In this document: positions 1 through 64,000 of the stretch, in pieces
Layout of the letters: each line of letters begins with the position of its first letter
Numbering within the stretch: the first letter of the stretch is position 1
Source: a phage
Direction: 5' to 3' (one strand)
Length of the DNA: 64,000 bases
Sequence record: PZ154897.1
Notes under the pieces: generated by a model
Seen by the model: only the letters and a program-made list of their open reading frames with translations
What the model was told of the DNA's origin: nothing
Databases searched by the model: none
Made by a program: the position numbers and the translations under genes

Positions 1-150
1 GTAAACGGCTTTTTCTACGCTTTTAACGTAATCAATGTAGTCTTCCTGTTCGTACGAGTGTAAGGCTAAGAATGAGGCCAATAGTTCATTATAGACTAAA
101 GCCTCACGCTCACGTTCGGCCTCTACTACGTTCTGAAGATTATGACTCAT
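1..150 (-). CDS. hypothetical early protein, 5' part only (gene continues past window start)
   Basis: ATG at 150 preceded by AAGGA; frame open to position 1; overlaps 3' end of next ORF. Confidence 0.4.
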   Translation of the reverse strand, partial: MSHNLQNVVEAEREREALVYNELLASFLALHSYEQEDYIDYVKSVEKAVY

Positions 151-439
151 ATTGTTCCTTATAACTATCAATATAGTCCTGTATGTCGAAGAATGACATT
201 TCATATTCTAGGACATTAAGAGCCCGTTCTTCAGTATAGTCAGAACCAAAGACGATAGTGATTTCACCAGGCTTCATATGATTGAAATCGACACTAAAAG
301 GAATACGAGAACATACTTCGTCTGCCATATCTACGATAACACTACGACACACTTCTCGGTTAACCTGATAAAGCTCTGCAAGTTCTTCACATCGAATAAC
401 AAGTTCAGTGGCAGGATTTTCTTTGATTTTAGTAAGCAT
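140..439 (-). CDS. hypothetical small early protein (99 aa)
   Basis: ORF in minus-strand gene string downstream of motA. Confidence 0.55.
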   Translation of the reverse strand: MLTKIKENPATELVIRCEELAELYQVNREVCRSVIVDMADEVCSRIPFSVDFNHMKPGEITIVFGSDYTEERALNVLEYEMSFFDIQDYIDSYKEQYES

Positions 440-513
440 AGTCTTTACCCTTATGTTTTTGTTTGCGTTTAGATTGAAGTTCTGATTTCTTCTTGTCCTT
501 ATGGACAGAAGCC

Positions 514-741
514 TTATTGAAATCGTGTTTTGCTACAAGATTGTTCATAATGATTTATAACCTCGTTTAAACATTTACTAGTGAAAGAAAACTTTTTAGC
601 CACAGAACATTCGATAATGTGCTCTTTCAAATCTTTAGAGTCGGTATAACCCATCTCAGTAATAAAGTGGCGAATTAAAGCTTTATTCTTATCATTAACA
701 GAATTAAAATAATCTGCTTTAGAATCAATTATTCTCATCAT
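514..741 (-). CDS. hypothetical protein (75 aa)
   Basis: ORF; stop-start overlap with neighbour. Confidence 0.5.
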   Translation of the reverse strand: MMRIIDSKADYFNSVNDKNKALIRHFITEMGYTDSKDLKEHIIECSVAKKFSFTSKCLNEVINHYEQSCSKTRFQ

Positions 742-1006
742 CTAATTTCCTTAATTGATATTGCAACGAGCTAATAATTTCTTCGTTCATTTTAATATAC
801 ATGTCGCGCAAGAAAGGTTTTAACCCATCACGAATAATTGCTAACGTATCACCTTTACATAAATTAACCAAATAAGGATGGTCTAAAGCATCCCAACCAG
901 GCTGATTAGCATACATACCATAGTTTTCTTCCATCATATGATTAAGACGTTTGATATCTTGGATACGTGATTCAATAGCATCTTTCTGGAGTTGTTTAAT
1001 ATTCAT
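725..1006 (-). CDS. hypothetical protein (93 aa)
   Basis: ORF; stop-start overlap at 1006. Confidence 0.5.
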   Translation of the reverse strand: MNIKQLQKDAIESRIQDIKRLNHMMEENYGMYANQPGWDALDHPYLVNLCKGDTLAIIRDGLKPFLRDMYIKMNEEIISSLQYQLRKLDDENN

Positions 1007-1467
1007 TAATAAAGGTCCTCAGAGTAAAGTTCTTTTTCACTACCACCACGTTCAATACGCACTTGTCCAGCATAAGTTGCAATAATCATTGCTTCTTCAC
1101 GTGTCCAATAATTACTATATTGGTCAATAAACCCTTGGTCATCATCACAAACTTGCTGAGTAACTAATTGGGGTTTAACTACATCTAAAACTGCTGCCAT
1201 ATCTTTAGAATAATGACGAGCACCCGGAATAATAAGAGTTCGTCCATCTTTTAATTTAAAACGGTTGGCTGCGCAAACAATCCGTCGTTGGTACTTTTGG
1301 TTTTCATCCCAGTATGCAGACTGCCAACAGATTTCCGGAACTTCTGCAAGAATATCTTCTTCTGTGCATTTATAACCATGTGCTTTAAATTTTTCAACAA
1401 GACTTTCTGGAGTCTCACGAGATAAAGGAACATTCAGCATTTTTAAACGATTAATAAATGGATTCAT
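1006..1467 (-). CDS. hypothetical protein (153 aa)
   Basis: ORF; overlaps neighbours by 1-4 nt. Confidence 0.55.
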
Positions 1468-1793
1468 TTAAACCATCCTTTAATACGCTGCCATAAAGTT
1501 TTCTGTTGAGCTTTGTTAACACCAATTGAGCGAATAACTGGTTGAGATTCCTGGAATTCTTTATAATCAGCAAGGTAAATTTCGTAAGCTGCATCCGTAA
1601 ATGAACTTATCGCTGCCATAAAATTATTGCGAATACCTACTGGAGCATCTTTACTTTCACGAATAATCATGTATTTACCGGTCTTAATCTTTACGATAGT
1701 TCCAAGATAAGCTCCATGGTACCAGATATCCCACCCCTCTTGAGTGGGTTCTGCACAACGACGAAGTTCATTGATAATTTCTAACTTGTTCAT
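1464..1793 (-). CDS. hypothetical protein (109 aa)
   Basis: ORF immediately downstream of motA. Confidence 0.55.
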
Positions 1794-1803
1794 TATTTAT
1801 TCC

Positions 1804-2439
1804 TCACAGTTCAGATGCTACAGTAATTACAGCTTCAATGTTTTCTGCCGAGCGTTTAATGTCAAGATACACATTACCGTTTTTAGCGATTTTACATGAC
1901 ATTCCGATATCAGTAAATTTCTGAATATGATGTTCCATCATTTTGTATCCAAAAATTCGCATATTTCCATTGTTGTTAATTTCAAAATTACGAATTCCGT
2001 GAGTGCGTTTTTCTAAAATAGCAAGATAGTTACTACGATAAGTTTCAACCTTTTTAAGAACAAATCCATTTTCATCTAAAAGTTTTAACATGAAGTCTTT
2101 ATCTTCTTCCATATCAGAAGTAATCTCGCGAGCTTTACGAGTTGCTCGTTTTTTCAGCAGTTCAGGAGCGTTTTCCTGCGCGTATAAAGTTGCCGCATTT
2201 GAAATAATATCCTGAGCTTCACCTGTAATGATTAATCCATCACCAGATTTCTCTACCAGGCCTTTTTTAATCAATACCCCAATATTACTATTAACTACTG
2301 CATTACCTAAATCTGGATGCACCTCACGAACTTCTGCAGCTGTAATGAAATCTTTCTTAGCAATGGTAATTAAAATCGCAGCAGTTTTTTCATTCAGAAC
2401 ATCGTTAGAAGCTTTGATGATGTAAGTTACTTTAGACAT
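1804..2439 (-). CDS. motA: MotA, activator of middle transcription
   Basis: 211-aa ORF, length and sequence as recalled for T4 MotA; synteny next to gene 52. Confidence 0.85.
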   Translation of the reverse strand: MSKVTYIIKASNDVLNEKTAAILITIAKKDFITAAEVREVHPDLGNAVVNSNIGVLIKKGLVEKSGDGLIITGEAQDIISNAATLYAQENAPELLKKRATRKAREITSDMEEDKDFMLKLLDENGFVLKKVETYRSNYLAILEKRTHGIRNFEINNNGNMRIFGYKMMEHHIQKFTDIGMSCKIAKNGNVYLDIKRSAENIEAVITVASEL

Positions 2440-2460
2440 TTTCTAATCTCCGTAATTCTG

Positions 2461-2490
2461 TATCAGTAGTTGATAGTTGTATAGTACCAC
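2461..2490 (-). promoter_or_regulatory. conserved -10/leader module (tggTACTATAcaactatcaactac) upstream of motA, no clear -35
   Basis: same ~30-bp module recurs at 6057, 13451, 32432, 60915, 62351. Confidence 0.4.
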
Positions 2491-2519
2491 AGTATGCTTT
2501 GGTCGGCTCTCCCTAAAAT

Positions 2520-2669
2520 TTACTGCATGACTGTGATAACTGTCATAATAACACGTTGAATTCCGAATGCAAGAAGACCTCCTGCTACGGCTTGAACAAC
2601 ACCTAAACCCGCCAGTAAAATACTACCGGATACTAATGCAGCGCTTGTAATACCTATGAATGGACTCAT
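2520..2669 (-). CDS. small hydrophobic peptide (49 aa), start overlaps gene 52 stop
   Basis: hand-translated: ATG at 2669 overlapping TGA of gene 52 (ATGA); continuous ORF to TAA at 2520. Confidence 0.45.
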   Translation of the reverse strand: MSPFIGITSAALVSGSILLAGLGVVQAVAGGLLAFGIQRVIMTVITVMQ

Positions 2670-3994
2670 TTGATTTCCTCTAAATCTTTGGTGTATTCTG
2701 TAACTACATCAGTAGTTTTCCAATATTCGTTTTCTTCTTTTTTAGCTTTAGCTTCTTCAGCAAGTTTCTTTGCTTCGTCAGAAGTCATATGAAAAATGTT
2801 CATTCCAACTAGTTTATCAACATAAGAAGAATACATATCAATTTTAGAAAGTTCTTCGGTCAGTTCTTTGCGAGTTTTACCTTGTACAACAATTTCACCT
2901 GAAATTACTTTCTTAATGAAATGTGCCTTAGCAAAAGCTAAACGAAATGCTGATTCAGTTTCTTTGATTTTGTTATCAATTCGTTTTTGGACATAAGTTT
3001 TACGAACTTCAACGAAGTCTTTAATTAAATCAACTACGTTATCGTAAACTTGCAGCTTTCCTTTCTCATTAATAACGGTAATATTCTGGGAACGACGCTC
3101 AATCAACCCGAAGTCTTTCATAATTTTTGCATGGCGTTCTTCTTCGTTATCACTCAAAGAGTATTCTTTACGGATTTTAACTTTGAAGCCAAAGCCATGC
3201 TCACCACAAGCATCATCCCATGTAATGAAGCCTTTATCTTCAAGTGGGTCTAAGATTTTACTCACATAAGTTTCACGATCATACTTATACGGAATCTCAG
3301 TGATATTCATTTGAGTTCGTGAAGTAAACTTGTACGTTCCACGAATTTCATATTGACCGTCAATTTCAACGACTTCACCACGAAATTCTGGGAATTCTAC
3401 CTTCGGTTTAGTTACTTTCTTTCCTTGAAGAGCTTGTAGTACAGCTTTCTTGACAGAAGAAACACTATGAGGAAGAATGTAAGTTGCATAACCAGTTGCA
3501 ATACCGGAAACACCATTAAGAAGAACAGTAGGAATAATAGGCAAATAGAAAGCAGGCGGAATGTGTTCTTTATCTTGATGTACCGGAGCATATTCAGTAT
3601 CTTTATATACGTTATAGAAATTTTTACTTACGCGAGCAAAAATATAACGACTTGCCGCTGCTTTTTGAACGGTACGAGAACCAAAGTTTCCTTGACCGTC
3701 TAACAGAGGAAAGTTATTATTCCAAGTGTTAGCCATCAAAGCCCCCGCATCTTGTGCAGAGTTTTCACCATGATGATATCCAAGGTCTGCTACACCACCT
3801 GCAATAGAAGCAAGTTTGTGAAACTTATCTTTATTTCCTCGCGCCAAATCAAGAGCTCGAGCAATAACAAATCGTTGGACTGGCTTAAATCCATCAATCA
3901 TATTTGGAATAGCACGATTTTCAACCGTGTACATAGCATAAGCCAGTGCTTCATTATCAATGATACTTTTTAAATCGCGATTATTCAGTTGCAT
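2666..3994 (-). CDS. 52: DNA topoisomerase II medium subunit (GyrA-like)
   Basis: 442-aa ORF, T4 gp52 length; breakage-reunion domain residues; synteny. Confidence 0.93.
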   Translation of the reverse strand: MQLNNRDLKSIIDNEALAYAMYTVENRAIPNMIDGFKPVQRFVIARALDLARGNKDKFHKLASIAGGVADLGYHHGENSAQDAGALMANTWNNNFPLLDGQGNFGSRTVQKAAASRYIFARVSKNFYNVYKDTEYAPVHQDKEHIPPAFYLPIIPTVLLNGVSGIATGYATYILPHSVSSVKKAVLQALQGKKVTKPKVEFPEFRGEVVEIDGQYEIRGTYKFTSRTQMNITEIPYKYDRETYVSKILDPLEDKGFITWDDACGEHGFGFKVKIRKEYSLSDNEEERHAKIMKDFGLIERRSQNITVINEKGKLQVYDNVVDLIKDFVEVRKTYVQKRIDNKIKETESAFRLAFAKAHFIKKVISGEIVVQGKTRKELTEELSKIDMYSSYVDKLVGMNIFHMTSDEAKKLAEEAKAKKEENEYWKTTDVVTEYTKDLEEIK

Positions 3995-3998
3995 AAAT

Positions 3999-4139
3999 TT
4001 ACCATACTAGTGAATGTAGTGCCATAATAACATCAGAAATGAAAAGCACGACTTGAATTAATCCGAACATTACTCCATAATATAGTGCTATCAATAAAAT
4101 AGCAAGGGCTACCGAGTAGCCCAAGATTTTCTTAATCAT
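3999..4139 (-). CDS. small membrane peptide (46 aa)
   Basis: hand-translated; ATG overlaps ac stop; ends 5 nt before gene 52 ATG. Confidence 0.45.
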   Translation of the reverse strand: MIKKILGYSVALAILLIALYYGVMFGLIQVVLFISDVIMALHSLVW

Positions 4140-4287
4140 TAGATAACAACGCAAATGTTAAATATGCACACATACCCTGGGCTAAAGCTTGTGAAAACAC
4201 ACTGCTAGCATCGATACAGATAGTTAAAACACATGCTACTATCCAACAAATAAATGAAATAACTCCTAATAGTTTTGCGATATTCAT
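4132..4287 (-). CDS. ac: Ac-like membrane peptide (51 aa)
   Basis: 51-aa hydrophobic ORF with GAGGA SD, between stp and 52 as in T4. Confidence 0.7.
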   Translation of the reverse strand: MNIAKLLGVISFICWIVACVLTICIDASSVFSQALAQGMCAYLTFALLSND

Positions 4288-4294
4288 ATTTTCC

Positions 4295-4375
4295 TCACTG
4301 GCGTCCGAAGACGCCTTTAGTTTTAAGATTGTTACGATAGAACTGCATCACATGTTCATTATGGAAATTACTCAT
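4295..4375 (-). CDS. stp: Stp peptide (26 aa)
   Basis: hand translation gives [26 protein letters not shown], matching T4 Stp as I recall it; TAATG overlap with ndd stop. Confidence 0.9.
4300..4315 (-). other. UUCG-tetraloop RNA hairpin inside stp coding sequence
   Basis: ggcgtc-cgaa-gacgcc on + strand = GGCGUC UUCG GACGCC on mRNA. Confidence 0.5.
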
Positions 4376-4830
4376 TAATATGCCTGCAAAACAAATTTAA
4401 AGTTATCAGCCAACATACGGTTCATTTCTTCAAGCGTTTGATACTCAGAATGATGATTACGAGTAAACGCTAAAGCTAACTGACCTTTTCCAAATCCCGT
4501 CGTCAGAGGTTTCATCTTAGAAGCAGGTAGATAAAATACTGTGTATGGAACATTATTATTTGCAATAGTACGCGCAAGCTGAGATCGACGCTGGCGAATA
4601 TGACTTAGAACTGCACTGAATCCTTGCTTAGAACGCTGATTACCTACATAAAATCGTGCAGATACACATGGACTATCAAATGGACCACCAAATTTGCTCA
4701 CTAAAAAGTAAAATCCAGGGTTAGACAAAATGTCTTTATGCGGAGTTCCAAAAACCCATTCACCGCCCTTGATTGTACCAATAACAGTTGCGCCTGCATT
4801 ATTCAAATCAGTAACAGTCATATATTTCAT
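4375..4830 (-). CDS. ndd: Ndd, host nucleoid disruption protein
   Basis: 151-aa ORF, T4 Ndd length; position next to stp. Confidence 0.8.
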
Positions 4831-4889
4831 GTTAATTTCCTCTAATTATTTTCTACTCCAAGGCCGCATGAATGCACACGGCCGATAAA

Positions 4890-5105
4890 TTAATCGTCGC
4901 AGTCGACGCTCAATTCCCAGAACTCTTCTACAGTATAAGTTTCAGTATCATTTTCAATACAGAAACGTTCATTGCTGTTGTTTGCTAAAGTAGCGTTAAC
5001 TGTCATTTTCTCGCTAGTGCTCTTAAGAGGAGAAATACGAATTAACTGATCACCATTATCTAAGCAAAAAATTTCGCCAACTTTTATATCTTTAAAAAAT
5101 TTCAT
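4890..5105 (-). CDS. hypothetical protein (71 aa)
   Basis: ORF. Confidence 0.5.
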   Translation of the reverse strand: MKFFKDIKVGEIFCLDNGDQLIRISPLKSTSEKMTVNATLANNSNERFCIENDTETYTVEEFWELSVDCDD

Positions 5106-5113
5106 AATTCACC

Positions 5114-5221
5114 TCAAGGAGTATAAAATCCAAATGCAGTTGTTGACCATCCCATCCAATATGGGATATTTGCGCCAATGTAAAATACAAGAATATAAAA
5201 CCAAATGCTTAGTAAATTCAT
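5114..5221 (-). CDS. micro-ORF, hydrophobic peptide (35 aa)
   Basis: hand-translated; ATG overlaps stop of upstream ORF (TAATG). Confidence 0.35.
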   Translation of the reverse strand: MNLLSIWFYILVFYIGANIPYWMGWSTTAFGFYTP

Positions 5222-5418
5222 TATTTTACACCATTCCAAATTGTTTCAACCACAGATTTCAAACCATTTTGGTGAATATCCATTCCGACAACCGCCATCA
5301 AATAGATTCCAACCACAACTGAACCCAAGGCGAAAATCAGCATGAAAATGAATAAAGCTGGAAAAATATTATCGAAAAACCATTCCATAAATGTAAAAGC
5401 ACTGCGTTTACGCTTCAT
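5221..5418 (-). CDS. small membrane protein (65 aa)
   Basis: ORF-track 5221..5439 trimmed to ATG with GAGGA SD. Confidence 0.5.
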   Translation of the reverse strand: MKRKRSAFTFMEWFFDNIFPALFIFMLIFALGSVVVGIYLMAVVGMDIHQNGLKSVVETIWNGVK

Positions 5419-5425
5419 ATTTTCC

Positions 5426-5539
5426 TCACATAAATCCAAAGTAAGCGTTTAATACATCAATCATTAAAATGATTGGGAATATACTTAAAACTACTAGTAT
5501 TATAACTACATTCCATATAGCTTTAACAATCTTTTTCAT
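5426..5539 (-). CDS. small membrane peptide (37 aa)
   Basis: internal ATG of ORF 5426..5674; GGAGG SD; early promoter directly upstream. Confidence 0.5.
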   Translation of the reverse strand: MKKIVKAIWNVVIILVVLSIFPIILMIDVLNAYFGFM

Positions 5540-5559
5540 TTTCTGTTCCTCCGTAGTTG

Positions 5560-5598
5560 ATAGGGTAATAATACCACAGAGGAACAGTCTTGTAAACA
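5560..5598 (-). promoter_or_regulatory. T4-type early promoter (GTTTAC -35 / TATTAT -10) with flanking 9-bp inverted repeat
   Basis: minus strand reads GTTTACaagactgttcctctgtggtATTATTA; near-identical to cassette at 60905-60962. Confidence 0.6.
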
Positions 5599-5604
5599 AC
5601 TTTT

Positions 5605-5703
5605 TTAAAAATATTCGTAATAAATGTGAATACCAACTACTACTGCTGAAACTTGCGCAACCCACCATGCACAAGCAATAAGTACAGAATTCAAAATTTT
5701 CAT
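5605..5703 (-). CDS. micro-ORF, hydrophobic peptide (32 aa)
   Basis: hand-translated; GAGG SD; ATGA overlap with upstream micro-ORF. Confidence 0.4.
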   Translation of the reverse strand: MKILNSVLIACAWWVAQVSAVVVGIHIYYEYF

Positions 5704-5786
5704 AATAACCTCATCACAAAAGTAAATGTTAAACAAATTAATGGAATACTAATTAACCAAACGAAACACCACCATAATGAACTCAT
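5700..5786 (-). CDS. micro-ORF, hydrophobic peptide (28 aa)
   Basis: hand-translated; ATGA overlap with stop of ORF 5783..6046. Confidence 0.4.
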   Translation of the reverse strand: MSSLWWCFVWLISIPLICLTFTFVMRLL

Positions 5787-6046
5787 AGTTCAATCTCAGC
5801 GATTTTCATTTCATTACTATTAATAGCCGCTTTAAGACTATCTGAAAGAATTACATTCCAGTGGTCATTCATATGACCATTAACTAAGCGTGTAATTTCT
5901 TCGGGAGTTGAAAAATAAGGCGTATCAGACTCCCAATGCGATAGTCCCAAGCGAGTATAAATCATACCTTCATCACCGCTAGAATATTCAACTGACACAA
6001 ACTCATCAGTTATTTTATGTTTAGCGTAATAAAATTTAAATTTCAT
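5783..6046 (-). CDS. hypothetical protein (87 aa)
   Basis: ORF with GGAGG SD and early promoter upstream. Confidence 0.55.
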   Translation of the reverse strand: MKFKFYYAKHKITDEFVSVEYSSGDEGMIYTRLGLSHWESDTPYFSTPEEITRLVNGHMNDHWNVILSDSLKAAINSNEMKIAEIEL

Positions 6047-6069
6047 TTTTACTCCTCCGTAGCTGATAG

Positions 6070-6104
6070 TTGTATAGTACCACGGTCCTTGTGGTATGTA
6101 AACT
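6070..6104 (-). promoter_or_regulatory. T4-type early promoter (TTTACA -35 / TACTAT -10)
   Basis: minus strand reads cagTTTACAtaccacaaggaccgtggTACTATA then conserved leader. Confidence 0.6.
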
Positions 6105-6119
6105 GTTTTGTGAAAATTT

Positions 6120-6677
6120 TTAAATGGAAAGATACCATCCGTTGTAGTTGCTTTTTCTTACAACCTTACGAAGGTCTTCTCTATCACCGATGAACTTCGG
6201 AGTGTACTGGATGACACCTGGATGAATTTCTTTAGTGTTGAATATAATTATACAGTCAGCGACTTGGTGATTCAGAATGGGCCCTAGATTTATTCCAGAA
6301 CCGTATGGATACTCTCCGCTGCATCCGGTTGTTACCGAAATCCAACGTGAGTCAGTTTGGTGTGTCTTAACTTCTACACGAAGCCCACAGTATTTTGGAT
6401 GCGCCAATACATCCCATGCGTATGTATACGGGTCATTAACATCCTCTTGGCCTTTGTTAACATACCCGCTTAGCCAATCTGCTACAAAAAACTCTGCATA
6501 TACAGCGATACGACATCTTTCAATAACTTCTGCTTTATCCTGATTAGGATTTTGTTTTAAAGAGTATCTTGCTGTATCAGCAATTTTGACCTTCATTTCA
6601 CTAGTCAAATCATTGTTCGATAGGGTAAATGTTGGAATCTGAAATAGTCTCTGTAAACCCGGATTCGTTTTCTGCAT
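6120..6677 (-). CDS. denB: endonuclease IV (DenB)
   Basis: 185-aa ORF, T4 DenB length; synteny between ndd region and rIIB. Confidence 0.75.
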   Translation of the reverse strand: MQKTNPGLQRLFQIPTFTLSNNDLTSEMKVKIADTARYSLKQNPNQDKAEVIERCRIAVYAEFFVADWLSGYVNKGQEDVNDPYTYAWDVLAHPKYCGLRVEVKTHQTDSRWISVTTGCSGEYPYGSGINLGPILNHQVADCIIIFNTKEIHPGVIQYTPKFIGDREDLRKVVRKSNYNGWYLSI

Positions 6678-6742
6678 TAAACTTTCCTTTTACGTCGGAA
6701 TCACTGATATTCATATAATAAATCATAGTTTCTCTTAAAACA

Positions 6743-6760
6743 AAAGGGCCGAAGCCCTTT
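6743..6760 (-). terminator. intrinsic terminator, UUCG-tetraloop hairpin plus U-tract
   Basis: aaagggc-cgaa-gcccttt; mRNA AAAGGGC UUCG GCCCUUU followed by UGUUUU. Confidence 0.6.
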
Positions 6761-6763
6761 ATT

Positions 6764-6958
6764 TTATTTGAATTGTGCAATTCTTTTCTCTAAACAATCT
6801 GCATAAGATTTCATTGAGATAAACTGCGAAAGCAACAGTTCTTGCTCAACTGCATTAACCGTTGAAAACTTTTCACTTTCTAAAAATTTGCTCAATGCAT
6901 TAATTTTGAGCATTAATTGATCGTATTCTTCTTTTACTCGTGCTTGATAACCTAACAT
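6764..6958 (-). CDS. hypothetical protein (64 aa)
   Basis: ORF between rIIB and denB. Confidence 0.5.
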   Translation of the reverse strand: MLGYQARVKEEYDQLMLKINALSKFLESEKFSTVNAVEQELLLSQFISMKSYADCLEKRIAQFK

Positions 6959-6971
6959 AATTTTCCTTAGT

Positions 6972-6989
6972 TAAGGGCCGAAGCCCTTA
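6972..6989 (-). other. UUCG-tetraloop RNA hairpin overlapping rIIB stop
   Basis: taagggc-cgaa-gccctta. Confidence 0.5.
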
Positions 6990-7925
6990 TTTAAATTGTT
7001 CAGTAACGTCTTCAACTACTTCGTATTGGCAGGTACGCATTTTAGCATCGTTGTAATCAATTGGAATTGATACTACATCGCGAGGATGTACTTTAACTTT
7101 TACAACTCGGCTGGTTGAACTGCCAAAGTGACGAATATAAGATTTAGAACACACATGCAGACCATGAGAACAAGTTTGTGTATCATCGTCATTCACACGA
7201 GTACGTGGCATTTTAACTACTTTACCCGGACTGTTATCAAAGGTGTTTGAGTGACAGTCAAAGTAATTGCTACGAACTACTTTCCAAGCATAGAAGTAAC
7301 CATCTTCTGTAATTTCAATATCGTTTGCTACCAAGAAATCAAAGAGTCGAGATACCGCTTTTTGGCTTGGGTTTTCCAACAGATTTTCCAAGAACGGAAA
7401 ATAAAATTCAAAGTTTTCGCCTTTTTCCATCGAGTCAAGAATACGATCAACCAAACCAGACCGCAATTCAATATTTTGATAGAACAGGCTTCCACCTTCA
7501 ATTCGAACATCGCCGGAAATATATTTTTCAACAGCGCGACGAACATTAATTTTTTGTGCCGCTTCTTCCAATTTATCTGCAACAAGCAGATTAAGAATTT
7601 CCTGGAAGTTTGAATGAGTATTAGGAGTTGCGTTATAAGTTACACCGTCAACAGTAATTGAAATGAATTTTTTAGATGCATTCCAAATAATGTCAGATTT
7701 AGCAACTGGAGCAATAACTGCATCGCTATTAACTTTAACTGTAATATCACCGCTAATAGTAACTTTAGGGCGTTTAGCTTCTTCAGCATTTTTCAAAACA
7801 CGACGGATTGTGTCAACCGATACATCCTTCCAATAAGCCAATTCCTGTTGGGTGTAATTACCGCTTGAATACAGTTTAACAATTTCAGCTTGTTCGTTTT
7901 TGGTCAGGCATTTAATATTGTACAT
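6987..7925 (-). CDS. rIIB: rIIB membrane-associated protein
   Basis: 312-aa ORF, T4 rIIB length; adjacent to rIIA. Confidence 0.9.
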   Translation of the reverse strand: MYNIKCLTKNEQAEIVKLYSSGNYTQQELAYWKDVSVDTIRRVLKNAEEAKRPKVTISGDITVKVNSDAVIAPVAKSDIIWNASKKFISITVDGVTYNATPNTHSNFQEILNLLVADKLEEAAQKINVRRAVEKYISGDVRIEGGSLFYQNIELRSGLVDRILDSMEKGENFEFYFPFLENLLENPSQKAVSRLFDFLVANDIEITEDGYFYAWKVVRSNYFDCHSNTFDNSPGKVVKMPRTRVNDDDTQTCSHGLHVCSKSYIRHFGSSTSRVVKVKVHPRDVVSIPIDYNDAKMRTCQYEVVEDVTEQFK

Positions 7926-7936
7926 AATTTTCCTTA

Positions 7937-10114
7937 TTAGGCCGCAAGGGCCTTCATAGTTTTAGCGATTTGAGAAACTTCATCATCACTTAAAGAGTTG
8001 CGATATCCGATGAAGTCGGAAACAATACGGAATTTCTTGGTAAACTCAGCAACCATTTTATCACTGTTTTTTGAAGCATTATTTGATAATACATCAAAAA
8101 GATTAGTTACTGTCCAGATGTCATGACCGATGGTATCTCTTCCACCATTAAAATATACACCCTGTAATGAACTAACCATATTAGCAAGTCGTGTATATTC
8201 TTCAGAAACTTCATCTACACTGAAGTACTTCATCATAAAATCTAACTCAGGATACTTGATAATTTTATCAATATATCGTTTAGCTGAACTTGAATAACCT
8301 ACATACTTATCATAATCTACATCATCAAAAGCATCTACATATAAATCACGCAGAGTTTCAAAAATACATTGGCACTGACCGAGTTCTTTTACCTTTTTCT
8401 GTAAAAGCGGACGAATAACATAAAATTCATTAATGCCAATAAGATTAGCCATACGAATCAAAATATTCATAGATGGATGACAGAGAGATGTAGTACCATC
8501 CATAGAGAAAATATCAGAACGATGCATATACGCTACATAACCAGTAATTTCATCTGCTTCTGATGTGAGCGTAAACAGTTCCTCTTTTTCCCAGCGCCCA
8601 TCTTTAATTTCAAACTTAAATACTGTAGCAGCTTTAGGACGAGGAGCTTTACTTTTAACTACCTTTGGAATATAGCTTTTAACTAAAGCTTCAATTTCTG
8701 ACAAATAATGAATGTTAACTTCATCACTTTCAAACATTGCCATAATATCAGGAAGTAAATCAATCTGTGATTCTACTTCCGGATTAATAAACAGAAGACG
8801 CTCGTTGTGATGAATATTTAAAGTGTTATTAAATTCACTATCATCTAATGCACGTGCTAATCCACGGACAATATTAACACGATTTTTAATATTATCAATA
8901 ACGATATTAATTTTTGTTGTATTAATACCAAACAGACGATAACTTGATGCAACGGCTGAAGTTTCATGGCTTTGCTTAATGCGTTTCAGTCGAGGGTCAA
9001 GATTTACTTCATACACAACCCCTGCATTGCATAACTTACTGTCAGGTTCAAACATGCTTTGCATCTTCTTATATGACAGATTTTTAGTCGTGAATTTGAC
9101 CGAATTACTAATCATATAATCTCGAGCAGAATATCCCATCTTCATCAATTCACGGTATGTATGACGAGGAGATGTAGATTCTTTAAATCGTTTTACATCT
9201 TCATTAAATGCCTTCTCACTGAGCTCTTTAACACGCTCAATAATATTTTTACGAGTACGATCATCTAGTGAAAGAGCCTCACGCGATGGAGCAATATCAA
9301 GTGAACCCATTGGAAACTTAATGTAATTCACTTCATTACGAATGCTTAACCAGTTACGGTCTCTAATAACACCGTCTATAGGATAAACAATACCACCATA
9401 GATAGCATATAATCCACCACGATCTGGCCAGTATCTTTCTGGATTTACGCCGTAATAATCATCAAAATCAGGAAAATAATCAATTTCGCGGTCAAGACCA
9501 TTAATGATAGCCAAATCTTTGAATGGTCGCATGATATAAGAAACTTCATAAGCAAAGTTTCTAAAGTCTTTTTCTTCAACTGGAACTACGATTTCAATAC
9601 CAGTTTTATCGTCTGGACCCATTTCTTTTACGAATGTAGGTTTAATCTGCGGACCGTCACCATCCATGTAAGCTACATAACCACGAATTTCGCCTTTATG
9701 ATATGAAGTGATACTAAACGTATCAGTATAACTAAACGGAGATTTAGAACCTAAACCAAATCCACCAATGAAATCATTAGATTCAGCCTTAGATGAACTG
9801 AAGTATGAATTATACAACCCAGGAGAATTATCATCACCCTGAATATCAAAATCGCTCATACCCGGACCAAAATCTCGACAAACAAATCGCGGATCTAATC
9901 GTCCTGGAACTTGAATGATAAATTTTTCAGGATTTCCATTAAGAGCATGGGCATCAATCATGTTGGTAATCAATTCACGAACCACTGCGCGAATCTTGTT
10001 TGTATACAAATCAGATGACAGAATTTTAAATACTTTAGGAGACGCTGTGATGCTAAATGCTTTTGATTTAGAACCATTACCAAGAATTGTTTCTTTTTCA
10101 GTGGTGATAATCAT
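7937..10114 (-). CDS. rIIA: rIIA protein with GHKL-type ATPase domain
   Basis: 725-aa ORF, T4 rIIA length; N-terminal [10 protein letters not shown] / GLGSKSPF ATPase motifs. Confidence 0.95.
7939..7953 (-). other. short GC hairpin at rIIA/rIIB junction
   Basis: aggcc-gcaag-ggcct. Confidence 0.4.
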
Positions 10115-10124
10115 AATTTCCTCA

Positions 10125-10328
10125 TTAATTCATATTGCGTTTAATAACTTCAGCAACTTCTAGTAGTTCATCTTTAGTTGCAGTGTCGGATTGAATTTTA
10201 TCTCTAATATCCTTAAAGCGGTTTTTAAACTCTTCGGCTTCTCCCATATCGAAAAAGCGTTGAATGATTCTATATTCTCGATGAACTGCTTTATCAAATA
10301 GTTCTAAATTTACTTTATATGATTTCAT
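10125..10328 (-). CDS. hypothetical protein (67 aa), rIIA.1 position
   Basis: ORF between gene 39 and rIIA with early promoter upstream. Confidence 0.55.
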
Positions 10329-10351
10329 TTCAATATCCTCATTTGCCCAAT

Positions 10352-10384
10352 TAATTATACCACATCCTTGTGGTAAAGTAAACT
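10352..10384 (-). promoter_or_regulatory. T4-type early promoter (GTTTAC -35 / tggTATAAT -10)
   Basis: minus strand GTTTACtttaccacaaggatgtggTATAAT; 29/30 identical to promoter at 57950. Confidence 0.65.
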
Positions 10385-12200
10385 ATTGGCTCATCCATTC
10401 TTTACGAAGGTCAGCATTATCTCCCATGAGCATTTCAAAAAGCTCTTTCCAGTTCTCAGGAAGTTTAACAACATCATAAACTGGGTTTTGAATCATCTCA
10501 CGATATTCAGATTTTTCCAAAGAGCCAAGTCCCTTAATATAACGGATGCTATGTTTAGGTAGAGCATCTTTGGCACTCTCATATTCAGCGACTGTATAAA
10601 ACCATTCTTGTTTTTTACCGACCTGAGCGATGATTACAGGAGTTTTGACAAAGCGAATTCTTCCTTGTTCAAACAGTTCTGGCCAATTACTAAAAAATCC
10701 GAGCAGAGAAGGATAAATGCTTCCTAGACCATCATGGTCAGCATCGGTCATAATTGCAATATTATGATAATTCAAGTTTTCGGCTTTTTCACCAAGAACT
10801 AATCCAGTGATTGCGCAAATATCAAACAGTTCTTTGTTTTTAAGCATATCAGCATATGACATACCCCAACTGTTGAGAACTTTACCACGTAATGGATAAC
10901 CACCATGAAGTTCTTTATCACGAACATCAATAAGATATCCAATAGCAGAATCACCCTCAGTCAAGAAAAGAGTAGTATCAGCATCTTTACCACAAAGATT
11001 CGCTTTAATATGTTTATGAACCTTAGCTTTAGAAGCCTTTTTAGCTGCTTTAGTTTCTGCTGCTTTTTCTGCCGCCAATTTACGAGCAAGGGCAGCTTCA
11101 ATGATTGGCATTAAAATTGCTTCATTATTTAAAATAGCACGTGAAATCTTTTTAGCATCAAGCTGAATATGACTACGGATTTCACCAAATGGAGAAGTAA
11201 GTCGTTCTTTAGTTTGAGAATCAAATCGCATGTTTTTCATATCACGGACAAACATAACGATAGTCAAACATTCTTTGACACGTGCTTTAGTTACATCAAT
11301 TTTGAATTTACGTTTGATTTGTGGAATAAGGTCTTCACAAATATCATCCATAACGCAGTCAATGTGATGGCCACCATTCTTAGTATGAATGTTATTGACG
11401 TATGTTAATTGACGAAAACCATCCGGTGAACGACCAACAGCAATAGAACAATTTTCTTGTTCTTGAACGATAGCATGTTCATCATACTGTCGTGCATATT
11501 TCTTAAAATTACCCTGAACCTTTTTACCATTAAAGGTAAATTGAATATCAGGATAAACTACTGCAAGTGTCTGGAGACGATCCAGTGTAATGTCAAGATA
11601 AACTTGAGATAGCTCATTAGTTTCAAATGACATAAAATCAGGAATGAAAGTAACGCGAGTTCCTTTCCATTTTCCAGGAATAGTTTCCCACGATTTATTT
11701 TCCATGCCATTTGAACAACGAACTACAATATTATTTTGACCATCGCCGGTTTCACCGACAAACATCACAGAAAAAATATTAGTTAAACTAGAACCAACAC
11801 CATTCATACCACCAGTGACGCGTTCTTTATCATCACCGAAGTTACCACCTGCTTTTGGAATAGTCCATGCAGCAACTGGACCAGGAATTTCTTCACCGGT
11901 AGGTGTTTTAACCATCGCCTGTGGAATACCGCGACCGTTATCTTCAACTGTTACTTGATTGTTTTTAATAGTAACATTAATTTTATTTGCGAATTTAAAC
12001 TTAGTACGAATACCTTCATCTACTGAGTTATCGATAATTTCATCAATAAGCTTAACAAGACCAGGTACATACTGAACACTTTCCCATTTACCAAACAGAA
12101 AGCGCTCATGCATTTCATTAGCTGAAGAGCCAATGTACATGCCGCTACGCTTTTTGATATGTTCAATATCGCTCAGAATTTTAATTTCATTCTTAATCAT
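10383..12200 (-). CDS. 39: DNA topoisomerase II large subunit (GyrB-like ATPase), contiguous 39+60
   Basis: 605 codons from first ATG (ORF track starts at GTG 12203); GHKL ATPase and TOPRIM-like motifs; single uninterrupted ORF. Confidence 0.95.
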   Translation of the reverse strand: MIKNEIKILSDIEHIKKRSGMYIGSSANEMHERFLFGKWESVQYVPGLVKLIDEIIDNSVDEGIRTKFKFANKINVTIKNNQVTVEDNGRGIPQAMVKTPTGEEIPGPVAAWTIPKAGGNFGDDKERVTGGMNGVGSSLTNIFSVMFVGETGDGQNNIVVRCSNGMENKSWETIPGKWKGTRVTFIPDFMSFETNELSQVYLDITLDRLQTLAVVYPDIQFTFNGKKVQGNFKKYARQYDEHAIVQEQENCSIAVGRSPDGFRQLTYVNNIHTKNGGHHIDCVMDDICEDLIPQIKRKFKIDVTKARVKECLTIVMFVRDMKNMRFDSQTKERLTSPFGEIRSHIQLDAKKISRAILNNEAILMPIIEAALARKLAAEKAAETKAAKKASKAKVHKHIKANLCGKDADTTLFLTEGDSAIGYLIDVRDKELHGGYPLRGKVLNSWGMSYADMLKNKELFDICAITGLVLGEKAENLNYHNIAIMTDADHDGLGSIYPSLLGFFSNWPELFEQGRIRFVKTPVIIAQVGKKQEWFYTVAEYESAKDALPKHSIRYIKGLGSLEKSEYREMIQNPVYDVVKLPENWKELFEMLMGDNADLRKEWMSQ

Positions 12201-12225
12201 CACTTATCCTCGTTTGGTTTCGGGA

Positions 12226-12254
12226 ATATTATACTCCAGTAATCATAAAGCTAA
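12226..12254 (-). promoter_or_regulatory. possible middle-type promoter for gene 39 (MotA-box-like AGCTTTA, 12 bp, TATAAT)
   Basis: minus strand tAGCTTTAtgattactggagTATAAT; box has one mismatch to TGCTT. Confidence 0.35.
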
Positions 12255-12270
12255 AGGCCCGAAGGCCTTT
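12253..12270 (-). other. UUCG-tetraloop RNA hairpin
   Basis: aaaggcc-cgaa-ggccttt immediately after lipoprotein gene stop. Confidence 0.55.
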
Positions 12271-12530
12271 TATTTAAAACGAATAGTCGAATCCTTGAAG
12301 AATAGTCCAGAACATACTGTTCCTTCTACTTTCTGCCCAGTAGGTCCAATAGCACGAAATCCAGTATGTTGGAAATCATTTTCAGAGCAACCGAACCAAT
12401 TATATCCAGTGATTTCAATATTAGTAAAACCACTTGAAGACAAAACTTTAGTTGCATTATCAGCATCAGTACATCCTACTAAAGACACTGCTAATACTAA
12501 TGCTGCAATAGAACGATTAATATATTTCAT
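12270..12530 (-). CDS. putative lipoprotein (86 aa)
   Basis: N-terminal signal peptide ending LVGC (lipobox). Confidence 0.55.
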   Translation of the reverse strand: MKYINRSIAALVLAVSLVGCTDADNATKVLSSSGFTNIEITGYNWFGCSENDFQHTGFRAIGPTGQKVEGTVCSGLFFKDSTIRFK

Positions 12531-12532
12531 AA

Positions 12533-12709
12533 TTACCCTTTAAGCAAGTCGTAAAATCCACCATTCACATGCTTAGGAGCGGAAACTAACCGAATAGCAA
12601 TCCGATGACAATCAGGACATACATCAGTATCCCTTTCAGAAATTTTCTTGATTTTTTCGTATTCTTTTGCACAGTCTTTGGATTGACATTTATAATCATA
12701 AAGCGGCAT
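12533..12709 (-). CDS. small zinc-ribbon protein (58 aa)
   Basis: hand-translated; CxxC...CxxC pattern; AAGGA SD; fills gap between ORFs. Confidence 0.45.
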   Translation of the reverse strand: MPLYDYKCQSKDCAKEYEKIKKISERDTDVCPDCHRIAIRLVSAPKHVNGGFYDLLKG

Positions 12710-12711
12710 AA

Positions 12712-13137
12712 TTATTCCTTAAAGTGAGCTTTCAACATCTGATACAAGGACCATGCTTGTTCATTATTTTCAATAGTAACTTTCATTACCGGGAATTCTG
12801 TGAAATCTTCTATTTGTTCTTGCTCTTTCTCTTCCTGCTCTTGCTCTTCAGCTGCCTGGTATGGATTTTCAACTTCATCAAAGAATTCAGCTTCGCTCGC
12901 TGAAAGCCAGATAAAATCTTCATCCAAAATATCTTTACCAGAAGATAACGCCAATTTTCCACTAGATGTCACAAGTTTAGTAGGACGACCAAGATAGTCA
13001 ATATCTGTAACTCTAAAAGGTTCCATACCTAAACGTCGTGCATAAATTCCGTTTTCAGTATGATATTTAATAAATTTTTCTTGAGCTTGTTTATTTTTAA
13101 ATTGATACCATTTATTAACTTCAAATTTAATAGCCAT
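12712..13137 (-). CDS. hypothetical acidic protein (141 aa), possibly GoF-like by size and position
   Basis: ORF; acidic E/Q-rich tract. Confidence 0.5.
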
Positions 13138-13352
13138 TAATAAATTTCCTTCCAGTAAGTTGTACCGTCTTCAGTGATTTCACGAAATACGCCATAAATT
13201 GGTTGTTTATCACCGACTTTCTCATACACATAAACAGAAGTCAAGTGAGTAAACTTGCTAGTATGTTCCTTTTGAACTACTACCAAATTTGGATCAAATA
13301 ATACATCTTCAAATTCATCATTAGTGCAATTCTGAACAATTTTACGTTTCAT
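13137..13352 (-). CDS. hypothetical protein (71 aa), possibly Cef-like by size and position
   Basis: ORF; ATGA-type overlap with upstream gene. Confidence 0.5.
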
Positions 13353-13449
13353 TACAATTTCCTCATTAATTGAACATTGGAGCGATGCGTTTCAGAAGAG
13401 TATCAGCACCTTTAACGAATTATCCATTTTATTCTCCAAGTTGTTTTCT

Positions 13450-13496
13450 GTATCAGTAGTTGATATTGATATAGTACCATAATCAACTACTGATGT
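13450..13496 (-). promoter_or_regulatory. promoter-associated stem-loop: 13-bp perfect inverted repeat enclosing tggTACTATA
   Basis: atcagtagttgat ... atcaactactgat with 17-nt loop holding the conserved -10-like module. Confidence 0.5.
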
Positions 13497-13523
13497 ATAT
13501 AGTTTTATGAAAAATTTTAAACT

Positions 13524-14021
13524 TTATGCACAGCGAGCTTTGCTATAGTGTTTAATCCAACTTTCAGGAATGGCTTTGTATGTTCCTAAAAATACCGCAT
13601 TGTACAACTTAACGCCATCTTCTACCCACTGATCGGTAATGTATGCGCACATAGCACGAGTACGGTGTTTTTGAACAACCCCTTCCTCATCTTCAGTAAA
13701 TTCGAATTCATAAGGAGCAATGAACTTAATAGCTTGACCGAGTTTCCACTTAAAGTCTACACCTACATGCGAAGTATCAATCGTTTCAATTCCTTTAGCG
13801 GGAACAGCTTTCAAAAACGCAGATTCAAGAAATTTCGCACGAACATAGCCAAACTGAGGTTTAGACTTTCCATCTTTAGGAATGATACGCACTTTTACTT
13901 CAGAATCTTCATCTTTAACACCATGTTTAAGCTGAATGCTTACAATTTCGACCAATTTTCCTGCTGCTTTAGAACGGGATTTATCAGATACACGAGCAAT
14001 TTCACCAATATTAATAATCAT
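13524..14021 (-). CDS. hypothetical protein (165 aa), paralog of next gene
   Basis: ORF; shares DQWVEDGVKLYNAV-type segment with ORF 14098..14640. Confidence 0.55.
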   Translation of the reverse strand: MIINIGEIARVSDKSRSKAAGKLVEIVSIQLKHGVKDEDSEVKVRIIPKDGKSKPQFGYVRAKFLESAFLKAVPAKGIETIDTSHVGVDFKWKLGQAIKFIAPYEFEFTEDEEGVVQKHRTRAMCAYITDQWVEDGVKLYNAVFLGTYKAIPESWIKHYSKARCA

Positions 14022-14062
14022 AGTTATCTCTCACTTGTTAAAAAGATTTTATACTCCACAGG

Positions 14063-14095
14063 ACCATTATACTCTGGCCCCAAGAGTTTGTAAAC
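14063..14095 (-). promoter_or_regulatory. T4-type early promoter (TTTACA -35 / TATAAT -10)
   Basis: minus strand TTTACAaactcttggggccagagTATAAT. Confidence 0.6.
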
Positions 14096-14097
14096 TA

Positions 14098-14640
14098 TTA
14101 ATTCAAAATAGCTACCACTGCACTACGAGGTACTACACTAAAATCACCTGCATGAACAACATTCAGAAGTTCAACGCCATCTTCAATCCACTGGTCTGTT
14201 ACCCAACCACAGACCGAAACAAATGGGGTCTTAATAGCTACAGCACGAGTTAGAAGGTCAGTAGGGTCTTGTTCTTCAACTTCTTGGAACAGGATGAACC
14301 CTTCTTCATAAACCAGGATTTTCTCTATTTTGTTATTGTCTAAACGACGACCGTGGACAATATAAGATTTAGTAAACCATTTACTTTTTTCAAAGTCTTC
14401 AACAATAAATTCGCCTTCGCCAAAAACAACAGTCAGAGTTTTATGGCCGGAAATCAAGGCATTAGTTTTAATTTTAGGTTCAACCAGTTTGTAAGTTTTG
14501 CCGATTTCAATAGCGGTAGTCATAGTAGGTTCCTTAATTTCCAGCGGTTTAACAGGGCATACATAAGTGCTTACAACATCAAAATCAATCAGTTTAGCTA
14601 CCGGATTTGGAGTGTATTCAGGATTATAATTAAATTTCAT
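14098..14640 (-). CDS. hypothetical protein (180 aa), paralog of previous gene
   Basis: ORF; conserved DQWIEDGVELLNVV segment. Confidence 0.55.
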   Translation of the reverse strand: MKFNYNPEYTPNPVAKLIDFDVVSTYVCPVKPLEIKEPTMTTAIEIGKTYKLVEPKIKTNALISGHKTLTVVFGEGEFIVEDFEKSKWFTKSYIVHGRRLDNNKIEKILVYEEGFILFQEVEEQDPTDLLTRAVAIKTPFVSVCGWVTDQWIEDGVELLNVVHAGDFSVVPRSAVVAILN

Positions 14641-14642
14641 AA

Positions 14643-15143
14643 TTATCTCATTTCAATAAAATCTACGAGTTCAGCATGCGATTTGCGGAACATTACTTGG
14701 CGTCCGCCAATGATAACTTGGTCATCTGGCACTTCGTATACAGCAAGATAAAATCCCTTAGAAGATAATTCTTCACGCTCTTCTCGTGTGAACCATCTCA
14801 TCATATCATATTCGCTAGCGAAAGCAAAATGATAAAGACCTATAAACCATCCTGGAATATGATATTCTACTCCAACATAATCTTTCTTGAACTTAGTATT
14901 AATTACGATATTAGCATTTTTAACTAATAATTTGTCTTCATGTGGAAGAGGAATTCTTTTATTATCATTACTATGATGCATAAAATTAGGTCTGTCATAA
15001 CCTACGTGTAATAACCACTCTTCGCTCCATGAATCTATTATACTCCTGTATGGCGTTATTTGACCACAAAGATTTCGACGTATTGTTATAGCATCTTCAT
15101 TATTAAGAATACTAAAAGATGATTCAACACGATAAATTTTCAT
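14643..15143 (-). CDS. hypothetical protein (166 aa)
   Basis: ORF-track 14643..15182 trimmed to ATG with GAGGA SD downstream of promoter. Confidence 0.5.
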   Translation of the reverse strand: MKIYRVESSFSILNNEDAITIRRNLCGQITPYRSIIDSWSEEWLLHVGYDRPNFMHHSNDNKRIPLPHEDKLLVKNANIVINTKFKKDYVGVEYHIPGWFIGLYHFAFASEYDMMRWFTREEREELSSKGFYLAVYEVPDDQVIIGGRQVMFRKSHAELVDFIEMR

Positions 15144-15167
15144 TTTATTATCCTCAGTAGCTATGGT

Positions 15168-15201
15168 GTTATAATACCACAACTAACCGAGGAAGTAAAC
15201 A
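15168..15201 (-). promoter_or_regulatory. T4-type early promoter (GTTTAC -35 / TATTAT -10)
   Basis: minus strand GTTTACttcctcggttagttgtggTATTAT. Confidence 0.6.
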
Positions 15202-15206
15202 ACTTT

Positions 15207-15890
15207 TTATCGTTTTGTTGGAAGAGATAGAGGATCGCAATCTTCCTCTGATGGAGCATCTTCAAGACCCATAGCGTATCGCAAAGCATACTTCATCATC
15301 AGGATGTCTTTCGCACAGTCATGAATAGAATTATGCGCAACAAATCCATCTAAAGTTCCCTTTGGAAGGGGACACGTTGTCATATCACGAACAAGTAGAA
15401 GTGCTTCAATTCTGGTACGAATATCACGCTGATTCCAGAATTTACATGGTTCTAACTTAAATGTGTCAAGTTCATTCTCAGAAACGCCATTAAGACGTTG
15501 AATATCGCGAATGAGATCGACTAAAATTGGAAAATCAAACGACATTCCACGGCACCAGCCTTGAGATTTCCAAGGATCGATGTTATGTGCATTGATGTAA
15601 TCATTAAATTTTACAATACCATCGATAGTGCTTACATCTTCATCTGATGGCGCAATATTTTTTCGAGCTTCAGGAGACTGATTTTTCCACCATTCGATAG
15701 TGCTTTTAGTAAAAAGACGATGTCCTTTTTGGCTTTTTAAATCAAATTTGATTTTAATGCCACGTGAAACTAATTCATCAAATGTTTCAACTACTTCTGG
15801 GTTAGGGTCAAAGGCAATAACAGCCAAATCAATAACAGCTGCCTTTTCACCGCTTCCCATTGTTTCAAAATCTATAATAAAATCAAACAT
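15207..15890 (-). CDS. dexA: exonuclease A (DnaQ-like 3'-5' exonuclease)
   Basis: 227 codons from first ATG; FIIDFETMG exonuclease motif I. Confidence 0.8.
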   Translation of the reverse strand: MFDFIIDFETMGSGEKAAVIDLAVIAFDPNPEVVETFDELVSRGIKIKFDLKSQKGHRLFTKSTIEWWKNQSPEARKNIAPSDEDVSTIDGIVKFNDYINAHNIDPWKSQGWCRGMSFDFPILVDLIRDIQRLNGVSENELDTFKLEPCKFWNQRDIRTRIEALLLVRDMTTCPLPKGTLDGFVAHNSIHDCAKDILMMKYALRYAMGLEDAPSEEDCDPLSLPTKR

Positions 15891-16128
15891 TAATAATCGC
15901 CTTATAAAGATTGCTAATTTCACCTAAAATGTAATCACTGATTGTAACAGTTTTCACTTCACCACAAAAGAATTCTAACGCAATCAAATCTCGTTCAATT
16001 TCTTCTAGTTGAAGCATTAACTTGCCTGATTTAATTTTTACATTTGTACAATTTTTACTATAAGCTATTTCATAAATTTCGCTCACTTTATCTTGGAGCA
16101 GATAAAACTGATCTTTAGTTATTTCCAC
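15883..16128 (-). CDS. hypothetical protein (81 aa)
   Basis: ORF between dda and dexA. Confidence 0.5.
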   Translation of the reverse strand: MEITKDQFYLLQDKVSEIYEIAYSKNCTNVKIKSGKLMLQLEEIERDLIALEFFCGEVKTVTISDYILGEISNLYKAIINV

Positions 16129-16149
16129 GAATAGCTTCCTTAAATTTAA

Positions 16150-17469
16150 TCATACATAAAACACATCATAACGACCACGAGTGACACCAACATAAAGAAG
16201 CTGCTGAGCTAGTTCAGCATCTGCATAATGAATACAAGGCGTATAGATGAAAGCACGATCTACAGACATGCCCTGAGCTTTGTGGAATGTTGATGCAGGA
16301 AGTGCTTTCACTTTACTAAACTGTGATTTAGCATCCCAAAAATCACTCCACGGAGCTTTTCCGCCTTTATTCCAATTTTTATAAGTTTCTGCCGTTTTAC
16401 CTAAAAATAAGTTAAACTTATACAGCTCTTCATCAGATGAAATTATTTTAATCTTTTCACGATAATATTCATCATCGCCGTAAGTTTCTACTGTTAAATC
16501 CCAATGACGAATTAGATATTCTCCAGAAACACCGCGAGCTTTAACAAATGTTGATGTATACTCTGCTTCTATAATACGAACTAATTGTCCGTTATTAAAA
16601 ATAATTTCTGACACAGGCTTTCCATCAATTTTATATGTTTTAATTAACGGTTCCTGCATTACAATAATTTCACCGACAATAAAATCTTTATCAGTTTCAA
16701 AAATCTTTTTACGAATAATGCTATTTAACTTATCAACAGATTTATTCGTAAATGCCATTACACGATTTTCAAACAAATCATCTAAAGATTTGACGATTGA
16801 AAAATAATTTACCATAAAATCGCGTAAAGCGGTATCACCAGTAAATCCACGTACTCCATGTCCGTCAACAATTTTATCATAAATCCACTTACCGTTACGA
16901 ACATCAGTAGCTACATCAATAATAGGAGCATTACTGCGTTTAACTTCAGTAAGTTCACACTGATAAAAATCTTTGTGTGTAAAGAATGGACTGATATAAG
17001 CAGTATTTTCTCCTGGGTCAACAGGTCTAATTTGCTTATTATCGCCTATTCCAATTATAGTACACCACGGCGGGATAGTTGAAAGCAGAATTTTAAATAG
17101 CTTTCTATCATACATTGACACTTCGTCGCAGATTAATACCCTGCATTTAGCTAAATCTGGTACTTCCTTCTGTTCAAAAAGAACGTTTTCTTCATACGTA
17201 ACTGGGTTAATTTTAAGAATACTATGAATAGTACTTGCTTCTTTCCCCGACAGTTTTGAAAGAATCTTTTTAGCTGCATGTGTAGGAGCTGCTAAAATAA
17301 TACCAGTTTCACCCGTAGATATTAAAGCTTCAATGATGAACTTAGTAAGAGTAGTCTTACCAGTACCAGCAGGTCCATTAATAGTTACATGATGTTTCTT
17401 TTCTTTAATAGCCCTCATAACAATGTTAAAGGCATTTTTCTGGCCTTCGGTCAAATCATCAAATGTCAT
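16150..17469 (-). CDS. dda: Dda DNA helicase (SF1)
   Basis: 439-aa ORF, T4 Dda length; Walker A GPAGTGKTT. Confidence 0.93.
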   Translation of the reverse strand: MTFDDLTEGQKNAFNIVMRAIKEKKHHVTINGPAGTGKTTLTKFIIEALISTGETGIILAAPTHAAKKILSKLSGKEASTIHSILKINPVTYEENVLFEQKEVPDLAKCRVLICDEVSMYDRKLFKILLSTIPPWCTIIGIGDNKQIRPVDPGENTAYISPFFTHKDFYQCELTEVKRSNAPIIDVATDVRNGKWIYDKIVDGHGVRGFTGDTALRDFMVNYFSIVKSLDDLFENRVMAFTNKSVDKLNSIIRKKIFETDKDFIVGEIIVMQEPLIKTYKIDGKPVSEIIFNNGQLVRIIEAEYTSTFVKARGVSGEYLIRHWDLTVETYGDDEYYREKIKIISSDEELYKFNLFLGKTAETYKNWNKGGKAPWSDFWDAKSQFSKVKALPASTFHKAQGMSVDRAFIYTPCIHYADAELAQQLLYVGVTRGRYDVFYV

Positions 17470-17777
17470 CGTAAATTCCCTGCAATTGGTATACTAACAA
17501 TACGCCCAGTATCTAAAATTCGCTGATATAATCTTTGTGTGTCTACATCAGGCTTAACATGTTTAACTTCTATTTTATTAAACCAAAATTTACGTGGAGT
17601 CTCAACTAATCTTGGAATTCCCTTGCCTAAAGCTAGTTGATACTGCTCTTTAAGAGTGGTAAATACTTTGTCAGCAATATTCCATTCAAAAAATACAGCA
17701 GGACGATGTTCATCAAGTGGAACTGGCGCCGTAAATCCGTCTTTGTCTCGGTAAACTATCGCATATACATAAACCAT
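17466..17777 (-). CDS. hypothetical protein (103 aa)
   Basis: ORF; ATGA overlap with dda. Confidence 0.55.
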   Translation of the reverse strand: MVYVYAIVYRDKDGFTAPVPLDEHRPAVFFEWNIADKVFTTLKEQYQLALGKGIPRLVETPRKFWFNKIEVKHVKPDVDTQRLYQRILDTGRIVSIPIAGNLR

Positions 17778-17778
17778 A

Positions 17779-18525
17779 TTATCCTCGGATAAGTTTAAAA
17801 ATTGAACAATTCAGCGGGTATCCTCTTTTCAGTTTAAGTTTATCAATAAAAGACAAATTTTGATACCGCTCTACACCTTGAATAATTTTATCACACATAT
17901 CATATTGCATTTCTGCTTCTGACAGCTTTTTCACAGTTTTCCAATCCGAGCCTTTAAGAAGAACGTTCAATTTAACAACTTCAGCGCCTTCTGCTATACG
18001 AGAACCATCAATACGAGCTTTGAGTGCTACAATCGTTAGCTTAACGTCAGAAGTTTGTTTTGATTTAGAAAGCTGAGAAATGTGTTCAATTCGGTTTTCA
18101 CGTTTTTTCTGTATAGCTTTAATTTGATTATAAGTCTTTTTGATTTTAGCCCATTTCTTTTCATCTAAATTTAGTTTATGAACTTTTTTCGCAGATGAAC
18201 GACCAATTCGCAAAGCAAATAAATCACGCTTTTCAATCAACTCTTCTAAAGTATAATCAGAACGAAATGTATTATACTTTTTCTTTACTGCAATAACATT
18301 CCCTTTAATGTATCCAACATTATTATCAAAACGTTCTAATGATAATTTCTCTCCTTCAATACGATTATCAAAAGGTTCTCCTGAGTAAGCGCAAACTTTC
18401 TGATCTAAAATGTTCTTAATGTAATTGAAGTCTAAGTTAAAATCTTTAGAACGTCTTTTAGCAGATGCCTGAGTATGCTCTAAACGACGTGTAATTTTAC
18501 GAATTTGATTTTTAGACAGTTTCAT
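17779..18525 (-). CDS. srd: Srd-like protein (248 aa)
   Basis: size and position between modA and dda as in T4. Confidence 0.6.
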   Translation of the reverse strand: MKLSKNQIRKITRRLEHTQASAKRRSKDFNLDFNYIKNILDQKVCAYSGEPFDNRIEGEKLSLERFDNNVGYIKGNVIAVKKKYNTFRSDYTLEELIEKRDLFALRIGRSSAKKVHKLNLDEKKWAKIKKTYNQIKAIQKKRENRIEHISQLSKSKQTSDVKLTIVALKARIDGSRIAEGAEVVKLNVLLKGSDWKTVKKLSEAEMQYDMCDKIIQGVERYQNLSFIDKLKLKRGYPLNCSIFKLIRG

Positions 18526-18551
18526 ATTTTTCTCACGGACGGGTTAACTAC

Positions 18552-18586
18552 TTATACTATAACATTTTTACTTCAGCTTGTAAACA
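18552..18586 (-). promoter_or_regulatory. T4-type early promoter (GTTTACA -35 / TATAGT -10)
   Basis: minus strand GTTTACAagctgaagtaaaaatgtTATAGT. Confidence 0.55.
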
Positions 18587-18641
18587 ACTTTATGAAAAAT
18601 GCTTTAAAACTTTCATGGTATAATGAATCTAAGTCCTTCCA

Positions 18642-19244
18642 TTATAGATTAAATCCTTCAAAGTCAAGAGTATAGATAGTGTACGTTGAATACTTTTTAT
18701 ACTCATATCTATCTGCAATTCTAAATACACTTCCAGCTGGTATCATTACTTCTTGTTCATCTGAAACTAATTCCATATTACGATAACGATGGCTATCTGG
18801 AAACTTAAAACTCGGACTATATTCTTTACAACGTAGAGCTTTTATAGCATACTCCTGAAAATTAAATACCATAGGAGCTTTGAATTCAAAAATAACCTGT
18901 GTGTTATACTCTAAACCGGAAGCAAAATGTAGAGCTATATTTTTATCATATGAAGCTGATACTACTTTATCAAATGTAATAATATCAATTCCTTGATTTA
19001 ATATTTGTTTAGTCTCAACTGGAACACCTCTCCAAAGAGGTTTATCGTTTGGAACCAAACGAGATTTGATTATTTCATTTAACCAAGTATGGTCATCTGG
19101 CTTATTAGTAATACAATGAATTAAAAGTTCAATTTCAGATAAATTAAACCCTTCAGAAAGTAATTCTTCACGAATAGAAGCACGCACCGATGCATCCATT
19201 GATTTTATTTTAAAATCTTTTAGTTGCATTACTGAGTATTTCAT
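18642..19244 (-). CDS. modA: ModA ADP-ribosyltransferase
   Basis: 200-aa ORF, T4 ModA length; tandem with paralog. Confidence 0.7.
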   Translation of the reverse strand: MKYSVMQLKDFKIKSMDASVRASIREELLSEGFNLSEIELLIHCITNKPDDHTWLNEIIKSRLVPNDKPLWRGVPVETKQILNQGIDIITFDKVVSASYDKNIALHFASGLEYNTQVIFEFKAPMVFNFQEYAIKALRCKEYSPSFKFPDSHRYRNMELVSDEQEVMIPAGSVFRIADRYEYKKYSTYTIYTLDFEGFNL

Positions 19245-19864
19245 TCAACTACCTCAATATCATACACTTTAAATGTTCCAAATGAATCGTGTAATTTTTC
19301 TTTTGAAATAGAAGTTATTTTATACTTTCCAATTGGAATCATCCATTCTTGTTCACGCACAATCATCATTAAGTTATCAGTGCGTTCTGAATCTAATCCA
19401 TCAGTATCTTCATATGTGTACTTAAATTCAGTATTAGGAGAAGAAAGTATAATATCGCTGATATGGTCAGAGTAATTAAAAGCTTTATCAGTTTTTAAGC
19501 GAAATATTATTTCAGTGAAATACTCAACATAAGAAAAACCGCACGCTGTGTGCAAACTAGTAGTAAATGAATCTACTCTGTTCGTTGAAAACACTTCTTC
19601 AACTTGTAAATCTTTAATGAGTTCTTTTGTCGATTTTGATATACCACGATATAGCTGATAAGGTGATTTAGTTAAATGCTTTTTGACGATTTTATTCAAC
19701 TGCCGATGAAGAGCTTCATTCTTTTTGGCTTCCATACATTGCCAAAGAACTGACTGTTCAAAGTCAGTAAATTTTTCACAGACCTTTTTATACATATCAT
19801 ATTGAAAATCAACGCTTTCAGCTTTTATAGATAACTGTTCAACATCTGCAAGATTAATAATCAT
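19241..19864 (-). CDS. modB: ModB ADP-ribosyltransferase
   Basis: 207 codons from ATG with GGAGG SD; tandem paralog of modA. Confidence 0.7.
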   Translation of the reverse strand: MIINLADVEQLSIKAESVDFQYDMYKKVCEKFTDFEQSVLWQCMEAKKNEALHRQLNKIVKKHLTKSPYQLYRGISKSTKELIKDLQVEEVFSTNRVDSFTTSLHTACGFSYVEYFTEIIFRLKTDKAFNYSDHISDIILSSPNTEFKYTYEDTDGLDSERTDNLMMIVREQEWMIPIGKYKITSISKEKLHDSFGTFKVYDIEVVE

Positions 19865-19885
19865 GATAGCCTCCATATACTTCAG

Positions 19886-19921
19886 AAGCTATCATATCAT
19901 TGTTAGGAAGGAAAGTAAACA
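19886..19921 (-). promoter_or_regulatory. T4-type early promoter (GTTTAC -35 / TATGAT -10)
   Basis: minus strand GTTTACtttccttcctaacaatgaTATGAT. Confidence 0.55.
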
Positions 19922-19931
19922 ACTTTTTGAA

Positions 19932-20114
19932 TTATTTTGCCCAGGGAGCCCAGGGCGGAGGGTCAAGATGGTATGAAGCTAGTTCTTCTAGAAGAGCATC
20001 TGGGGCTTCAATTCCATAATTCTGTAATACTATACGGTACTCTTTCTTATAATCACTGGAATCATTCTGGATATTCGTAGAATGATTATCTTCTAACATC
20101 TCAAATAAATCCAT
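19932..20114 (-). CDS. hypothetical protein (60 aa)
   Basis: ORF. Confidence 0.45.
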   Translation of the reverse strand: MDLFEMLEDNHSTNIQNDSSDYKKEYRIVLQNYGIEAPDALLEELASYHLDPPPWAPWAK

Positions 20115-20122
20115 ATTAATTC

Positions 20123-20593
20123 CTAGCGATAAAAACCAAAATGACGATTAGCTTCAGCAATCTTTCTTTCTTCTTCGGACATTCTCCAGCGTAGTCCAAC
20201 ATCAAAATGAGCCCAGACCATCCTAACAAATGCATTTATATCTTTAATATCTTCAATAATGAATGTTTTACTTTTAAAAGGCTGACTCGCTAATTTAACT
20301 TTATCATCTTCAAACAGGTCAAAAAGACCATATTCATGAGCTCTTTTATAGCCTTTAATAGTTAAAGCTTCAGAAGAAGAAAACGGTGAATCAGTATTCT
20401 GCAAAATATCTTCAGTATGCTTTATAATTAGAATAATATTTTCTGGATATTTTCTTTCCTTTATATCTTTAATTAAAATATCCGGATTTTCTGCTAAAGG
20501 AATAATTAACGAGCAATTTTTATCAAGTGTATTTACCGATTTACCTTCTTTAGACATAAATTCTATTGAATAATGTTTTGCTACTTCAATCAT
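20123..20593 (-). CDS. hypothetical protein (156 aa)
   Basis: ORF. Confidence 0.55.
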
Positions 20594-20738
20594 GGGATTT
20601 CCTTTTGCCTACTAATGGACCATCAGGAATTTTGTTTTCCTGGATATATTTCTCATTTTCTTCCATCATTTTACTACCGATTTTAAGAAGCAAATCCAGT
20701 GCTTCATTTGCTTTAGCTTTAGCCTCTTCCAGCGTCAT
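20586..20738 (-). CDS. possible small charged protein (50 aa)
   Basis: hand-translated ORF filling a gap; weak SD; overlaps next start by 8 nt. Confidence 0.3.
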
Positions 20739-20746
20739 ATCTTTGT

Positions 20747-20950
20747 TCACGATTTATCCCCATAGATGTCTCTCATCAATTTAAGCGCTGAGCGTTCTAA
20801 TTTCTTTTCTTTCTCAGCACTAATCATTGATTTCATCCATTCTTCCGATTCGTTCTGCATTTCTTTATTTGCTTGTTCAACCCAACCATCGTCAATATAC
20901 ATTGAGTTTGGTCTATTGAACCATTCAAGCATTTTCTTCAGAACTTTCAT
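20747..20950 (-). CDS. hypothetical protein (67 aa)
   Basis: ORF. Confidence 0.5.
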
Positions 20951-21422
20951 TTGTTTTACCTAAAACAATAGTAGGAGCATCGTCAAATTCATGAATTTTT
21001 AGCAATTTTGGATTTAAATTATTCCATACATAATAAATAAAGTATGATAAAGCATCTTCACTCGCAATTATAAATTTATTTCCTTCATTTATTTTCCAGT
21101 CATATACTGAATCGTACGAATAAAAAGATAAAGGATTACCATTATATTGTTCTGCGCTAACATTAATGTATTCGGATTTAGTAAATGCTTCAATTGCTCT
21201 AAACGGACTATTTGGCACAGTTTCAATAATTCCGATCTTTTTAAGTTTTATTTCAGCATCTTCTGGAACTGGCATTGAAACGAAATTTTCTACGAGATAC
21301 ATAGGGTTACGATAACCCTTATCAATCATTACGGCTACAGTAATTGGAACATCTTTAGCAAACGACATGCTATTACTGCTAATATACATTTCAAACAAAA
21401 TCGCTTCCATAATTTTCCTCAA
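20925..21422 (-). CDS. hypothetical protein (165 aa)
   Basis: ORF. Confidence 0.55.
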
Positions 21423-21751
21423 TCACAAGATGTAGATGAACAGCTAGAATCACAAGAACTTCCGCATGAATCACCTGCCCATACATGAACAGGGACATTT
21501 GTATCATATGAATCAGAACTAGACTGTGTGTTAGATGATGTAGTAGGTGTTGACCAGCGCCAAGGATTTTTATAATATTCTTGGGCTTCTTCATAAGTCA
21601 TAGTAACTGCTTCTACTGTTCCATCTCCCATATAAACATACTCAACTACAGTTAAAGGAAGGTAGTCATTTGAAATAGGAACTACACCTTCTCCAGGAGT
21701 CGTAGAGAAAAAATCCGTAAAGAAACTTTTAAACCAATTAAAGATAAACAT
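21419..21751 (-). CDS. hypothetical protein (110 aa) with Cys/Ser-rich C-terminal tail
   Basis: ORF; C-terminus [18 protein letters not shown]. Confidence 0.5.
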
Positions 21752-21963
21752 TACAAAAAGCCTCTTTGAAATTCGACTCTTTGAAATCCACCCCAGTCAG
21801 TATATCGCATTTCAGCATTGAACTCGACTGAACCATCTGCATGCATCATGAATGAATGCGTGACGACATCACAATCCCAGCTTTTCATACCCCATTTATC
21901 AGAGATAGCTTTATCAAGAACCTTCTGAAGGTCTTCATTTGGTTTAATCCAACGATTTAACAT
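21751..21963 (-). CDS. hypothetical protein (70 aa)
   Basis: ORF. Confidence 0.5.
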   Translation of the reverse strand: MLNRWIKPNEDLQKVLDKAISDKWGMKSWDCDVVTHSFMMHADGSVEFNAEMRYTDWGGFQRVEFQRGFL

Positions 21964-22032
21964 AGTGCTCTCCTCTATAAGATAATTCTATTATACCATA
22001 CTCATTTTGGAAAGTAAACCATAAAATGAAAA

Positions 22033-22054
22033 AAGGACTCCCGAAGGAGTCCTT
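22033..22054 (-). terminator. intrinsic terminator after soc (9-bp stem, UUCG loop, U-tract)
   Basis: aaggactcc-cgaa-ggagtcctt followed on mRNA by UUUUCAUUUU. Confidence 0.7.
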
Positions 22055-22060
22055 GAATTA

Positions 22061-22297
22061 TTAACCACCTATTGCTGTAGGCGTAAACATTGCAGCATTC
22101 TTAGTTTTCCAGTCAGCTGCATCAGAAACTACAGTAGAATATGCCGCCTTTTCAGAAGGAAAGGTCTGATAATGAGAATCTGCAATACGATGCTCGTTAG
22201 AATAAATTTCAAACGGAACAGAAACTTCCATACCTTTAACTTCTTTGCCTTCACCCGCTGGATGAGTAAAGGTCTTGATGTTAACGAAACCACCCAT
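22061..22297 (-). CDS. soc: small outer capsid protein Soc
   Basis: 78-aa ORF; VNIKTF and YQTFPSEKAAYSTV segments match T4 Soc as I recall it. Confidence 0.88.
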   Translation of the reverse strand: MGGFVNIKTFTHPAGEGKEVKGMEVSVPFEIYSNEHRIADSHYQTFPSEKAAYSTVVSDAADWKTKNAAMFTPTAIGG

Positions 22298-22506
22298 AAT
22301 AAACTCCTTTATTGTTTAATTACAGATGTATTTATATCAATCTTCAATGAAAACTTGTGCCAGGAATTCATGCTCATCTTGAATTTGTTTATATAAAGCC
22401 ATTACAGCATTTATGTTAGAGCTATCTACTTTAAGTTGATAAGCATACCACTCATATAAATTAATTAAAGCTTTTTGACGTCTAATAAATTCTTCTTTGG
22501 ATATTT

Positions 22507-22707
22507 TCATTTTGAATGCTCTATAATTAATTTTAAGGCTTCTTCACTTACAAAAATTTCGTCAGGGCTTTCTTCTGCAACCCAATCAACCATACGAAGC
22601 TGATTAGATAAGAGCTCATATGTGAGCTCCTTGTCATAATCTTTAAATAGCTGGTCAATACGTTTCTTGTGGGCTTTCTTAAGTTGACGTTTATTTAAAC
22701 GAGCCAT
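22507..22707 (-). CDS. hypothetical protein (66 aa)
   Basis: ORF. Confidence 0.5.
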   Translation of the reverse strand: MARLNKRQLKKAHKKRIDQLFKDYDKELTYELLSNQLRMVDWVAEESPDEIFVSEEALKLIIEHSK

Positions 22708-23225
22708 TAATAACCTCGGTCTTGACGAGCGAAATTTTCAGCATTTTTCAGATAATAAAGTTTAAAGATTTCTTCAGCTGACATTCCAAGAGCAATGAAT
22801 TTATTCATGAAAAAGTGAAATTGATCAATCAGTTCAAATTTAATTTCAAGTTGATCTTCAGGAGATAAATCTTGAATTTTCTTGGATTGCATTTCAGAAT
22901 AACGTTTCTTCCAAGGTTTCCATACAGCAGAAGCTTCTTTTTCACCATTACTCATACCACCAAGAGAAGTATATAACTCGCGAGTTTCGTCTGCGATATA
23001 ATCGTCTTGGTTTCGCAGCCAAGCAAGAACTTCTCCTGCAGTTTCAAGTGAATCGGGATGACGATTTGTTTCTGGTTTATCATTAGCCAAACGAATCTGT
23101 AAATGCCGCTGCATGTCAAGCATAACCTGCAATGGGTCAATACTGTGCATAATATACTCAGCATATGCACGATTTGCTTTATCAACACCTTCGATCAAAT
23201 GAGCACATTCATTAAAGTGAGCCAT
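22707..23225 (-). CDS. 56: dCTP pyrophosphatase (dCTPase/dUTPase)
   Basis: MazG-like ORF; size and synteny next to dam; start at internal ATG uncertain. Confidence 0.8.
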   Translation of the reverse strand: MAHFNECAHLIEGVDKANRAYAEYIMHSIDPLQVMLDMQRHLQIRLANDKPETNRHPDSLETAGEVLAWLRNQDDYIADETRELYTSLGGMSNGEKEASAVWKPWKKRYSEMQSKKIQDLSPEDQLEIKFELIDQFHFFMNKFIALGMSAEEIFKLYYLKNAENFARQDRGY

Positions 23226-23285
23226 TAGTTTTCCTTTCAATTCATTAATAAGTTAAATAATTATATCATTTGAGTATGTAAGCAA

Positions 23286-24077
<792 letters not shown>

Positions 24078-24134
24078 TCATTTATTGCAGCAAAAACGAA
24101 TTGTGATAAATATTATTTTTAAGGAGGACAGCGC

Positions 24135-24335
24135 ATGGTACAAAAATTAATGGCACTTGTTAATGCCATCAAAGGTAATAAAAAACGTATAGCTTTTACT
24201 ATTTCTGCTATGATAGGAATTTTACTTTGGAATTTTGTTTTATCGCCAGTTGCTATTGCTCATGGCGTTAGTATTCCAGTAATTACTCTTGATACATTCG
24301 TAGATTTAGCATTTGCTTTGGTTGGGTTAATTTAA
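24135..24335 (+). CDS. small membrane protein (66 aa), plus strand
   Basis: strong SD taAGGAGGacagcgcATG; two hydrophobic segments; convergent with gene 61. Confidence 0.5.
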   Translation: MVQKLMALVNAIKGNKKRIAFTISAMIGILLWNFVLSPVAIAHGVSIPVITLDTFVDLAFALVGLI

Positions 24336-25360
24336 ATCTTAGCATATTTAGATAGCCGCATTTTAGCCATCAGCCCCTGCGCAATATTATTTTTCATATA
24401 TTCCATAATTTGTTCAGGGGTTGCACCTTCCTTTCTAATCATATCATTGACATCTTTTGATTTCCAGGGAGATTTATCCCAAAACATAACCCTTTCTCCT
24501 GCATCAACTAATTTAGTCATTCGTTTAATAGTGTCAGGGTGACGAGGTTCATTATCTAAAACCCATACACGTCTATCTTTAAATGGAACAATTTCTAGGT
24601 CTAATTGACCACCAGTAATAGCTATACCATTTTCAATAAAAAGTGAATCTATAGGTCCTTCTAGAACATATACATCACCATCTTTAACCCGTTCGACACC
24701 ATAGATTTTTGTTGCCTCAGGATAAGCTTTGATGGTGATATATTTTTGAGGAGCATCTTTCTTTAATGCGCGTCCTTGAAAAGACTCAGCTTTTCCATTA
24801 GCATTATAAATTGGAATAACAAGACGAGGCTCAGGTATTTCCTTTTTATATGTTCCTGGCGCTATACTATTAACTAATTTAGGCCATTCGGTTGTAAACC
24901 AAAGATATTTCCATTTATCCTTTGGAATACAGCGAGCTTTTACATATTTTATAATTGGATGGCCTTCCGCCAGTTTATCTAATCTAACACATGACGGAAG
25001 AGATTTAATTATTTTCTTCTCAGGTTGTTTAGGAAGTTCTTTAGGTTTTTCTACTGGACGACTTTTACCTTTTTCTTTTCTTATTTCAAAGATATACTCA
25101 CGATATAAATCAGGTTCAAACTCCTTTAGATATATTCCGATTGGTGCATGATAGTTACAGTTATAACAATGAATATTTCCTTCATTATTATCACCATAAT
25201 ACCATCCACGGGCTTTATTTTGGTCGGTTTTTGAATCTCCACAAACAGGACATCTAAACCGCAATTTAAAAGTTGAACTATTATTTACTTGTGTGAATTT
25301 AGGTAAATGAGCTAATGCACGGTATGCAAACTCATTATCAATCCAAGGTATTGATGACAT
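24332..25360 (-). CDS. 61: DNA primase
   Basis: 342-aa ORF, T4 gp61 length; N-terminal Cys4 zinc motif; TOPRIM region. Confidence 0.93.
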   Translation of the reverse strand: MSSIPWIDNEFAYRALAHLPKFTQVNNSSTFKLRFRCPVCGDSKTDQNKARGWYYGDNNEGNIHCYNCNYHAPIGIYLKEFEPDLYREYIFEIRKEKGKSRPVEKPKELPKQPEKKIIKSLPSCVRLDKLAEGHPIIKYVKARCIPKDKWKYLWFTTEWPKLVNSIAPGTYKKEIPEPRLVIPIYNANGKAESFQGRALKKDAPQKYITIKAYPEATKIYGVERVKDGDVYVLEGPIDSLFIENGIAITGGQLDLEIVPFKDRRVWVLDNEPRHPDTIKRMTKLVDAGERVMFWDKSPWKSKDVNDMIRKEGATPEQIMEYMKNNIAQGLMAKMRLSKYAKI

Positions 25361-25362
25361 TT

Positions 25363-25527
25363 TTACTCTTCTTTTTCTTTAGATTCCTCTTTTTTCTTTT
25401 TAGGAATCTGTTCAGGGCCTTTATTTACTACAGCGCCTGATGTTGTTCCAGTAGAGATATTTTCAGGACTACCACCTGAATCTCCAGCGACCATATCTTC
25501 TTTGATAAATTCTTTATATGTTTTCAT
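25363..25527 (-). CDS. small charged protein (54 aa)
   Basis: hand-translated; fills gap upstream of primase. Confidence 0.4.
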   Translation of the reverse strand: MKTYKEFIKEDMVAGDSGGSPENISTGTTSGAVVNKGPEQIPKKKKEESKEKEE

Positions 25528-25528
25528 A

Positions 25529-26155
25529 TTAACCTCTATTCATAAAAGCATTAAAAATTTGGTCATCAATAGAAACATTTACTTTAGACTGTTTTTCTGA
25601 TGGTAATTCATATCCACATATTACAATTTTGTGATCAATATCAAAATACACAGAAGCAATATGATTAATGATGTTTTCAGTAAAGTCTAAATCAACATCA
25701 ATATCTTTTTGACCAAAGCCCAAAGGATAAATAATGCGAGTAATTCGATTATCTTTAACAAAGATTCCACCGACATACTCTGTACTGCGTTTAAAGTCTA
25801 CACGCCGACGAAATGAAAAATATTCAGGCTCTTTATGAGCTCGGCTCATAGGGCACAACGAATAACTAGAATAAGAGATGTCAAATCCTACGCCTTCAAT
25901 ATGAACTAAATTGTCATGATTAAACCAATTATAATCATATGCCAAGTCCATTAGATTGTCATATGTGAAAGGCACCGGATTAACATCATTGGTCACAAGC
26001 ATATAATTAGCAACTGCTATAATTTCATTATTTTTAACGAATACAAACCGTGGCTGATGCGAATGGCCTGGACCTGCGTTTTCACGATTAATGATATAAC
26101 ACTGGGCACCTTTATATTTGTACGTGTCTTTACACTTGTGCATTTGATAAAGCAT
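25529..26155 (-). CDS. hypothetical protein (208 aa)
   Basis: ORF. Confidence 0.55.
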   Translation of the reverse strand: MLYQMHKCKDTYKYKGAQCYIINRENAGPGHSHQPRFVFVKNNEIIAVANYMLVTNDVNPVPFTYDNLMDLAYDYNWFNHDNLVHIEGVGFDISYSSYSLCPMSRAHKEPEYFSFRRRVDFKRSTEYVGGIFVKDNRITRIIYPLGFGQKDIDVDLDFTENIINHIASVYFDIDHKIVICGYELPSEKQSKVNVSIDDQIFNAFMNRG

Positions 26156-26448
26156 TATTCACCTACCACTTCAGCGATGATATTTTTATTATTAAAGTTT
26201 TTATCGCAATACAGAACATAATTATACTGCATTACACCACCAGACTTAAGTTGTTTTTGCACTTCAGCTTTCATTTCAGGACGATCACGCTCAACGATAT
26301 TCATAATATCTGCTTCAATTTGAGTTTCAACCTCAGTCTGATCCGCAGTCATAGACCATTCGCACAAATCTTTATCATAACCTGCCATAGCAGGCTGAGC
26401 AGCACAAGAAGCTAAAGCAAAAATTGCAGCAAAAACAAATTTTTTCAT
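26155..26448 (-). CDS. sp: Spackle-like periplasmic protein (97 aa)
   Basis: internal ATG with GGAG SD; signal peptide MKKFVFAAIFALASCAAQPAMA; size as T4 Sp. Confidence 0.65.
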   Translation of the reverse strand: MKKFVFAAIFALASCAAQPAMAGYDKDLCEWSMTADQTEVETQIEADIMNIVERDRPEMKAEVQKQLKSGGVMQYNYVLYCDKNFNNKNIIAEVVGE

Positions 26449-26509
26449 GATTAATCTCCTCAGTAGTTTATGTTTATATAGTATCTCAATTTCCAATAAA
26501 AGTAAACAG

Positions 26510-26767
26510 TTATTTTAAAACTTTTGCGTAATCACATGTTACAAACTGTTTCTCTAGCTTAACGATCTTACGAAAATACCTTTTACACTGACGAATCTGC
26601 CGCTTCGTAGGGCGAACAGCAAACTTAATAAATTCCACTCGACCAAATGGAGGACTTTCTTCTGCTGGAATATCTAGCACCAATTCCCACGTATCTGCAA
26701 TAAGTGCTTTGAATTGAGTATTTTTCCTGACGTTATACGGAGTAGGTTTAAATAAAACAATATGCAT
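26510..26767 (-). CDS. hypothetical protein (85 aa)
   Basis: ORF-track 26510..26809 trimmed to ATG just after dmd stop, GAGGA SD. Confidence 0.5.
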   Translation of the reverse strand: MHIVLFKPTPYNVRKNTQFKALIADTWELVLDIPAEESPPFGRVEFIKFAVRPTKRQIRQCKRYFRKIVKLEKQFVTCDYAKVLK

Positions 26768-26768
26768 A

Positions 26769-26951
26769 TTATCCTCGGCAATCCACTTCACATACTTTCT
26801 TGTCATCAATGAAAGCTTTAACTAATGCTTTATTAACTTCAGCATATTGAGTAGTAGCCCATTGAACGTCATCTTTCATCATTGTGATTTCTTTAGTAAA
26901 CATGCTTTCATTCTTAAACCACCCCATAAAAACTACCTTTACCAATTCCAT
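26769..26951 (-). CDS. dmd: Dmd-like protein (60 aa), antitoxin against host RnlA/LsoA
   Basis: 60-aa ORF immediately downstream of gene 41, size and position as T4 dmd. Confidence 0.6.
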   Translation of the reverse strand: MELVKVVFMGWFKNESMFTKEITMMKDDVQWATTQYAEVNKALVKAFIDDKKVCEVDCRG

Positions 26952-27009
26952 AACGATCTCCTCATTTAACCAACAAGACTACTATACCATAGTCTTGTCA
27001 GCTTGTAAA

Positions 27010-28437
27010 CTAAAATTTTAATTCATTTGCCAAAGCATCTAACTGGGCTCGAGTAGATTCATTTCTTTGATAGCGATTCTGTTCAGCCTGAATCTGTTGT
27101 GAACCTGCTACTTCGTTCACTTCAGTTGGAGTAGAATCTTGTTCAATTTCTACCCATTTCTGATTTCCTTTTTGAACACCCATCAAAAACTTATTCCATT
27201 TATTCTTATCACCATATCGTGATTTGATTTGCTTAATGAGTTGTTGTTCAGCAGCTGCTAGCTCCTCGGTTTCAATGACCGCAAGCATAAAATCAGCTGT
27301 TGCTGGAAGACCGGCAGATTCTGCGATATCACTCATGTTAACATCAGAAGAATCCCAAGCTTGTTTACCAACCTGTGCTGCAGTCCAAAGAACAGTTTCG
27401 GTTTCAACAGCCAGAGCACGCAATTCTTCTGCAATAGCTTTAACAGTTGTGTAACTATTTTCTGAATAAACTCTAATGCGGCAAGATTTACAAATACCTA
27501 GATAGTCGACAATAATGATTGTTGGAACAAAATTCTTCTTGAGCTTCAATTCATTCAAGAGAGACCTGAATGTGTTAGCATCTGCTCCACCAGTAGGATA
27601 CTGTTTAACGATTAAACGACCAAGAGTAGATTTCTCACGCCATTTTTCCATTTTTCCTTTATATTCAGCGTAAGAAATATGCCCATCATCAATGTCATCA
27701 AGAGAAACATCGAGCATATTAGCGTCAATACGTTTAGCACAGACTTCTTCAGCCATTTCCATGGAAATGTAAAGAACATTATGTCCGAGCTGCAAATAAT
27801 CTGCTGCCAATGAACACAGACCTAATGACTTACCGACGTTAACACCAGCCATTAAAACGTTCAGTGTTCCAGTTTCAGCTCCGCCTTTAGTAATTTTATT
27901 TAGAATTTTGAGTTTAAATGGAACCTTACGAGCTTTATTCATATAAGATAGCCAACGTGCTTCATAGTCATCCATCCAATCATGACCAACGTAGCTATCA
28001 AATGAAATTGATAATGCTTGGCGCATGATGTCAGGAATAGCACCAACATCCGGCATTTTCTTATTTCGTTTTTCCGGAGGAAGCTCAGCATTAGTTTGAA
28101 TTTCGATTATTTTAGACGTAGCATTAAACATCGCCTTTTGCTGAACATATTTTTCTGTTTCTTTTACTAACCAGCTGTGGTCTTCCGGAGAATCAGCCAG
28201 TTTTGAAATAAGTGTTTTTACACCAGAATATTCTGTTTCAGTAAATGAACTATTTTCTAATGCAACATTTAACGCATTAATAGATGGAACGCTATGATAC
28301 TCATTGACATGAGATTTAATTAATTTGAATGTATTTTTAGCTGGACCACTTTCAAAATATTCTGAATCCATATATGGCCAAACTTTTGAAAAATAAGCTT
28401 GATCAAATATGAGATGAGAAAGAATAATTTCTACCAC
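27010..28437 (-). CDS. 41: replicative DNA helicase (DnaB-like)
   Basis: 475-aa ORF, T4 gp41 length; Walker A GVNVGKS. Confidence 0.95.
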   Translation of the reverse strand: MVEIILSHLIFDQAYFSKVWPYMDSEYFESGPAKNTFKLIKSHVNEYHSVPSINALNVALENSSFTETEYSGVKTLISKLADSPEDHSWLVKETEKYVQQKAMFNATSKIIEIQTNAELPPEKRNKKMPDVGAIPDIMRQALSISFDSYVGHDWMDDYEARWLSYMNKARKVPFKLKILNKITKGGAETGTLNVLMAGVNVGKSLGLCSLAADYLQLGHNVLYISMEMAEEVCAKRIDANMLDVSLDDIDDGHISYAEYKGKMEKWREKSTLGRLIVKQYPTGGADANTFRSLLNELKLKKNFVPTIIIVDYLGICKSCRIRVYSENSYTTVKAIAEELRALAVETETVLWTAAQVGKQAWDSSDVNMSDIAESAGLPATADFMLAVIETEELAAAEQQLIKQIKSRYGDKNKWNKFLMGVQKGNQKWVEIEQDSTPTEVNEVAGSQQIQAEQNRYQRNESTRAQLDALANELKF

Positions 28438-28446
28438 ACTTACTCC

Positions 28447-28791
28447 TTAAAAGAATTTAAATTTTTTCTTTGACCTTTTATTAAATGCATCTTGTAGTTG
28501 CATTGTAATACATTTTTCTACATGAGGAGCTAACTCAGCTTTTCTTTCTTGGTCAAGAACAGCAAAGTCCATTACAACCTTTCCATCAACCCAATCCAGT
28601 TTAGTTACATACACTATATGTGTAGAACCATCTTCTAGTTTAATGACAATCTCCTGGATAACATTTTCCATGGCAGATTTAATTATCTTAAGAGATTCAT
28701 TAAAAAGACGTTCTTTTCTTTCTTCTTCCCCCTCCGAAGAGGGGGATTCATCGATAATTTCTAGATCTAAATCTAAATCATCTTTATTCAT
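28447..28791 (-). CDS. 40: gp40-like head vertex assembly chaperone
   Basis: ORF downstream of uvsX; first ATG overlaps uvsX stop (ORF track starts at GTG 28809). Confidence 0.55.
   Translation of the reverse strand: MNKDDLDLDLEIIDESPSSEGEEERKERLFNESLKIIKSAMENVIQEIVIKLEDGSTHIVYVTKLDWVDGKVVMDFAVLDQERKAELAPHVEKCITMQLQDAFNKRSKKKFKFF
28728..28745 (-). other. stable UUCG-tetraloop hairpin inside gene 40 coding sequence
   Basis: ccccctc-cgaa-gaggggg (7-bp GC-rich stem). Confidence 0.5.
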
Positions 28792-29965
28792 TAAATTCTT
28801 CCATATCACTTAACTGATCTAGGTCAGTTTCTAAATCAGCTGCTGATTTGTTTTTACTTTCTGGAGATTTAAATTTTTCAACCTTTGAGTTAATCAATTC
28901 ATCAACTTCAGCTTCAACAATTTCATTACTATCAATAGCACCTAACTGATAAGCACGTTTAATAGCATCTCGGAATGGCTGATGCTTAAATAAAGGACCC
29001 CAGAATGTAGTGCAGTTGGTATCTTTTGCACGCCAAGATTTTTCTTCGCGAATCATCTCGCCTGTTTCTTCGTCAAGAAATTCACGAGCATACCAGCCAT
29101 TTTTAGGTTTTACTACAAATCCTAATTCAAGAGCCATATCTAACAATCCAGAATAAGGATCGATACCACCGTCAAATTTAACATCAATAAAGAATTTACT
29201 TTTTTCTTTAACAGTACGAGATTTTTCTACATTTAGAACAAATTGATACCCCTGAAGATCAGAACCATCTTTAATCTGGCGCTTACCGATAATGAATACA
29301 GTATCAGCCGAATACATTACGCCTGTACCACCTGTCATCACGGTTTTACTAAACATTTCAATTGTTTCAATTGTATGGTTAACCGCAACACATGGAATAT
29401 TTTTAATGCTAAAATAAGGAGTAACAATACGGAATAATGACTTCAGTGATTTAGCACGAGTCATATCTGCCACAGATTTTTCATTCAAGGCATCTTCCGT
29501 TTCTTTCTTAGAAGCCATATTACCGATTGAGTCGATGAATACAATAACTTTTTCACCGCGCTCAATAGCTTCAAGCTGATTCACCATATCAATTTTCAGC
29601 TGTTCAACTGACTGGATTGGCGTATGAATTACTCGTTCCGGGTCAACCCCCATGGATCGCAAATAAGCTGGAGTAATACCAAATTCACTATCATAGAATA
29701 GACAAACCGCGTCAGGATATTTGTTCAAATATGCCGCAACCATAGTCAAAGACATATTTGATTTAAAGTGTTTAGAAGGCCCTGCGAAAATAGTTAAACC
29801 AGACTGCATACCGCCATCAATCGCACCAGAAATAGCAATATTGAGCATTGGAATTTTTGTACGGATTACATCCTTTTCATTAAAGAATTTAGATGTAGTC
29901 AGTTCAGCAGTCATTTTAGAAGTGGAAGCTTTAATCAAACGGGATTTTAAATCTGCAATAGACAT
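28784..29965 (-). CDS. uvsX: UvsX recombinase (RecA-like)
   Basis: 393-aa ORF; RecA-fold Walker motifs; synteny 41-40-uvsX. Confidence 0.95.
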   Translation of the reverse strand: MSIADLKSRLIKASTSKMTAELTTSKFFNEKDVIRTKIPMLNIAISGAIDGGMQSGLTIFAGPSKHFKSNMSLTMVAAYLNKYPDAVCLFYDSEFGITPAYLRSMGVDPERVIHTPIQSVEQLKIDMVNQLEAIERGEKVIVFIDSIGNMASKKETEDALNEKSVADMTRAKSLKSLFRIVTPYFSIKNIPCVAVNHTIETIEMFSKTVMTGGTGVMYSADTVFIIGKRQIKDGSDLQGYQFVLNVEKSRTVKEKSKFFIDVKFDGGIDPYSGLLDMALELGFVVKPKNGWYAREFLDEETGEMIREEKSWRAKDTNCTTFWGPLFKHQPFRDAIKRAYQLGAIDSNEIVEAEVDELINSKVEKFKSPESKNKSAADLETDLDQLSDMEEFNE

Positions 29966-30018
29966 TCATTTTTTCCATAGGCATCATTATATTTTCCTCA
30001 CTGGTTAAAGATAGAGTA

Positions 30019-30044
30019 ATTATAACACAATAAATTTAGGCATT
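30019..30044 (-). promoter_or_regulatory. possible MotA-dependent middle promoter for uvsX
   Basis: minus strand aaTGCCTAaatttattgtgtTATAAT (box one mismatch from TGCTT, 12-bp spacing). Confidence 0.45.
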
Positions 30045-30891
30045 AATCAACCGCTATTGGATGAATAGCATTAAACTTATGAAACGCTTCTGATTTTTCT
30101 TTGCGCGAAACACACATGCGAAGAACCTTTAATGGCTCGTCTTCTTCACCCAACGATTTTCGTTTTTCAATATTAGAAGTTTTCCAACGAGCTTGCTCTG
30201 GAAACTCTTTATTGATTTGCTCAAGAGCTCTATTATGTTTTGAATTACTACGAATTGAGCTGCATCCACCGGGAGCCTGCGCTTTTCCAGATACAACCAA
30301 ATATTTGAACAAGGCCAAATGCGGATAACCTTGATTAATTAAATTGAGAAATGCATACATATCTTCGCATAAATCAATTTTTCCATACCCAATTTGTTCT
30401 GTTGTAAGTTTTCCAAGGTCATACCATGTATTCGTGAATCCATATGAATTTTCACGGTAATTACCCCAAGATGAAGTAATTTTAAAAATAGGTAGACGAG
30501 CATGGCCATGATAATACCCGCAATCCATGGCATCTTCAACGTATTGAATCAATTCATAGAACTGCTCACGGGTTAACTGATTAATTTTATCTACGCAGCG
30601 ACGATCATCTTTCTTTCGCATTGAACTCATACGAATAGTAGTATCATCATCAATCATCCAAATTCGTTGACCTGCATACATATCAGTAATCGCTTTACGA
30701 GTACCAGCAATTCCATTGACATCATCAGGAATAGTTATAATTTTAGCTCTAGACCCATAGGCATCATAATAAGCTTTTTCTTCATGTTCACGCACTACAA
30801 TATGGGGTTCATAATCAGTCGGAAACATATCAAGGGCAGAAACTGCCCCTACACGTTGATAACTTGGAATTACAAATTGAATCATTTCCAC
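30043..30891 (-). CDS. glycosyltransferase with DxD motif, candidate HMC-DNA glucosyltransferase (not T4 beta-gt)
   Basis: 282-aa ORF between 42 and uvsX; MIDDDT motif; T4 beta-gt as I recall it is 351 aa and unlike this sequence. Confidence 0.6.
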   Translation of the reverse strand: MEMIQFVIPSYQRVGAVSALDMFPTDYEPHIVVREHEEKAYYDAYGSRAKIITIPDDVNGIAGTRKAITDMYAGQRIWMIDDDTTIRMSSMRKKDDRRCVDKINQLTREQFYELIQYVEDAMDCGYYHGHARLPIFKITSSWGNYRENSYGFTNTWYDLGKLTTEQIGYGKIDLCEDMYAFLNLINQGYPHLALFKYLVVSGKAQAPGGCSSIRSNSKHNRALEQINKEFPEQARWKTSNIEKRKSLGEEDEPLKVLRMCVSRKEKSEAFHKFNAIHPIAVD

Positions 30892-31622
30892 TCACCGTTA
30901 TAATCTTTTTTCATAATATGAGTTTCGCCAGTATTCCACCAATGATCAACCAAGTAAAAATGACGAGAATATACATGAAGACTTCCAACATTCCATATAA
31001 TAGAACCTGCTTTATACTGACGAGTTGAATCGCCTGCATTCAAATCAGATACTAATTTATCTAATACGTATTTTTGCCATGCATAATCATTACGGAATCC
31101 GAAGACCACGTCATTTGAGCGCATGCTTACTACTGCATTGACTTTCTTATCACGAATCAGGTACTGTACTGTATTAGTACACATGAAATCTGACATGCCA
31201 TCTTTATTGTAGTCAAACTGCATAGATGGACGAGTATAAATCATGATACCACGTCGAGAATCAGGATTTTGACCAAGTTCAGCTAAACACATGTCATATT
31301 GAGCATAGTTATCTTCTGACCAGATAGCCCAACCATAATTCGAGTTAATTTCACCTTTAGAAGATGCTACCTGTTGCCAAATCTTTGGTGTTTCACCTGG
31401 AATATCTTTAACAAACAGACTTTGAGACTTGTACCATTCAAGTTCACGCTGAATGTATTCATCATTAAGAGCGCCAAAAATAAACGGTTCATCTGCTACA
31501 AATGATGCGCCAATAATTTCAATAGTTTTAACACCAGTTTTATCAACTACGAAATCTTTTTCCTTTAATGCAGTTCCCAAATGAAGACGGATTTCTTCAA
31601 CTGTCATAGAGTCACTAATCAT
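30882..31622 (-). CDS. 42: dCMP hydroxymethylase
   Basis: 246-aa ORF, T4 gp42 length; thymidylate-synthase-like fold. Confidence 0.92.
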   Translation of the reverse strand: MISDSMTVEEIRLHLGTALKEKDFVVDKTGVKTIEIIGASFVADEPFIFGALNDEYIQRELEWYKSQSLFVKDIPGETPKIWQQVASSKGEINSNYGWAIWSEDNYAQYDMCLAELGQNPDSRRGIMIYTRPSMQFDYNKDGMSDFMCTNTVQYLIRDKKVNAVVSMRSNDVVFGFRNDYAWQKYVLDKLVSDLNAGDSTRQYKAGSIIWNVGSLHVYSRHFYLVDHWWNTGETHIMKKDYNGEWK

Positions 31623-31775
31623 TTAAACCTCAATTGATACATTCATATTTAACTTGTAACAGTAATAAACCCCAACCTAAAATAATAGTTGGAATCATAA
31701 GAGGAACCGTTACACTATAGTATATACTTATTATAATCATCAAGATTAAAAGCAATGCTGATATAATTTTGCTTT

Positions 31776-32027
31776 TCATTCCTTCTCTCTGATGATAATT
31801 ACCTGATTTGGCTGCGCAGACTTTTTAGTTTCACCTGCAATTGACCAAATAAATGTAATAAACCAACCAATAATTGACCAGTTAAACAGTAAAGATGTGA
31901 AAAAGATTCCTACTGTCGATTTTGACCCACGCATCAAGGCGATAAACCATGGAAGCATGTATATAATAATAGCCAACACGCCTGAAACTAAAACCACAAA
32001 AATTGAACCTGCTACTAAAGTTTCCAT
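31776..32027 (-). CDS. imm: Imm superinfection immunity membrane protein
   Basis: 83-aa ORF with two hydrophobic helices; T4 Imm length and position. Confidence 0.8.
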   Translation of the reverse strand: METLVAGSIFVVLVSGVLAIIIYMLPWFIALMRGSKSTVGIFFTSLLFNWSIIGWFITFIWSIAGETKKSAQPNQVIIIREKE

Positions 32028-32034
32028 GTTTTCC

Positions 32035-32415
32035 TCACTTAGTCAAATTTTTTACGCATGAATTATAAGAATTTACTACATACTCCATCGGAGCATTTTT
32101 ACCGGTACGCCATTGGTAATTATTAGCCCAATTTGCCCAAAGTTCAGCACAGTAGTTTTCAATTTTTTCTTCACGTGTAATCACATCTGAATTACGATAT
32201 GCTTGGGCAGATTCATCTGGACGAATAGCTTCGTCAAAATTCGCCTGCATTTGTTCTACTGTCTGTTTTGGAGCCTCTTTATAACACTTAACATTAGGAT
32301 TATAAAATTTGCTTGAACAGTTTACAATTTTTCCTACATCAGACTGATTTACTACTGGTCCTTGAGCTACACAACCAGTAAGACCCAATGCAATAACCAA
32401 AATAGCGATTTTCAT
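32035..32415 (-). CDS. putative lipoprotein (126 aa)
   Basis: internal ATG with GGAGA SD; signal peptide with lipobox LTGC. Confidence 0.55.
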   Translation of the reverse strand: MKIAILVIALGLTGCVAQGPVVNQSDVGKIVNCSSKFYNPNVKCYKEAPKQTVEQMQANFDEAIRPDESAQAYRNSDVITREEKIENYCAELWANWANNYQWRTGKNAPMEYVVNSYNSCVKNLTK

Positions 32416-32445
32416 TTCATTCTCCAAATCCGTATCAGTTGATAG

Positions 32446-32480
32446 TTATATAGTACCATAAAGGAACCGGGATGTAAACC
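32446..32480 (-). promoter_or_regulatory. T4-type early promoter (GTTTACA -35 / TACTAT -10)
   Basis: minus strand GTTTACAtcccggttcctttatggTACTATA then conserved leader. Confidence 0.6.
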
Positions 32481-32566
32481 ATTTTGTGAAAAAATTTTTA
32501 ATGAATTCAAAGGGCCCAGAATCATCTATTTTTCCTAAGTATAGATTTATATTACTTGTATGAAAA

Positions 32567-32584
32567 AGGGACCCGGAGGTCCCT
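32567..32584 (-). terminator. intrinsic terminator after gene 43 (hairpin plus U-tract)
   Basis: gggacc-cgga-ggtccc followed on mRNA by UUUUUCA. Confidence 0.65.
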
Positions 32585-32596
32585 AGATTTATTCTA

Positions 32597-35293
32597 TCAG
32601 CCAAACAGGAAGTCTAACGAAGCTTTTTCCTCATAGTCCATACCTGCCGATTCACACATGCCCGCAAGCGGTTTAACAAACGATTTTTGGAACAAAGTTG
32701 AGTAGTCAATCCAAGACAGTACATCAGAACGAATTTCTTTTGGAAGTTCCGTACCCGACGGCCAAGCAATGCACTTATCACCAAATGGATTTCCTTCACG
32801 TAATGGAAGAACCATTACCTTATTTCCATCCAAAATTGGAGCTACACCTAAACCATTAACAGCTCGACGATAAGTTAGCACCCCACGAATGTGGAACGGG
32901 CATTTAAATCCTGGCCAACCTTTATCATCATATTTCGCTATATCGTTCGCAGTTTTTACTTCAGCAATAACTTTATAGTCAAGTTGACGATATTCTTTCT
33001 CAAAGTTCTTGTAGTATTCTTGGACAGACTCTTCACCTTCCTGAAGAATACGACGAATACTTTCTTCGAGAGCTTCTTGTACTGCTTTTGGTGTTGAACT
33101 CTGCTGAGTTTCCATACCCATGATTTTTAGATGTGGTTCAGCAAATCGTTTATCTTCCATATCATAAACGTTCAGAGCATAACGCTTTTTCGCTTTCCAA
33201 AATCCACCAACACCCTTTGAACCAAGTGGAGGGCAAGAAATAGCTTCACGGTCCATATGCATCAGATGCTCGCGGTTATTCATATAATCACATAACTCAC
33301 GATATGCAACATCAATCATAGGTTCCATCTTTTTCTTACCAAACTGATTCATGAATTCAACTAAATCGTTCTGCTCTTTGAATCGGTCAAGACCAACTTT
33401 TTCAACAACTTTATCTACGCAAACATATACCGAATCAGTATCACCTGCTGCGATGAAATCTTCACCATTAGTTCCACACACTTTATTCAGATACTCATTA
33501 ATTTTACGAGCAATCCACTGAATACCGACTTGACCGAAAATTGTGATAGCAGTAGCATTTCGCAAATCATAGTAACGGAAATGAATATTACCAAGAGCAC
33601 CATAAAGACTGTTAATAAGAATTTTACGGTTCAGTTGATTTGTGTTAGCAAGTGTAGCCGCTTTTTCACATTCTTCAATCAGACTATTGAGAACGGATTC
33701 GGTGTAATTCGATAGTTCATTTAAGAAATCATCATTGAACTTAACATATCGTTCAACTTCTGGTTTAGTTGAACAAGACCCTGCGCCTTTCATAATAATC
33801 TTTTTAATAGCTTCGGCATTCATTTCTTCAGCGAACATTTTCTTTTTCCAATCTTTACGCTGGAAAAATACTTTAGCGATTTCCTTTGGAATGATACCTT
33901 CTTGATGCTTATCATACATCCATCCATTCGGAGAGCAAGAATATTCATCACTCGGTTTAGGAGCTGTTCCTGCAATATATTCATGAATTGGATGAACTTT
34001 AAACTGCCCACGAATAGTCTCAGGACTAATGTTAACCTGACGAATAATGCTAGGATACAGAGACGTCAAGTCAAAACTCATAATATATCGACGAGCAATT
34101 GGTTTAGGTTCAAACACAAATGCACCCGGAAAACTCTGTTTAACGTGCGAACCCTGTTGAGGAATAACCTTATGTTCACCTTTCAATGAGTTAAAAATAA
34201 TAGCATCCCAAGTTTTAATAGGACTCATTACACCAGAAAAAGGCATTTTAGCGTAATAAGACATACTTAAAACTAGATCGATAAACCCACGAATTTTATC
34301 AATTGCTTGAACTGATTCTACGTCAATGATGTTATAACTAATGTATCGTTGATGATTAGTCTCACGAAGTTTATTAATAGGACCATCGTACGGCAATTTA
34401 CCTTTTTTGGTTTCATGTTGAGCAACTGATTCCAAAGAGAACGATGGCAAATTAGTAAATGCGAACTTCTTGTATAAATCTAAATAATCAAGAATAGATA
34501 CGCCATCAATAGAATAAATTTCTTTGCTACCGTACATATTTTGAATTAGTTTAGATTTTACTCGACCGATTGGAGAGAAACGTTTCATACTGCGTTCGCC
34601 GAGAACCATTTTAACACGGTTCATGATATACGGAACGTCAAACCCCTCAATATTCCAACCAGTAAAAATAGCAGGTCGTTTCTGTTCCCAGAGATTGATA
34701 TATTCCATGAGCATATCACGCTCATTATCGAATGGCATATAAATTACTCGGTCAAGAATTTCTTGAGGAACTTCATCACCACCTTCACAGTCAAGCTTAG
34801 CAGCTAACTTTGCATCCCATTTTGATACTGAACCGTACATTGAATTCAACAAATCAAAGACGTAAAAACGGTCGTCAATTGAATCATAATGAGTGATAGC
34901 ATCAATTTCATATTCTGCTTTCATTGGGTCAGGAAATTTATCGCCAGTAACCTCAATGTCACAATTAGCTACACGAACAAATTTTCGGTCATAAACAATT
35001 TCTGAACCATACGTATCACTGATATAAGCGAGTTTAAAATCGTTCATACCGAGAGCTTCGAGACCGATGTCTTCCATTCGCTTCATCCAGTCTCGTGCAT
35101 CTTTCATTGATGGAAATTTTTGAGGAGCGCAATTTTTACCATAAATGTCTTTGTATTTTGACTCTTCCTTACAATGCCTAAACATAGTCGGAAGATATTC
35201 TACTTCGCGAGTACGTTCCTTTCCATTTTCATCAATATAACGTTCAACAATATTATTTCCGACTGTTTCGATAGAGATATAAAATTCTTTCAT
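32597..35293 (-). CDS. 43: DNA polymerase (family B) with 3'-5' exonuclease
   Basis: 898-aa ORF; N-terminus MKEFYISIETVGNNIVERYIDENGKERTREVEY as recalled for T4 gp43; DTDS polymerase motif. Confidence 0.97.
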   Translation of the reverse strand: MKEFYISIETVGNNIVERYIDENGKERTREVEYLPTMFRHCKEESKYKDIYGKNCAPQKFPSMKDARDWMKRMEDIGLEALGMNDFKLAYISDTYGSEIVYDRKFVRVANCDIEVTGDKFPDPMKAEYEIDAITHYDSIDDRFYVFDLLNSMYGSVSKWDAKLAAKLDCEGGDEVPQEILDRVIYMPFDNERDMLMEYINLWEQKRPAIFTGWNIEGFDVPYIMNRVKMVLGERSMKRFSPIGRVKSKLIQNMYGSKEIYSIDGVSILDYLDLYKKFAFTNLPSFSLESVAQHETKKGKLPYDGPINKLRETNHQRYISYNIIDVESVQAIDKIRGFIDLVLSMSYYAKMPFSGVMSPIKTWDAIIFNSLKGEHKVIPQQGSHVKQSFPGAFVFEPKPIARRYIMSFDLTSLYPSIIRQVNISPETIRGQFKVHPIHEYIAGTAPKPSDEYSCSPNGWMYDKHQEGIIPKEIAKVFFQRKDWKKKMFAEEMNAEAIKKIIMKGAGSCSTKPEVERYVKFNDDFLNELSNYTESVLNSLIEECEKAATLANTNQLNRKILINSLYGALGNIHFRYYDLRNATAITIFGQVGIQWIARKINEYLNKVCGTNGEDFIAAGDTDSVYVCVDKVVEKVGLDRFKEQNDLVEFMNQFGKKKMEPMIDVAYRELCDYMNNREHLMHMDREAISCPPLGSKGVGGFWKAKKRYALNVYDMEDKRFAEPHLKIMGMETQQSSTPKAVQEALEESIRRILQEGEESVQEYYKNFEKEYRQLDYKVIAEVKTANDIAKYDDKGWPGFKCPFHIRGVLTYRRAVNGLGVAPILDGNKVMVLPLREGNPFGDKCIAWPSGTELPKEIRSDVLSWIDYSTLFQKSFVKPLAGMCESAGMDYEEKASLDFLFG

Positions 35294-35351
35294 AGATATT
35301 CCTTAGTTTATAGCCCGAGTTATTAGGCTCTTGATATATTATACTCCAAAT

Positions 35352-35369
35352 AAGGGGCCGAAGCCCCTT
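35352..35369 (-). other. UUCG-tetraloop RNA hairpin upstream of gene 43
   Basis: aaggggc-cgaa-gcccctt followed on mRNA by tggagTATAAT. Confidence 0.55.
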
Positions 35370-35371
35370 GC

Positions 35372-35593
35372 TTAAATTAATACCAGTTGTCGGTGAAAAA
35401 TTGTCAATCCATCTGCATTAATTGACTTAACCACTGCGGTAAAGTGTTTTTGTTCTGGGTGAACTAATTTTTGAAATTCTACCTGAAATTTTAGTTGGAG
35501 GTTTTCTGGTAAATCAAAAAGTGTTTCTGTTGCAGAAAGATTATATTTTTCTTTAAGAGACGCCATGTATTCTTGCGGAGTTATAGCAGTCAT
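35372..35593 (-). CDS. hypothetical protein (74 aa) between regA and 43
   Basis: ATG 1 nt after regA stop; weak SD; ORF track extends it to 87 aa overlapping regA. Confidence 0.4.
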   Translation of the reverse strand: MTAITPQEYMASLKEKYNLSATETLFDLPENLQLKFQVEFQKLVHPEQKHFTAVVKSINADGLTIFHRQLVLI

Positions 35594-35594
35594 A

Positions 35595-35963
35595 TTAATT
35601 ACCAATCGTATATTTAGGAACGAGTTTCCATTCATGTTTTTGTTTAAAAGAAATAACTCGGAAGTTATTAGTTAAATCTTTCATAAAAGTTCTTTGACCA
35701 GGAACGATTTCAATTAGTCCCCAATCTTCTAATAGCCATGCGATTGAATCACGACGAACTTCATCTTCTTCTGTCATTTCAACCTGGCGACCATCCATAC
35801 GAAGCATTTCTTTAAAATGAACGATATAGTATAGTCCTTTTTTCTGAAGAATATGACAGGACTGATACAGAACTTTATCTTTATTATTAGCAATTCCCAT
35901 ACGAGTCAAAGTTTCTTTTACTTTCAGAAAATCTTCAGGTTTTTTAAGAGTAATTTCAATCAT
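35595..35963 (-). CDS. regA: RegA translational repressor
   Basis: 122-aa ORF matching T4 RegA as recalled; synteny 62-regA-43. Confidence 0.92.
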   Translation of the reverse strand: MIEITLKKPEDFLKVKETLTRMGIANNKDKVLYQSCHILQKKGLYYIVHFKEMLRMDGRQVEMTEEDEVRRDSIAWLLEDWGLIEIVPGQRTFMKDLTNNFRVISFKQKHEWKLVPKYTIGN

Positions 35964-35964
35964 T

Positions 35965-36528
35965 TTACCATTCCAATGCTAGTTTTTTGAGTTGTTTCTG
36001 TTCTTTTACGTTCTTAGTCACTTCTTTCAAAAAATCATCCGTGACTAATCCTTTTAGTTCTTTTAATACTAAAGGTAGTTTTCCGTTTTTAGTAAGAATT
36101 GATTTATAGTTAATTGCATCATTTGTATTAACTTGATACCGTTTAGCAAGTAACTTAATAATCAATACTTCGGTGGAATCTTCAACCAGTTTTGCCCATT
36201 TACCATATCTTTTACCCCGAGGAACAGCAGCCATCAGATAATTAAAATGAGCTTCATCACTTAAACCTGATCCAATTAAATTCATAGCATATACAGCTGG
36301 CATGCACTCTGGAAATTGTGATAATGCATTCTCAACCATGTATTTTGAATAATCTTTTTGAGCAATAGAGCATTTAGTTTTATTATTAATAGCTCCAATT
36401 ATTTCAAAAAACTCATTTTCAGCTTTTTCTTTAAAAGAATCAGCAGCGGATTGGACAGCTGTCCAATCTTTAGAATACCAAGCAACTTGATGCTCGTTTA
36501 ATTGAATATCATCTTCAAATAAGCTCAT
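35965..36528 (-). CDS. 62: clamp loader small subunit
   Basis: 187 codons from first ATG; synteny 44-62-regA. Confidence 0.88.
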
Positions 36529-36529
36529 A

Positions 36530-37489
36530 TCACTTCCACTGCATTTCACATGCCAATTGAATGAAAAGATATGCTAAATGTAATTCAGTATTAGCCGCAA
36601 TTCCATGATACTGGTTATTTTCACCAACAATTTCATACATACGAATAATACTTTGCGGAGTTACGCGTGTATAGATTTCTTCGGCAAGTTTACCTACGAA
36701 CCACGAATAATCAGCCGCATATTTTGGTGCTAAAGCTCTGAGTTGTTTAACATCTTTATTTTTGAGAGACTCAAGAACATCATCAATAGCACCACGATCG
36801 TTAGTAACCAGTGATAAAATACCAGCATCCAAAACACCTTTAGATGAATAACTATCGAGCTCACCAATAGTTTTACGAAAATCAGGAAAATTCTTTTTAA
36901 CCAAAGCTGCTACAACTTTCATATCAGCTATAGCAATTCCTTCATGCTTACAGATTTCAGTCAATCGACGAATCATCTGCTTCATCATTTCAATTTTATC
37001 TTCATCGGTCGGTTGACCGAACGTAATAACTCGACAGCGTGACTGAAGTGGTTTAATAATACCATCAATATTGTTAGCAGTAATAATAATACTACAGTTT
37101 GAACTATAAGCTTCCATAAAGGAACGAAGATGTCGCTGAGACTCTGCTAACCCTGAACGGTCAAATTCATCAATAACGATTACTTTTTGACGACCATCAA
37201 ATGAAGCGGCGCTGGCAAAATTAGTCAAAGGACCACGAACGAAATCAATTTTACAATCTGACCCATTCACAAACATCATATCAGCATTTACATCATGACA
37301 CAATGCTTTTGCTACAGTTGTTTTACCTGTTCCTGGAGAAGGAGAATGAAGAATAATATGTGGAATCTTACCTTTACTTGTAATAGATTTAAAGGTTTCT
37401 TTATCAAAGGCGGGAAGAATACATTCATCGATAGTAGATGGACGATATTTCTGTTCAAGAATGTGTTCTTTTTCATTTATAGTAATCAT
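36530..37489 (-). CDS. 44: clamp loader ATPase (RFC-like AAA+)
   Basis: 319 codons from first ATG (ORF track starts at TTG); Walker [11 protein letters not shown]. Confidence 0.93.
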
Positions 37490-37523
37490 AATTTCCTCAT
37501 TCAAGTTTTAGTGTAAATTATAA

Positions 37524-37537
37524 AGGGCCGAAGCCCT
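37524..37537 (-). other. short UUCG-tetraloop hairpin between 45 and 44
   Basis: agggc-cgaa-gccct. Confidence 0.45.
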
Positions 37538-37540
37538 CTA

Positions 37541-38227
37541 TTAAAAATCGTGGGTAGAATCAGCTTCAAGAGCTACTACATAATTCGCATGTTCACCTTC
37601 AAATTTAGCAGCGCCTTGTTTACCTTTTGCCCAGAGAAGAAGTTTATAATTTCCTGGTTGCATTTTCATATTTGCCATATTGATAATGAAATTAAATGTA
37701 TTTTCACCATCATAATCACCAAGAGTCAAAGAATATTTAACACGGGTCAAAGCAGAATCTTCTACTTTGTTAAAACCGTTAATTACAATTTTACCTTCTT
37801 TTACTGTGATAGCAATTGTATCAATCTGCAGACCGCGAGATACACGCAACAGCTGTTGAAGGTCTTCAGCTTTAATTTCAGTAACAACAGATGCTACCGG
37901 GAATGGAATTGGTTTATTAGGAGCAACTACTGTACTCGGATCGGCTGCTGGCCAAAAAATTGTTGAGCGAGCATCAGCAATTTTAATATTACCATCTTCT
38001 GACTGGGAAATTTCTGCATCATCATTAACTAGAGACAGAATACCGAGAAAACCGTTCAAATCGTAAATCGCTACATCAAAATCAATAACGTCAGAAATAT
38101 TTGCTTCCGCATAAGTGGTACCATTAACCGCGCGAGTCATAATAAATTGACCGGATTTAAGCATAATACCGGAGTTAATAGTAGCGAAATTTTTCAAAAT
38201 ATTCAGCGTATCTTTAGACAGTTTCAT
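37541..38227 (-). CDS. 45: sliding clamp
   Basis: 228-aa ORF, T4 gp45 length; synteny. Confidence 0.93.
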   Translation of the reverse strand: MKLSKDTLNILKNFATINSGIMLKSGQFIMTRAVNGTTYAEANISDVIDFDVAIYDLNGFLGILSLVNDDAEISQSEDGNIKIADARSTIFWPAADPSTVVAPNKPIPFPVASVVTEIKAEDLQQLLRVSRGLQIDTIAITVKEGKIVINGFNKVEDSALTRVKYSLTLGDYDGENTFNFIINMANMKMQPGNYKLLLWAKGKQGAAKFEGEHANYVVALEADSTHDF

Positions 38228-38282
38228 GTAATTTCCTTCAATTCAAATGAGATTTAATTTTATAACTAATTTAATAAAGCAA

Positions 38283-38672
38283 TTAACGATTAAAATCAGC
38301 CGCAATTGTTTCCGCAACAAGTTGAGCAGCAACAATTAGACGTTCATCTGCATTACCGCAATATTCATCTTCAAGGCGTTCACCACATGAAGTCATAATA
38401 AATTTAGCACCGGCGTTTAGGGATTCTGTAGTATGTTTGCGCATTAGTTCAATCCATTTATTACTTACTTCACGATCGATAGCTTCATAATACGCATGAC
38501 GAGCAGGTGCAGATTTAATTTTGTTCTGAATAACTTCCATTGCGTTATCAGAAAGAGACAAAACCCATGCTCGACGAATTTTATTTTGGTTTTGTGGATT
38601 TGAATCAGAACGCACGTGTTTTGGCTGAATATCTTTTACATCAACAGTATAATTCACAGTAATTTTAGTCAT
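38283..38672 (-). CDS. rpbA: RNA polymerase binding protein RpbA
   Basis: 129-aa ORF, T4 RpbA length; between 46 and 45. Confidence 0.75.
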
Positions 38673-38681
38673 AATACACCT

Positions 38682-38873
38682 TTAGTCATAATAATCAGTA
38701 ACAGTCCAAGCTTCATTTCTGTTGGACATTATTTTCGTATATTCTGATTTAAATGCATTCTTAAGCATAGATTCAGTAACTATATGCTCTTCATTAGAAA
38801 AATTATTTCTCAGAATATATCGTTTTATTTCAGGAATAGTTAATAGATGCTGTCCAGTTGAATATTCTGCCAC
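38682..38873 (-). CDS. hypothetical protein (63 aa), 45.2 position
   Basis: ORF. Confidence 0.55.
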   Translation of the reverse strand: MAEYSTGQHLLTIPEIKRYILRNNFSNEEHIVTESMLKNAFKSEYTKIMSNRNEAWTVTDYYD

Positions 38874-38883
38874 AGTTCCTCCG

Positions 38884-38891
38884 TATAAATA
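38884..38891 (+). promoter_or_regulatory. T4 late-promoter box TATAAATA upstream of plus-strand HNH gene
   Basis: exact TATAAATA about 34 nt before the ATG at 38925, then AAGGA SD. Confidence 0.5.
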
Positions 38892-38924
38892 TGTTTATCA
38901 CTCGCTGTATCAAAAGGATATGTT

Positions 38925-39641
38925 ATGAATTATAAACTAATTTATGAAAAGTTAATCTCTAATGCTAAATCTCGAAAACTTGATTGCTATACTGAATCTC
39001 ATCACATTATACCACGCTGTTTAAACGGTAGTGATGATGCTTCAAACTTAGTAGATTTAACGCCAGAAGAGCACTATGTAGCTCATCAACTTTTAGTAAA
39101 AATTTATCCTTCTGAACCAAAATTAGTCTATGCTGCTAACATGATGACAGTTTCTACGAAATACGCTAAACGTAACAATAAAACTTTCGGCTGGATTCGT
39201 CGTAAACTCTGGGAAATAGAAAAGAATAAAGAGTTCTCCAAAGAGACACGAAAGAAAATGTCCGACGCAGTAGCTAATAAAGCAAGACTAACTTGTCCAC
39301 ATTGCGGTAAGTCTGGATTAAGCGGGAATATGAATCGATGGCATTTTGATAACTGCCCAAATCATCCCAATCCTAAAGTTAGACCGCCAATGTCTAAAGA
39401 ACACAGAAATAATATCTCAAACGGGCTTAAAGCAATCGTTCTTGAAGAAACATCCTGCGAATTCTGCGGAATGATAGGCAAGAAATGCGTTATCGCAGCG
39501 CATAGAAATTTCTGCAAGAAAAATCCAAATGGACGCAAGAAAACTGAAAAGACTGGTACTTGCGTCCATTGTGGTAAAGTTACCACTTTCGGAAATTTAT
39601 CAAGATGGCATAATGATAATTGTAAATATAAACCTAGCTAA
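38925..39641 (+). CDS. free-standing HNH homing endonuclease with C-terminal zinc-finger repeats
   Basis: ESHHIIPRCLNGSDDASNLVDLTPEEHYVAH HNH motif; repeated CxHCGK...RWHxDNC units; opposite strand to all neighbours. Confidence 0.8.
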   Translation: MNYKLIYEKLISNAKSRKLDCYTESHHIIPRCLNGSDDASNLVDLTPEEHYVAHQLLVKIYPSEPKLVYAANMMTVSTKYAKRNNKTFGWIRRKLWEIEKNKEFSKETRKKMSDAVANKARLTCPHCGKSGLSGNMNRWHFDNCPNHPNPKVRPPMSKEHRNNISNGLKAIVLEETSCEFCGMIGKKCVIAAHRNFCKKNPNGRKKTEKTGTCVHCGKVTTFGNLSRWHNDNCKYKPS

Positions 39642-41322
39642 TCTTAGCTAAACTAAATCTACCAACTTTTTCCATTTGAATGTGCTGACCATATTCCTGT
39701 GGGTCATGGTCTTTATGCGAAATTATGAAGAAGTTGGTATCCTTCAAACCATCTAAAATTTTAGCCACATTTTTAATACCTTCAGCATCAAATGCACCGT
39801 CATACACTTCATCAAGAAATAAACAACTTATTTTAACACCTGAAACTTTTTCAGCAATATCACGCCAAGTAAATAAAAGAGCAATATCAATTCGTGCTTT
39901 TTCACCTTGACTAAATGAAGCATAACTAAAATCTTCACGACCACGGGATTTAATTGTCTCATTAAATTCTTCATCTAATGTAAACACATAATCCGCTTCC
40001 ATTATTTTAAGATAATGGTTAATCTGCTTATTAAATAATGGAATGTACTTTTTAATAATAGCACCTTTAATACCAGAATCTTTGAGCATATCAGTCAAAA
40101 TTCCTCGGTGGTATTTTTCCATTACTAAATTAGTTTTTGTCTTAACAATTTTATCAAGTTCTTCTTGAAGCAGTGCTATTTCATCAGCATGGTCAATAAA
40201 CTCAGAAGATGCTTTTTCTATAGCCGCTTTAACCTTTTTAGCTTTATCTACCGTCGTGATTAGAGATTGCTTTTTATTGCGAATATCATTTGCCAACGTC
40301 TGTTGGGTTTTAATATTATCTCGGTATTCATCAACGAGAACTTTTAAATTATCACGATGTGTTGAAAGCTGTTCAAACGAATGCGTGCATTCAGAAACTT
40401 TATCTTTAATTTTAGAAACAACTTTATCACCGGAACTTAATTGTGACAAACAGGTTGGACATAATCCACCTTCGTGATACATATTAATGACTTTATTATA
40501 CGAGTCAATTTTTGATTTAATTAAAAATGCTTCTTGACCGATTTTATTAAATGCATCAGTCGGGTCTTCATCCAAAACAATATTAACTAATCTTTCATTA
40601 GCTTCTTCTATTTCCGATTTTAGCGTTCTAGCTTCTTTTGCCAAATCATCATACATATTCTGCAGACGAGTAAGGTTATCACCAGTTAATTTTTTCTGGC
40701 GTTCAACGTTATCATTATATATTTTAATTTGTTGGATAATACTATCTTTTTTAACATCAAGCACTTGGTTTTGTGAATTTAATTCACGTATTAGTGCTTT
40801 ATTAAGCTTATCCATTTCAGCTAATGTTCCTACCTCAAGCAGGTCTTCCACAAGCTTTCTTCGCGCAGGGGTCGACAAACCCATGAAAGGGGTATACCCT
40901 GCTGTACCAAGGACAACAATCTGCTTGAAACTGGCATATGACATTCCGATAAGCTGTTCAAATTCTGCTTGGAAATCTTTACTGCTGGCAGATTCATTAA
41001 GACGTGTACCGTTAACGGTGATTTCGAAAACGTTTGGTTTTTGTCCTCTTTTGATATAGTACTTTTTCTCATCATATTCCATCCACAGTTCAACTAAAAG
41101 TTCTTTCTTATTTGTGCTGTTTATTAATTGACCTTTCTTTACATCACGGAATGGCTTGCCAAAAAGCCCAAATGTGATGGCTTCTAACATAGTAGACTTA
41201 CCACCGCCATTTCGTCCAGTAATAAGAGTTTTTTGAACCTTATCTAATTGAATGTCAACTCCATTTTGACCAACTGACATTATATTTTTATATTTTACTC
41301 TATTAAGTTTAAATGATTTCAT
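39634..41322 (-). CDS. 46: recombination endonuclease subunit (Rad50/SbcC-like ATPase)
   Basis: 562-aa ORF; Walker A GRNGGGKST; coiled-coil middle; ABC signature near C-terminus. Confidence 0.93.
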   Translation of the reverse strand: MKSFKLNRVKYKNIMSVGQNGVDIQLDKVQKTLITGRNGGGKSTMLEAITFGLFGKPFRDVKKGQLINSTNKKELLVELWMEYDEKKYYIKRGQKPNVFEITVNGTRLNESASSKDFQAEFEQLIGMSYASFKQIVVLGTAGYTPFMGLSTPARRKLVEDLLEVGTLAEMDKLNKALIRELNSQNQVLDVKKDSIIQQIKIYNDNVERQKKLTGDNLTRLQNMYDDLAKEARTLKSEIEEANERLVNIVLDEDPTDAFNKIGQEAFLIKSKIDSYNKVINMYHEGGLCPTCLSQLSSGDKVVSKIKDKVSECTHSFEQLSTHRDNLKVLVDEYRDNIKTQQTLANDIRNKKQSLITTVDKAKKVKAAIEKASSEFIDHADEIALLQEELDKIVKTKTNLVMEKYHRGILTDMLKDSGIKGAIIKKYIPLFNKQINHYLKIMEADYVFTLDEEFNETIKSRGREDFSYASFSQGEKARIDIALLFTWRDIAEKVSGVKISCLFLDEVYDGAFDAEGIKNVAKILDGLKDTNFFIISHKDHDPQEYGQHIQMEKVGRFSLAKIS

Positions 41323-41337
41323 TTTGTATCCAATTGT

Positions 41338-42192
41338 TCACAATGAAGAAAATTCTTTAACTAAAGCCTGTAATGAAGCCTCTATTGGATATCCATTCTT
41401 AACTAACATTTTCCTAAACATCACATGTTTAGGACGATTATATGATATCCACAATTCATACAATTTATCTTTATTATCCCAATGATAGCCTTTTCGTCGA
41501 GATGCTATATGAGCTTTTCTAATCTCCGGATTTTTCCAACTAGCAGCTACTGAATTTGATATAGCTATTTTATATTCAGGTTTTGATAAAGCAGCGCGAA
41601 CAGCCCTTTGGTGTTTAATTTTATTTTCTTCGTTATTAAACCATTCCCTTGAAGCCATTGAAATTTTTTGTTTTGTTTTAAAATTATTTAATCTTTCTTT
41701 GTTATCTTTTCTATTTTTTGCTACTGAAAAATATTTTAATGCCCTTTCTCTAGCAGCATTTCTATTTTGCGGATTTGAATAATACTGTTGAAGCCTTTTT
41801 GATATTGTGTCACTTACATCTTGTTTTATAAAACTATATTCAGCAGCTATTAAATCAACTTCGGCTAAAGATAAATTTTTATATGTTTTTCCTGACATCA
41901 TTCTATTTAAAGCATTTAGCATTTTTCCATTTTTACCTTTTGCTAATAAGAAATGTGCTTTGAAATGATTGAAATGACTTAAATTAACTAAATTCCATGT
42001 AGATTTTAAATATTCAGGAAATATTGATTTAGGAAGCACGTGATGTGCTTCCGTTTTACCTGGAGTTTTAACAGTTGAATTCATAGAAATAAAATTAATG
42101 TAAGACTTGGCGTCTTCTTCGCTCAACACTAATTTTTCAACTAATTCCTTTATTAAAAATTCATCATTAATATCAAGTTTAAAATTCTTCAC
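41338..42192 (-). CDS. free-standing HNH homing endonuclease with NUMOD-like repeats
   Basis: TEAHHVLPKS...NLVNLSHFNHFKAH HNH motif; repeated basic helix units; GTG start with AAGGA SD. Confidence 0.7.
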   Translation of the reverse strand: MKNFKLDINDEFLIKELVEKLVLSEEDAKSYINFISMNSTVKTPGKTEAHHVLPKSIFPEYLKSTWNLVNLSHFNHFKAHFLLAKGKNGKMLNALNRMMSGKTYKNLSLAEVDLIAAEYSFIKQDVSDTISKRLQQYYSNPQNRNAARERALKYFSVAKNRKDNKERLNNFKTKQKISMASREWFNNEENKIKHQRAVRAALSKPEYKIAISNSVAASWKNPEIRKAHIASRRKGYHWDNKDKLYELWISYNRPKHVMFRKMLVKNGYPIEASLQALVKEFSSL

Positions 42193-42452
42193 AAAAGATT
42201 CCTTTTAATGTATCTTTTAGACCATTCTATCATATCATCATAATCTAAAAAGTATTCATCAAATTCAGCCATGCAAACAACACCTTGTGCTGCTTTTGAT
42301 GTGATATAAATTATTCCAACATATCTAGAATCTTCTTCGGTGTAATCAATATTTGCTATGAATTCATCGTTAATGTCAAATGTCGAAAACTTCACAGTAT
42401 GCATCCTTAATACAAGATACAGCCATATCTTGTAATGATTTAGGTGTGTCAT
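42189..42452 (-). CDS. hypothetical protein (about 87 aa, start uncertain)
   Basis: ORF overlapping next ORF by 77 nt. Confidence 0.45.
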   Translation of the reverse strand: MTHLNHYKIWLYLVLRMHTVKFSTFDINDEFIANIDYTEEDSRYVGIIYITSKAAQGVVCMAEFDEYFLDYDDMIEWSKRYIKRNLL

Positions 42453-42639
42453 TATCTAAAATGTTGAAGTTAAAAGATACAGCCCAGTCAGTGCAGACCG
42501 TGACCTTTTTAATACAATTATCTTCAACCTCTAACGGTTCAAACCAATATTCAATAATTTCTTTATGCCCAATATCATCTTTTACTTCACATTCAAAATG
42601 CTGACTCATCATAACATTTTTAAATTCATCAAAAGTCAT
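42376..42639 (-). CDS. hypothetical protein (87 aa)
   Basis: ORF; ATGA overlap with gene 47 stop. Confidence 0.5.
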   Translation of the reverse strand: MTFDEFKNVMMSQHFECEVKDDIGHKEIIEYWFEPLEVEDNCIKKVTVCTDWAVSFNFNILDNDTPKSLQDMAVSCIKDAYCEVFDI

Positions 42640-43655
42640 TGTGTTGCCTCTACATATAACTGATTTGCATATTGAATAAGTGCTTCGCGATCAGAATCAG
42701 TGATGTCTGGAATTGCATTAATGTATTCTTCCATCAACGTCTGAAGAGATTGAACTTCAACTTCTTCGCTATCATCTGACTCGACAGAGTTATCAATCTT
42801 TGACACAACTCGTAATGAATGCACAACTTTTTCTAGTTCAGATTCGAACTTCGTTAGATTTTTGTCTACCTCAGTTACTATAACACGCACTGATAGATTT
42901 GTAAAATCTTTATAGTCAATTTTTCCCTTAAATGGATACTGAATTCGACGATGCCAGGTAGTGTTGTTTGGAATAAATTCCATTCGTTCTGTTTCTGTAT
43001 CAAACATCCAGAACCCGCGAGGGTCATTCTCGTCACCTGCAGTTAGTGTCCATGGTGTCCCAATATATCTGACGTTAGCAGCCTCAGAGATAGTATGGAA
43101 GTGACCAGACCACACCTCTTTATAAGTCTTAAGGAAATCAGGTTCAAGACCGTGAGATTTCATTCCTTTATAAAAATAAAATCCATTCAACTCCCAGTGA
43201 CCAACACAAAAAGAAGCAGATGAAGTTTTGATGTGTTCAAGAATTTCACCAGTATTTTCTTCGCACATCCAAGGAATTAAATCAATCAAACATCCGTCAA
43301 AATCTACTGTAGTAGGCTTATCATATACTTTAACATTAGGATATTTAGCCAAAAGCTCAGTAGAGGCATTTGGATGCATTACATTTTTATAGTGGAGATC
43401 GTGATTTCCTACAATAGTATGTAATGTGATTCCAACGTCATCAAGCATTTGAACTATTTCGCGAGCAAACTCCATAGTTTTATGCGTGATCGCTTTTCGC
43501 ACATCAAAAATATCACCATATTGAATCCATACAGTAATTCCGTTTTTCTTAGAATATTCTATCGCTTGCTTAATTCCATCAATTTGAATACCGCGAATCC
43601 ACTCATCATCAGCTTTAACGCCTAAATGCCAATCACCTAAATTTAAAATTTTCAT
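42636..43655 (-). CDS. 47: recombination endonuclease subunit (Mre11/SbcD-like phosphoesterase)
   Basis: 339-aa ORF, T4 gp47 length; GDWH and GNHD phosphoesterase motifs. Confidence 0.93.
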   Translation of the reverse strand: MKILNLGDWHLGVKADDEWIRGIQIDGIKQAIEYSKKNGITVWIQYGDIFDVRKAITHKTMEFAREIVQMLDDVGITLHTIVGNHDLHYKNVMHPNASTELLAKYPNVKVYDKPTTVDFDGCLIDLIPWMCEENTGEILEHIKTSSASFCVGHWELNGFYFYKGMKSHGLEPDFLKTYKEVWSGHFHTISEAANVRYIGTPWTLTAGDENDPRGFWMFDTETERMEFIPNNTTWHRRIQYPFKGKIDYKDFTNLSVRVIVTEVDKNLTKFESELEKVVHSLRVVSKIDNSVESDDSEEVEVQSLQTLMEEYINAIPDITDSDREALIQYANQLYVEATQ

Positions 43656-43792
43656 ATATCAAGAACCGTCATTGAAATGCAAAATAAAATTATTGAAATA
43701 AATCCATCTGGAGTGCTAAAGAACCCAATCCAACATGCTCTAGTGAATAGATAAAATGCAAGAAAAAGTATCACATATCCAAGAAATATCAT
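43652..43792 (-). CDS. small membrane peptide (46 aa)
   Basis: hand-translated; GGAG SD; ATGA overlap with gene 47 start. Confidence 0.4.
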   Translation of the reverse strand: MIFLGYVILFLAFYLFTRACWIGFFSTPDGFISIILFCISMTVLDI

Positions 43793-43815
43793 TATATCAA
43801 ACTCCGTATAAAGCT

Positions 43816-43833
43816 AAAGGGCCGAAGCCCTTT
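43816..43833 (-). other. UUCG-tetraloop RNA hairpin at a-gt stop
   Basis: aaagggc-cgaa-gcccttt. Confidence 0.55.
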
Positions 43834-45034
43834 ATTTTGTAATAATGTCAAACTGTTCTTTAAAGCAGAAGCTTGAATCTTGATGCTGATACAAAAATTC
43901 ATAAGCTTTTTCACGTTCACGGTCATAAAGAGCTCGGTCAGATGACAGTTCTTTAATACGTTCAAATGTTGATTCCATGTCATTTTCATCAAACCAAACG
44001 ATACCGCTATCGTGTGAAATTAATGGAGTATTATCAACACGGAATTTTAAATTTTCGCCAGTACATTTCCAAAATACCGGAATTGTTCCACATGCACCAA
44101 GCTCGAGATGAGTATATTCTAAAGAACGTTGTAGATATTTTTTGTCCAACTTACTCAGCTGATAACCAAATCCGGATTTACTCATGCGTTCAAGCATTTC
44201 GCTATTTACATAACGGTCGAGAATTTGCGTCGGCAAATTAGGAGCAATTTTAATTTGGTCTACTTGGTGAAGACGATAATACTCGTATGGAATTCCTTTT
44301 TCTTTAATAGGAATGAACGCTGGAGAACGTTCCAGACCTTCCATAATAGTACTTAGTCCTGCAGGTTTAAGATGTTTTTCATGAAAATCAAACATCTGAT
44401 AAAAACCTTTCCATGTAGTCGTACGACCAATCCAACGGTTGATATTCATGTTAATTTCAGAAACATCTTTCCAGTAGGTTGACCGAACCTTCGCAATATC
44501 CATAGGAGGCTGAAAGTTATATACTGCCGGTGCTTCTTCAATATCATCAAACAGAGAAACTGTTTCAGGATACCATTCTTTCATCAGAACTTTATTAAAA
44601 TCACCATTATCAGAATGGCTAAAAATAACATCAGCTCGACGAACAGTTTCTTCTAATCCCAAATTTCGGCGCAAAGAAAGAGAAGAATGGTCATGTTGAT
44701 AAACTACAACACGAACAGAAGGTTTAATGTTATCAATAATTTTTTTATAGTTATTAATAGTGTCTTCTTCAACCGAAGTAGCAGGAACTGAATTGATAAT
44801 TAGAATATCACAATCATTTACCAGCTTAAGTGTTTTATCGTATTCTTTTGCCAATAAAACTGGAATTGAAAATGATTTATAATCATGCGCGCAATTACGA
44901 GTAAATGATTTATCTTTAGCATAAACCAAAGTCACTTCATGACCATTTTTAATAAACCAATCACGTTGCTCGAGTGAGAATTTTGTTACACCACAACCTT
45001 CAAGACCTCGAGCCATAAAAATACATACTTTCAT
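43832..45034 (-). CDS. a-gt: alpha-glucosyltransferase for HMC-DNA
   Basis: 400-aa ORF, T4 alpha-gt length; synteny 47 - a-gt - 55. Confidence 0.85.
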   Translation of the reverse strand: MKVCIFMARGLEGCGVTKFSLEQRDWFIKNGHEVTLVYAKDKSFTRNCAHDYKSFSIPVLLAKEYDKTLKLVNDCDILIINSVPATSVEEDTINNYKKIIDNIKPSVRVVVYQHDHSSLSLRRNLGLEETVRRADVIFSHSDNGDFNKVLMKEWYPETVSLFDDIEEAPAVYNFQPPMDIAKVRSTYWKDVSEINMNINRWIGRTTTWKGFYQMFDFHEKHLKPAGLSTIMEGLERSPAFIPIKEKGIPYEYYRLHQVDQIKIAPNLPTQILDRYVNSEMLERMSKSGFGYQLSKLDKKYLQRSLEYTHLELGACGTIPVFWKCTGENLKFRVDNTPLISHDSGIVWFDENDMESTFERIKELSSDRALYDREREKAYEFLYQHQDSSFCFKEQFDIITK

Positions 45035-45085
45035 TTAATATCCTCTTTGTTTTGGTTTATTTTACCAAAAATTTATAAAGCAATA

Positions 45086-45103
45086 TAGGAGCCGAAGCTC
45101 CTA
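45086..45103 (-). terminator. UUCG-tetraloop hairpin followed by U-rich tract
   Basis: taggagc-cgaa-gctccta; 7-bp stem. Confidence 0.5.
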
Positions 45104-45271
45104 TCCACATAATACGTCATACAGAGGCTCATTTGAACTTTTAAATCGAATGGGCTTGTACGTAATAGTTCCTTCGGCTTTAGCTTTATCATAAGACTCT
45201 TTAAAACGTCTCATTCTTTCTGCTTTGCCTTTACGGATTTTATCGAAATTTTCAGAAGTCTGGGTGTTCAT
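45101..45271 (-). CDS. possible small basic protein (56 aa)
   Basis: hand-translated ORF filling a gap. Confidence 0.35.
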   Translation of the reverse strand: MNTQTSENFDKIRKGKAERMRRFKESYDKAKAEGTITYKPIRFKSSNEPLYDVLCG

Positions 45272-45274
45272 CTT

Positions 45275-45481
45275 TCACAGTTGCCACCATTTTTTGACTT
45301 GATAAGAATCAACCCACACTTTCATATTAGGGTCTGCTCTTACAATAGGAGGATTAACTTCTTTAATTGAACTATCATGGTATTCTTTTTCAGAAATTTT
45401 CACACAAAGATGACCGTTCAAAGATTCAGTAAATCCTGCATTAATTTTAAGACGCTTGAATTTTACGTGTGTAAGCATCAA
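45275..45481 (-). CDS. hypothetical protein (68 aa)
   Basis: ORF. Confidence 0.45.
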   Translation of the reverse strand: MMLTHVKFKRLKINAGFTESLNGHLCVKISEKEYHDSSIKEVNPPIVRADPNMKVWVDSYQVKKWWQL

Positions 45482-45764
45482 TCATATCCTCAATCTGCGA
45501 TCTAGTAGTCTTCCAAAGAATACTAATGAGTTCATCGTTATATGGCTGTTTTAGAATATCCCGACTTTTCTTGATAGCATATTCGTATTGAGCAAAATTA
45601 TTGTTTTCGGCTGCAATCTGAGCATGTTTATAAAGACGGTTCAGTTCGCGTTTATTTTTAGACAATAACTTATTTGCTTTTCTTTCTGCTTCAAGACGGT
45701 TCTTTTCTTCAATAGAAGAAATAAGCTTTTCAACTTCATCATTAATTTCGGATTTATCAGTCAT
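45447..45764 (-). CDS. hypothetical protein (105 aa)
   Basis: ORF. Confidence 0.5.
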   Translation of the reverse strand: MTDKSEINDEVEKLISSIEEKNRLEAERKANKLLSKNKRELNRLYKHAQIAAENNNFAQYEYAIKKSRDILKQPYNDELISILWKTTRSQIEDMIDAYTRKIQAS

Positions 45765-45765
45765 A

Positions 45766-45984
45766 TTATTTCTCTAATATAAAATAAAAATCATCATCTG
45801 TTAAATGATACCGATAGTTTAATTCTACACCATTAGATTTAAAAGCGGTATCATACGGATTTTCTGGATCAATATCAATGTCAAGAGCTAAAACTTCCCT
45901 GAGATACATTTTAAGTAAATAGGGAATAGCTTCAACTTCAGGTATTTCTTCCAAGAATCCGGAGAGGTTAATCGTTAGCCTCAT
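45766..45984 (-). CDS. hypothetical protein (72 aa)
   Basis: ORF directly downstream of gene 55. Confidence 0.5.
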
Positions 45985-46525
45985 ATAAAAAATCCAAACT
46001 AGGAGAATCGTCTACAACACTTTTCTTTTCAGCCCCCGGTGTTCTATAGGTTGATTCTTCGTAATGCGTCATTTTATCGTAGATGTCTTGAATAAAAGTT
46101 TCATCTACTAACGCAACCATATCGTCGTCACGGCTGTCATAGACATTGTGAACGAAGTAACTATATTTCTTTGCAACTTCCTTACGTTCTTTTTTAATAC
46201 GCTGGACGAATGCATTAAAACAAGCTTGAGTTATATACGCATGTGGGTTTTTATATTTCGTTTCATCAAAATTATGAAGCCCCTTAATAGAAGCTTCTAT
46301 ACCATCTGCAATCATTTCTTGTTTCCAAGACTGGGTGTATCCTGAAAAGTTGAAACGTTTAGATAAGCCTTCTGCAATAAGCATAATGGCTAATCCGATA
46401 GTATCATTCTGACGAACTACTTTATTTGGGTCTTTATTATTTGCTAATTCTGTTTTCCAATCAATAATAGCTTGTAAAAGCTCTTTATTGTTTACGTAAT
46501 TATATTTAGGCTTAGTTTCTGACAT
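45968..46525 (-). CDS. 55: late-transcription sigma factor
   Basis: 185 codons from internal ATG, T4 gp55 length; synteny. Confidence 0.9.
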
Positions 46526-46603
46526 TTTCACCTCTTAGCTCAATTCATAGATCTATTATATCATAATATTTGAAGATCTATCTTAAAGCATAGAGGATAT
46601 CAG

Positions 46604-46873
46604 TTATCTAAGTAAACAGTATGCTTGGAACACTTTCTCCATCATCTTTTTAAATTCATGAATATCTATGTAATGATCATTAATATCAGCACGATATAAA
46701 AAGTCTAAAAACTTTTTATGGGTGTTAGAATATTTACTTTCATTTAATTCAGAAACATGGCTTTCCCAATATCCAACACCAATCTTATTTGGGAAAAATG
46801 AAATTTTCATGTATTGGTCAACATAGAAAATACCAAAATTTTCAATAGCAATAGAAATATTAATTAATTTCAT
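46604..46873 (-). CDS. hypothetical protein (89 aa)
   Basis: ORF. Confidence 0.5.
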   Translation of the reverse strand: MKLINISIAIENFGIFYVDQYMKISFFPNKIGVGYWESHVSELNESKYSNTHKKFLDFLYRADINDHYIDIHEFKKMMEKVFQAYCLLR

Positions 46874-47085
46874 GCATTCATCAACTTAGCCGCTTCAAGA
46901 GCTGCATCTAGTGAATCAAATTGGTCAACGTATTCAATCAATTCGCCGTAATTAGCGTATAACCACCATTGGCTAAATTCATACTCAAGGATGAATCCAT
47001 TTCCTTCAATTTGAGTTAAACCAATACCGTTTGTATTTACTTCATATCCGGCAAGACGCAAATCGTTAATAAGAGCTTCGTTCAT
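46870..47085 (-). CDS. hypothetical protein (71 aa)
   Basis: ORF; ATGA overlap. Confidence 0.5.
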   Translation of the reverse strand: MNEALINDLRLAGYEVNTNGIGLTQIEGNGFILEYEFSQWWLYANYGELIEYVDQFDSLDAALEAAKLMNA

Positions 47086-47087
47086 AA

Positions 47088-47414
47088 TTATACCTTAGCA
47101 ATTTTCAGGTCTGCAAATTTTTTCTTGCGTTGATTTTTCATGCGACGAATAGTTTTATCGGAAATTTCATGCTTTTGATAAGCTTTAGATTCTACACCAA
47201 AAGCTTTAACATCAAATTCTGACAAGATATATTGAACCAACAATTCACGGACAGTATTGCGTCCAATCTTCTGATCATTCTGTTTCATCATTTGATGAAG
47301 CTCTTTTTCCCATTTATCCAAAATTTGAGGAGTTACAATATCGCCTTTTTCTAGCAAAGAAACTACTTTATCATATGCGTAAGAATTAATGACGTTTTTA
47401 ATTTGAATAGTCAT
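47088..47414 (-). CDS. hypothetical protein (108 aa)
   Basis: ORF. Confidence 0.55.
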   Translation of the reverse strand: MTIQIKNVINSYAYDKVVSLLEKGDIVTPQILDKWEKELHQMMKQNDQKIGRNTVRELLVQYILSEFDVKAFGVESKAYQKHEISDKTIRRMKNQRKKKFADLKIAKV

Positions 47415-47452
47415 ACATTATCCTCAATTACGTTAAAATTTTATTATCCAAA

Positions 47453-47468
47453 AAGGGCCGAAGCCCTT
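47453..47468 (-). other. UUCG-tetraloop RNA hairpin
   Basis: aagggc-cgaa-gccctt. Confidence 0.5.
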
Positions 47469-47667
47469 AGCTAAACCGTTTGGCACCCTTCCAGCCTTCG
47501 TACATCATTGCGGCTGATATTAATATTGCTCCTGAGCAACTTGAATATTTGTGATTCCAAAACCAGTTTAGAAAAACTTCATCATCAATACCTTGGGCTA
47601 TCATATTTTCAAAGAACTGACGACGAGCTTCGGCAATTCGTTGTGATAATTTAGATTCAGGATTCAT
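47467..47667 (-). CDS. hypothetical protein (66 aa)
   Basis: ORF. Confidence 0.5.
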   Translation of the reverse strand: MNPESKLSQRIAEARRQFFENMIAQGIDDEVFLNWFWNHKYSSCSGAILISAAMMYEGWKGAKRFS

Positions 47668-47799
47668 TTAAATTTTCCAGTTACCGTTTTCATCAATAAA
47701 TTTAATCCAGTCATTTACTGACCACTTAGTTGTATCACCTTTTGGAGTAACATTTAAAGTGTATAATCCTTGTTTAAAAAGCATTCGTTTGATATTCAT
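47668..47799 (-). CDS. small protein (43 aa)
   Basis: internal ATG of ORF 47668..47883 with GAGGA SD. Confidence 0.45.
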   Translation of the reverse strand: MNIKRMLFKQGLYTLNVTPKGDTTKWSVNDWIKFIDENGNWKI

Positions 47800-47806
47800 A
47801 TTTTCC

Positions 47807-48100
47807 TCAGCTGTAACGATAACACTCGTTTGATTTACGCTTAGCAACTCGTTGAGAAGTATTATAATCAAAATCATCGTCAATGTAAACTGATTTTTTC
47901 AACTTTCTTACTTCACTACGTAATTGACGATTTAGCTCATCTTTAACTTCTGAATCAATGCCTTTCATTCTACGCCATTTATCAGAGCGAAAAATGTTTT
48001 CAACCATATCTTTATGACTTACACCATCAGGAGCTTTGCGCTTTCCAAAATAGTCATAATCACGTACTTTTAAATCTTTACGACGATATGTTTTACCCAT
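47807..48100 (-). CDS. highly basic small protein (97 aa)
   Basis: ORF-track 47807..48145 trimmed to ATG after upstream stop; K/R-rich. Confidence 0.5.
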   Translation of the reverse strand: MGKTYRRKDLKVRDYDYFGKRKAPDGVSHKDMVENIFRSDKWRRMKGIDSEVKDELNRQLRSEVRKLKKSVYIDDDFDYNTSQRVAKRKSNECYRYS

Positions 48101-48275
48101 GGAGTTTAATTTCCTTAGCAACTGAACTAAATACAGCACGATCACAAATCATCTGTTTATGTAACTTGAGTATAAGATAATAAACTTCAAAACCGTTTAC
48201 GTAAGTAACACGAACAACATTACCATTAATAAAATAATATTGTCCCTTTTTAATTTCTTTATCAACCACAACCAT
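48093..48275 (-). CDS. hypothetical protein (60 aa)
   Basis: ORF with early promoter upstream. Confidence 0.5.
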   Translation of the reverse strand: MVVVDKEIKKGQYYFINGNVVRVTYVNGFEVYYLILKLHKQMICDRAVFSSVAKEIKLHG

Positions 48276-48301
48276 ATCAAATCCTCAAAGGCAATTCATA
48301 T

Positions 48302-48336
48302 GTTAATAATACCACAGTTTGAACTTCTTGTAAACA
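48302..48336 (-). promoter_or_regulatory. T4-type early promoter (GTTTACA -35 / TATTAT -10)
   Basis: minus strand GTTTACAagaagttcaaactgtggTATTAT. Confidence 0.6.
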
Positions 48337-48415
48337 ACTTTGTGAAAATTATTTTAGGGAACGATAAGAAGGGAACGATAGCTTAGAATGGTAATATACA
48401 GAATGTGAGAAAGAA

Positions 48416-48430
48416 AGGCCCAGAGGGCCC
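48416..48430 (-). other. short GC hairpin after nrdH-like gene
   Basis: ggccc-aga-gggcc. Confidence 0.35.
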
Positions 48431-48433
48431 GTC

Positions 48434-48757
48434 TTAGTCTTCTATGATATCTCTATCATATCCAAGTGAAATGAGAGTTTCTTTGAAGTGTTTAATGTTC
48501 TTTTGTCTAGAATCATTAATGAAAATGACTGGATAACGAATGTTAAGAGATGTGAATCCAGCGCGTTTAGCAAGAGATACAATCAATGGACGATCATACT
48601 CGATCTTACCATTATTTGTAAGAACTTTATAGAAAGTAAAAGGAGCATTGAGCTCCTTTAGAAGTTTTGTAACTGATTGACATCCAGGACAACGACCTAC
48701 TTCATCTGGAATTCCATAGACTTCAATCTTATTCTTTAAGTTCGAGTTTTGTTCCAC
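48434..48757 (-). CDS. nrdH: glutaredoxin-like protein (NrdH-like), start uncertain
   Basis: CPGC redox motif; proposed GTG start with AAGGA SD; ORF track extends to 150 aa. Confidence 0.55.
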   Translation of the reverse strand: MEQNSNLKNKIEVYGIPDEVGRCPGCQSVTKLLKELNAPFTFYKVLTNNGKIEYDRPLIVSLAKRAGFTSLNIRYPVIFINDSRQKNIKHFKETLISLGYDRDIIED

Positions 48758-49040
48758 GAGAAATAATTCCTTGATAAGCCCAGTATGGCGGGTTAACAGA
48801 ATCATCGCCAGAATTTTCTTCAGGAAAATAAACCTGGATAACAAATCCAGATGCATCAAAGGTAAAATAAACCGTAGGCAGTTCACCTAACAATTCAGCA
48901 CGAGCATTAATTTCTTCGAGATCTCGTTCACGTCCAGCCCAAAAACTAGGATTTAGACTACATTCATAGAAATAATAGTCATTACCAAACATATCAAACC
49001 CCTTCCAACTCTCTACCACATACTGCTCAAAACTAATCAT
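48729..49040 (-). CDS. hypothetical protein (103 aa)
   Basis: ORF. Confidence 0.5.
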   Translation of the reverse strand: MISFEQYVVESWKGFDMFGNDYYFYECSLNPSFWAGRERDLEEINARAELLGELPTVYFTFDASGFVIQVYFPEENSGDDSVNPPYWAYQGIISRGTKLELKE

Positions 49041-49042
49041 AA

Positions 49043-49282
49043 TTAAGCCTTTTTATCAAGAACAGCATTAAGCTTGTTAGTAATTTTATCCAGACGCTCA
49101 TTGAACTCGCTAGAAGATAAGCCTTTTTCTGGAGAAATTAAGCTAATTACGAAAAATATAGCAATAAAAGGAATAAGAAAAATAGCACCAACTGCCATAA
49201 ACAAAAAGAACGTTACAGTTGTAAGAAAATCAGCTAAACCTTTACGAAATTTATACATATTTACCCTTAATTGATTAACCAA
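49043..49282 (-). CDS. small membrane protein (79 aa)
   Basis: ORF with long hydrophobic segment. Confidence 0.5.
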   Translation of the reverse strand: MVNQLRVNMYKFRKGLADFLTTVTFFLFMAVGAIFLIPFIAIFFVISLISPEKGLSSSEFNERLDKITNKLNAVLDKKA

Positions 49283-49372
49283 GCATTGATAAGTACTAAA
49301 CTATACTGCGAATAAAATTCTGGACCAAAATGAAAAATCATATCATTTATAGTATCAATAATATAATTCAGT

Positions 49373-49843
49373 TTAATCATGTTTCCACACCCCATCGGTA
49401 TTTGACCAAAGTCGCTGATTATCTGAACCTCGCCACAGCTTTTTGGTTGGAAGATTTTTCTCATACTTCCCATCAATAATAACATCAACATATTTAAGCA
49501 TTTCTAGTTGTTTAATATCTTCAAACTTGTACCCTGTCCACAACCAAATGCTTTTATTTGGATAAAGATTTTTTACAGTTTGAACAATGCAATGAACATC
49601 ATCTCGGTTATCAGGATAAAGAGGGTCACCTCCAGTTATAGTTAATCCTTCTATATAATCATTATTCAAACATTCAATTAATTGTTCTAGTGTTTCACCA
49701 GTAAATGGAACGCCATTTCTAGCATTCCATGTTGATTTATTATAACACCCTTCGCATTTATGCAAACAACCTGTAACGAAAAGAACTGTCCTGCATCCAG
49801 GACCATTAACAAAGCAGCACGGGTATATTCTGTCATAATTCAT
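49373..49843 (-). CDS. nrdG: anaerobic ribonucleotide reductase activating protein (radical SAM)
   Basis: CxxxCxxC cluster motif; 156 codons from internal ATG; adjacent to nrdD. Confidence 0.88.
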   Translation of the reverse strand: MNYDRIYPCCFVNGPGCRTVLFVTGCLHKCEGCYNKSTWNARNGVPFTGETLEQLIECLNNDYIEGLTITGGDPLYPDNRDDVHCIVQTVKNLYPNKSIWLWTGYKFEDIKQLEMLKYVDVIIDGKYEKNLPTKKLWRGSDNQRLWSNTDGVWKHD

Positions 49844-50670
49844 AATAATATCCAATTTTTCCAAGCTTCATCAGTAGAATTACAGCGTTTTAGTATAAGA
49901 TGTCTAGAAACTTTTATGGCATTTGAGCACTTTTTAATTGAATCATATTTAATACCGTCAACTGAAACGGTTTTGCTAGTTGGAGAAATTTTTCCATACA
50001 TTGGATTTTTTGAACCAACTTGAAGTCCTTTTAAAGCTTTTGAAAGCTTTTGTCTAGATTCCAATGACATGGGAGAATTCTTTTTACCTTCAATAATTCG
50101 CTTGCGATGAAGTTCGCGTTCTTCTTCACTCAAAGAATTGTAATATTTTTTAACACCGTTTGATATAGATAATTTATCTTTCTCAGACCGCTCTCCAGCT
50201 AATTTACTTCTAACATCTTTTCGCTTCATAGCTATGCTTACGGCTTTATTTAAATTTGCTTGATGCTCTGGCGTACGTTTATATTTCTTTAAAGCACGTG
50301 AAATAGCTATTTTAGTTTCTTCTGTTCTCTTTTTACCTTTATTTGCTAAACTATTTTTGCGGCGATGTTCAAGTGTCTGTTCATAGGCAGTTCCACCTTT
50401 TCCACCAGGTTTAATATTATATGTATTTTCTTTTAGACAATACTCTTCGGTTACAAGTTCAGCTTCTTTATCATACATTTGTTTTTCATTATCAAAAACA
50501 TGTAAAATTTCTTTATTAAAATTTTTTCTACCATATTTTAATAAAGCGGCACGAATCAATGTTCCTGACCCCATATAACCGTCATTTATGTTATCGGTGC
50601 TATGCGCACCGATATATTCCTTTGAATTAATTATATTTGTTATTTTATAAATTATATAATACCTATGCAT
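49840..50670 (-). CDS. free-standing GIY-YIG homing endonuclease with NUMOD repeats and C-terminal HTH
   Basis: YIIYKITN...YIGAHS...GYMGSG GIY-YIG module; overlaps nrdD 3' end by 8 nt. Confidence 0.8.
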   Translation of the reverse strand: MHRYYIIYKITNIINSKEYIGAHSTDNINDGYMGSGTLIRAALLKYGRKNFNKEILHVFDNEKQMYDKEAELVTEEYCLKENTYNIKPGGKGGTAYEQTLEHRRKNSLANKGKKRTEETKIAISRALKKYKRTPEHQANLNKAVSIAMKRKDVRSKLAGERSEKDKLSISNGVKKYYNSLSEEERELHRKRIIEGKKNSPMSLESRQKLSKALKGLQVGSKNPMYGKISPTSKTVSVDGIKYDSIKKCSNAIKVSRHLILKRCNSTDEAWKNWILL

Positions 50671-52480
50671 GTTTTACTCGTTTTACCATTTCTTTCATTT
50701 TACCTAAATTCCATGGAACAACGCTAGGAGTTCCAAGATATCCGCATGTTCTTCTTATTGTGTTCATCTTTTTAGGATCAGTTTCTCCACAAATAGAACA
50801 AACAAATCCGTTTTCAGTAGGAGTCATTTCATGGGTACTTCCGCATGTAAAACATTTATCTACCGGCATGTTAACACCAAAATAATCTAAATGTTGTGCA
50901 GCATAATCCCATATGGCCTCAAGGCCTTTTAAGTTATTTTTCATATCAGGAAGTTCAACATAAGAAATGTGACCACCTGTCGCAATGAAATGATATGGCG
51001 CTTCACGAGAAATCTTTTCAAACGGAGTAATATTTTCTTCTACTGAAACGTGGAAACTGTTAGTGTACCAGCCTTTATCAGTAACATCCTTTACACTTCC
51101 ATATTTTTCAGTATCAAGTTTACAGAAGCGATAGCACAGGTTTTCAGCAGGTGTAGAATACAAGCTAAAAGCAAAACCGGTTCTTTCAGTCCACTGCTTA
51201 AGACGAGTATTCATTTTAGTTAAAATTTCTTGTCCAATATCACGACCAACAAGAATATTCAATTCGTGAATACCAATGTATCCTAGGGACACTGAACTTC
51301 TACCGTTTTTAAATAACTCAATTATATCATCATCGGGTTTAAGACGAACCCCGAATGCACCTTCTTGGTAAAGAATAGGAGCAACAGTAGCTTTAACTCC
51401 TTTTAAGGAACTAATTCTACACATCAATGCTTCAAAACATAAATCAATTCGTTCATTGAACAATTCGGCAAATTTCTGTTCATTGAACTGTGTTCCAATA
51501 TAAGAATCTAGCGCAATGCGAGGAAGATTCAGTGTTACAACGCCAAGATTATTACGTCCATCAAGAATTTCATTACCAGTCGAATCTTTCCATACGCTCA
51601 AGAAACTGCGGCAACCCATTGGAGAAACAGGAATAGATGAACCTGTGATAGCTTTATTGTTCTTAGCCGAAATGATGTCAGGATACATTCTTTTGCTTGC
51701 ACACTCTAAAGCAAGCTGTTTAATATCATAGTTCGGATCGTCTTTATAAAGATTAACACCTTCTTCAACGAACATAACAAGTTTAGGGAAAATAGGAGTT
51801 ATCCCGTCACGACCAAGACCTTTAATACGATTTTTCAGAATTGCTTTCTGAATCATTCGTTCAGTCCAGTCAGTTCCCGTACCAAATGTAATTGTTACAA
51901 AAGGCGTTTGTCCGTTTGAACTAAAGAGAGTATTTACTTCATATTCATAAGCTTGGAACGCATCGTATACATCTTTTTCTGTTTTAGATTGGGCATAATT
52001 CAATGCATCTGCGATTTGCCATTTTTCCGCGTCCTCAATATGTTTCGCATAGGTGCGTTTAACATAAGGAGAAAGTACTTTATCTACATTCGCAAAAGTC
52101 GTTCCACCATATTGATGGGAAGCAACCTGTGCAGTAATTTGTGCCATAATTGCAGTAGCAACACCGATTGATTTAGGAGTTTCAATCTGTGCATTACCGA
52201 GCTTAAACCCGTTCTCAAGCATTCCTTTTAAATCTACTAAACAACAATTAGTAAAAGGCAATGATATACTGTAATCTAAATCATGAAAATGAATTAATCC
52301 GACGTTATGAGCATTTACAATATGGCTTGGAAGAATACTACAAGCGATATGTTTAGAAACAATACCAGCCATTAAATCTCTTTTTGTTGGAAAGACACGA
52401 GAATCTTTGTTGGCATTTTCGGTATTTAATTCTTTATCTTTATTTGAAATAAAATTTAAAACATCTTTCTCTAAAGACAT
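50663..52480 (-). CDS. nrdD: anaerobic ribonucleoside-triphosphate reductase (glycyl radical enzyme), intron-less
   Basis: 605-aa continuous ORF; C-terminal RRTCGYLG glycyl radical motif; Cys4 zinc site. Confidence 0.95.
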   Translation of the reverse strand: MSLEKDVLNFISNKDKELNTENANKDSRVFPTKRDLMAGIVSKHIACSILPSHIVNAHNVGLIHFHDLDYSISLPFTNCCLVDLKGMLENGFKLGNAQIETPKSIGVATAIMAQITAQVASHQYGGTTFANVDKVLSPYVKRTYAKHIEDAEKWQIADALNYAQSKTEKDVYDAFQAYEYEVNTLFSSNGQTPFVTITFGTGTDWTERMIQKAILKNRIKGLGRDGITPIFPKLVMFVEEGVNLYKDDPNYDIKQLALECASKRMYPDIISAKNNKAITGSSIPVSPMGCRSFLSVWKDSTGNEILDGRNNLGVVTLNLPRIALDSYIGTQFNEQKFAELFNERIDLCFEALMCRISSLKGVKATVAPILYQEGAFGVRLKPDDDIIELFKNGRSSVSLGYIGIHELNILVGRDIGQEILTKMNTRLKQWTERTGFAFSLYSTPAENLCYRFCKLDTEKYGSVKDVTDKGWYTNSFHVSVEENITPFEKISREAPYHFIATGGHISYVELPDMKNNLKGLEAIWDYAAQHLDYFGVNMPVDKCFTCGSTHEMTPTENGFVCSICGETDPKKMNTIRRTCGYLGTPSVVPWNLGKMKEMVKRVKHA

Positions 52481-53292
52481 AATTCTAATTTATCCTTTTG
52501 AAATTCTTCGTCTAAATATGGGTTCCAACCCATTTTAAACCTTTTGATGAAATTATCAATTCTAAATTTCGGTAAGTTTAAATCCGCAAAAATAGATGAT
52601 TTACTTTTAAAATATGGACCTAAATAATCATATAAAATTTCTGCGTATTTTAACCATAATATACAAGTACCAGATTTAATTGCTCTCGGAGTTTTCCAAG
52701 GTTTTACACCATACATCGGATTTCCACTTCCTTTATGCCTGATAGAAGATGAAATTCCAATTTTAATTTTAGCTTCCTTTGTGTGCGAAAATCCATGATG
52801 TGGATTTTCTTTCCAGTATTTTTTAGAAGCTTCTGATATTTTCTTTCTGGCTAAATTAGTATGATGCTTTCCATAAAATCCATGATTTTTACCTTTATTA
52901 CGATTTCTTTTAATCATGGTTATTGATTGCTTTTCTCTAGTTTCTTTAGAAGGAGAAATACCATACGTTGTAAATTGACCGTCAGCATATGCTAAATTGA
53001 AATACTCTTTATTCCATATATCTTTTTCTATATTCTTTTGAAATTCAGCTTCAATGCTAGTTATTTGTTCATCTCCGACTAATTGAAAATATAATATTTC
53101 AACTTTCGGCGTTTCTTTCAACAGGGCTTTTTGAAATTCGGAAGATGACGAAGACGAATAATAAAATTTACCATTTTTATCAATAATATTCGTTCCGTCA
53201 AAAGTGCAATTGGTTTTACTTCCAATATAATAATATGGCGGGGTTTTAGCATTAATTCTACTAATAAATGATAGTTTATATACTACATTCAT
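52471..53292 (-). CDS. free-standing GIY-YIG-like homing endonuclease
   Basis: VYKLSFISRI...YYYIGS module plus basic repeat units; ATGA overlap with gene 49 stop, 10-nt overlap with nrdD start. Confidence 0.65.
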   Translation of the reverse strand: MNVVYKLSFISRINAKTPPYYYIGSKTNCTFDGTNIIDKNGKFYYSSSSSSEFQKALLKETPKVEILYFQLVGDEQITSIEAEFQKNIEKDIWNKEYFNLAYADGQFTTYGISPSKETREKQSITMIKRNRNKGKNHGFYGKHHTNLARKKISEASKKYWKENPHHGFSHTKEAKIKIGISSSIRHKGSGNPMYGVKPWKTPRAIKSGTCILWLKYAEILYDYLGPYFKSKSSIFADLNLPKFRIDNFIKRFKMGWNPYLDEEFQKDKLELCL

Positions 53293-53762
53293 TTTAAACT
53301 CTTTCTAAGCTGCTTCTTGAATGAAGCTATTAATTGTGTTTTGGTGTCAGATTCATTATATTCAAATCCTCTTTGAAGCATCTCGGCCATCATTTCCTCT
53401 TTTCCTAAACGAGAAAATTCCTTTGATTTATCTCCAACGAAGTTAGGGTGAATATTATTTTGGGTGTAATCGGATTTTAAATAAGTAAGTAAATTTTCTA
53501 ACCATTCAAGATAATCAACACCTTGTCCCTTTAAGCCAGAACGATTAAATTTGTGCTTCATTTGACCTTCTGCGGCATTGCATAGATTACAAAGCAATCC
53601 ACGTACCTTTCCTGCTTTTGGTCCATTTAATTCATGGTCATGATCGAGGTGATTAGCTTGAACGTCAGGATTTAGTTCTCGTTGGCAAATTAAGCATTTA
53701 CCATTTTGTGCATCATAAAATTTCTGTTTTTCTTCTTTATATAATTTGCCAGTCAATAACAT
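53289..53762 (-). CDS. 49: endonuclease VII (Holliday junction resolvase)
   Basis: 157-aa ORF, T4 endo VII length; Cys4 zinc motif and H-N-H catalytic region. Confidence 0.9.
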   Translation of the reverse strand: MLLTGKLYKEEKQKFYDAQNGKCLICQRELNPDVQANHLDHDHELNGPKAGKVRGLLCNLCNAAEGQMKHKFNRSGLKGQGVDYLEWLENLLTYLKSDYTQNNIHPNFVGDKSKEFSRLGKEEMMAEMLQRGFEYNESDTKTQLIASFKKQLRKSLK

Positions 53763-53803
53763 AATAAACCCTTACCTTAAATAGATAAGGGTATTTATTA
53801 TTT

Positions 53804-54307
53804 TCAAGTATTGTAAAACATTTGATTCAATCGCTTATATTGCCGAATCTTTTGGTCAGAAAAAGAAATTTGAGTTTCAAGCCATTCAATATATTCTGCC
53901 GCAGCTTGCATCAAATTTCCTTCATAGCCATCATTGTTTTCTTGCGCAGCTAATTTAGCTAATGCATATGAAATGCGTTCACCTTGAAAAGCGGCTTTAG
54001 GTTTATGAATAGCTTGATCAACTCGTTCTACAACTTCTTCAATTTCGCCGTTTTCTACTGATTCAGTATTCCATAGGCACCAATATGTAATTGGCTTATC
54101 ATAGATGTTAATAACCTTTCCGTCAGAAAGTTCAATTTCAATAATTCCAGTATCAGGTTCTATATCATCTTCACATTCTTTTGCAAGTTCACGAACTTTA
54201 AAGACAGTACCTGCACTAAGTTCCGGCCAGTAATTACACAGCCCTTTATCAGCACGATTAATTCTAAACCACTTATCTACTGTAATCATGTCCCATCTCC
54301 ATATCAA
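53804..54307 (-). CDS. hypothetical protein (167 aa)
   Basis: ORF downstream of nrdC block. Confidence 0.55.
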   Translation of the reverse strand: MIWRWDMITVDKWFRINRADKGLCNYWPELSAGTVFKVRELAKECEDDIEPDTGIIEIELSDGKVINIYDKPITYWCLWNTESVENGEIEEVVERVDQAIHKPKAAFQGERISYALAKLAAQENNDGYEGNLMQAAAEYIEWLETQISFSDQKIRQYKRLNQMFYNT

Positions 54308-54412
54308 TTATGTCATTTATTGTAGGTTCATTATATACTGTTTCTTCATCAGTGTAAACCGGTTCTTCCGGTTCTGGCTCTACTGTTTCCCATCTAGCCG
54401 CCCACCAAGGTT

Positions 54413-54733
54413 TTATAGCGTAATCCATTCTCGTATTGTCTGAGTTACTACACGTTCACGGGGCTCGACTAATTCAACAGTCGGAACTGCATAATACCAG
54501 TCAGAATGGTAAGAACCTGAGCGAGATTCATTTACAGACACATGAACGTTATGTTTTGGACTAAAATAAACACACTGACGATATTGACATTTACCGTCTT
54601 GCACCCAGTCTTCTATTTCGACAGGTTTAAGATAATCGGAAAAATCGAAATCATAGTTTTCTGAAAATGCATCATGGTCTTCAATGATTTCACTCAGAAC
54701 TGCATCAACATCTAATTTATTTTCAATATTCAT
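54413..54733 (-). CDS. hypothetical protein (106 aa)
   Basis: ORF. Confidence 0.5.
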   Translation of the reverse strand: MNIENKLDVDAVLSEIIEDHDAFSENYDFDFSDYLKPVEIEDWVQDGKCQYRQCVYFSPKHNVHVSVNESRSGSYHSDWYYAVPTVELVEPRERVVTQTIREWITL

Positions 54734-54743
54734 TTGTCACCAA

Positions 54744-54953
54744 TTAATTTCGCAATTTATTAAGTTCTTCATAATCAATCCAGGATTCTAGTCCTGATGG
54801 CAAATCAGATTCAATTTCCCAAAGAAGCTCTTCAATTTTCTGAAGACGATCTAATTCTTCGGCTGGAATAGTAACCATTGACGGAGTTCTTGATACACTA
54901 ATATCGTAAATCATATTTACCCCAGTTTGACCATGCAATCGCCATATTTCCAT
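54744..54953 (-). CDS. hypothetical protein (69 aa)
   Basis: ORF. Confidence 0.5.
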   Translation of the reverse strand: MEIWRLHGQTGVNMIYDISVSRTPSMVTIPAEELDRLQKIEELLWEIESDLPSGLESWIDYEELNKLRN

Positions 54954-55132
54954 TTAGAAATAGACTTTTCACCATTAGAATAATAAACTTCGAGTTTAGC
55001 ACGATTATTTTTAATTTGAATAACCTTTGCTGTCATCAAAGTTCCATACCCATAATAAACTGCAACCTCATCACCTACATATACCGCGCTTCCGCGGTAG
55101 TCATGGATATAATCAGTTCCTTCGAGCATCAT
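54917..55132 (-). CDS. hypothetical protein (71 aa)
   Basis: ORF. Confidence 0.5.
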   Translation of the reverse strand: MMLEGTDYIHDYRGSAVYVGDEVAVYYGYGTLMTAKVIQIKNNRAKLEVYYSNGEKSISKWKYGDCMVKLG

Positions 55133-55392
55133 TTAAAGTATTCCCGCAATTGGTCAAATCCACCAATATGACTTCCATCAGGAGCAAATACTTGTGGCAT
55201 CGTCAGTCCAATTTGAGTATCACGACCTAGTTTCGTCAGAAGCTCAGCGATTTTCTCATCATCAAAAACACCTTTTTCCGGCATAATGTTGATAAATTCA
55301 AACGGCTGTTTCTTCACAGTCAAGAGACGTTTTGCATTATCGCAATACACACATTTGTGGATGTTGCTATCATAACCATATACTTTAAACAT
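55129..55392 (-). CDS. nrdC: thioredoxin/glutaredoxin (NrdC)
   Basis: 87-aa ORF MFKVYGYDSNIHKCVYCDNAK... matches T4 thioredoxin as recalled; CVYC active site. Confidence 0.9.
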   Translation of the reverse strand: MFKVYGYDSNIHKCVYCDNAKRLLTVKKQPFEFINIMPEKGVFDDEKIAELLTKLGRDTQIGLTMPQVFAPDGSHIGGFDQLREYFK

Positions 55393-55393
55393 A

Positions 55394-55651
55394 TTATTCC
55401 TTAATTCCTAGTACTTGTTTAAAAGTCTCGTCGTAATCAAGACTTTGGCCCGTTTGTTCTTTATGTTTGTATATAATATCACTTACTTCTGATAGCATAT
55501 TTTTATATGAACGAGTTAAAGCAGATTTAAGCACGCTGTATCTATCAGGAAATTTACCGTGTTCATTATAATACGCTATTGCTAATTCACGGACTGCCTT
55601 TTCAGCAATCTCCATATATTCTTTACGCTTTTTCATTTTCTTCTCGGTCAA
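55394..55651 (-). CDS. hypothetical protein (85 aa)
   Basis: ORF. Confidence 0.5.
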
Positions 55652-55940
55652 ATCGGTGTTTGCAATGACGACATTTATAACGAAGAATACTAGTCTGCCA
55701 ATGAACTAATTGTACCTGTTCAGTACCACATTTTGGGCAGTTCGGAACATTCTTAGAAGCCCTTTCGCGGCGTTCAACCATAACCATAATAGCATCCCAT
55801 GCCGGAGGTTTAAAATCTAAATCGTCACAACCATGAATCTTTCCACGCATTTCCAGATCGTCTTCTTCACCAGCCATAATAATTTTAATTAGACTAGAAT
55901 TACTTGAAGCTGCAATGTCTTCTAATAGACGCTTTTTCAT
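55623..55940 (-). CDS. zinc-ribbon protein (105 aa)
   Basis: CPKCG ... CRHCKH zinc-ribbon pattern. Confidence 0.5.
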
Positions 55941-56866
55941 TTCAATACCTCAATAGCATTACGTAAACCATTTGCTTTTGCATTAAGAGCTTTTAACAAT
56001 TTGGTGTGTTCGGCAATCTGGGCTTCAACTTCAACCAATCGAGATTTGAGATATTCACGTTCTTCACTCAGGTTATCAACCTTTTCTACTTTAGGTTCTT
56101 TTACATCTGGCTTATATGTATTAGGGTTCTTCAGTTTAATTAGAATGCGTGAACTGTATAACATTGAACCATTATCTTCGGTTTCGTCATACATTTCCAC
56201 TACGTCCATAATTTTTAGCATCATGCGGAGTTTATAAGACAACGAACGAATAGTTTTGTTATGCTTATTAATTTCTCTAGCATTCATGGTGCCGAGATTA
56301 CGTGAGTAATAATAAGGAACCTGGATATTAATTAATACTGATGAACCACCTGGCTTGTGTGTTACTTCATCAGCAATAACCCAATCCTTAACATGAACTG
56401 TATTTGTACGGTCATCACCCGCGGTAAACAGTTTGCGAGCATGCTTAAAAAGCATATTCACTTGGTCATTGAATTGACAAGCAAATTTATCAGCAAATTT
56501 AGTTTCAGGAATGGTAGATAACCAATCAGCCAAATGAGTCTTTTTAACATCGTTAACAATAGTAAATTCAACCAAATCAGTTATAGATGTCTCAGATTTA
56601 ATAAAGCTCGGCTTCATAAAGTTTTTAATGTTATCGCGAGCTACAGTAGAAGATAACATACGAGAACGTTTAAACCATTCAAGCAAATTGCCTAACGAAT
56701 GAGAATAAGCGTTTTGAGTATCTTTACAGATATGATTTTCCTGGCCAACATATTGAAGGAAATCACGAAGAATATTATTGATTACTGCTCTGTGCCCGAT
56801 TTGATAATTACGGTGTTTAGTAATAAGACTGTCAAAATAATCAATATAATGTTTACGAGTTTTCAT
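55937..56866 (-). CDS. hypothetical protein with C-terminal coiled coil (paralog family member)
   Basis: 309-aa ORF; shares LFKHARKLFTAGD-type motif with neighbours; heptad-rich tail. Confidence 0.55.
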   Translation of the reverse strand: MKTRKHYIDYFDSLITKHRNYQIGHRAVINNILRDFLQYVGQENHICKDTQNAYSHSLGNLLEWFKRSRMLSSTVARDNIKNFMKPSFIKSETSITDLVEFTIVNDVKKTHLADWLSTIPETKFADKFACQFNDQVNMLFKHARKLFTAGDDRTNTVHVKDWVIADEVTHKPGGSSVLINIQVPYYYSRNLGTMNAREINKHNKTIRSLSYKLRMMLKIMDVVEMYDETEDNGSMLYSSRILIKLKNPNTYKPDVKEPKVEKVDNLSEEREYLKSRLVEVEAQIAEHTKLLKALNAKANGLRNAIEVLK

Positions 56867-56918
56867 GTTCTTCTCACTTGGTTAATGATTTATACTCCGA
56901 GCCATCCTTGGCTTTAAA

Positions 56919-57920
56919 TTACTTAATTAATTGTAAAGCTTGTTCCAGACGATCCAGACGATTAACAGATTCTTCCCAAATCCTTTTAGTCTTCTCATAT
57001 TCTTTCTGTGCTTTATTAGAAATTTCTAGAGCTTCTTTATAAGCTTTTTCTAATGCAATAACTTCTGGACGAATTTCTACCGGTTCAGGTGAATCGTCAA
57101 GACATTCCATTAGTTCCTCAAGGGTAGTTTCTTCTTTAGGAGTATTCACAATTTCTTCGCATTTTTGTTGATAAATTTCTTTATCAGTCGGTGAGTACGC
57201 ACGCTTTACTTCACGAAGGCTAATTATAATTTTATATCCTTCCCAACCACACATATTTTTGAAAGGATATGTATGAATACTTTTTACAGTTTCCATACAG
57301 CCCAAAGCCGCCTCTAATTGATAAGTTATAGTGCTAGCAATTGAGAAAAATTTATTAATATTCTTTTGGTTAGCGTTTGGTGTAAAAAATCCATAATTCA
57401 CAAAAATAGCTACTTTATTTTTATCAAGCTCATATTCTTTTACGATAATCATATCAGAAGCCAAAGGATGAATTTGACGATAATCGCCATAGCATAATTT
57501 AGAAGCTGATTTTAGAATTTGTCCTTTAAAAAGTCTGAAATTACTAATCCAACGACGAGTAAAAATATTCTCAGGGTCTTCTTTATTATTAAGATGATAA
57601 GAATTAACATCACCGAACCAATTATATCCTACTACATCTTTAGTTCGTTTAATTTCTTTCCCAAATTTACTAAGAATATCTCTGTTGACTAAGTATGAAA
57701 GAAGACGAGACCCTTTAAAGGTTTTCTTAATGTCTTCTTTATCTGTACGACTAGAAATTTCACGAACTTCATGAATAAATTTGCCAGAAGAAACAATACT
57801 TGCATCAGTATTATTGAGCCATTGATTGATAATAGAAATCAAACTATTCTGACTAGACATAGGTTTAACTTTATCATCAATAACGCTGTTGAACGATTTG
57901 ATATATTCGTTGCGAGTCAT
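56919..57920 (-). CDS. hypothetical protein with C-terminal coiled coil (paralog family member)
   Basis: 333 codons from ATG with GAGGAG SD; RRWISNFRLFKGQILKSASKL motif. Confidence 0.55.
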   Translation of the reverse strand: MTRNEYIKSFNSVIDDKVKPMSSQNSLISIINQWLNNTDASIVSSGKFIHEVREISSRTDKEDIKKTFKGSRLLSYLVNRDILSKFGKEIKRTKDVVGYNWFGDVNSYHLNNKEDPENIFTRRWISNFRLFKGQILKSASKLCYGDYRQIHPLASDMIIVKEYELDKNKVAIFVNYGFFTPNANQKNINKFFSIASTITYQLEAALGCMETVKSIHTYPFKNMCGWEGYKIIISLREVKRAYSPTDKEIYQQKCEEIVNTPKEETTLEELMECLDDSPEPVEIRPEVIALEKAYKEALEISNKAQKEYEKTKRIWEESVNRLDRLEQALQLIK

Positions 57921-57949
57921 ATTAATCTCCTCAGTAGAAAGTAAGAACA

Positions 57950-57979
57950 TTATACCACATCCTTGTGGCAAAGTAAACT
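57950..57979 (-). promoter_or_regulatory. T4-type early promoter (TTTACT -35 / tggTATAAT -10)
   Basis: minus strand TTTACTttgccacaaggatgtggTATAAT; near-identical to promoter at 10352. Confidence 0.65.
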
Positions 57980-59006
57980 AGTTTAGTGCATTTAGTGCAT
58001 TGTTCAGTTTAGAACGTTGCTTCGTGAGATTTTTGACTTTTTCTTGAGCTTTTTCTAGCATCTTTTCAGCTTCTAGCACTTCATTAGTTGCTTTAACGAG
58101 TTCATCATCTACTGCCTTGATAGACTTCTCAATCGCATCTGCATGCCATTTTTCAACAGGTTTAAGACTCGGATTTTCAACAGGAAGAAAATTCACTTTA
58201 TTGAATTTCCATTCATCCTTATTACCTGAACTATACATCCAAAATTTAGGATCGTTTGATAAGTAATTGGATAAATTTAAATTTAAGTTATCTTGCACTT
58301 CCTGCTTTTTCTCTTGCGTGACTTCGTCCTTTCTCAAAAAATCGTATTTAAATGAAACGATCATATCAAGTTCATATGTTGTTGTGTCTAATTTAAATCG
58401 TTCGAAATGCTGTGAAATCTTAGACTGAACAGCAGCAACAACATCCATATACTTAAATGCTTCTGTCAACTGCGATTTAAGGCATTCGCAAATTGAAAGA
58501 GAATTTTTTGTATTAGGTTTAAAGCTAATTCGTGCGGTTCTATTATTTTCTTTTAATGGTCTTACTTCCATCTGAAGAGTATAACCATCAAATTTCAGAT
58601 TCTTTAAATTAATATCAGAACCTTTTAATCGACTCGCAGTTGATAAAATTTGCTTTAATTGCCTACGGAACAGAGCAATAAATCTCCATTCAATACGATA
58701 ATGATTTGGATTGAAAAATCCAGATGATAAATCGACCTTACTTTGGCCAACGCCTTGAACAAATAGAGGATTTTTATAATCAATAGTTTTACAGAAATCG
58801 GTGAGCTGCTCACGAGCAGTCATTTGTGTAATATATCCCGCTTTATTAAAATTACGCACCCATTCACTGCTATTCGTATACTTAAAGTGATGAATAACAC
58901 GATTAACTTTATCAGGGTCTAAATTATTTTCACACAAAAATGTCATAACATCACGAGTATAGCTGGCATTACGAACCATATCTTCAATTTGAGAACGAGT
59001 TTTCAT
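57978..59006 (-). CDS. hypothetical protein with C-terminal coiled coil (paralog family member)
   Basis: 342-aa ORF; RIEWRFIALFRRQLKQILSTASRL motif. Confidence 0.55.
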   Translation of the reverse strand: MKTRSQIEDMVRNASYTRDVMTFLCENNLDPDKVNRVIHHFKYTNSSEWVRNFNKAGYITQMTAREQLTDFCKTIDYKNPLFVQGVGQSKVDLSSGFFNPNHYRIEWRFIALFRRQLKQILSTASRLKGSDINLKNLKFDGYTLQMEVRPLKENNRTARISFKPNTKNSLSICECLKSQLTEAFKYMDVVAAVQSKISQHFERFKLDTTTYELDMIVSFKYDFLRKDEVTQEKKQEVQDNLNLNLSNYLSNDPKFWMYSSGNKDEWKFNKVNFLPVENPSLKPVEKWHADAIEKSIKAVDDELVKATNEVLEAEKMLEKAQEKVKNLTKQRSKLNNALNALN

Positions 59007-59014
59007 GGTATTCC

Positions 59015-59941
59015 TTAAGATTTAAGTAAATCAACAATTTTAATTAACTTTTCACGCTCAGATTTAGCTTTACTACTCAGTCCAGATAGTCTGAAAATTT
59101 CATCGTCATATTGTTGAATAGAAATATTCAGCTCTTCAATCTGCTTATTAAAATAATCAATTTGTTCAGAATGTTTTTCGTTACTACGAACTGGTACAGG
59201 TTTTGTAGGCAATTTAGTTGAACTGGATTCATCCGGGCGATAAATTAAAATACAACTTGAACCAATAGGGCATTTAGCACCAGATGAATATTCTAGTGTT
59301 CCAGCTTCTTTTAAAACTTCAAAAGCTAAACAGAGATGATGACCCATATTGACATAATCTGTAGAGCGAGCTCTGATGTAATAATCATCTCCGCGAATAC
59401 TAAATTTAAAGCATTTAAGGTCTTCTGTATTATTGGTCTTAAAAATCATTTGTTTATCTAGACCTTTAGCTAATCGAGCGCCCAATGCTAATAATCGTCG
59501 TTGATTTTCCCACAAATCCGCAATCATTTGATCGAATGATAATTTTGGCATTAGTCGACCATAAAGGTCATATCCTTTATTATAATTACGAAGGATTTCG
59601 CTCGCATTAATACGAGACAACGCTCCAATTTTATTAAGGGCTTTCATAATGCGATTAGATAAACTCATTCCAGACCCGGTTGTTCGCTGCAAATGTTTTT
59701 CTAATCCAAATCCAATATCAACTTTAAACTTATCTAAAATTTCTGCATGAACATCTTTGTCGATAACATTCAAATCCAAAGTTGGGTTAAATCTATGAAA
59801 AAATTTATCTGGCTCTCCACGGCGAAGTACAGTCCATTCATTCATCATTTTTTTATTAACTAATGATTTAATTACTGCATTGACATTATTAATTACTACT
59901 GACATATTTTCCTCACTCAATTTCAATTTTACTAAATACAC
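59015..59941 (-). CDS. hypothetical protein with C-terminal coiled coil (paralog family member)
   Basis: 308-aa ORF; LWENQRRLLALGARLAKG motif. Confidence 0.55.
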   Translation of the reverse strand: MYLVKLKLSEENMSVVINNVNAVIKSLVNKKMMNEWTVLRRGEPDKFFHRFNPTLDLNVIDKDVHAEILDKFKVDIGFGLEKHLQRTTGSGMSLSNRIMKALNKIGALSRINASEILRNYNKGYDLYGRLMPKLSFDQMIADLWENQRRLLALGARLAKGLDKQMIFKTNNTEDLKCFKFSIRGDDYYIRARSTDYVNMGHHLCLAFEVLKEAGTLEYSSGAKCPIGSSCILIYRPDESSSTKLPTKPVPVRSNEKHSEQIDYFNKQIEELNISIQQYDDEIFRLSGLSSKAKSEREKLIKIVDLLKS

Positions 59942-60320
59942 AGAATATGATTGAACAGACTACATAAGCGCCACACACGGATTGAACTAATACCATCCCA
60001 AAGAACCAAACAATATTATCAAACAGTGTCTGTTTTACGTCGAAAGGACGTAAACTTACAGTAATATTATCACCCTTTTCTATTGAAGAATACATCTCTG
60101 GGGAAATATATTCACTAAATCTATAACCGTCTTTGAGTTCATATACGGCAATAAACGATAAACTAGACCCCTTTCCTTGTGTTCCTGTAATGGTATTAAC
60201 TACAGTAACATCATAATCTTTATAATGCATATAATCATTAATTGCGTAATAACCGTATGCAACTACTACACATAAACAACATATCAATAAATTCAATCTT
60301 TTAATTATCAACTGTTTCAT
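59913..60320 (-). CDS. membrane protein (135 aa)
   Basis: hydrophobic segments at both termini. Confidence 0.5.
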   Translation of the reverse strand: MKQLIIKRLNLLICCLCVVVAYGYYAINDYMHYKDYDVTVVNTITGTQGKGSSLSFIAVYELKDGYRFSEYISPEMYSSIEKGDNITVSLRPFDVKQTLFDNIVWFFGMVLVQSVCGAYVVCSIIFCVFSKIEIE

Positions 60321-60375
60321 AATAATCTCAATTAAAAGGGCTTAGAACCATTATACCATCCTTGGTATAAAGCGG

Positions 60376-60903
60376 TTATGCGAGTACCGTCTTTAACCGT
60401 TCTTCAAACTTCCGAAGAGTATTTTGGCGTTCAGCTCTTTGCTTTTTGTAAGTTTCAATACGCTCTGAAATGAGAGTGTATCGTTCATTTACTGATTCTT
60501 TCATAAAATCAGGAATTTCACGAGAAGCTTTAATCTCATCAAATTTATCAATAACAGCTTGCTCTTCAGCAATTAAGTTATCATACATTAAAATATCTTT
60601 CTTGATGAACTCAATATCTTCTTGAGTTACACGAGATAATTTAGATGCTTTATCCTTTTTGTACTGTTCGTTAGTATCACGAGACCAGTGTAATGTACGA
60701 TTTTTATTCGTATTCTTGTAAATTTCTACAATACCAATCTCATCAATAATAACGATCCAATTCCAACGGGATTTGTAAATTTGTCCTCCATCAACAGTGA
60801 TTTCACCTCCGATTGAGATGTCGTTAAAGAACTTACTCTGTACTTCAGATTTAAATTTACCATCGTTGTAATTTACTAAGTTGAAAATATCTTTAGCGTT
60901 CAT
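60376..60903 (-). CDS. hypothetical protein (175 aa) with C-terminal coiled coil
   Basis: ORF with GGAGG SD and early promoter cassette upstream. Confidence 0.55.
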   Translation of the reverse strand: MNAKDIFNLVNYNDGKFKSEVQSKFFNDISIGGEITVDGGQIYKSRWNWIVIIDEIGIVEIYKNTNKNRTLHWSRDTNEQYKKDKASKLSRVTQEDIEFIKKDILMYDNLIAEEQAVIDKFDEIKASREIPDFMKESVNERYTLISERIETYKKQRAERQNTLRKFEERLKTVLA

Positions 60904-60927
60904 TTTCTGTTCCTCCGTAGTTGATAG

Positions 60928-60962
60928 TTGTATAGTACCACAGAGGAACAGTCTTGTAAACC
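60928..60962 (-). promoter_or_regulatory. T4-type early promoter (GTTTAC -35 / TACTAT -10) with 9-bp inverted repeat
   Basis: minus strand GTTTACaagactgttcctctgtggTACTATA; 5' UTR near-identical to that at 5537-5598. Confidence 0.65.
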
Positions 60963-60963
60963 A

Positions 60964-61278
60964 CTAAAAGAAACTTCTTTCACAATTTTTTCCACTGAAC
61001 CATGCACTCACTGCTTTCTTAGTCTCAGGAGCAGTGTTATCCATAAACCATTCAAAGGCAGCCTTTTTATGATTCTGGAGGGCTTCTCGGGCTTTAATCT
61101 GCTCACGGTCTATTAACACTAACATATGAGCCTTTCTTGTCACCATGGGCTTCTTATGATTTTTTGAATACTCCCAGTCATTTGTCCATCGCATTGTCGT
61201 TGCGAATTGAAATACAGCTTCTTTAATCTTAGTTTCGTAAATTTCACGAGCCTTTGAGTATAACATCACTACCTCCAT
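60964..61278 (-). CDS. hypothetical protein (104 aa)
   Basis: ORF. Confidence 0.5.
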   Translation of the reverse strand: MEVVMLYSKAREIYETKIKEAVFQFATTMRWTNDWEYSKNHKKPMVTRKAHMLVLIDREQIKAREALQNHKKAAFEWFMDNTAPETKKAVSAWFSGKNCERSFF

Positions 61279-61367
61279 TCACCAGTTTAATTCTAGTCAT
61301 CTTTTTAATGGCAGTCCATATAATCTATTTCTGAACTGCCTTTTTGTCATAGAAGTCCTCTTATGAA

Positions 61368-62336
61368 TTATTTCAGAAGAGTAACCTCAGCAATTTCTTC
61401 CCAACCGTTTTTGTCGGTCATAATAAAGTCAGCAAGATAAAGAGCAGTACGCAGTGAAACATTGCGTAAACGGTTAACATTAACTTTCATCCATGATAAT
61501 GCTTTATAAGTTTCTTCATCAGAAAGACCGCGCTTTTGCATCATGTCAGTTGAAAGAATAACATCTTCAACCCTGACCATAATTTCTTCATTAGTGTGAA
61601 CACCCAAATCTAAATAAACCGAGCGGGACACTAATGCTTGTAAGTGTGGAGCAAGTTTAGTACCACGGTCTAATTCGCGGTCAATGTCAACGTTTGTGAT
61701 AAAAACAATCGTTCCTTTAAATTCAAACTCACGCTCAATGCCTTTTTCTTCTAAGTAAGAAGATGCAGTGCTCCAGCAGACTTTACGGGTTTCTCCGGTG
61801 TCCAGAGCGGCTTTTAGAAGATTAAGAATGTCCATATCAGAGAAAACATCCACATCATCAATCAAAAGGACAGAATTCTCTTCACGATTATTCCAAAGCT
61901 GCTCATAAAGACCAATACCAGAGATTTTACCATTAATGCTTTTATATTCAATGTATCCAATATCATTTGCTTTATTTAAAGCTTTATCTAAAGAATACGT
62001 TTTACCAATACCTGCTGCGCCAGAGATAATTAATGAACGAATATTTCCATTAATAATACCATTCGTCATCATTCCCATAACATTAAATCTTTTATTAATG
62101 CGGGTTTTCATATCTTCATATGATTCTTTAACTTCTTCAACTTTTACACCATCATATGAAATATCTGATTTGTAAACCCAAACACCGCGACGTTTACCGT
62201 CAATTTCAACAAAAACTTTACCATCTCCTTGTGCATCTACCGGAGCATTATCTGGGAACCATTCGCCTAAGAGCTCAAAAGTTCCAGAGATTTCTTTACC
62301 GAAGTAGATACCCTTATTGATAGTTACAGTTTTCAT
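61368..62336 (-). CDS. P-loop NTPase (Walker A and B)
   Basis: 322 codons from ATG with GGAGA SD; GAAGIGKT Walker A, VLLIDDVD Walker B. Confidence 0.65.
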   Translation of the reverse strand: MKTVTINKGIYFGKEISGTFELLGEWFPDNAPVDAQGDGKVFVEIDGKRRGVWVYKSDISYDGVKVEEVKESYEDMKTRINKRFNVMGMMTNGIINGNIRSLIISGAAGIGKTYSLDKALNKANDIGYIEYKSINGKISGIGLYEQLWNNREENSVLLIDDVDVFSDMDILNLLKAALDTGETRKVCWSTASSYLEEKGIEREFEFKGTIVFITNVDIDRELDRGTKLAPHLQALVSRSVYLDLGVHTNEEIMVRVEDVILSTDMMQKRGLSDEETYKALSWMKVNVNRLRNVSLRTALYLADFIMTDKNGWEEIAEVTLLK

Positions 62337-62350
62337 TTTATTCTCCAAAT

Positions 62351-62380
62351 CCGTATCAGTTGATAGTTGTATAGTACCAT
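62351..62380 (-). promoter_or_regulatory. conserved -10/leader module preceded by a short hairpin instead of a -35 box
   Basis: ccgtatcagttgatagttgtatagtaccat; same module as at 2461 and 32432. Confidence 0.4.
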
Positions 62381-62398
62381 AAGCCCGAAGGCTCCCTA

Positions 62399-63412
62399 TC
62401 ATTTATAATAACTTCGATGGTTTTCAAGATAGACCTTCTCAAGGAAGTCATCCCAGAAACTCATGTCTACTGTTTTAGGCATACCGTTCTTAGAAGCTTC
62501 AGTAGATGCTGCTTCTACTTGATCGACCACATCTTCCAAAAACTCTTGAACGGTTTTAAATGGATGTTTACCCAACTTCACGTCGAGAATAAATGGAGCG
62601 TCTTGAAGTGGATAAACCAAGTCACCAGTTTTGTAAATTTCCAATAGTTGAAGTCCACCACGACAAGCATGGCTCAGAGCTTTCCAGTCGATGCCTTCAT
62701 TGGCTTCGGCCTTACGAGCGCGTTCACCATATTCAGCATTTAATTTGTTCAGTGACTGCTTAAGCTCAATAAGAGAAAGCGTTGTCTGATATTTACGACC
62801 CAATACAGTATAGAACGTTTGTGGGCCTGTTTTCTCATGATCATGGAACACCCATTCACAGAATTCGTTTTTTGGAAGACGATGCTTAATATCTTCAACT
62901 TTAGTACGACGCTGCTTAATGGAACCGTCTTCTTGGTAATCAACCCATTGCTCAGGGATTTGATTAACTACTTTCAATACATCACGTAATGCAGCCAAAC
63001 GAGAACCCTTGACACCGTATTTAGAAGCTTGCTTACGGACATATCCTAAATAGGATTTCATGTTAGTCGTATAAAAACGAGAACGGTTGTCTTGAATAAA
63101 CTTCCACACATCAGGCAAATCAGATTTAACCACTAGTTCAGGTGGAGTGTGAAGCATATCCAATGCTACAGTTTCACCATCTGCTGCTAATTTAAAGAAA
63201 TACTTAAGACTATACAATTCGTGGTCAATATCATCTTTAGTGTTTTTAGATGATGTGTTGTTGGTGTTTTTACTCATGTGCTCTTTGACGTTTCCGATAA
63301 GAATATCACGAGCAGGAGGAACAAAAATTTCTTTAAAATCTACATCAGATTCTGGAGTAGAAGTTCCATAAAGATGACTACCAAAATAGCTTTTCATTAC
63401 TGTTTTCATCAT
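62399..63412 (-). CDS. Pol-beta-superfamily nucleotidyltransferase-like protein
   Basis: 337-aa ORF; N-terminal FGSHLYGTSTPESDVDF fits the GS-x10-DxD NTase signature, with a downstream acidic residue (ALDMLH). Confidence 0.55.
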   Translation of the reverse strand: MMKTVMKSYFGSHLYGTSTPESDVDFKEIFVPPARDILIGNVKEHMSKNTNNTSSKNTKDDIDHELYSLKYFFKLAADGETVALDMLHTPPELVVKSDLPDVWKFIQDNRSRFYTTNMKSYLGYVRKQASKYGVKGSRLAALRDVLKVVNQIPEQWVDYQEDGSIKQRRTKVEDIKHRLPKNEFCEWVFHDHEKTGPQTFYTVLGRKYQTTLSLIELKQSLNKLNAEYGERARKAEANEGIDWKALSHACRGGLQLLEIYKTGDLVYPLQDAPFILDVKLGKHPFKTVQEFLEDVVDQVEAASTEASKNGMPKTVDMSFWDDFLEKVYLENHRSYYK

Positions 63413-63870
63413 TCAGCCTTATATTCAATAACAGGACATACTTTAGCTTTACGCGCTTTTAAAAATTCGACGATAATAGATTTCTTGGGTTGAATAGGTG
63501 GTAAACCTTTATACGCCCTATCAATATTTTCTACATGTAAAGCATAATCCTTTTTCCATTTATAATCTTTATATTTTTCATGCAGCTGTGCAGGAATAAC
63601 AAATGAACCAATAATAAGTAAAACAAGCAAAATGGCAAGTACAAATGCTGATGGAATAAGAGTCCATAAACTACCAAAAATAAGCCATTTCTGTATGATT
63701 TCTGCGCAGATGATAGTTAGACCTGCGAGTATAGTACATCCGAAAAAAGAAACGAAAAATGTAGGGATAACAATAGACCAAAAGTATGCACACAGTGTCT
63801 TAGGTCGTTTCCATTCATCATTAAACATTTTGAATAATTTATAGTGCCAAGAGCTTTCATTAATAATCAT
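63409..63870 (-). CDS. membrane protein (153 aa)
   Basis: several hydrophobic helices; AAGGA SD. Confidence 0.55.
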   Translation of the reverse strand: MIINESSWHYKLFKMFNDEWKRPKTLCAYFWSIVIPTFFVSFFGCTILAGLTIICAEIIQKWLIFGSLWTLIPSAFVLAILLVLLIIGSFVIPAQLHEKYKDYKWKKDYALHVENIDRAYKGLPPIQPKKSIIVEFLKARKAKVCPVIEYKAE

Positions 63871-63872
63871 AA

Positions 63873-64000
63873 TTATCCTTTCATTGAAGGTGTAACAGTT
63901 GTTAAATACTTAATCATAGCTTCAGCTTCTGATTTTGATAATGAAATTTCTCCATTGTTTTGACGAATAGAAATAAAATCCGGATGACGGTCACCACCAG
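63873..64000 (-). CDS. hypothetical protein, 3' part only (gene starts beyond window end)
   Basis: frame open from window edge to TAA at 63873-63875. Confidence 0.4.
   Translation of the reverse strand, partial: GGDRHPDFISIRQNNGEISLSKSEAEAMIKYLTTVTPSMKG

Follow-up and report, generated by a model that had tools for sequence, protein, structure and literature searches.

The window, a stretch of phage DNA of 64,000 nucleotides (PZ154897.1), belongs to a T4-like coliphage (Tequatrovirus) with approximately 95–97% identity to T4 and T2. Nine ORFs of 26–65 codons had been listed between motA and denB in a sequence-only reading; all were present as described, encoding 26–65 aa from ATG starts on the minus strand and ending where that reading had placed them. 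They corresponded one to one to T4 motA.1, 52.1, ac, stp, ndd.2, ndd.2a/ndd.3, ndd.4, ndd.5, and ndd.6. The features of the region are as follows:

2520–2669, minus strand: motA.1, 49 aa, Gly/Ala-rich, hydrophobic; start overlaps the gene 52 stop (ATGA)
2666–3994, minus strand: gene 52 (topoisomerase II medium subunit), 99–100% identity to T4/T2 gp52
3999–4139, minus strand: 52.1, 46 aa, hydrophobic, Pfam DUF7396; without a Shine-Dalgarno sequence
4132–4287, minus strand: ac, 51-aa membrane peptide, acridine-sensitivity determinant
4295–4375, minus strand: stp, 26 aa, hydrophilic, activator of host PrrC; start overlaps the ndd stop (TAATG)
4300–4315, minus strand: RNA hairpin of the C(UUCG)G type, GGCGUCUUCGGACGCC, −11.5 kcal/mol, z −2.9
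4375–4830, minus strand: ndd (nucleoid disruption; context gene), 95% identity to T4 Ndd; stp is coupled to it
About 4862–4885, minus strand: RNA hairpin between ndd.1 and ndd; the 44-nt stretch containing it (4852–4895) has −15.1 kcal/mol, z −2.4
4890–5105, minus strand: ndd.1 (context gene), soluble, 71 aa, 96% identity to T4 Ndd.1
5114–5221, minus strand: ndd.2, 35 aa, aromatic-rich, hydrophobic; start overlaps the upstream stop (TAATG)
5221–5418, minus strand: 65-aa DUF7248 protein (T4 “ndd.3” and “ndd.2a” in one frame)
5426–5539, minus strand: ndd.4, 37 aa, predicted N-in; first cistron after an early promoter
5568–5596, minus strand: early sigma-70 promoter, TTTACA-17-TATTAT, extended TG
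5605–5703, minus strand: ndd.5, 32 aa, hydrophobic; ATGA-coupled to ndd.6
5700–5786, minus strand: ndd.6, 28 aa, Cys/Trp-rich, hydrophobic; ATGA-coupled to the 87-aa ORF
5783–6046, minus strand: 87-aa ORF, soluble, absent from T4
6074–6102, minus strand: early sigma-70 promoter, TTTACA-17-TACTAT, extended TG

The non-essential T4 region between gene 52 and rIIB (NC_000866) matched the window in gene order, strand, spacing, and overlaps, and the micro-ORF products shared 89–100% amino acid identity with their T4 counterparts and belonged to identical PHROG and Pfam families. The window differed in having a single, intact gene of 65 codons in place of the ndd.3 and ndd.2a of the T4 reference, an additional 87-aa ORF between denB and ndd.6, a motA.1–motA spacer approximately 47 nt shorter, and Q26 in MotA.1, where other phages have P. 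The ndd.2a/ndd.3 split in T4 results from a base missing from the T4 reference sequence.

A PHROG family was matched by each of the nine ORFs, including MotA.1 (98% identity to T4/T2 MotA.1; phrog_3487, E=3e-30), 52.1 (phrog_3595), Ac (96–98% identity to T2/T4 Ac; phrog_2501), Ndd.2 (phrog_4135), the 65-aa protein (phrog_2401), Ndd.4 (phrog_3098), Ndd.5 (phrog_5011), and Ndd.6 (phrog_8851). The Pfam scan assigned 52.1 to DUF7396 (PF24129, 78.8 bits, cut-off 27), the 65-aa protein to DUF7248 (PF23906, 73.4 bits, cut-off 27), and Stp, identical to T4 Stp, to PF08133 (75.3 bits, cut-off 25). Thus, the micro-ORFs had been observed correctly, but they are not a discovery: all nine genes have long been annotated in T4 (NC_000866), all have PHROG families, and two have Pfam DUFs. 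The 87-aa ORF matched phrog_2390 (E=2e-45) and was found in 17 of 20 Tequatroviruses (pN/pS 0.43), with 29–32% identity in other lineages.

Short frames of this kind might be untranslated, in part or in whole, either as chance frames in an AT-rich spacer or as carriers of RNA signals (promoters, hairpins, processing sites). In line with this, the coding strand is T-rich and alternative-frame hydrophobic ORFs are common in it (31 across the window's minus strand), and hairpins lie within stp and 52.1. We compared the sense-strand ORFs (26 codons or more) of the three inter-gene gaps with those of 1000 dinucleotide shuffles. ORFs covered 97%, 95%, and 64% of the gaps, versus 32%, 25%, and 12% in the shuffles, and the gaps held 5, 2, and 1 hydrophobic ORFs, versus 0.45, 0.16, and 0.01 expected (P = 0.000, 0.006, and 0.013), so the ORF packing was well beyond that of shuffled sequence. 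The nine frames were intact in 20 Tequatroviruses, as would be expected of the conserved frames that the sequence-only reading had proposed to check; the sole real frameshift was that of the T4 reference. For seven of the nine, pN/pS was 0.05–0.14 in the annotated frame only (ac 0.05; motA.1 and ndd.5 0.08; stp, the 65-codon gene, and ndd.6 0.09; ndd.2 0.14), and the other two frames mostly gave values above 1; the control genes gave 0.02–0.11 and ndd.1 0.08. In ndd.5, which was restricted to Tequatrovirus, 10 of 12 variable sites were third codon positions.

The value for 52.1 was intermediate (0.31), and ndd.4 showed no synonymous excess within Tequatrovirus (1.26 on seven variable sites), which favors an untranslated ndd.4; conservation across lineages (52–58% identity, with the motif MKK..K.IWN...VL.IFP...ID) nevertheless points to a coding role for this gene. 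Recognizable homologs in other T4-like lineages were found for six of the nine, namely 52.1, ndd.4, ndd.6, ndd.2a/3, ndd.2, and motA.1, and all six keep invariant polar or aromatic motifs at 40–90% identity, e.g., F..G.N.PYW.G in Ndd.2, WC..W...IP.IC..F in Ndd.6, and, invariant across lineages, the C-terminal GLKSVVxxIWNG of the 65-aa protein. The 52.1 gene was present in 813 T4-like phage records, and its product had only eight cluster representatives among 1.84 billion proteins. An Rfam search gave no family match, and genetic phenotypes exist for Stp and Ac. With frame-specific synonymous excess and no frame-breaking indels in 20 genomes, we regard lack of translation as very improbable. 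The nine micro-ORFs are genuine phage protein-coding genes under purifying selection.

Stop-start overlaps were found at five junctions: ATGA at gp52/motA.1, ndd.6/ndd.5, and orf87/ndd.6, and TAATG at ndd/stp and ndd.2a3/ndd.2. An overlap of 8 nt joins ac and 52.1, and another four junctions have gaps of only 4–8 nt. The picture of chains linked by ATGA or TAATG overlaps therefore stood for these junctions, several of which are coupled, but the chain is not one unit because it is split by the promoters at 6102–6074 and 5596–5568 and the hairpins at 4862–4885 and 4300–4315. The latter hairpin lies within the 3′ end of stp, directly upstream of the ac Shine-Dalgarno sequence, and is annotated in related phages as a putative terminator. 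A plausible Shine-Dalgarno sequence had been ascribed to every ORF; a strong one (GAGG/GGAGG) was found on five only, i.e., motA.1 (GAGG), ac, 5221–5418, ndd.4 (GGAGGA), and ndd.5. It was weak or absent in 52.1, stp, ndd.2, and ndd.6, whose starts overlap an upstream stop, which fits re-initiation.

Both promoters match the PST/T4 PeSL consensus TTTACW-N17-TAYWAT, and a 38-nt promoter and leader cassette occurs three times in the window (2453–2490, 5540–5577, and 6046–6083). The ndd.6/ndd.5 unit begins with the 87-aa ORF, and the ndd.4 cassette ends with ndd.1. PeSL cassettes combine an early promoter with a stem-loop and mediate the shuffling of modules in T4-type hyperplastic regions (PMC2839356, PMC4122927). 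A published example of exchange is T4 ndd.4/ndd.5 itself, in whose place phage PST has other ORFs (PMC4122927, Fig. 6A). In the related lineages examined, different families of small hydrophobic ORFs likewise occupied the equivalent positions. Immediately upstream of the two window promoters, a search showed no stem-loop; only the promoter half of the PeSL motif was seen.

A separate observation concerned gene 52, which has 52.1 on its upstream and motA.1 on its downstream side: most lineages carry a hydrophobic micro-ORF in translational coupling with it. Among 35 sequences, from most of the sampled lineages, 30 had such an ORF, of 22–77 aa, with its start at or next to the gene 52 stop codon (ATGA overlap in 27, TAATG in one, and a start 7 nt before the stop in two), and the peptides formed at least eight unrelated sequence groups. 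It was lacking in one whole lineage (L014, L017, L019, and L020) and in L029.

The products had been described as mostly single-pass membrane peptides. This held for eight of them (28–65 aa), which are predicted to be single-pass or hairpin peptides, each having a single hydrophobic helix of membrane-spanning length; Stp is hydrophilic (GRAVY −1.03). The 19-residue hydropathy maxima of the eight were 1.64–3.06, with uncharged stretches of 21–38 residues and an asymmetric charge distribution. Topology was deduced from hydropathy and charge only, and the positive N-termini of Ndd.4, Ndd.2a/3, and 52.1 suggest an N-in orientation. The 65-aa protein combines a KRKR N-terminus with a transmembrane helix; AF2 modeled it as one helix (residues 3–64, pLDDT 84).

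Known roles within the nine are limited to Stp, which activates PrrC, and Ac, which determines acridine sensitivity. As had been suspected, the other seven lack functional characterization: no described function was found for them in the open-access literature searched, and their entries in the CRISPRi-ART tables read “Unknown.” Ac expression alone sensitizes E. coli to acriflavine, and a block of AcrAB-TolC has been proposed (bioRxiv 10.1101/2025.06.30.662393; PMC13250531). The window Ac is the same protein and carries D26-A27 and G38, matching that study. As the sole hydrophobic member with a phenotype, it serves as a working model for its neighbors, although these show no sequence similarity to it. 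In size (below about 50 aa), in having a single transmembrane helix, and in presumably acting on a larger membrane protein that they bind, the window peptides resemble small inner-membrane regulators of bacteria (AcrZ-AcrB, MgrB-PhoQ, MgtS-MgtA, and the like; reviewed in PMC12648545). No homology to these regulators came up in the searches made, and the comparison concerns the possible mode of action only; unlike them, the window peptides are phage-encoded, transcribed right after infection, and confined to T4-like phages.

The increase in drug sensitivity upon Ac expression would also fit peptides that shut off the host by membrane damage in the manner of type I toxins or holins, depolarizing or permeabilizing the membrane without a specific partner. 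The helices are indeed very short and highly hydrophobic, and MotA.1 contains a glycine-zipper-like sequence (GxxxxxGxG...AGG). However, early depolarization would harm a phage that needs host energy for approximately 25 minutes, the conserved motifs and strong purifying selection at specific residues point to specific contacts rather than bulk hydrophobicity, and the Pfam and PHROG scans detected no similarity to holin or toxin families. This mode of action is thus quite improbable.

In T4, RNA-seq classed all these genes as “early” transcripts (PMC9697503 supplement). The T4 LC-MS time course placed the eight hydrophobic ORFs in protein class “none”; this lack of detected peptides would suit untranslated frames, and the authors blamed small size. 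CRISPRi-ART knock-down of each micro-gene was “Not Fit,” and gene 52 alone in this stretch was “Fit,” i.e., required (PMC11879866 supplement). A GT7-type T4 deletion of 3.25 kb (165,257–168,510), which removes ac to denB.1, and with them most of the micro-genes, and truncates 52.1, is viable (PMC9712115). In the T4_583L mutant, ndd.4 is missing together with parts of the adjacent genes. Dispensability on laboratory E. coli is consistent with, though no proof of, a conditional accessory role; the membrane-targeted host takeover or defense modulation proposed in the sequence-only reading is a candidate role.

These data also bear on the idea that the peptides serve membrane-associated machinery of the phage itself rather than host targets. 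In this view, 52.1 and whichever ORF is coupled to the stop of gene 52 would be made together with the gp39/gp52/gp60 topoisomerase (the DNA-delay complex) and, as its partners, would tether or organize it at the inner membrane. According to papers of the 1970s on membrane fractionation, gp52 and gp39 are reportedly membrane-associated. In nearly all lineages, 52.1 sits 4–10 nt upstream of gene 52, and it is more conserved (83–91% identity) than gp52 in the same lineages (only 69–81%); the recurrence of hydrophobic ORFs from unrelated groups at the gene 52 stop points the same way. However, knock-down of motA.1 or 52.1 had no fitness effect, unlike that of gene 52, truncation of 52.1 was tolerated, and some phages have no such ORF at the gene 52 stop. 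Moreover, the peptides 3′ of gene 52 are non-homologous between lineages, which a permissive insertion site at the operon end would explain equally well. We consider this role unlikely.

Early transcription and a predicted inner-membrane location are likewise compatible with envelope-directed exclusion or lysis-timing factors of the Imm/Sp/RI kind, which would block entry of superinfecting DNA or tune lysis inhibition. T4 Imm, Sp, RI, and RIII are also early, small, and membrane- or periplasm-directed, with conditional phenotypes. The conserved C-terminal motif of the 65-aa protein would be periplasmic if this protein is N-in as predicted, and the genes adjoin rIIB and rIIA, which handle prophage-encoded exclusion. 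However, the Pfam and PHROG scans showed no similarity of the window ORFs to the Imm, Sp, RI, or RIII families, and we know of no exclusion or lysis-inhibition phenotype reported for the classical T4 deletions of the region or for the ORFs themselves. There is, in our judgment, little chance that the peptides act in this way.

The reading that we favor, and hold to be moderately probable, is that the region, known to be hyperplastic, carries immediate-early cassettes for micro-proteins of the inner membrane, and that each of these modulates a membrane target in certain circumstances. Host sigma-70 RNA polymerase would start at the repeated early-promoter cassettes (6102–6074 and 5596–5568), with read-through from upstream units, and polycistronic mRNAs would arise in the opening minutes of infection. 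The first cistrons would be translated from strong GGAG-type Shine-Dalgarno sequences, and 52.1, stp, ndd.2, and ndd.6 by ribosomes terminating at the overlapping upstream stop. The hydrophobic peptides would then insert into the host inner membrane, where helix-helix contacts and short conserved motifs may let each bind, and so modulate, a particular membrane-embedded component of the host, a prophage, or a defense system, with Ac as the model; Stp is the exception, a soluble peptide acting on the EcoprrI-PrrC complex. The benefit of each peptide would vary with host or condition, and the genes would therefore be dispensable in the laboratory yet conserved, and would sit in a hyperplastic region that exchanges promoter-flanked cassettes.

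A megablast search with positions 1800–6700 against 50,697 phage records gave 482 that span 80% or more of the query, led by Tequatrovirus genomes with 95–97% identity (~95% for T4 and T2). Mapping on the T2 and T4 annotations placed every gene of this stretch on the minus strand and identified the nine micro-ORFs (motA.1, 52.1, ac, stp, ndd.2, a 65-aa ORF, ndd.4, ndd.5, and ndd.6) exactly as annotated T4 genes. Their ATG starts and stops, as proposed in the sequence-only reading, were confirmed in the window sequence. The micro-genes are already known, having entries in the T4 reference annotation as well as in PHROGs and Pfam, and they reveal no new kind of element.

Genes in mRNA order; pN/pS values refer to the annotated frame
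6987–7925, minus strand: rIIB
6764–6958, minus strand: denB.1
6120–6677, minus strand: denB (control gene, pN/pS 0.04)
5783–6046, minus strand: orf87, an 87-aa ORF that T4 lacks
5700–5786, minus strand: ndd.6 (pN/pS 0.09)
5605–5703, minus strand: ndd.5 (pN/pS 0.08)
5426–5539, minus strand: ndd.4 (pN/pS 1.26, with only 7 variable sites)
5221–5418, minus strand: 65-aa ORF, T4 ndd.3 plus ndd.2a (pN/pS 0.09)
5114–5221, minus strand: ndd.2 (pN/pS 0.14)
4890–5105, minus strand: ndd.1
4375–4830, minus strand: ndd (control gene, pN/pS 0.11)
4295–4375, minus strand: stp (pN/pS 0.09)
4132–4287, minus strand: ac (pN/pS 0.05)
3999–4139, minus strand: 52.1 (pN/pS 0.31)
2666–3994, minus strand: gene 52 (control gene gp52, pN/pS 0.02)
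2520–2669, minus strand: motA.1 (pN/pS 0.08)
1804–2439, minus strand: motA (control gene, pN/pS 0.03)

Chance alone produces many hydrophobic frames on the T-rich coding strand (31 ATG ORFs of 26–70 codons on the window's minus strand passed the hydropathy threshold); therefore, ORF packing itself was tested against 1000 dinucleotide-preserving shuffles. Sense-strand ORFs covered 97%, 95%, and 64% of the three inter-gene gaps versus 32%, 25%, and 12% in the shuffled sequences, and the gaps held 5, 2, and 1 hydrophobic ORFs against 0.45, 0.16, and 0.01 expected. The region was also aligned among 20 Tequatroviruses, comprising the window, T4 and T2 together with twelve GenBank phages and five IMG/VR contigs. 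All micro-ORFs were intact in 20/20 genomes; conservation of the reading frames among relatives, proposed earlier as a check, was thus observed. Third codon positions held most of the variation, and for most genes pN/pS exceeded 1 when these alignments were read in either of the other two frames. Apparent frameshifts in motA.1 and ndd.5 (indels of 1–2 nt) were rejected as gap placement in an A-run after the TAA stop.

The wider comparison comprised 36 IMG/VR loci surrounding homologues of ndd, whose products are 46–95% identical to the Ndd of the window; the family and synteny maps rest on heuristic gene calls with several mis-set starts (gp52 and 52.1 truncated). In these lineages, 52.1 was 83–91% identical where gp52 was only 69–81% identical. 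Identity was ~55–58% for ndd.4, ~40–59% for ndd.6, 36–51% for the 65-aa protein, 32–46% for ndd.2, and 38–45% for motA.1, while Tequatrovirus was the near-sole home of ac and ndd.5. Invariant motifs were found across lineages in 52.1 (..G..vLFisDvI..SLxW), ndd.4 (MKK..K.IWN..VL.IFP..ID), ndd.6 (WC..W...IP.IC..F), and ndd.2 (F..G.N.PYW.G).

All ten peptides of the interval matched PHROG families, which are of unknown function or bear generic labels ("periplasmic," "outer membrane protein"); the Pfam scan gave no match for 6/10 submitted peptides. Full-length HMM matches with E-values of 3e-17 to 3e-30 were obtained for MotA.1 (phrog_3487), Ndd.2 (phrog_4135), Ndd.4 (phrog_3098), Ndd.5 (phrog_5011), and Ndd.6 (phrog_8851), and Ac matched phrog_2501 (E = 5e-25) with 96–98% identity to T2/T4 Ac. 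Stp, 100% identical to T4 Stp, matched phrog_6763 and, over residues 1–26 of 26, PF08133 (anticodon nuclease activator; 75.3 bits, cut-off 25); the T4 annotation describes it as the PrrC/EcoprrI effector that activates PrrC via EcoprrI (NC_000866). Its gene directly follows ndd: at position 4375, the stp start and the ndd stop overlap in a TAATG. The 52.1 protein gave a full-length DUF7396 match (78.8 bits, gathering score 27, residues 1–46 of 46), and an exhaustive HMMER search found 8 representatives among 1.84 billion, seven of which (45–47 residues) were 52–89% identical. The 65-aa protein matched DUF7248, the T4 Ndd.2a family (73.4 bits, gathering score 27, profile positions 3–57 of 58), across its transmembrane segment and the C-terminal GLKSVVxxIWNG motif, which was invariant in 15 distinct sequences. 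AF2 predicted one long helix for this protein, a fold too simple for a fold search, and a word-indexed search returned 7 close relatives. The tblastn searches gave 813 phage records with 52.1 and 596 with ndd.4; among the matches listed, nearly all were 160–175-kb phages, mostly of enterobacteria, and some GenBank records had no annotated feature under the match.

An Rfam covariance-model scan of positions 2300–7000 (E up to 1) returned TarB as the only match, which at 25 bits (gathering threshold 80, E = 0.14) was at chance level, and the reading as non-coding RNA was rejected. Judged by the intact frames, the pN/pS values, the cross-lineage motifs, the database searches, and this Rfam result, the micro-ORFs are real, phage-specific protein genes. 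No ribosome-profiling data for them were found in a literature search; that they are untranslated frames is extremely improbable.

Several observations concern annotation. Shigella phage Sf25 provides a natural fusion: its 62-aa gp120 (P0006) joins the N-terminal part of Ndd.4 to the DUF7248 protein's C-terminal half. The Pfam domains precomputed for gp120 (PF26889 and PF23906) show that a separate Pfam family has meanwhile been made for Ndd.4; this family was absent from the results of the Pfam version scanned for the window peptides. Automated annotation of GenBank matches (H66–H145, L039–L050) often omitted 52.1, stp, and ndd.6, and sometimes ndd.2, ndd.4, and ndd.5. Some annotations gave spurious names: ndd.1 appeared as "naphthalene 1,2-dioxygenase," ndd.5 and ndd.6 as "outer membrane protein," the DUF7248 gene of HY03 as "baseplate wedge subunit," and motA.1 of phage N2 as "transcriptional regulator."

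At the equivalent of window 5221–5418, the T4 reference NC_000866 carries overlapping ndd.3 (26 aa) and ndd.2a (40 aa). One G is missing there just after the start, at ~166,623 (~6124 in our T4 locus, L002), giving ATGAA-CGT versus ATGAAGCGT in other genomes. A single intact 65-codon DUF7248 gene is present in OZ035787.1, an independent T4 assembly, as well as in T2, the window, and other Tequatroviruses. Thus, the ndd.2a/ndd.3 split, a mildly new point, is attributable to a single base missing in the reference, and "ndd.3" is, by this comparison, most likely an artefact. In the CRISPRi-ART table, ndd.3 is a PHROG singleton (PMC11879866).

Most of the micro-ORFs had been predicted to encode membrane peptides, which hydropathy supported for eight of the nine: their maximum Kyte-Doolittle 19-residue means were 1.64–3.06 (membrane-span threshold ≥1.6), with uncharged stretches of 21–38 residues, whereas Stp is hydrophilic (−0.85). 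The proposed linkage by ATGA or TAATG was accurate for five junctions, namely the ATGA overlaps at gp52/motA.1, ndd.6/ndd.5, and orf87/ndd.6 and the TAATG overlaps at ndd/stp and 65-aa ORF/ndd.2. At the ac/52.1 junction the overlap is 8 nt, and another four junctions have gaps of 4–8 nt. Similarly, a plausible Shine-Dalgarno sequence had been assigned to every ORF; it is strong before motA.1, ac, the 65-aa ORF, ndd.4, and ndd.5, but weak or missing before 52.1, stp, ndd.2, and ndd.6. The latter four all start on an overlapping upstream stop, which would be the arrangement expected for translational re-initiation.

The organization of the region suggested four transcription units. Two early promoters fit the consensus of the PST/T4 PeSL elements (TTTACW-N17-TAYWAT; PMC4122927), and each sits in a copy of a 38-nt block of promoter and leader sequence that occurs three times (6046–6083, 5540–5577, and 2453–2490).

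Predicted promoters and hairpins
6102–6074, minus strand: early promoter TTTACA-17-TACTAT, extended TG
5596–5568, minus strand: early promoter TTTACA-17-TATTAT, extended TG
4862–4883, minus strand: hairpin heading the third unit (−15.1 kcal/mol for the 44-nt stretch folded)
4300–4315, minus strand: C(UUCG)G tetraloop hairpin GGCGUCUUCGGACGCC in stp (−11.5 kcal/mol)
4106–4122: further hairpin

The putative units comprise orf87, ndd.6, and ndd.5; ndd.4, the 65-aa ORF, ndd.2, and ndd.1; ndd and stp, past the 4862–4883 hairpin; and ac, 52.1, gene 52, and motA.1, past the C(UUCG)G hairpin inside stp. The window shares the promoter half of the PeSL cassette; however, the terminator scan found no stem-loop beside either early promoter, and for this reason the promoters were not called full PeSLs. 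The published PeSL-mediated exchange is that of T4 ndd.4/.5 versus PST ORF268/269 (PMC4122927), and the synteny maps showed different hydrophobic ORF families in other lineages at these same positions.

The GGCGUCUUCGGACGCC hairpin encodes the conserved Stp C-terminus KGVFGRQ and is directly followed by the ac ribosome-binding site; because the KGVFGRQ codons form a stable hairpin, the 3' bases of stp are under both peptide and RNA constraint. The motA.1–motA spacer (2440–2519) is 80 nt long versus 127 nt in T4, T2, and G50; the extra sequence in G50 includes an annotated terminator hairpin (−17.7 kcal/mol), and the window spacer folds at the shuffled level (z = 0.04). Two GGGCCGAAGCCC hairpins (GGGCUUCGGCCC on the mRNA strand), each with a T-rich tail behind it, flank denB.1 at 6744–6768 and 6973–6997; they resemble intercistronic hairpins or terminators of the UUCG type. 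As for the soluble orf87 (phrog_2390), it occurred in 17/20 Tequatroviruses and was far more variable than the adjoining genes (pN/pS 0.43; 29–32% identity in other lineages). A shorter 68-aa ORF is annotated in this gap in T2, and G50 and SH-2 have an additional 68-aa ORF between orf87 and denB.

Just downstream of ndd in loci L014–L038, and at 2721–2894 of L049, lies a 51–61-aa hydrophobic family with the motif ...ERL..CGV.K, probably with two transmembrane segments; in stp-less lineages it is coupled to the ndd stop. Loci L012 and L036 and Tequatrovirus SholemSchwarzbard have both stp and the 51–61-aa ORF. Just downstream of motA lies a 109-aa ORF of the arn.4 family (1464–1793, minus strand), annotated as only 68 aa in T4. 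Its size, position, and 109-aa homologue in Mosigvirus-like loci suggest that it probably corresponds to Gp94 (Emp) of Mosigvirus AV110 as its homologue. Emp, an early protein of 109 aa encoded beside MotA, is reported to bind MreB, MreC, and MreD and to inhibit E. coli growth (bioRxiv 10.64898/2026.09.14.751387).

A comparison of the gene 52 stop (window 2666–2669) with the equivalent junctions in loci L001–L038 demonstrated that a hydrophobic ORF of 22–77 aa begins on or beside it in 30/35 T4-like sequences. An ATGA overlap was found in 27 and TAATG in L028, and in L022 and L023 the ORF starts 7 nt upstream of the stop; the ORF was absent in one lineage (L014, L017, L019, and L020) and in L029. 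The coupled peptides fall into at least eight unrelated sequence groups at the same junction, which indicates that the position is conserved and the sequence replaced. The persistence of a gene 52-coupled hydrophobic micro-ORF in most lineages despite repeated replacement is a mildly new point. On the other side, 52.1 lies just upstream of gene 52, which encodes the topoisomerase II medium subunit, and is better conserved than gp52. Hydrophobic micro-genes frame gene 52 in this way across the T4-like phages. These data bear on the possibility that the peptides act as partners for membrane-associated machinery of the phage itself, gp52 in particular, which we consider unlikely; a more specific version, in which the flanking peptides are co-translated partners placing or regulating the phage topoisomerase/replication complex at the inner membrane, seems quite unlikely. 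If it were true, selection would act on the membrane anchor and not on its sequence.

A T4 time course that combined dual RNA-seq with proteomics places the transcripts of motA.1, 52.1, ac, stp, and ndd.2 to ndd.6 in the "early" class and their products in the protein class "none" (PMC9697503 supplement); the 5-kDa Ndd.4 (P39249) was cited as too small for LC-MS (PMC9697503). In a genome-wide dCas13d knock-down of T4, all micro-genes were "Not Fit" and gene 52 was "Fit" (PMC11879866 supplement). When the GT7-type deletion (positions 165,257–168,510) was recreated in wild-type T4, the phage was viable, having lost ac through denB.1, with 52.1 and rIIB truncated (PMC9712115). In addition, a T4 mutant deposited as MZ375356.1 has lost ndd.4 together with parts of adjoining genes. 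A role of the peptides as exclusion or lysis-timing factors appears improbable. The open-access literature yielded no functional study of motA.1, 52.1, or ndd.2 to ndd.6, in agreement with the earlier view that only Stp and Ac are characterised.

Expression of ac alone made E. coli ~3 logs more sensitive to acriflavine and also sensitive to ampicillin; Ac was proposed to insert in the membrane and block AcrAB-TolC, and G38R led to resistance (bioRxiv 10.1101/2025.06.30.662393). A 2026 PNAS paper takes the same view (PMC13250531). The Ac of the window carries D26-A27 and G38. Sensitization by a single peptide might also be expected of non-specific membrane-damaging agents, which we regard as a very unlikely role for the group.

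It is established that the micro-ORFs are real genes with early transcripts (in T4), hydrophobic helices, dispensability, and cassette turnover. With Ac as a precedent for its neighbours, we consider it probable that the peptides insert into the host inner membrane within minutes of infection, where each would engage one specific partner embedded in the membrane, by helix packing and a short conserved motif, and so modulate it, with a benefit conditional on host or environment. The uncertainty lies mostly in the mode of action, with essentially none in gene identification.

To our knowledge, the majority of genes in T4, dozens of early micro-genes among them, are still without an assigned function, and proteomics and automated annotation miss small membrane proteins more often than any other class. 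The present analysis settles that the frames are genes under selection, brings together published data on their early expression class and dispensability, and corrects their boundaries, including the mending of T4 ndd.2a/ndd.3 into a single gene. The eight peptides form a compact panel with which membrane-bound host functions and defence systems could be probed in targeted tests.

Follow-up and report, generated by a model that had tools for sequence, protein, structure and literature searches.

C(UUCG)G hairpins at cistron 3′ ends in the sense RNA of a T4-related phage

The sense RNA of the window (the whole 64 000-nucleotide stretch of record PZ154897.1 that was analysed) contains 11 perfect C(UUCG)G hairpins with stems of 5–9 bp as well as a single C(UCCG)G hairpin. 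The UUCG hairpin pattern is real and under selection, and these extra-stable tetraloop hairpins of the T4 type very probably act as RNA-level punctuation of polycistronic prereplicative transcripts at cistron 3′ ends. The phage is a Tequatrovirus, a close relative of T4 that is ∼97% identical to RB51/RB68 and not T4 itself. Because the minus strand encodes all genes of the window, it is the transcribed RNA that carries UUCG. An initial annotation had listed 12 C(UUCG)G-type hairpins on the transcribed strand and linked such hairpins to a first description in intercistronic regions of T4. All 12 are present, offset by at most 1 nt, with perfect Watson–Crick stems on minus-strand RNA. The identification is also correct: the hairpins belong to an already known class, the CUUCGG hairpins of T4 mRNA (Tuerk, Gauss, Thermes, … Gold, 1988, PNAS 85:1364), as described where PMC4371310 and PMC8948821 cite that study. 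ViennaRNA parameters give UUCG no energy advantage over other loops, and the 'extra stability' is therefore a property taken from the literature.

Enrichment and strand asymmetry

The UUCG loop itself is preferred, and the hairpins are confined to the sense strand. Among the 149 sense-strand tetraloop hairpins in the window with stems of at least 5 bp, 11 have a UUCG loop, while the runner-up loop occurs five times; dinucleotide-preserving shuffles (n = 300) gave a mean of 0.32 and a maximum of two UUCG hairpins (binomial P = 3 × 10⁻¹² for the 11 observed). The CTTCGG hexamer occurs 18 times on each strand of the window, with 12 of the 18 sense copies and none of the 18 antisense copies lying within stems of at least 4 bp. 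Across the complete T4 genome, the local sense strand carries 19 of the 20 UUCG hairpins. In relatives, the sense strand has 229 unique GC-rich tetraloop hairpins, of which 92 are capped by UUCG, and CGAA is absent from the commonest sense-strand loops of this set.

These counts bear on a role in DNA, in which the palindromes would act as cruciforms, as mimics of the MotA box (GCTTCG versus TGCTTTA) or as targets of recombination or homing. GCTTCG does occur in seven of the 11 hairpins, and the expected position of the MotA box of promoter P43 overlaps the hairpin at 35352, since the P43 start lies just 19 nt past it. A DNA palindrome is symmetric, yet the loop is strictly strand-specific, with UUCG on the sense strand only, and pairing and loop are kept while the stems change. 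Moreover, the base ahead of CUUCGG varies in relatives (GC, CC or AC), so that GCTTCG is not conserved, and GCGAAGC, the DNA mini-hairpin motif of the Hirao type, occurs about as often as chance predicts. We regard a DNA-level role as highly improbable.

Hairpins at gene junctions

The hairpins, all on the minus strand, are tied to upstream stop codons. Ten hairpins of the window have the upstream stop at the hairpin or within 15 nt of it, and at seven of the 10 junction sites the stop overlaps the stem or is at most 3 nt away. Of 93 unique contexts in relatives, 68 have a stop codon that overlaps the stem or ends no more than 5 nt from it, and 84 have one within 15 nt.

Hairpins 6743–6760 (AAAGGGC-UUCG-GCCCUUU, 7 bp), 22033–22054 (AAGGACUCC-UUCG-GGAGUCCUU, 9 bp) and 32567–32584 (AGGGACC-UCCG-GGUCCCU, 7 bp; the single UCCG loop) begin 3, 15 and 12 nt past the stops of denB.1, soc and gene 43 and are followed by UUUUGUUUU, UUUUUUCAUUUU and UUUUUCAU, respectively. 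By anatomy, these three are canonical intrinsic terminators, as the initial annotation had suggested. The 6743 hairpin carries a stem_loop annotation in T4 record X75802 and its stem is perfect in resequenced T4; the 22033 hairpin is identical in sequence in T4, although Soc is just 47% identical. A fourth proposed terminator, 45085–45104 (AUAGGAGC-UUCG-GCUCCUAU, 8 bp), did not hold up, its tail UAUAUUGCUUUAU being a MotA box and a poor U-tract. Its 5′ arm contains the a-gt.2 stop UAG, and on its 3′ side UAUAUUGCUUUA (the MotA box) and UAAAAU make up the middle promoter upstream of a-gt that is mapped in T4 as PmobB/Pa-gt.1. Hairpin 47453–47468 (AAGGGC-UUCG-GCCCUU, 6 bp), which was missing from the earlier list of terminators, is followed by UUUUU and is probably an intrinsic terminator. 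It lies outside an ORF, as had been assumed, with the 55.3 stop UAA overlapping its first stem bases by 2 nt.

At 6972–6989 (UAAGGGC-UUCG-GCCCUUA, 7 bp, no U-tract) the first three stem bases are the rIIB stop UAA and the denB.1 Shine–Dalgarno sequence is 4 nt downstream. Hairpin 12253–12270 (AAAGGCC-UUCG-GGCCUUU, 7 bp) overlaps the 39.1 stop by 1 nt; directly 3′ of it is middle promoter P39, made up of the MotA box UAGCUUUA and UAUAAU with a 12-nt spacer between them. Hairpin 35352–35369 (AAGGGGC-UUCG-GCCCCUU, 7 bp) begins 2 nt past the stop of a small inserted ORF that separates regA from 43, and has UAUAAU 10 nt downstream. Hairpin 37524–37537 (AGGGC-UUCG-GCCCU, 5 bp perfect, 9 bp with G·U and A–U extensions included) begins 3 nt past the gene 45 stop and 34 nt ahead of the gene 44 start. 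The 5′ arm of hairpin 43815–43834 (UAAAGGGC-UUCG-GCCCUUUA, 8 bp) contains the a-gt stop UAA, and a MotA box and UAUAAU (P47) follow.

Middle promoters and transcription termination

The T4 start sites of P39, P43, P47 and PmobB/Pa-gt.1 have been mapped (PMC2988021, Table 1). The P39 start (T4 5349) corresponds to window position 12221, 32 nt downstream of the 12253 hairpin; the P43 start (T4 29933) to 35333, 19 nt downstream of the 35352 hairpin; and the P47 start to 43784, 31 nt downstream of the 43815 hairpin. The PmobB/Pa-gt.1 start (T4 38682) is 33 nt past the T4 copy (38715–38734) of the 45085 hairpin.

Four hairpins thus lie 19–33 nt upstream of homologues of mapped middle-promoter starts, an arrangement that would suit a mainly transcription-level role for the whole set. 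The hairpins would then be pause sites or intrinsic terminators, full or leaky, that keep early transcripts in check until the MotA-dependent promoters fire, and any RNA stabilization would be incidental. About 60% of the unique UUCG hairpins of relatives have at least five U residues in the 9 nt past the GC core, and in several relatives the U-tract merges into a MotA box (UUUUUGCUUUU). Several stop codons also fall within the 5′ arm, so that a terminating ribosome could modulate hairpin formation. The sites at 4300, 6972 and 28727, however, have no U-tract at all yet are among the best conserved, and intrinsic terminators do not require UUCG over other loops. A mainly transcriptional role is possible but seems rather doubtful to us.

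Hairpins within coding sequence

Two hairpins, neither with a U-tract, are intragenic. The first (4300–4315, GGCGUC-UUCG-GACGCC, 6 bp) spans the final five codons of stp (G V F G R Q); its end is 2 nt ahead of the stp UGA stop and 5 nt ahead of the ac Shine–Dalgarno sequence GAGG. The second (28727–28746, UCCCCCUC-UUCG-GAGGGGGA, 8 bp) occupies gene 40 codons 15–22 and begins 37 nt past the uvsX stop. Their location within coding sequence may reflect flanking genes that overlap or abut and so leave no intercistronic space.

The initial annotation had argued for selection on structure at these two sites, and a synonymous-site test bears this out. The gene 40 stem is built from the codons CCC/UCU/GAG/GGG/GAA, which stay fixed among gp40 proteins of 57–100% identity, the sole change being a compensatory synonymous pair at paired third positions (CCC>CCU with GAG>GAA); as a control, 28 of 37 other invariant-residue codons of gene 40 use two to four synonymous codons. 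The stp hairpin is kept in every relative with stp, and the changes seen are G·U wobbles or a loop change from UUCG to UUUG.

The legend to Fig. 5 of PMC12152347 describes an in vivo RNA 3′ end directly after a stem-loop that lies within the stretch of 358 nt preceding gene 41. This stretch has no strong local hairpin other than the UUCG hairpin and, going by that legend, we infer that the published end belongs to the hairpin at 28727.

Conservation in relatives

Sequence comparison shows that the same junctions keep hairpins in diverged relatives through pairing-preserving stem changes. The rIIB–denB.1, 45–44 and regA–43 junctions retain a hairpin in phages at 50–80% protein identity, with stems that differ (GGGC, GGAGGC, GGGGAC, GGAGAC, GGGCC and GGAGCC) and a loop that is mostly UUCG. 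All 19 distinct sequences examined from relatives have a hairpin at rIIB–denB.1, built on six or more different stems, and 13 of 14 have one at regA–43 (site 35352), with five different stems; the relatives compared are not phylogenetically independent of each other. At 45–44 (site 37524) it is kept with differing stems and with UUCG, UUUG, GAAA or UACG loops. Pairing in the alignment of relatives' hairpins is 98.6%, a value that is partly circular as the alignment was made from detected hairpins. The hairpin upstream of P39 is missing in some relatives, and hairpins are therefore dispensable at individual junctions.

Proposed function

The preferred reading, punctuation of the RNA at cistron ends, would divide the hairpins between termination and protection of RNA ends as an exonuclease barrier. 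At 6743, 22033, 32567 and probably 47453, the hairpin and U-tract would give full or partial intrinsic termination; the sites with weaker U-tracts (12253, 43815, 37524 and 35352) may do the same more weakly. Termination would separate upstream early units from downstream units with their own MotA-dependent promoters 19–33 nt further on. For the non-terminator hairpins, a role as a 3′ stability element or RNase barrier is plausible and has indirect support from the RegB motifs near two hairpins and from the published 3′ end in the gene 40 region: at 4300, 6972 and 28727, and in read-through transcripts generally, the hairpin would set a nuclease-resistant 3′ end by stopping 3′–5′ exonucleases after downstream Rho-dependent or endonucleolytic events. 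Messages upstream of a hairpin, among them those of uvsX, rIIB and a-gt, would therefore be longer-lived than the downstream ones. Cuts by RegB could be such events, as each of two hairpins has a published RegB cleavage motif close to its 3′ side. GGAG is found at 43802–43805, past the 43815 hairpin, and T4 RegB moderately cleaves GGAG upstream of 47.1; past the 47453 hairpin, GGAUAAUAAAA (47439–47449) matches the RegB consensus, and in T4 RegB cleaves two GGAU sites, one of which is upstream of ORF 55.2 (PMC1702504).

The hairpins might instead serve the downstream gene, by insulating or presenting its ribosome-binding site or as a protective 5′ stem-loop after processing, as is reported for the T4 gene 32 leader. 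The next Shine–Dalgarno sequence begins 2–10 nt past the stem at 4300, 6972 and 6743 and at the rIIB–denB.1 junction of relatives, and a 5′ CUUCGG hairpin is reported to stabilize T4 gene 32 mRNA (PMC8948821). We consider such a role unlikely: the spacing to the start codon downstream varies from 12 to more than 50 nt, whereas that to the upstream stop is tight, the middle-promoter transcripts of 39, 43, 47 and a-gt lack the hairpin because they start downstream of it, and no gene follows closely after the soc and gene 43 terminators.

Comparison with known systems

Stem-loops at 3′ ends within polycistronic RNA are known to stabilize mRNA, as with the REP elements in malE–malF and with 3′ hairpins that stop PNPase and RNase II. 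The window hairpins likewise are stable stem-loops at the 3′ end of an upstream cistron in polycistronic RNA, with an in vivo 3′ end reported, in the figure legend, just past the gene 40-region stem-loop; unlike those stabilizers they are much smaller (14–22 nt), single and loop-defined. At 6743, 22033, 32567 and 47453 they share with the Rho-independent terminators of E. coli and its phages a GC-rich stem-loop and, after it, a U-run. They differ in lacking a U-tract at 4300, 6972 and 28727, in having several interrupted tracts that double as MotA boxes, and in strongly preferring one tetraloop, for which termination has no requirement. The loop belongs to the UNCG family of ribosomal RNA, as do the variants UCCG and UACG at orthologous sites, but rRNA loops of this family cap helices within folded RNA, whereas the window hairpins are isolated in mRNA.

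The T4 CUUCGG hairpins are abundant, predominantly intergenic and varied in function (PMC8948821; PMC4371310). The window hairpins have in common with them the loop, the C–G closing pair, the (X)nCUUCGG(Y)n form, the phage group and the predominantly intergenic location, and nothing essential differs. T4 has orthologues of at least 10 of the 12 sites, including two that are visible only against resequenced T4. Compared with T4, the window lacks the gene 60 bypass hairpin, and the nrdC.11 terminator hairpin is truncated to a 4 bp remnant (62382–62393, minus strand) by a 52-nt deletion that removed its 3′ arm, its U-tract and the −35 element of the next early promoter.

Identification and strand bias of the hairpins

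The phage is a T4-like Tequatrovirus: in BLAST comparisons with phage genomes the window is ~97% identical to RB51, RB68 and SP21535, and phage N2 is 99% identical to it across 27–47.6 kb. T4 proteins mapped onto the window show that the T4 prereplicative gene order is conserved, with all genes on the minus strand (motA, 52, ac, stp, ndd ... rIIB, rIIA, 39 ... soc, 56 ... 41, 40, uvsX ... 43, regA, 62, 44, 45 ... a-gt, 55 ... nrdC.11). The plus-strand pattern gggc-cgaa-gccc therefore reads GGGC-UUCG-GCCC on the mRNA. All twelve hairpin sites proposed in the initial annotation were found and are designated here by their window start coordinates. A scan of the sense RNA for perfect stems of at least 5 bp returned 11 hairpins with a UUCG loop, together with the hairpin at 32567, which carries UCCG, a UNCG variant. 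The loop is thus UUCG at 11/12 sites, and all 12 hairpins have a C-G closing pair and perfect Watson–Crick stems of 5–9 bp.

UUCG is the most frequent sense-strand tetraloop in the window (11 of 149 hairpins; the runner-up loop occurs five times). In 300 dinucleotide-preserving shuffles the mean number of UUCG hairpins was 0.32 and the maximum was two, compared with the 11 observed. The hexamer CTTCGG, which serves as an internal control, occurs 18 times on each strand, and its copies are flanked by a stem in 12/18 cases on the sense strand versus 0/18 on the antisense strand. In the complete T4 genome, the strand bearing the UUCG hairpin is the locally transcribed one in 19 of 20 cases, among them the hairpin that follows gene 23 in the late region, which is transcribed from the plus strand. 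Orientation that tracks transcription in this manner argues for a feature of the RNA and not of the DNA, and a DNA-level role is less well supported than the transcript punctuation favored below. The stable DNA mini-hairpin motif GCGAAGC was considered separately and rejected (two matches versus 3.1 expected). No match to a curated Rfam family at or above the gathering score was obtained in the whole 64 kb window. ViennaRNA parameters give UUCG no energy advantage over UUUG, GAAA or UUUU on identical stems, so that this calculation is unusable as an argument for extra stability.

Hairpins of this type were first described in T4 mRNA by Tuerk et al. (1988), as cited in PMC4371310 and PMC8948821, which describe them as abundant in T4, mainly intergenic, reverse-transcriptase stops and varied in function. 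As far as the 1988 description is relayed there, the window hairpins match it in the tetraloop, the closing pair and the (X)2–8/(Y)2–8 stem, and share with it their presence on the transcribed strand and a mainly intergenic location at cistron ends; the earlier identification as T4 C(UUCG)G hairpins thus agrees in every one of these respects. The class is not new: its abundance in T4, its location and the majority of the individual sites have been described before, and GenBank records annotate several of the sites as stem_loop or terminator. The chief value of the present analysis is as a positive control, in which a textbook RNA motif was recovered from raw sequence and relatives confirm selection. 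It adds quantitative measures of strand asymmetry, stop-codon coupling and stem turnover with loop retention, as well as synonymous and compensatory evidence in gene 40 and correction of the initial annotation at two sites.

Position relative to genes

Ten of the 12 hairpins are located at cistron ends, at or past the stop codon. The upstream stop codon lies within the 5′ arm at 6972 (rIIB), 12253 (39.1), 43815 (a-gt), 45085 (a-gt.2) and 47453 (55.3), 2–3 nt ahead of the stem at 6743, 35352 and 37524, and 12–15 nt ahead of it at 32567 and 22033, all on the minus strand. The remaining two minus-strand hairpins are within coding sequence. Hairpin 4300 takes in the final five stp codons and stops 5 nt short of the ac Shine–Dalgarno sequence, and hairpin 28727 spans codons 15–22 of gene 40, starting 37 nt past the uvsX stop codon; uvsX and gene 40 overlap (AUGA) and there is consequently no intercistronic space at this position. 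Hairpin 47453 is outside any ORF in the window, against the T4 annotation: ORF 55.3 (window 47467–47667; 66 amino acids) terminates at the UAA with which the stem begins.

Several neighboring features were observed. A small ORF of ~75–87 amino acids that is missing in T4 lies between regA and gene 43 (window 35372–35600), and relatives carry different ORFs in this slot, with a hairpin of the same type after each. A further C(UUCG)G hairpin of T4 (CGGCGC/GCGCCG; T4 123409–123424) lies within coding sequence, in the first codons of alt.-1, ~30 nt past the alt stop codon, in a layout that parallels uvsX/40. Gene 39 is apparently fused to gene 60 (window 10328–12200; 60plus39 in the RB32 annotation) and the mobA/60.1 insertion is missing, so that the T4 gene 60 bypass hairpin (T4 2837–2854), likewise of C(UUCG)G type, is absent from the window. 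Between 45.2 and 46 the opposite strand carries a fragment of an HNH (mob-like) homing endonuclease [window 38925–39326 (+)], and near nrdG there is a seg-like GIY-YIG gene [window 50272–50670 (−)]; both are away from the T4 position. GC-rich hairpins with loops other than UUCG also occur at or near gene ends on the minus strand, at 4106–4122 (inside 52.1), 4861–4884 (between ndd.1 and ndd; annotated as a stem_loop in X75802), 7939–7953 (rIIA/rIIB junction; loop CUUGC), 30831–30851 (after gene 42; loop UUU) and 48413–48431 (after nrdH).

Conservation in relatives

The comparative set comprised ~170 T4-like phage loci from six IMG/VR scans, with ~10–20 distinct sequences compared per site; roughly 500–900 phage records in GenBank match. 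In the IMG/VR loci, UUCG accounts for 92 of 229 unique GC-rich sense-strand tetraloop hairpins, and its complement CGAA does not rank with the most frequent loops on that strand. At the rIIB>denB.1 junction (upstream>downstream gene), a hairpin is present just ahead of the denB.1 Shine–Dalgarno sequence in 19/19 distinct sequences, with rIIB identity down to 50%. The stems differ (GGGC, GGGGGC, GGAGGC, GGGGAC, GGGGC and GGAGAC, among others) and the loop is mostly UUCG, the exceptions being UUUG, UCCG and one shortened loop. The 45>44 and regA>43 junctions behave in the same way, with occasional GAAA, UUAC and UACG loops. In 24 pooled hairpins, double-sided changes are found at 5/6 stem positions; the pooled pairing percentage is partly circular because the alignment was built from detected hairpins, and the informative point in these sequence comparisons is the persistence of a hairpin at the same junctions.

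Across the relatives, these elements are tied to stop codons and often lie directly upstream of MotA-box middle promoters. Among 93 unique contexts (ORFs of at least 30 codons), the stop codon overlaps the stem or lies no more than 5 nt from it in 68 and lies within 15 nt in 84, and in about 60% of the contexts at least five of the following 9 nt are U. Some genera retain P39 but have no hairpin upstream of it, which indicates that individual sites are dispensable.

Hairpins within gene 40 and stp

The gene 40 hairpin provides clean synonymous-site and compensatory evidence for RNA structure within a coding sequence. It reads (U/A)CCCCCUC-NNNN-GAGGGGGA in all five lineages (gp40 52–100% identical), with UUCG or UCAG as the loop; a second, profile-based search aimed at remoter gp40 homologues yielded only one new lineage. 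In nine tabulated sequences (57–100% identical), Pro17, Ser18, Glu20, Gly21 and Glu22 are encoded by CCC, UCU, GAG, GGG and GAA throughout, with the exception of one lineage in which CCC>CCU is accompanied by GAG>GAA, the two third positions pairing with each other. By comparison, 28 of 37 other invariant-residue columns of gp40 use 2–4 synonymous codons. The fixed stem codons and the compensatory pair, obtained by the synonymous-site test that the initial annotation had called for, support its proposal that the gene 40 hairpin is under selection for structure. In a smaller sample, the changes in stp, where the gene is present, are GGC>GGU (giving a G·U pair), a terminal G·U and a UUC>UUU change in the loop.

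Probable terminators and middle promoters

A consensus scan made terminator-like calls at 6743, 22033, 32567 and 45085, the same four sites that had been proposed as intrinsic terminators. The first three are followed by real U-runs and are retained as predicted terminators. At 45085 the tail is UAUAUUGCUUUAUAAAUUUUUGGUAAAAU, in which a MotA box precedes a −10 element, rather than a good U-tract. At 47453, which had not been listed as a terminator, UUUUU (judged by eye) lies directly 3′ of the stem and is followed by GGAUAAUAAAA. The U-tract is weak or interrupted at 12253, 35352, 37524, 43815 and 45085 and absent at 4300, 6972 and 28727; a purely transcriptional role is less well supported than punctuation of transcripts.

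Mapped start sites of T4 middle promoters, which are MotA-dependent, are tabulated in Hinton's review (Table 1; PMC2988021). By homology, the P39 start is at window 12221, 32 nt downstream of hairpin 12253, the P43 start is at 35333, 19 nt downstream of hairpin 35352, and the P47 start is at 43784, 31 nt downstream of hairpin 43815; the PmobB/Pa-gt.1 start follows the T4 copy of hairpin 45085 by 33 nt. The recurring arrangement is a stop codon, then a hairpin, then a MotA-box promoter, which implies that middle transcripts begin downstream of the hairpin. Judged from this layout, the hairpin is part of the 3′ end of the upstream transcript, and a role for the downstream gene, at its ribosome-binding site or 5′ end, is less well supported than punctuation, the hairpin ahead of denB.1 and the stabilization of gene 32 mRNA by a 5′ CUUCGG hairpin (PMC8948821) notwithstanding.

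With the P43 start 19 nt past the hairpin, the expected MotA-box position (about −30) falls on the hairpin itself, GGGGCUUCGG, and its spacing from UAUAAU is unusual (window 35333–35369). The idea that GCTTCG in the loop region mimics a MotA box and is conserved as such was abandoned, since orthologues differ in the base before CUUCGG. The mapped P47 start lies downstream of the 47.1 AUG (window 43784–43792), so that only read-through past the a-gt hairpin would yield transcripts from which ORF 47.1 can be translated. A 52 nt deletion relative to T4 55381–55433, at window 62382–62393, leaves the nrdC.11 terminator hairpin without its 3′ arm and U-tract and also took the −35 region of the following early promoter.

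Published RNA ends and proposed function

Work from Uzan's group (PMC1702504) showed that the endoribonuclease RegB cuts GGAU upstream of ORF 55.2 and, moderately, GGAG upstream of 47.1, and noted that intergenic stem-loops often have UUCG tetraloops. In the window, RegB motifs lie 3 nt past hairpin 47453 and 9 nt past hairpin 43815; where relatives have another hairpin between 55.3 and 55.2, the motif GGAUAAUAAAA is again 3′ of the stem. An in vivo RNA 3′ end directly after a stem-loop within the 358 nt upstream of gene 41 is reported by Kim et al. (2025; PMC12152347), citing Hinton (1989). The 358 nt region includes the uvsX stop codon and the start of gene 40, and its sole strong local hairpin is the UUCG hairpin 28727, which is therefore most likely to be the published stem-loop; a search of the text and supplements for the sequence of the stem-loop boxed in their Fig. 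5 did not find it. A literature search returned no usable T4 Term-seq or 3′-end map and no 3′-end data set for T4-like phages.

The RegB cuts and the 3′ end upstream of gene 41 fit a role in defining 3′ ends, and we therefore favor transcript punctuation. Hairpins with a U-tract would cause intrinsic termination, and those without one would leave the upstream cistron with a 3′ end that resists nucleases. A more specific joint reading, which we consider rather unlikely, is that the gene 40 hairpin, and likewise that in stp, is a dedicated regulatory RNA and that hairpins with a stop codon in the arm are translation-sensitive attenuators. The gene 40 hairpin would then be a coding-embedded element maintained across several T4-like genera, and would set the uvsX:40/41 expression ratio by giving the uvsX mRNA a protected 3′ end. 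An attenuator hairpin would be kept from folding by a ribosome positioned on its stop codon, which would permit read-through. T4 delayed-early RNA synthesis has long been observed to require ongoing translation, and attenuation, if real, would give this dependence a structural basis.

Probable errors in the T4 reference sequence

The T4 reference NC_000866 has a 1 nt deletion within the GC stem at five of the hairpins (~167730, ~167950, ~27180, ~31900 and ~40810, corresponding to window 6743–6760, 6972–6989, 32567–32584, 37524–37537 and 47453–47468), which hides the hairpins in the reference. The resequenced T4 genome MT984581 has perfect stems at the two sites checked, so that these two deletions are specific to the reference, and in about a dozen further records of resequenced T4 or T4-like phages the alignment spans 353 nt and not 351 nt. 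Gel compression at CUUCGG hairpins is the probable source of these old errors, which probably distort the annotation of ORF 55.3. In T4, 55.3 is annotated as 79 amino acids reading through the hairpin, in a frame that arises because one C is inserted ahead of the stem and another is lacking inside it; the annotated C-terminus is probably an artefact.

Follow-up and report, generated by a model that had tools for sequence, protein, structure and literature searches.

Among the regulatory elements described in T4-type phages, the closest relatives of the sequences considered here are the promoter early stem-loops (PeSLs). A PeSL combines a strong sigma-70-like early promoter, AT-rich upstream DNA, a stem-loop, and a Shine-Dalgarno sequence (SD) with a start codon, and its stem-loop takes one of five positions, 'overlapping the -10' among them (Arbiol 2010, PMC2839356). 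PeSLs concentrate before ORFans and in hyperplastic regions, with shuffling via homologous recombination (PMC2839356). A later study extended PeSLs to T4/PST with the consensus TTTACW-N17-TAYWAT, gave the ndd.4/.5 locus as an example of PeSL exchange (Fig. 6A), and placed the stem-loops of the T4/PST type just upstream of the promoter (Comeau 2014, PMC4122927). T4 early promoters themselves have an extended consensus with GTTTAC at -36 to -31, a GT-rich stretch before -12, and an A-rich UP element (PMC1524935).

Two further groups are relevant. The T4 genes e, soc, 49 and I-TevI are preceded by hairpins that sequester the ribosome-binding site and contain an internal promoter (PMC3014915). Since the promoter lies inside the hairpin, the transcript that it starts lacks the 5′ arm and can be translated. 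Conserved elements with promoters, beside the internal-protein (IP) genes of T-even phages, form the other group (Repoila et al., 1994, as discussed in PMC2839356).

A pair of related elements is found in a 64,000-nucleotide stretch of phage DNA (record PZ154897.1; the whole stretch is referred to here as the window). The window, which shares about 95% identity with T4, belongs to a Tequatrovirus. It is colinear with two successive T4 segments, 162161-168903 and then 1-56456, both focal loci included. Its early genes are all on the minus strand, as is every element given window coordinates below. Cassette 1 (5537-5598) comprises the promoter, 5′ UTR and start codon of the ndd.4 homologue, a 37-aa ORF (5426-5539); cassette 2 (60901-60962) comprises the same parts for nrdC.8, a 175-aa ORF (60376-60903). 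The two loci are 55 kb apart, in the ndd.1-6 and nrdC.1-11 clusters, which are plastic regions of small unknown ORFs of the kind where PeSLs occur, and T4 has both cassettes in corresponding places with few substitutions. The stop codon of ndd.5 lies 7 nt before the GTTTAC of cassette 1 and that of nrdC.9 lies 2 nt before the GTTTAC of cassette 2, and a terminator scan found no terminator-like site between either cassette and its upstream genes. No Rfam family was detected anywhere in the window. Promoter features are not annotated in the T4 records NC_000866 and AF158101; a third T4 record, U76612.1, does mark a -35 and a -10 signal ahead of nrdC.8, at the site orthologous to cassette 2.

The resemblance between the two cassettes is confirmed by comparing the window with itself: they are identical at 56 of 62 positions. 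A first-pass annotation, made from the sequence alone, had described two identical blocks of 27 nt. Both exact blocks are real, the first being 27 nt (5537-5563 = 60901-60927), but the second is 26 nt (5572-5597 = 60936-60961); for either block, 100 dinucleotide shuffles gave 0 matches with 3 mismatches allowed. On the gene side the identity ends two bases into the coding sequence (ATGAA), and on the other side the first mismatch is the base adjoining GTTTAC, immediately 5′ of the -35 element. Beyond these points the flanking sequences are unrelated, as are the two upstream genes to each other. The downstream genes had been called unrelated as well, and their products (37 aa and 175 aa) do fall into different PHROG families, of unknown function. 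When 16 early-promoter-like sites of the window are aligned at the -35 element, the focal pair has 55/60 positions in common, against a median of 28/60 and 43/60 for the next best pair.

Five of the six differences are clustered in an 8-nt block, which had been equated with the -10 hexamer. The hexamers do differ within this block (TATTAT versus TACTAT), but this accounts for one of the five clustered differences; the other four are the four bases after the hexamer (TACC versus ACAA), and the sixth difference, the base 5′ of GTTTAC, lies outside the block. The proposed '-10 swap' does not survive either. At the same position of cassette 1, T4 has TACTAT and one IMG/VR contig has TAGTAT. What varies is the third hexamer position, a T/C/G polymorphism, together with the 4-nt discriminator; the hexamers are not functionally swapped.

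Both copies have the layout G-TTTACA, a 17-nt spacer, TA(T/C)TAT, a leader of about 22 nt, GGAGG, N6 and ATG, which bears out the reported GTTTAC at -35. In cassette 1 the -35 element lies at 5591-5597, its GTTTAC being the T4 early -35 consensus (PMC1524935), and the -10 hexamer TATTAT at 5568-5573; a sigma-70 scan scores this promoter, TTTACA-17-TATTAT, at 10/12 matches. The same scan places TTTACA at 60955-60960 and TACTAT at 60932-60937 in cassette 2, and TG precedes the -10 in both. GTTTAC, a GT-rich stretch before the -10 and a TAnnnT hexamer, as in T4 early promoters, are thus present in each copy. The upstream region of copy 1 (ATATTTTTAAAAAAGTT) is clearly A/T-rich; that of copy 2 (GAAAGAAGTTTCTTTTAGTG) has about 71% A+T, little above the window's 66%, and no A-tract. 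Sites of the GTTTAC type with an SD and a start codon behind them show a strong strand bias in the window, 24 on the early-gene strand versus 4 on the other. From these sequence features we infer that each cassette would drive immediate-early transcription, by host sigma-70, of its own ORF, the ndd.4 or nrdC.8 homologue.

The first-pass annotation had also reported a 9-bp inverted repeat that brackets the -10 and can pair with the SD. Nine base pairs is correct for Watson-Crick pairing in DNA, but as sense-strand RNA the stem has 15 bp, CUGUUCCUCUGUGGU with ACUACGGAGGAACAG, including two G-U pairs and closing a 15-nt loop. In cassette 1 the 5′ arm CTGTTCCTCTGTGGT (5573-5587) coincides with the promoter spacer and the first T of the -10. 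Within the loop (5558-5572) are bases 2-6 of the -10, the TACC discriminator and the probable +1, which was placed by the usual spacing of 6-8 nt downstream of a -10. The 3′ arm ACTACGGAGGAACAG (5543-5557) holds the SD, GGAGG, at 5548-5552. The corresponding parts of cassette 2 are a 5′ arm at 60937-60951, a loop with the variant ACTATACAACTATCA at 60922-60936, and a 3′ arm at 60907-60921 with GGAGG at 60912-60916. The suggested pairing with the SD is therefore borne out, the whole GGAGG lying inside the 3′ arm of the RNA stem, and all five clustered differences between the copies fall in the loop.

Read-through RNA of 81 nt folds at -23.2 kcal/mol (z -4.1) for copy 1 and -25.4 kcal/mol (z -4.6) for copy 2; against shuffled spacers only, the hairpin z is -6.0 and -6.8, respectively. 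A transcript from the probable +1 is unstructured in either case (copy 1, 5520-5564, -1.6 kcal/mol; copy 2, -0.4 kcal/mol). Antisense RNA folds at about -16 kcal/mol in both copies, the sense RNA being some 7 kcal/mol more stable because of its G-U pairs. This excess points to a structure at the RNA level, on the transcribed strand.

Because the 5′ arm is the promoter spacer, which is absent from the cassette's own transcript, the hairpin can form only in read-through RNA. In silico, the SD of both copies is paired in the long RNA and free in the promoter-proximal one. RNA that enters from the upstream genes, with no terminator in between, would fold the hairpin and bury the SD, and RNA started at the cassette's own promoter, having no 5′ arm, would leave the ribosome site free; the same hairpin may also attenuate or stabilize the read-through RNA. 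On this model, the focal copies would differ mainly in the loop as the sole part constrained neither by pairing nor by the SD. Our preferred reading, which we regard as probable, is that the focal pair are paralogous early promoter-leader cassettes of the PeSL type, whose hairpin hides the SD in read-through RNA and whose copies recombine with each other. A stronger and tentative proposal, which we lean against without discounting it, is that the ndd.4, nrdC.8 and motB.2 promoters act as a translation licence, only RNA from the gene's own promoter being translated; RNA reading in from early or middle units upstream would then be silent. In T4, the GGAG of nrdC.8 is moderately cleaved by RegB in vivo (Durand 2006, PMC1702504). 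The cleavage shows that RNA over the nrdC.8 start exists early and that its SD is partly accessible, and it does not discriminate between these models. With the signals marked in U76612.1, it lends indirect support to initiation by host RNA polymerase right after infection.

The alternative with the best claim is that the stem-loop serves mainly as an attenuator, a terminator or a 3′-end stabilizer for upstream transcripts, the role originally suggested for PeSLs, with occlusion of the SD incidental. We think this unlikely as the main role, while giving it appreciable weight, as a stem-loop of the RB49-type PeSLs showed terminator-like activity in a lacZ assay (Arbiol 2010, PMC2839356). The focal stems, however, are not G/C-rich like those of RB49; they are followed by AAAAUG with no U-tract, they close a 15-nt loop, and the terminator scan called neither of them. 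Attenuation is, moreover, compatible with masking of the SD, so that the two readings are not exclusive.

Comparison across lineages bears on whether the hairpin is under selection. In nine distinct Tequatrovirus versions of the stem, 96% of cells pair; three interior changes all keep pairing through wobble, and breaks, which occur in some genomes and include T4 nrdC.8, affect the two outermost pairs only. No compensatory double changes were found among the nine versions, and covariation is uninformative. More telling is that in three other lineages the -10 of the orthologous nrdC.8 promoter is likewise covered by a hairpin, formed from different arms. In two Dhakavirus-like IMG/VR contigs, L048 and L049, so assigned on the weak grounds of 68-70% protein identity, the hairpin is 11 bp (AUCUCCAGUAG/CUACUGGAGGU) with the SD in the stem, paired to the spacer as in the focal copies; it folds at -18.3 kcal/mol (z -3.5) in L048 and, with one stem mismatch, at -12.1 kcal/mol (z -1.6) in L049. 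Mosigvirus-like versions have a stem of 10-11 bp whose 3′ arm includes the -10 and leaves the SD outside: contigs L044 and L047 (-13.6 kcal/mol, z -1.6), ECO111 5-P (-13.7 kcal/mol, z -1.8) and RPN187 (-13.6 kcal/mol, z -1.2), the last being the one confirmed Mosigvirus record and the lineage of the others being judged from 73-84% protein identity. The Gaprivervirus phages VR20 and CJ20 have a 10-bp core, extended to 13 pairs when folded, around the -10 and again without the SD (-19.5 kcal/mol, z -3.2). As the Mosigvirus-like and Gaprivervirus hairpins overlap the -10 and not the SD, which favors attenuation, what is conserved may be the hairpin over the -10 and not the occlusion of the SD.

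Strong hairpins enclosing the -10, defined by z <= -3 against shuffled spacers (five of the six reach <= -5), occur at 6 of the window's 16 early promoters and bury the SD in three of those six, a division that also suits the attenuator. Masking of the SD by the spacer is not a property of the class, 5 of the 16 promoters showing it against 4.8 expected from shuffled spacers. An unrelated early promoter, that of the motB.2 homologue (15137-15200), shares the focal design: a spacer-to-leader hairpin of about 17 bp (-23.7 kcal/mol, z -6.55) encloses its -10 and buries its SD. At two others the SD is outside: a 13-bp inverted repeat, ATCAGTAGTTGAT/ATCAACTACTGAT, surrounds the -10 at 13421-13500 (z -4.87), and a 15-bp hairpin does so at 26946-27010 (z -4.74). 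The recurrent feature is a stem-loop over the promoter that can form only in RNA from upstream, and SD occlusion belongs to a subset of promoters that includes both focal cassettes. Whether strong hairpins accompany a missing upstream terminator was also looked at in the window's promoters, with too few cases and a crude heuristic.

It is improbable that the inverted repeat acts instead as DNA, be it an operator that overlaps the -10 and is bound by a dimeric regulator, a promoter-tuning cruciform, or a site recognized by a recombination protein. The repeat does bracket the -10, how T4 early promoters are shut off is not fully understood (PMC3014915), and a DNA-binding protein for PeSL stems has been the subject of speculation (Arbiol 2010, PMC2839356). 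Yet in DNA no more than 9 of the 15 pairs form a contiguous Watson-Crick stretch, and single-stranded DNA folds weakly, at -11.3 (sense) and -9.2 (antisense) kcal/mol for copy 1 and -11.0 and -6.9 kcal/mol for copy 2, the antisense strand being the weaker. A loop of 15 nt would, by its length, also disfavor cruciform extrusion. A common DNA operator is ruled out, as the arm sequences differ completely among promoters and orthologues.

The clearest evidence on the history of the two cassettes comes from their loops. The nrdC.8-type loop (TACTATACAA) stands at the ndd.4 locus in 59 listed INPHARED records, 26 of them exact over an 80-nt locus-specific query, and the ndd.4-type loop (TATTATTACC) stands at the nrdC.8 locus in 11, both counts including some GenBank/RefSeq duplicates. 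In phage ECO07P4 both loops are swapped relative to the window, as confirmed at the sequence level, and its 5′ arm keeps the ndd.4-lineage substitutions, so the exchanged tracts are short. The same swaps are present in IMG/VR contigs, and at both loci the last bases of the 3′ arm are polymorphic, ACAG or ACAC. Finding each loop variant at the opposite locus in other genomes shows ectopic exchange between the focal copies in Tequatrovirus. The copies, of about 60 bp, provide the phage recombination system with patches of homology, and short tracts including the loop variant have moved between the two loci. Scans of IMG/VR for additional genomic contexts of the cassette gave, among T4-like contigs, no contexts other than ndd.4 and nrdC.8; the remaining pattern hits, in unrelated contigs, were chance matches.

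These swaps contradict a purely convergent origin, in which each copy was selected independently towards the T4 early promoter and ribosome-binding consensus with neither common origin nor recombination. T4 early promoters do share an extended consensus (GTTTAC, GT-rich sequence before the -10, SD). The 55/60 positions shared by the focal pair, far above the median for the 16 promoters, nevertheless include non-consensus ones, and a loop variant of 4-5 nt occurs unbroken at one locus or the other depending on the genome, which leaves convergence very hard to credit. That the cassettes are the edge of a larger duplicated coding block, which the first-pass annotation had named as a possible refutation, has practically no chance of being right and found no supporting point: self-comparison refutes it, since identity stops at ATGAA and before GTTTAC, the PHROG families differ and the upstream genes are unrelated.

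Related sequences and signs of recombination are also found outside the focal pair. A second near-identical pair had been noted at 10352-10384 and 57950-57979 (29/30 identical); it is real, and at 10354-10385, upstream of rIIA.1, and 57949-57980, upstream of nrdC.4, the identity is 31/32. Here the likeness covers the -35 to -10 stretch only, with a spacer hairpin, CCACAAGGATGTGG, in the rIIA.1 copy; the nrdC.4 copy corresponds to the site labeled 'early promoter 50.0' in U76612.1, and the same single difference separates the pair in T4. A truncated cassette before nrdC.10 (62330-62382), whose T4 site is labeled 'early promoter 54.4' in U76612.1, keeps the -10 and leader; relative to T4 its -35, UP element and the 3′ half of a terminator are deleted. 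The T4 imm.1 promoter joins a focal-type -35 and spacer to an nrdC.10-type leader, and the window's imm.1 has another spacer. A further related cassette (6041-6107) precedes an 87-aa ORF (5783-6046) that is missing from T4, and the window/T4 and window/ECO07P2 junctions both fall within it. At 6054-6061, ECO07P2 carries a 227-nt insertion with an extra ORF behind a chimeric promoter, and the 673-nt insertion of phage HY01 at 62382 brings an extra ORF together with a promoter of its own.

Of the 20 window/T4 junctions given by megablast, cassettes contain 4, where 0.9 would be expected (P ~0.01-0.04), a modest enrichment that is uncorrected for the general preference of indels for intergenic DNA. 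With blastn chaining the figure is 3 of 17 gaps, which is not significant (P 0.10), one insertion being counted twice among the three. The other junctions are mostly homing-endonuclease or intron differences, and neither focal cassette is itself a window/T4 junction. The proposal that such cassettes mediate modular shuffling is upheld all the same by the loops swapped between loci, the mosaic promoters and the neighboring cassettes at indel junctions.

That T4-like phages keep small accessory genes as self-contained units, recombining through shared regulatory DNA, has already been published, and the focal sequences themselves are already present in T4. Three points go beyond the literature cited here, all of modest, specialist interest: a predicted RNA stem of 15 bp around the -10 and start site that would bury the SD, the reading of the variable 8-nt block as the loop of that hairpin, and the reciprocal exchange of loop variants in natural genomes. 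This exchange, over a distance of 55 kb, is clean evidence, at the level of sequence, for ectopic gene conversion among natural populations of Tequatrovirus, and the hairpin geometry, if confirmed, would extend the PeSL concept to translation. Neither point alters how T4 biology is currently understood. Should the translation licence hold, it would be the early-promoter counterpart of the late switch of e, soc and I-TevI. It would confine the products to the first minutes of infection and make the promoter-leader-ORF unit autonomous wherever recombination places it, with the unpaired loop free to vary and to be exchanged between copies.

Set against the described systems, the cassettes match the T4 early promoter consensus with nothing essential different, except that copy 2 lacks a clear A-tract UP element. 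The likeness to PeSLs is broader. An early promoter, a stem-loop, an SD and a start codon are packed into some 60-100 bp and repeated before small unknown ORFs. TTTACA-17-TATTAT and TTTACA-17-TACTAT both fit TTTACW-N17-TAYWAT, the 15-bp stems are stable (-23 to -25 kcal/mol), GGAGG-N6-ATG closes the 3′ end of each copy, and the link of PeSLs with recombination and indels is seen in the loop exchange, the mosaic promoters and the 4/20 junctions. Two features set them apart: T4/PST-type PeSL stem-loops lie upstream of the promoter, whereas the focal one reaches across the -10, one of the five positions of Arbiol 2010, and joins the spacer to the SD, and the focal stem, unlike the PeSL type, is neither G/C-rich nor followed by a U-tract. 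The original assignment to PeSLs is nonetheless supported by promoter consensus, stem-loop, SD, plastic regions and signs of recombination, and the focal pair are PeSL-type T4 early-promoter cassettes of an already described kind. The IP-gene elements, as far as they are discussed in PMC2839356, are similar in their T4 early promoters, AT-richer stem-loops and cassette exchange among T-even phages, and are at other loci than the focal cassettes. With e, soc, 49 and I-TevI the focal cassettes share, as judged from sequence, an SD that would be buried in long transcripts and a proximal promoter inside the hairpin. The internal promoter of those genes is a late one (gp55) that delays expression, whereas the focal one is an early sigma-70 promoter, and the switch would therefore restrict translation to promoter-proximal early RNA. 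The focal cassettes are thus predicted to work like the e/soc/49/I-TevI class without being members of the described set.

Early promoters are mosaics in which spacer, core and leader modules are combined. For instance, the imm.1 promoter of T4 (T4 position 27074) carries the same -35 and spacer (GTTTACAAGACTGTTCTTCC) as the focal cassettes, the units of early promoter, leader and start codon that precede the ndd.4 homologue (5537-5598) and nrdC.8 (60901-60962), fused to a leader of the nrdC.10 type. No hairpin was obtained on folding this T4 promoter (-6.1 kcal/mol). The orthologous imm.1 promoter in the window (32417-32483) has a spacer that differs from that of T4.

The motif CTAC lies immediately 5′ of the SD in seven of the 16 early-promoter leaders, compared with approximately 0.5 expected from its background frequency, namely in those of the minus-strand promoters at 60960, 5596, 6102, 57977, 26506, 15199 and 13499. 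A conserved GTGGT upstream of the -10 is complementary to this CTAC, one G-U pair included. The recurrence of the motif may reflect leaders of common ancestry or, alternatively, a general pairing between spacer and leader.

Two early promoters have been truncated by deletions of ~50 nt relative to T4, one upstream of motA (~2490-2503) and the other upstream of nrdC.10 (~62380-62385). In each case a terminator hairpin has lost its 3′ half along with the T-tract, and the promoter its UP element and -35; what remains is the TGnTACTAT -10 and the leader, joined to the 5′ half of the terminator. Both deletions appear to be unique to this genome, since 80-mers spanning each junction found no contiguous match among ~440-500 Tequatrovirus records.

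Another difference is an insertion between the homologues of ndd.6 and denB: immediately behind the related promoter cassette at 6041-6107 lies an 87-aa ORF of phrog_2390 (unknown function; 5783-6046, minus strand) that T4 does not have.

The window also contains a repeated hairpin, GGGCCGAAGCCC, which presents a UUCG tetraloop when read on the gene strand (6736-6765, 6973-7000, 12246-12275, 35345-35374, 37515-37544, 43809-43838 and 47445-47474). Terminator-like calls were returned for copies at 6743-6760 (both strands) and 6972-6989; the remaining copies were identified as repeats only. Across the whole 64 kb, no match to an Rfam family attained the gathering score of that family.

Replacement or extra DNA relative to T4 occupies 29953-30900, 38867-39654, 41313-42171, 52421-53289 and other segments elsewhere. 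The T4 mobA region, mobB, segA and the I-TevII intron are missing or replaced in the window, as probably is mobD. Most of the large differences from T4 concern genes for homing endonucleases and not promoter cassettes.
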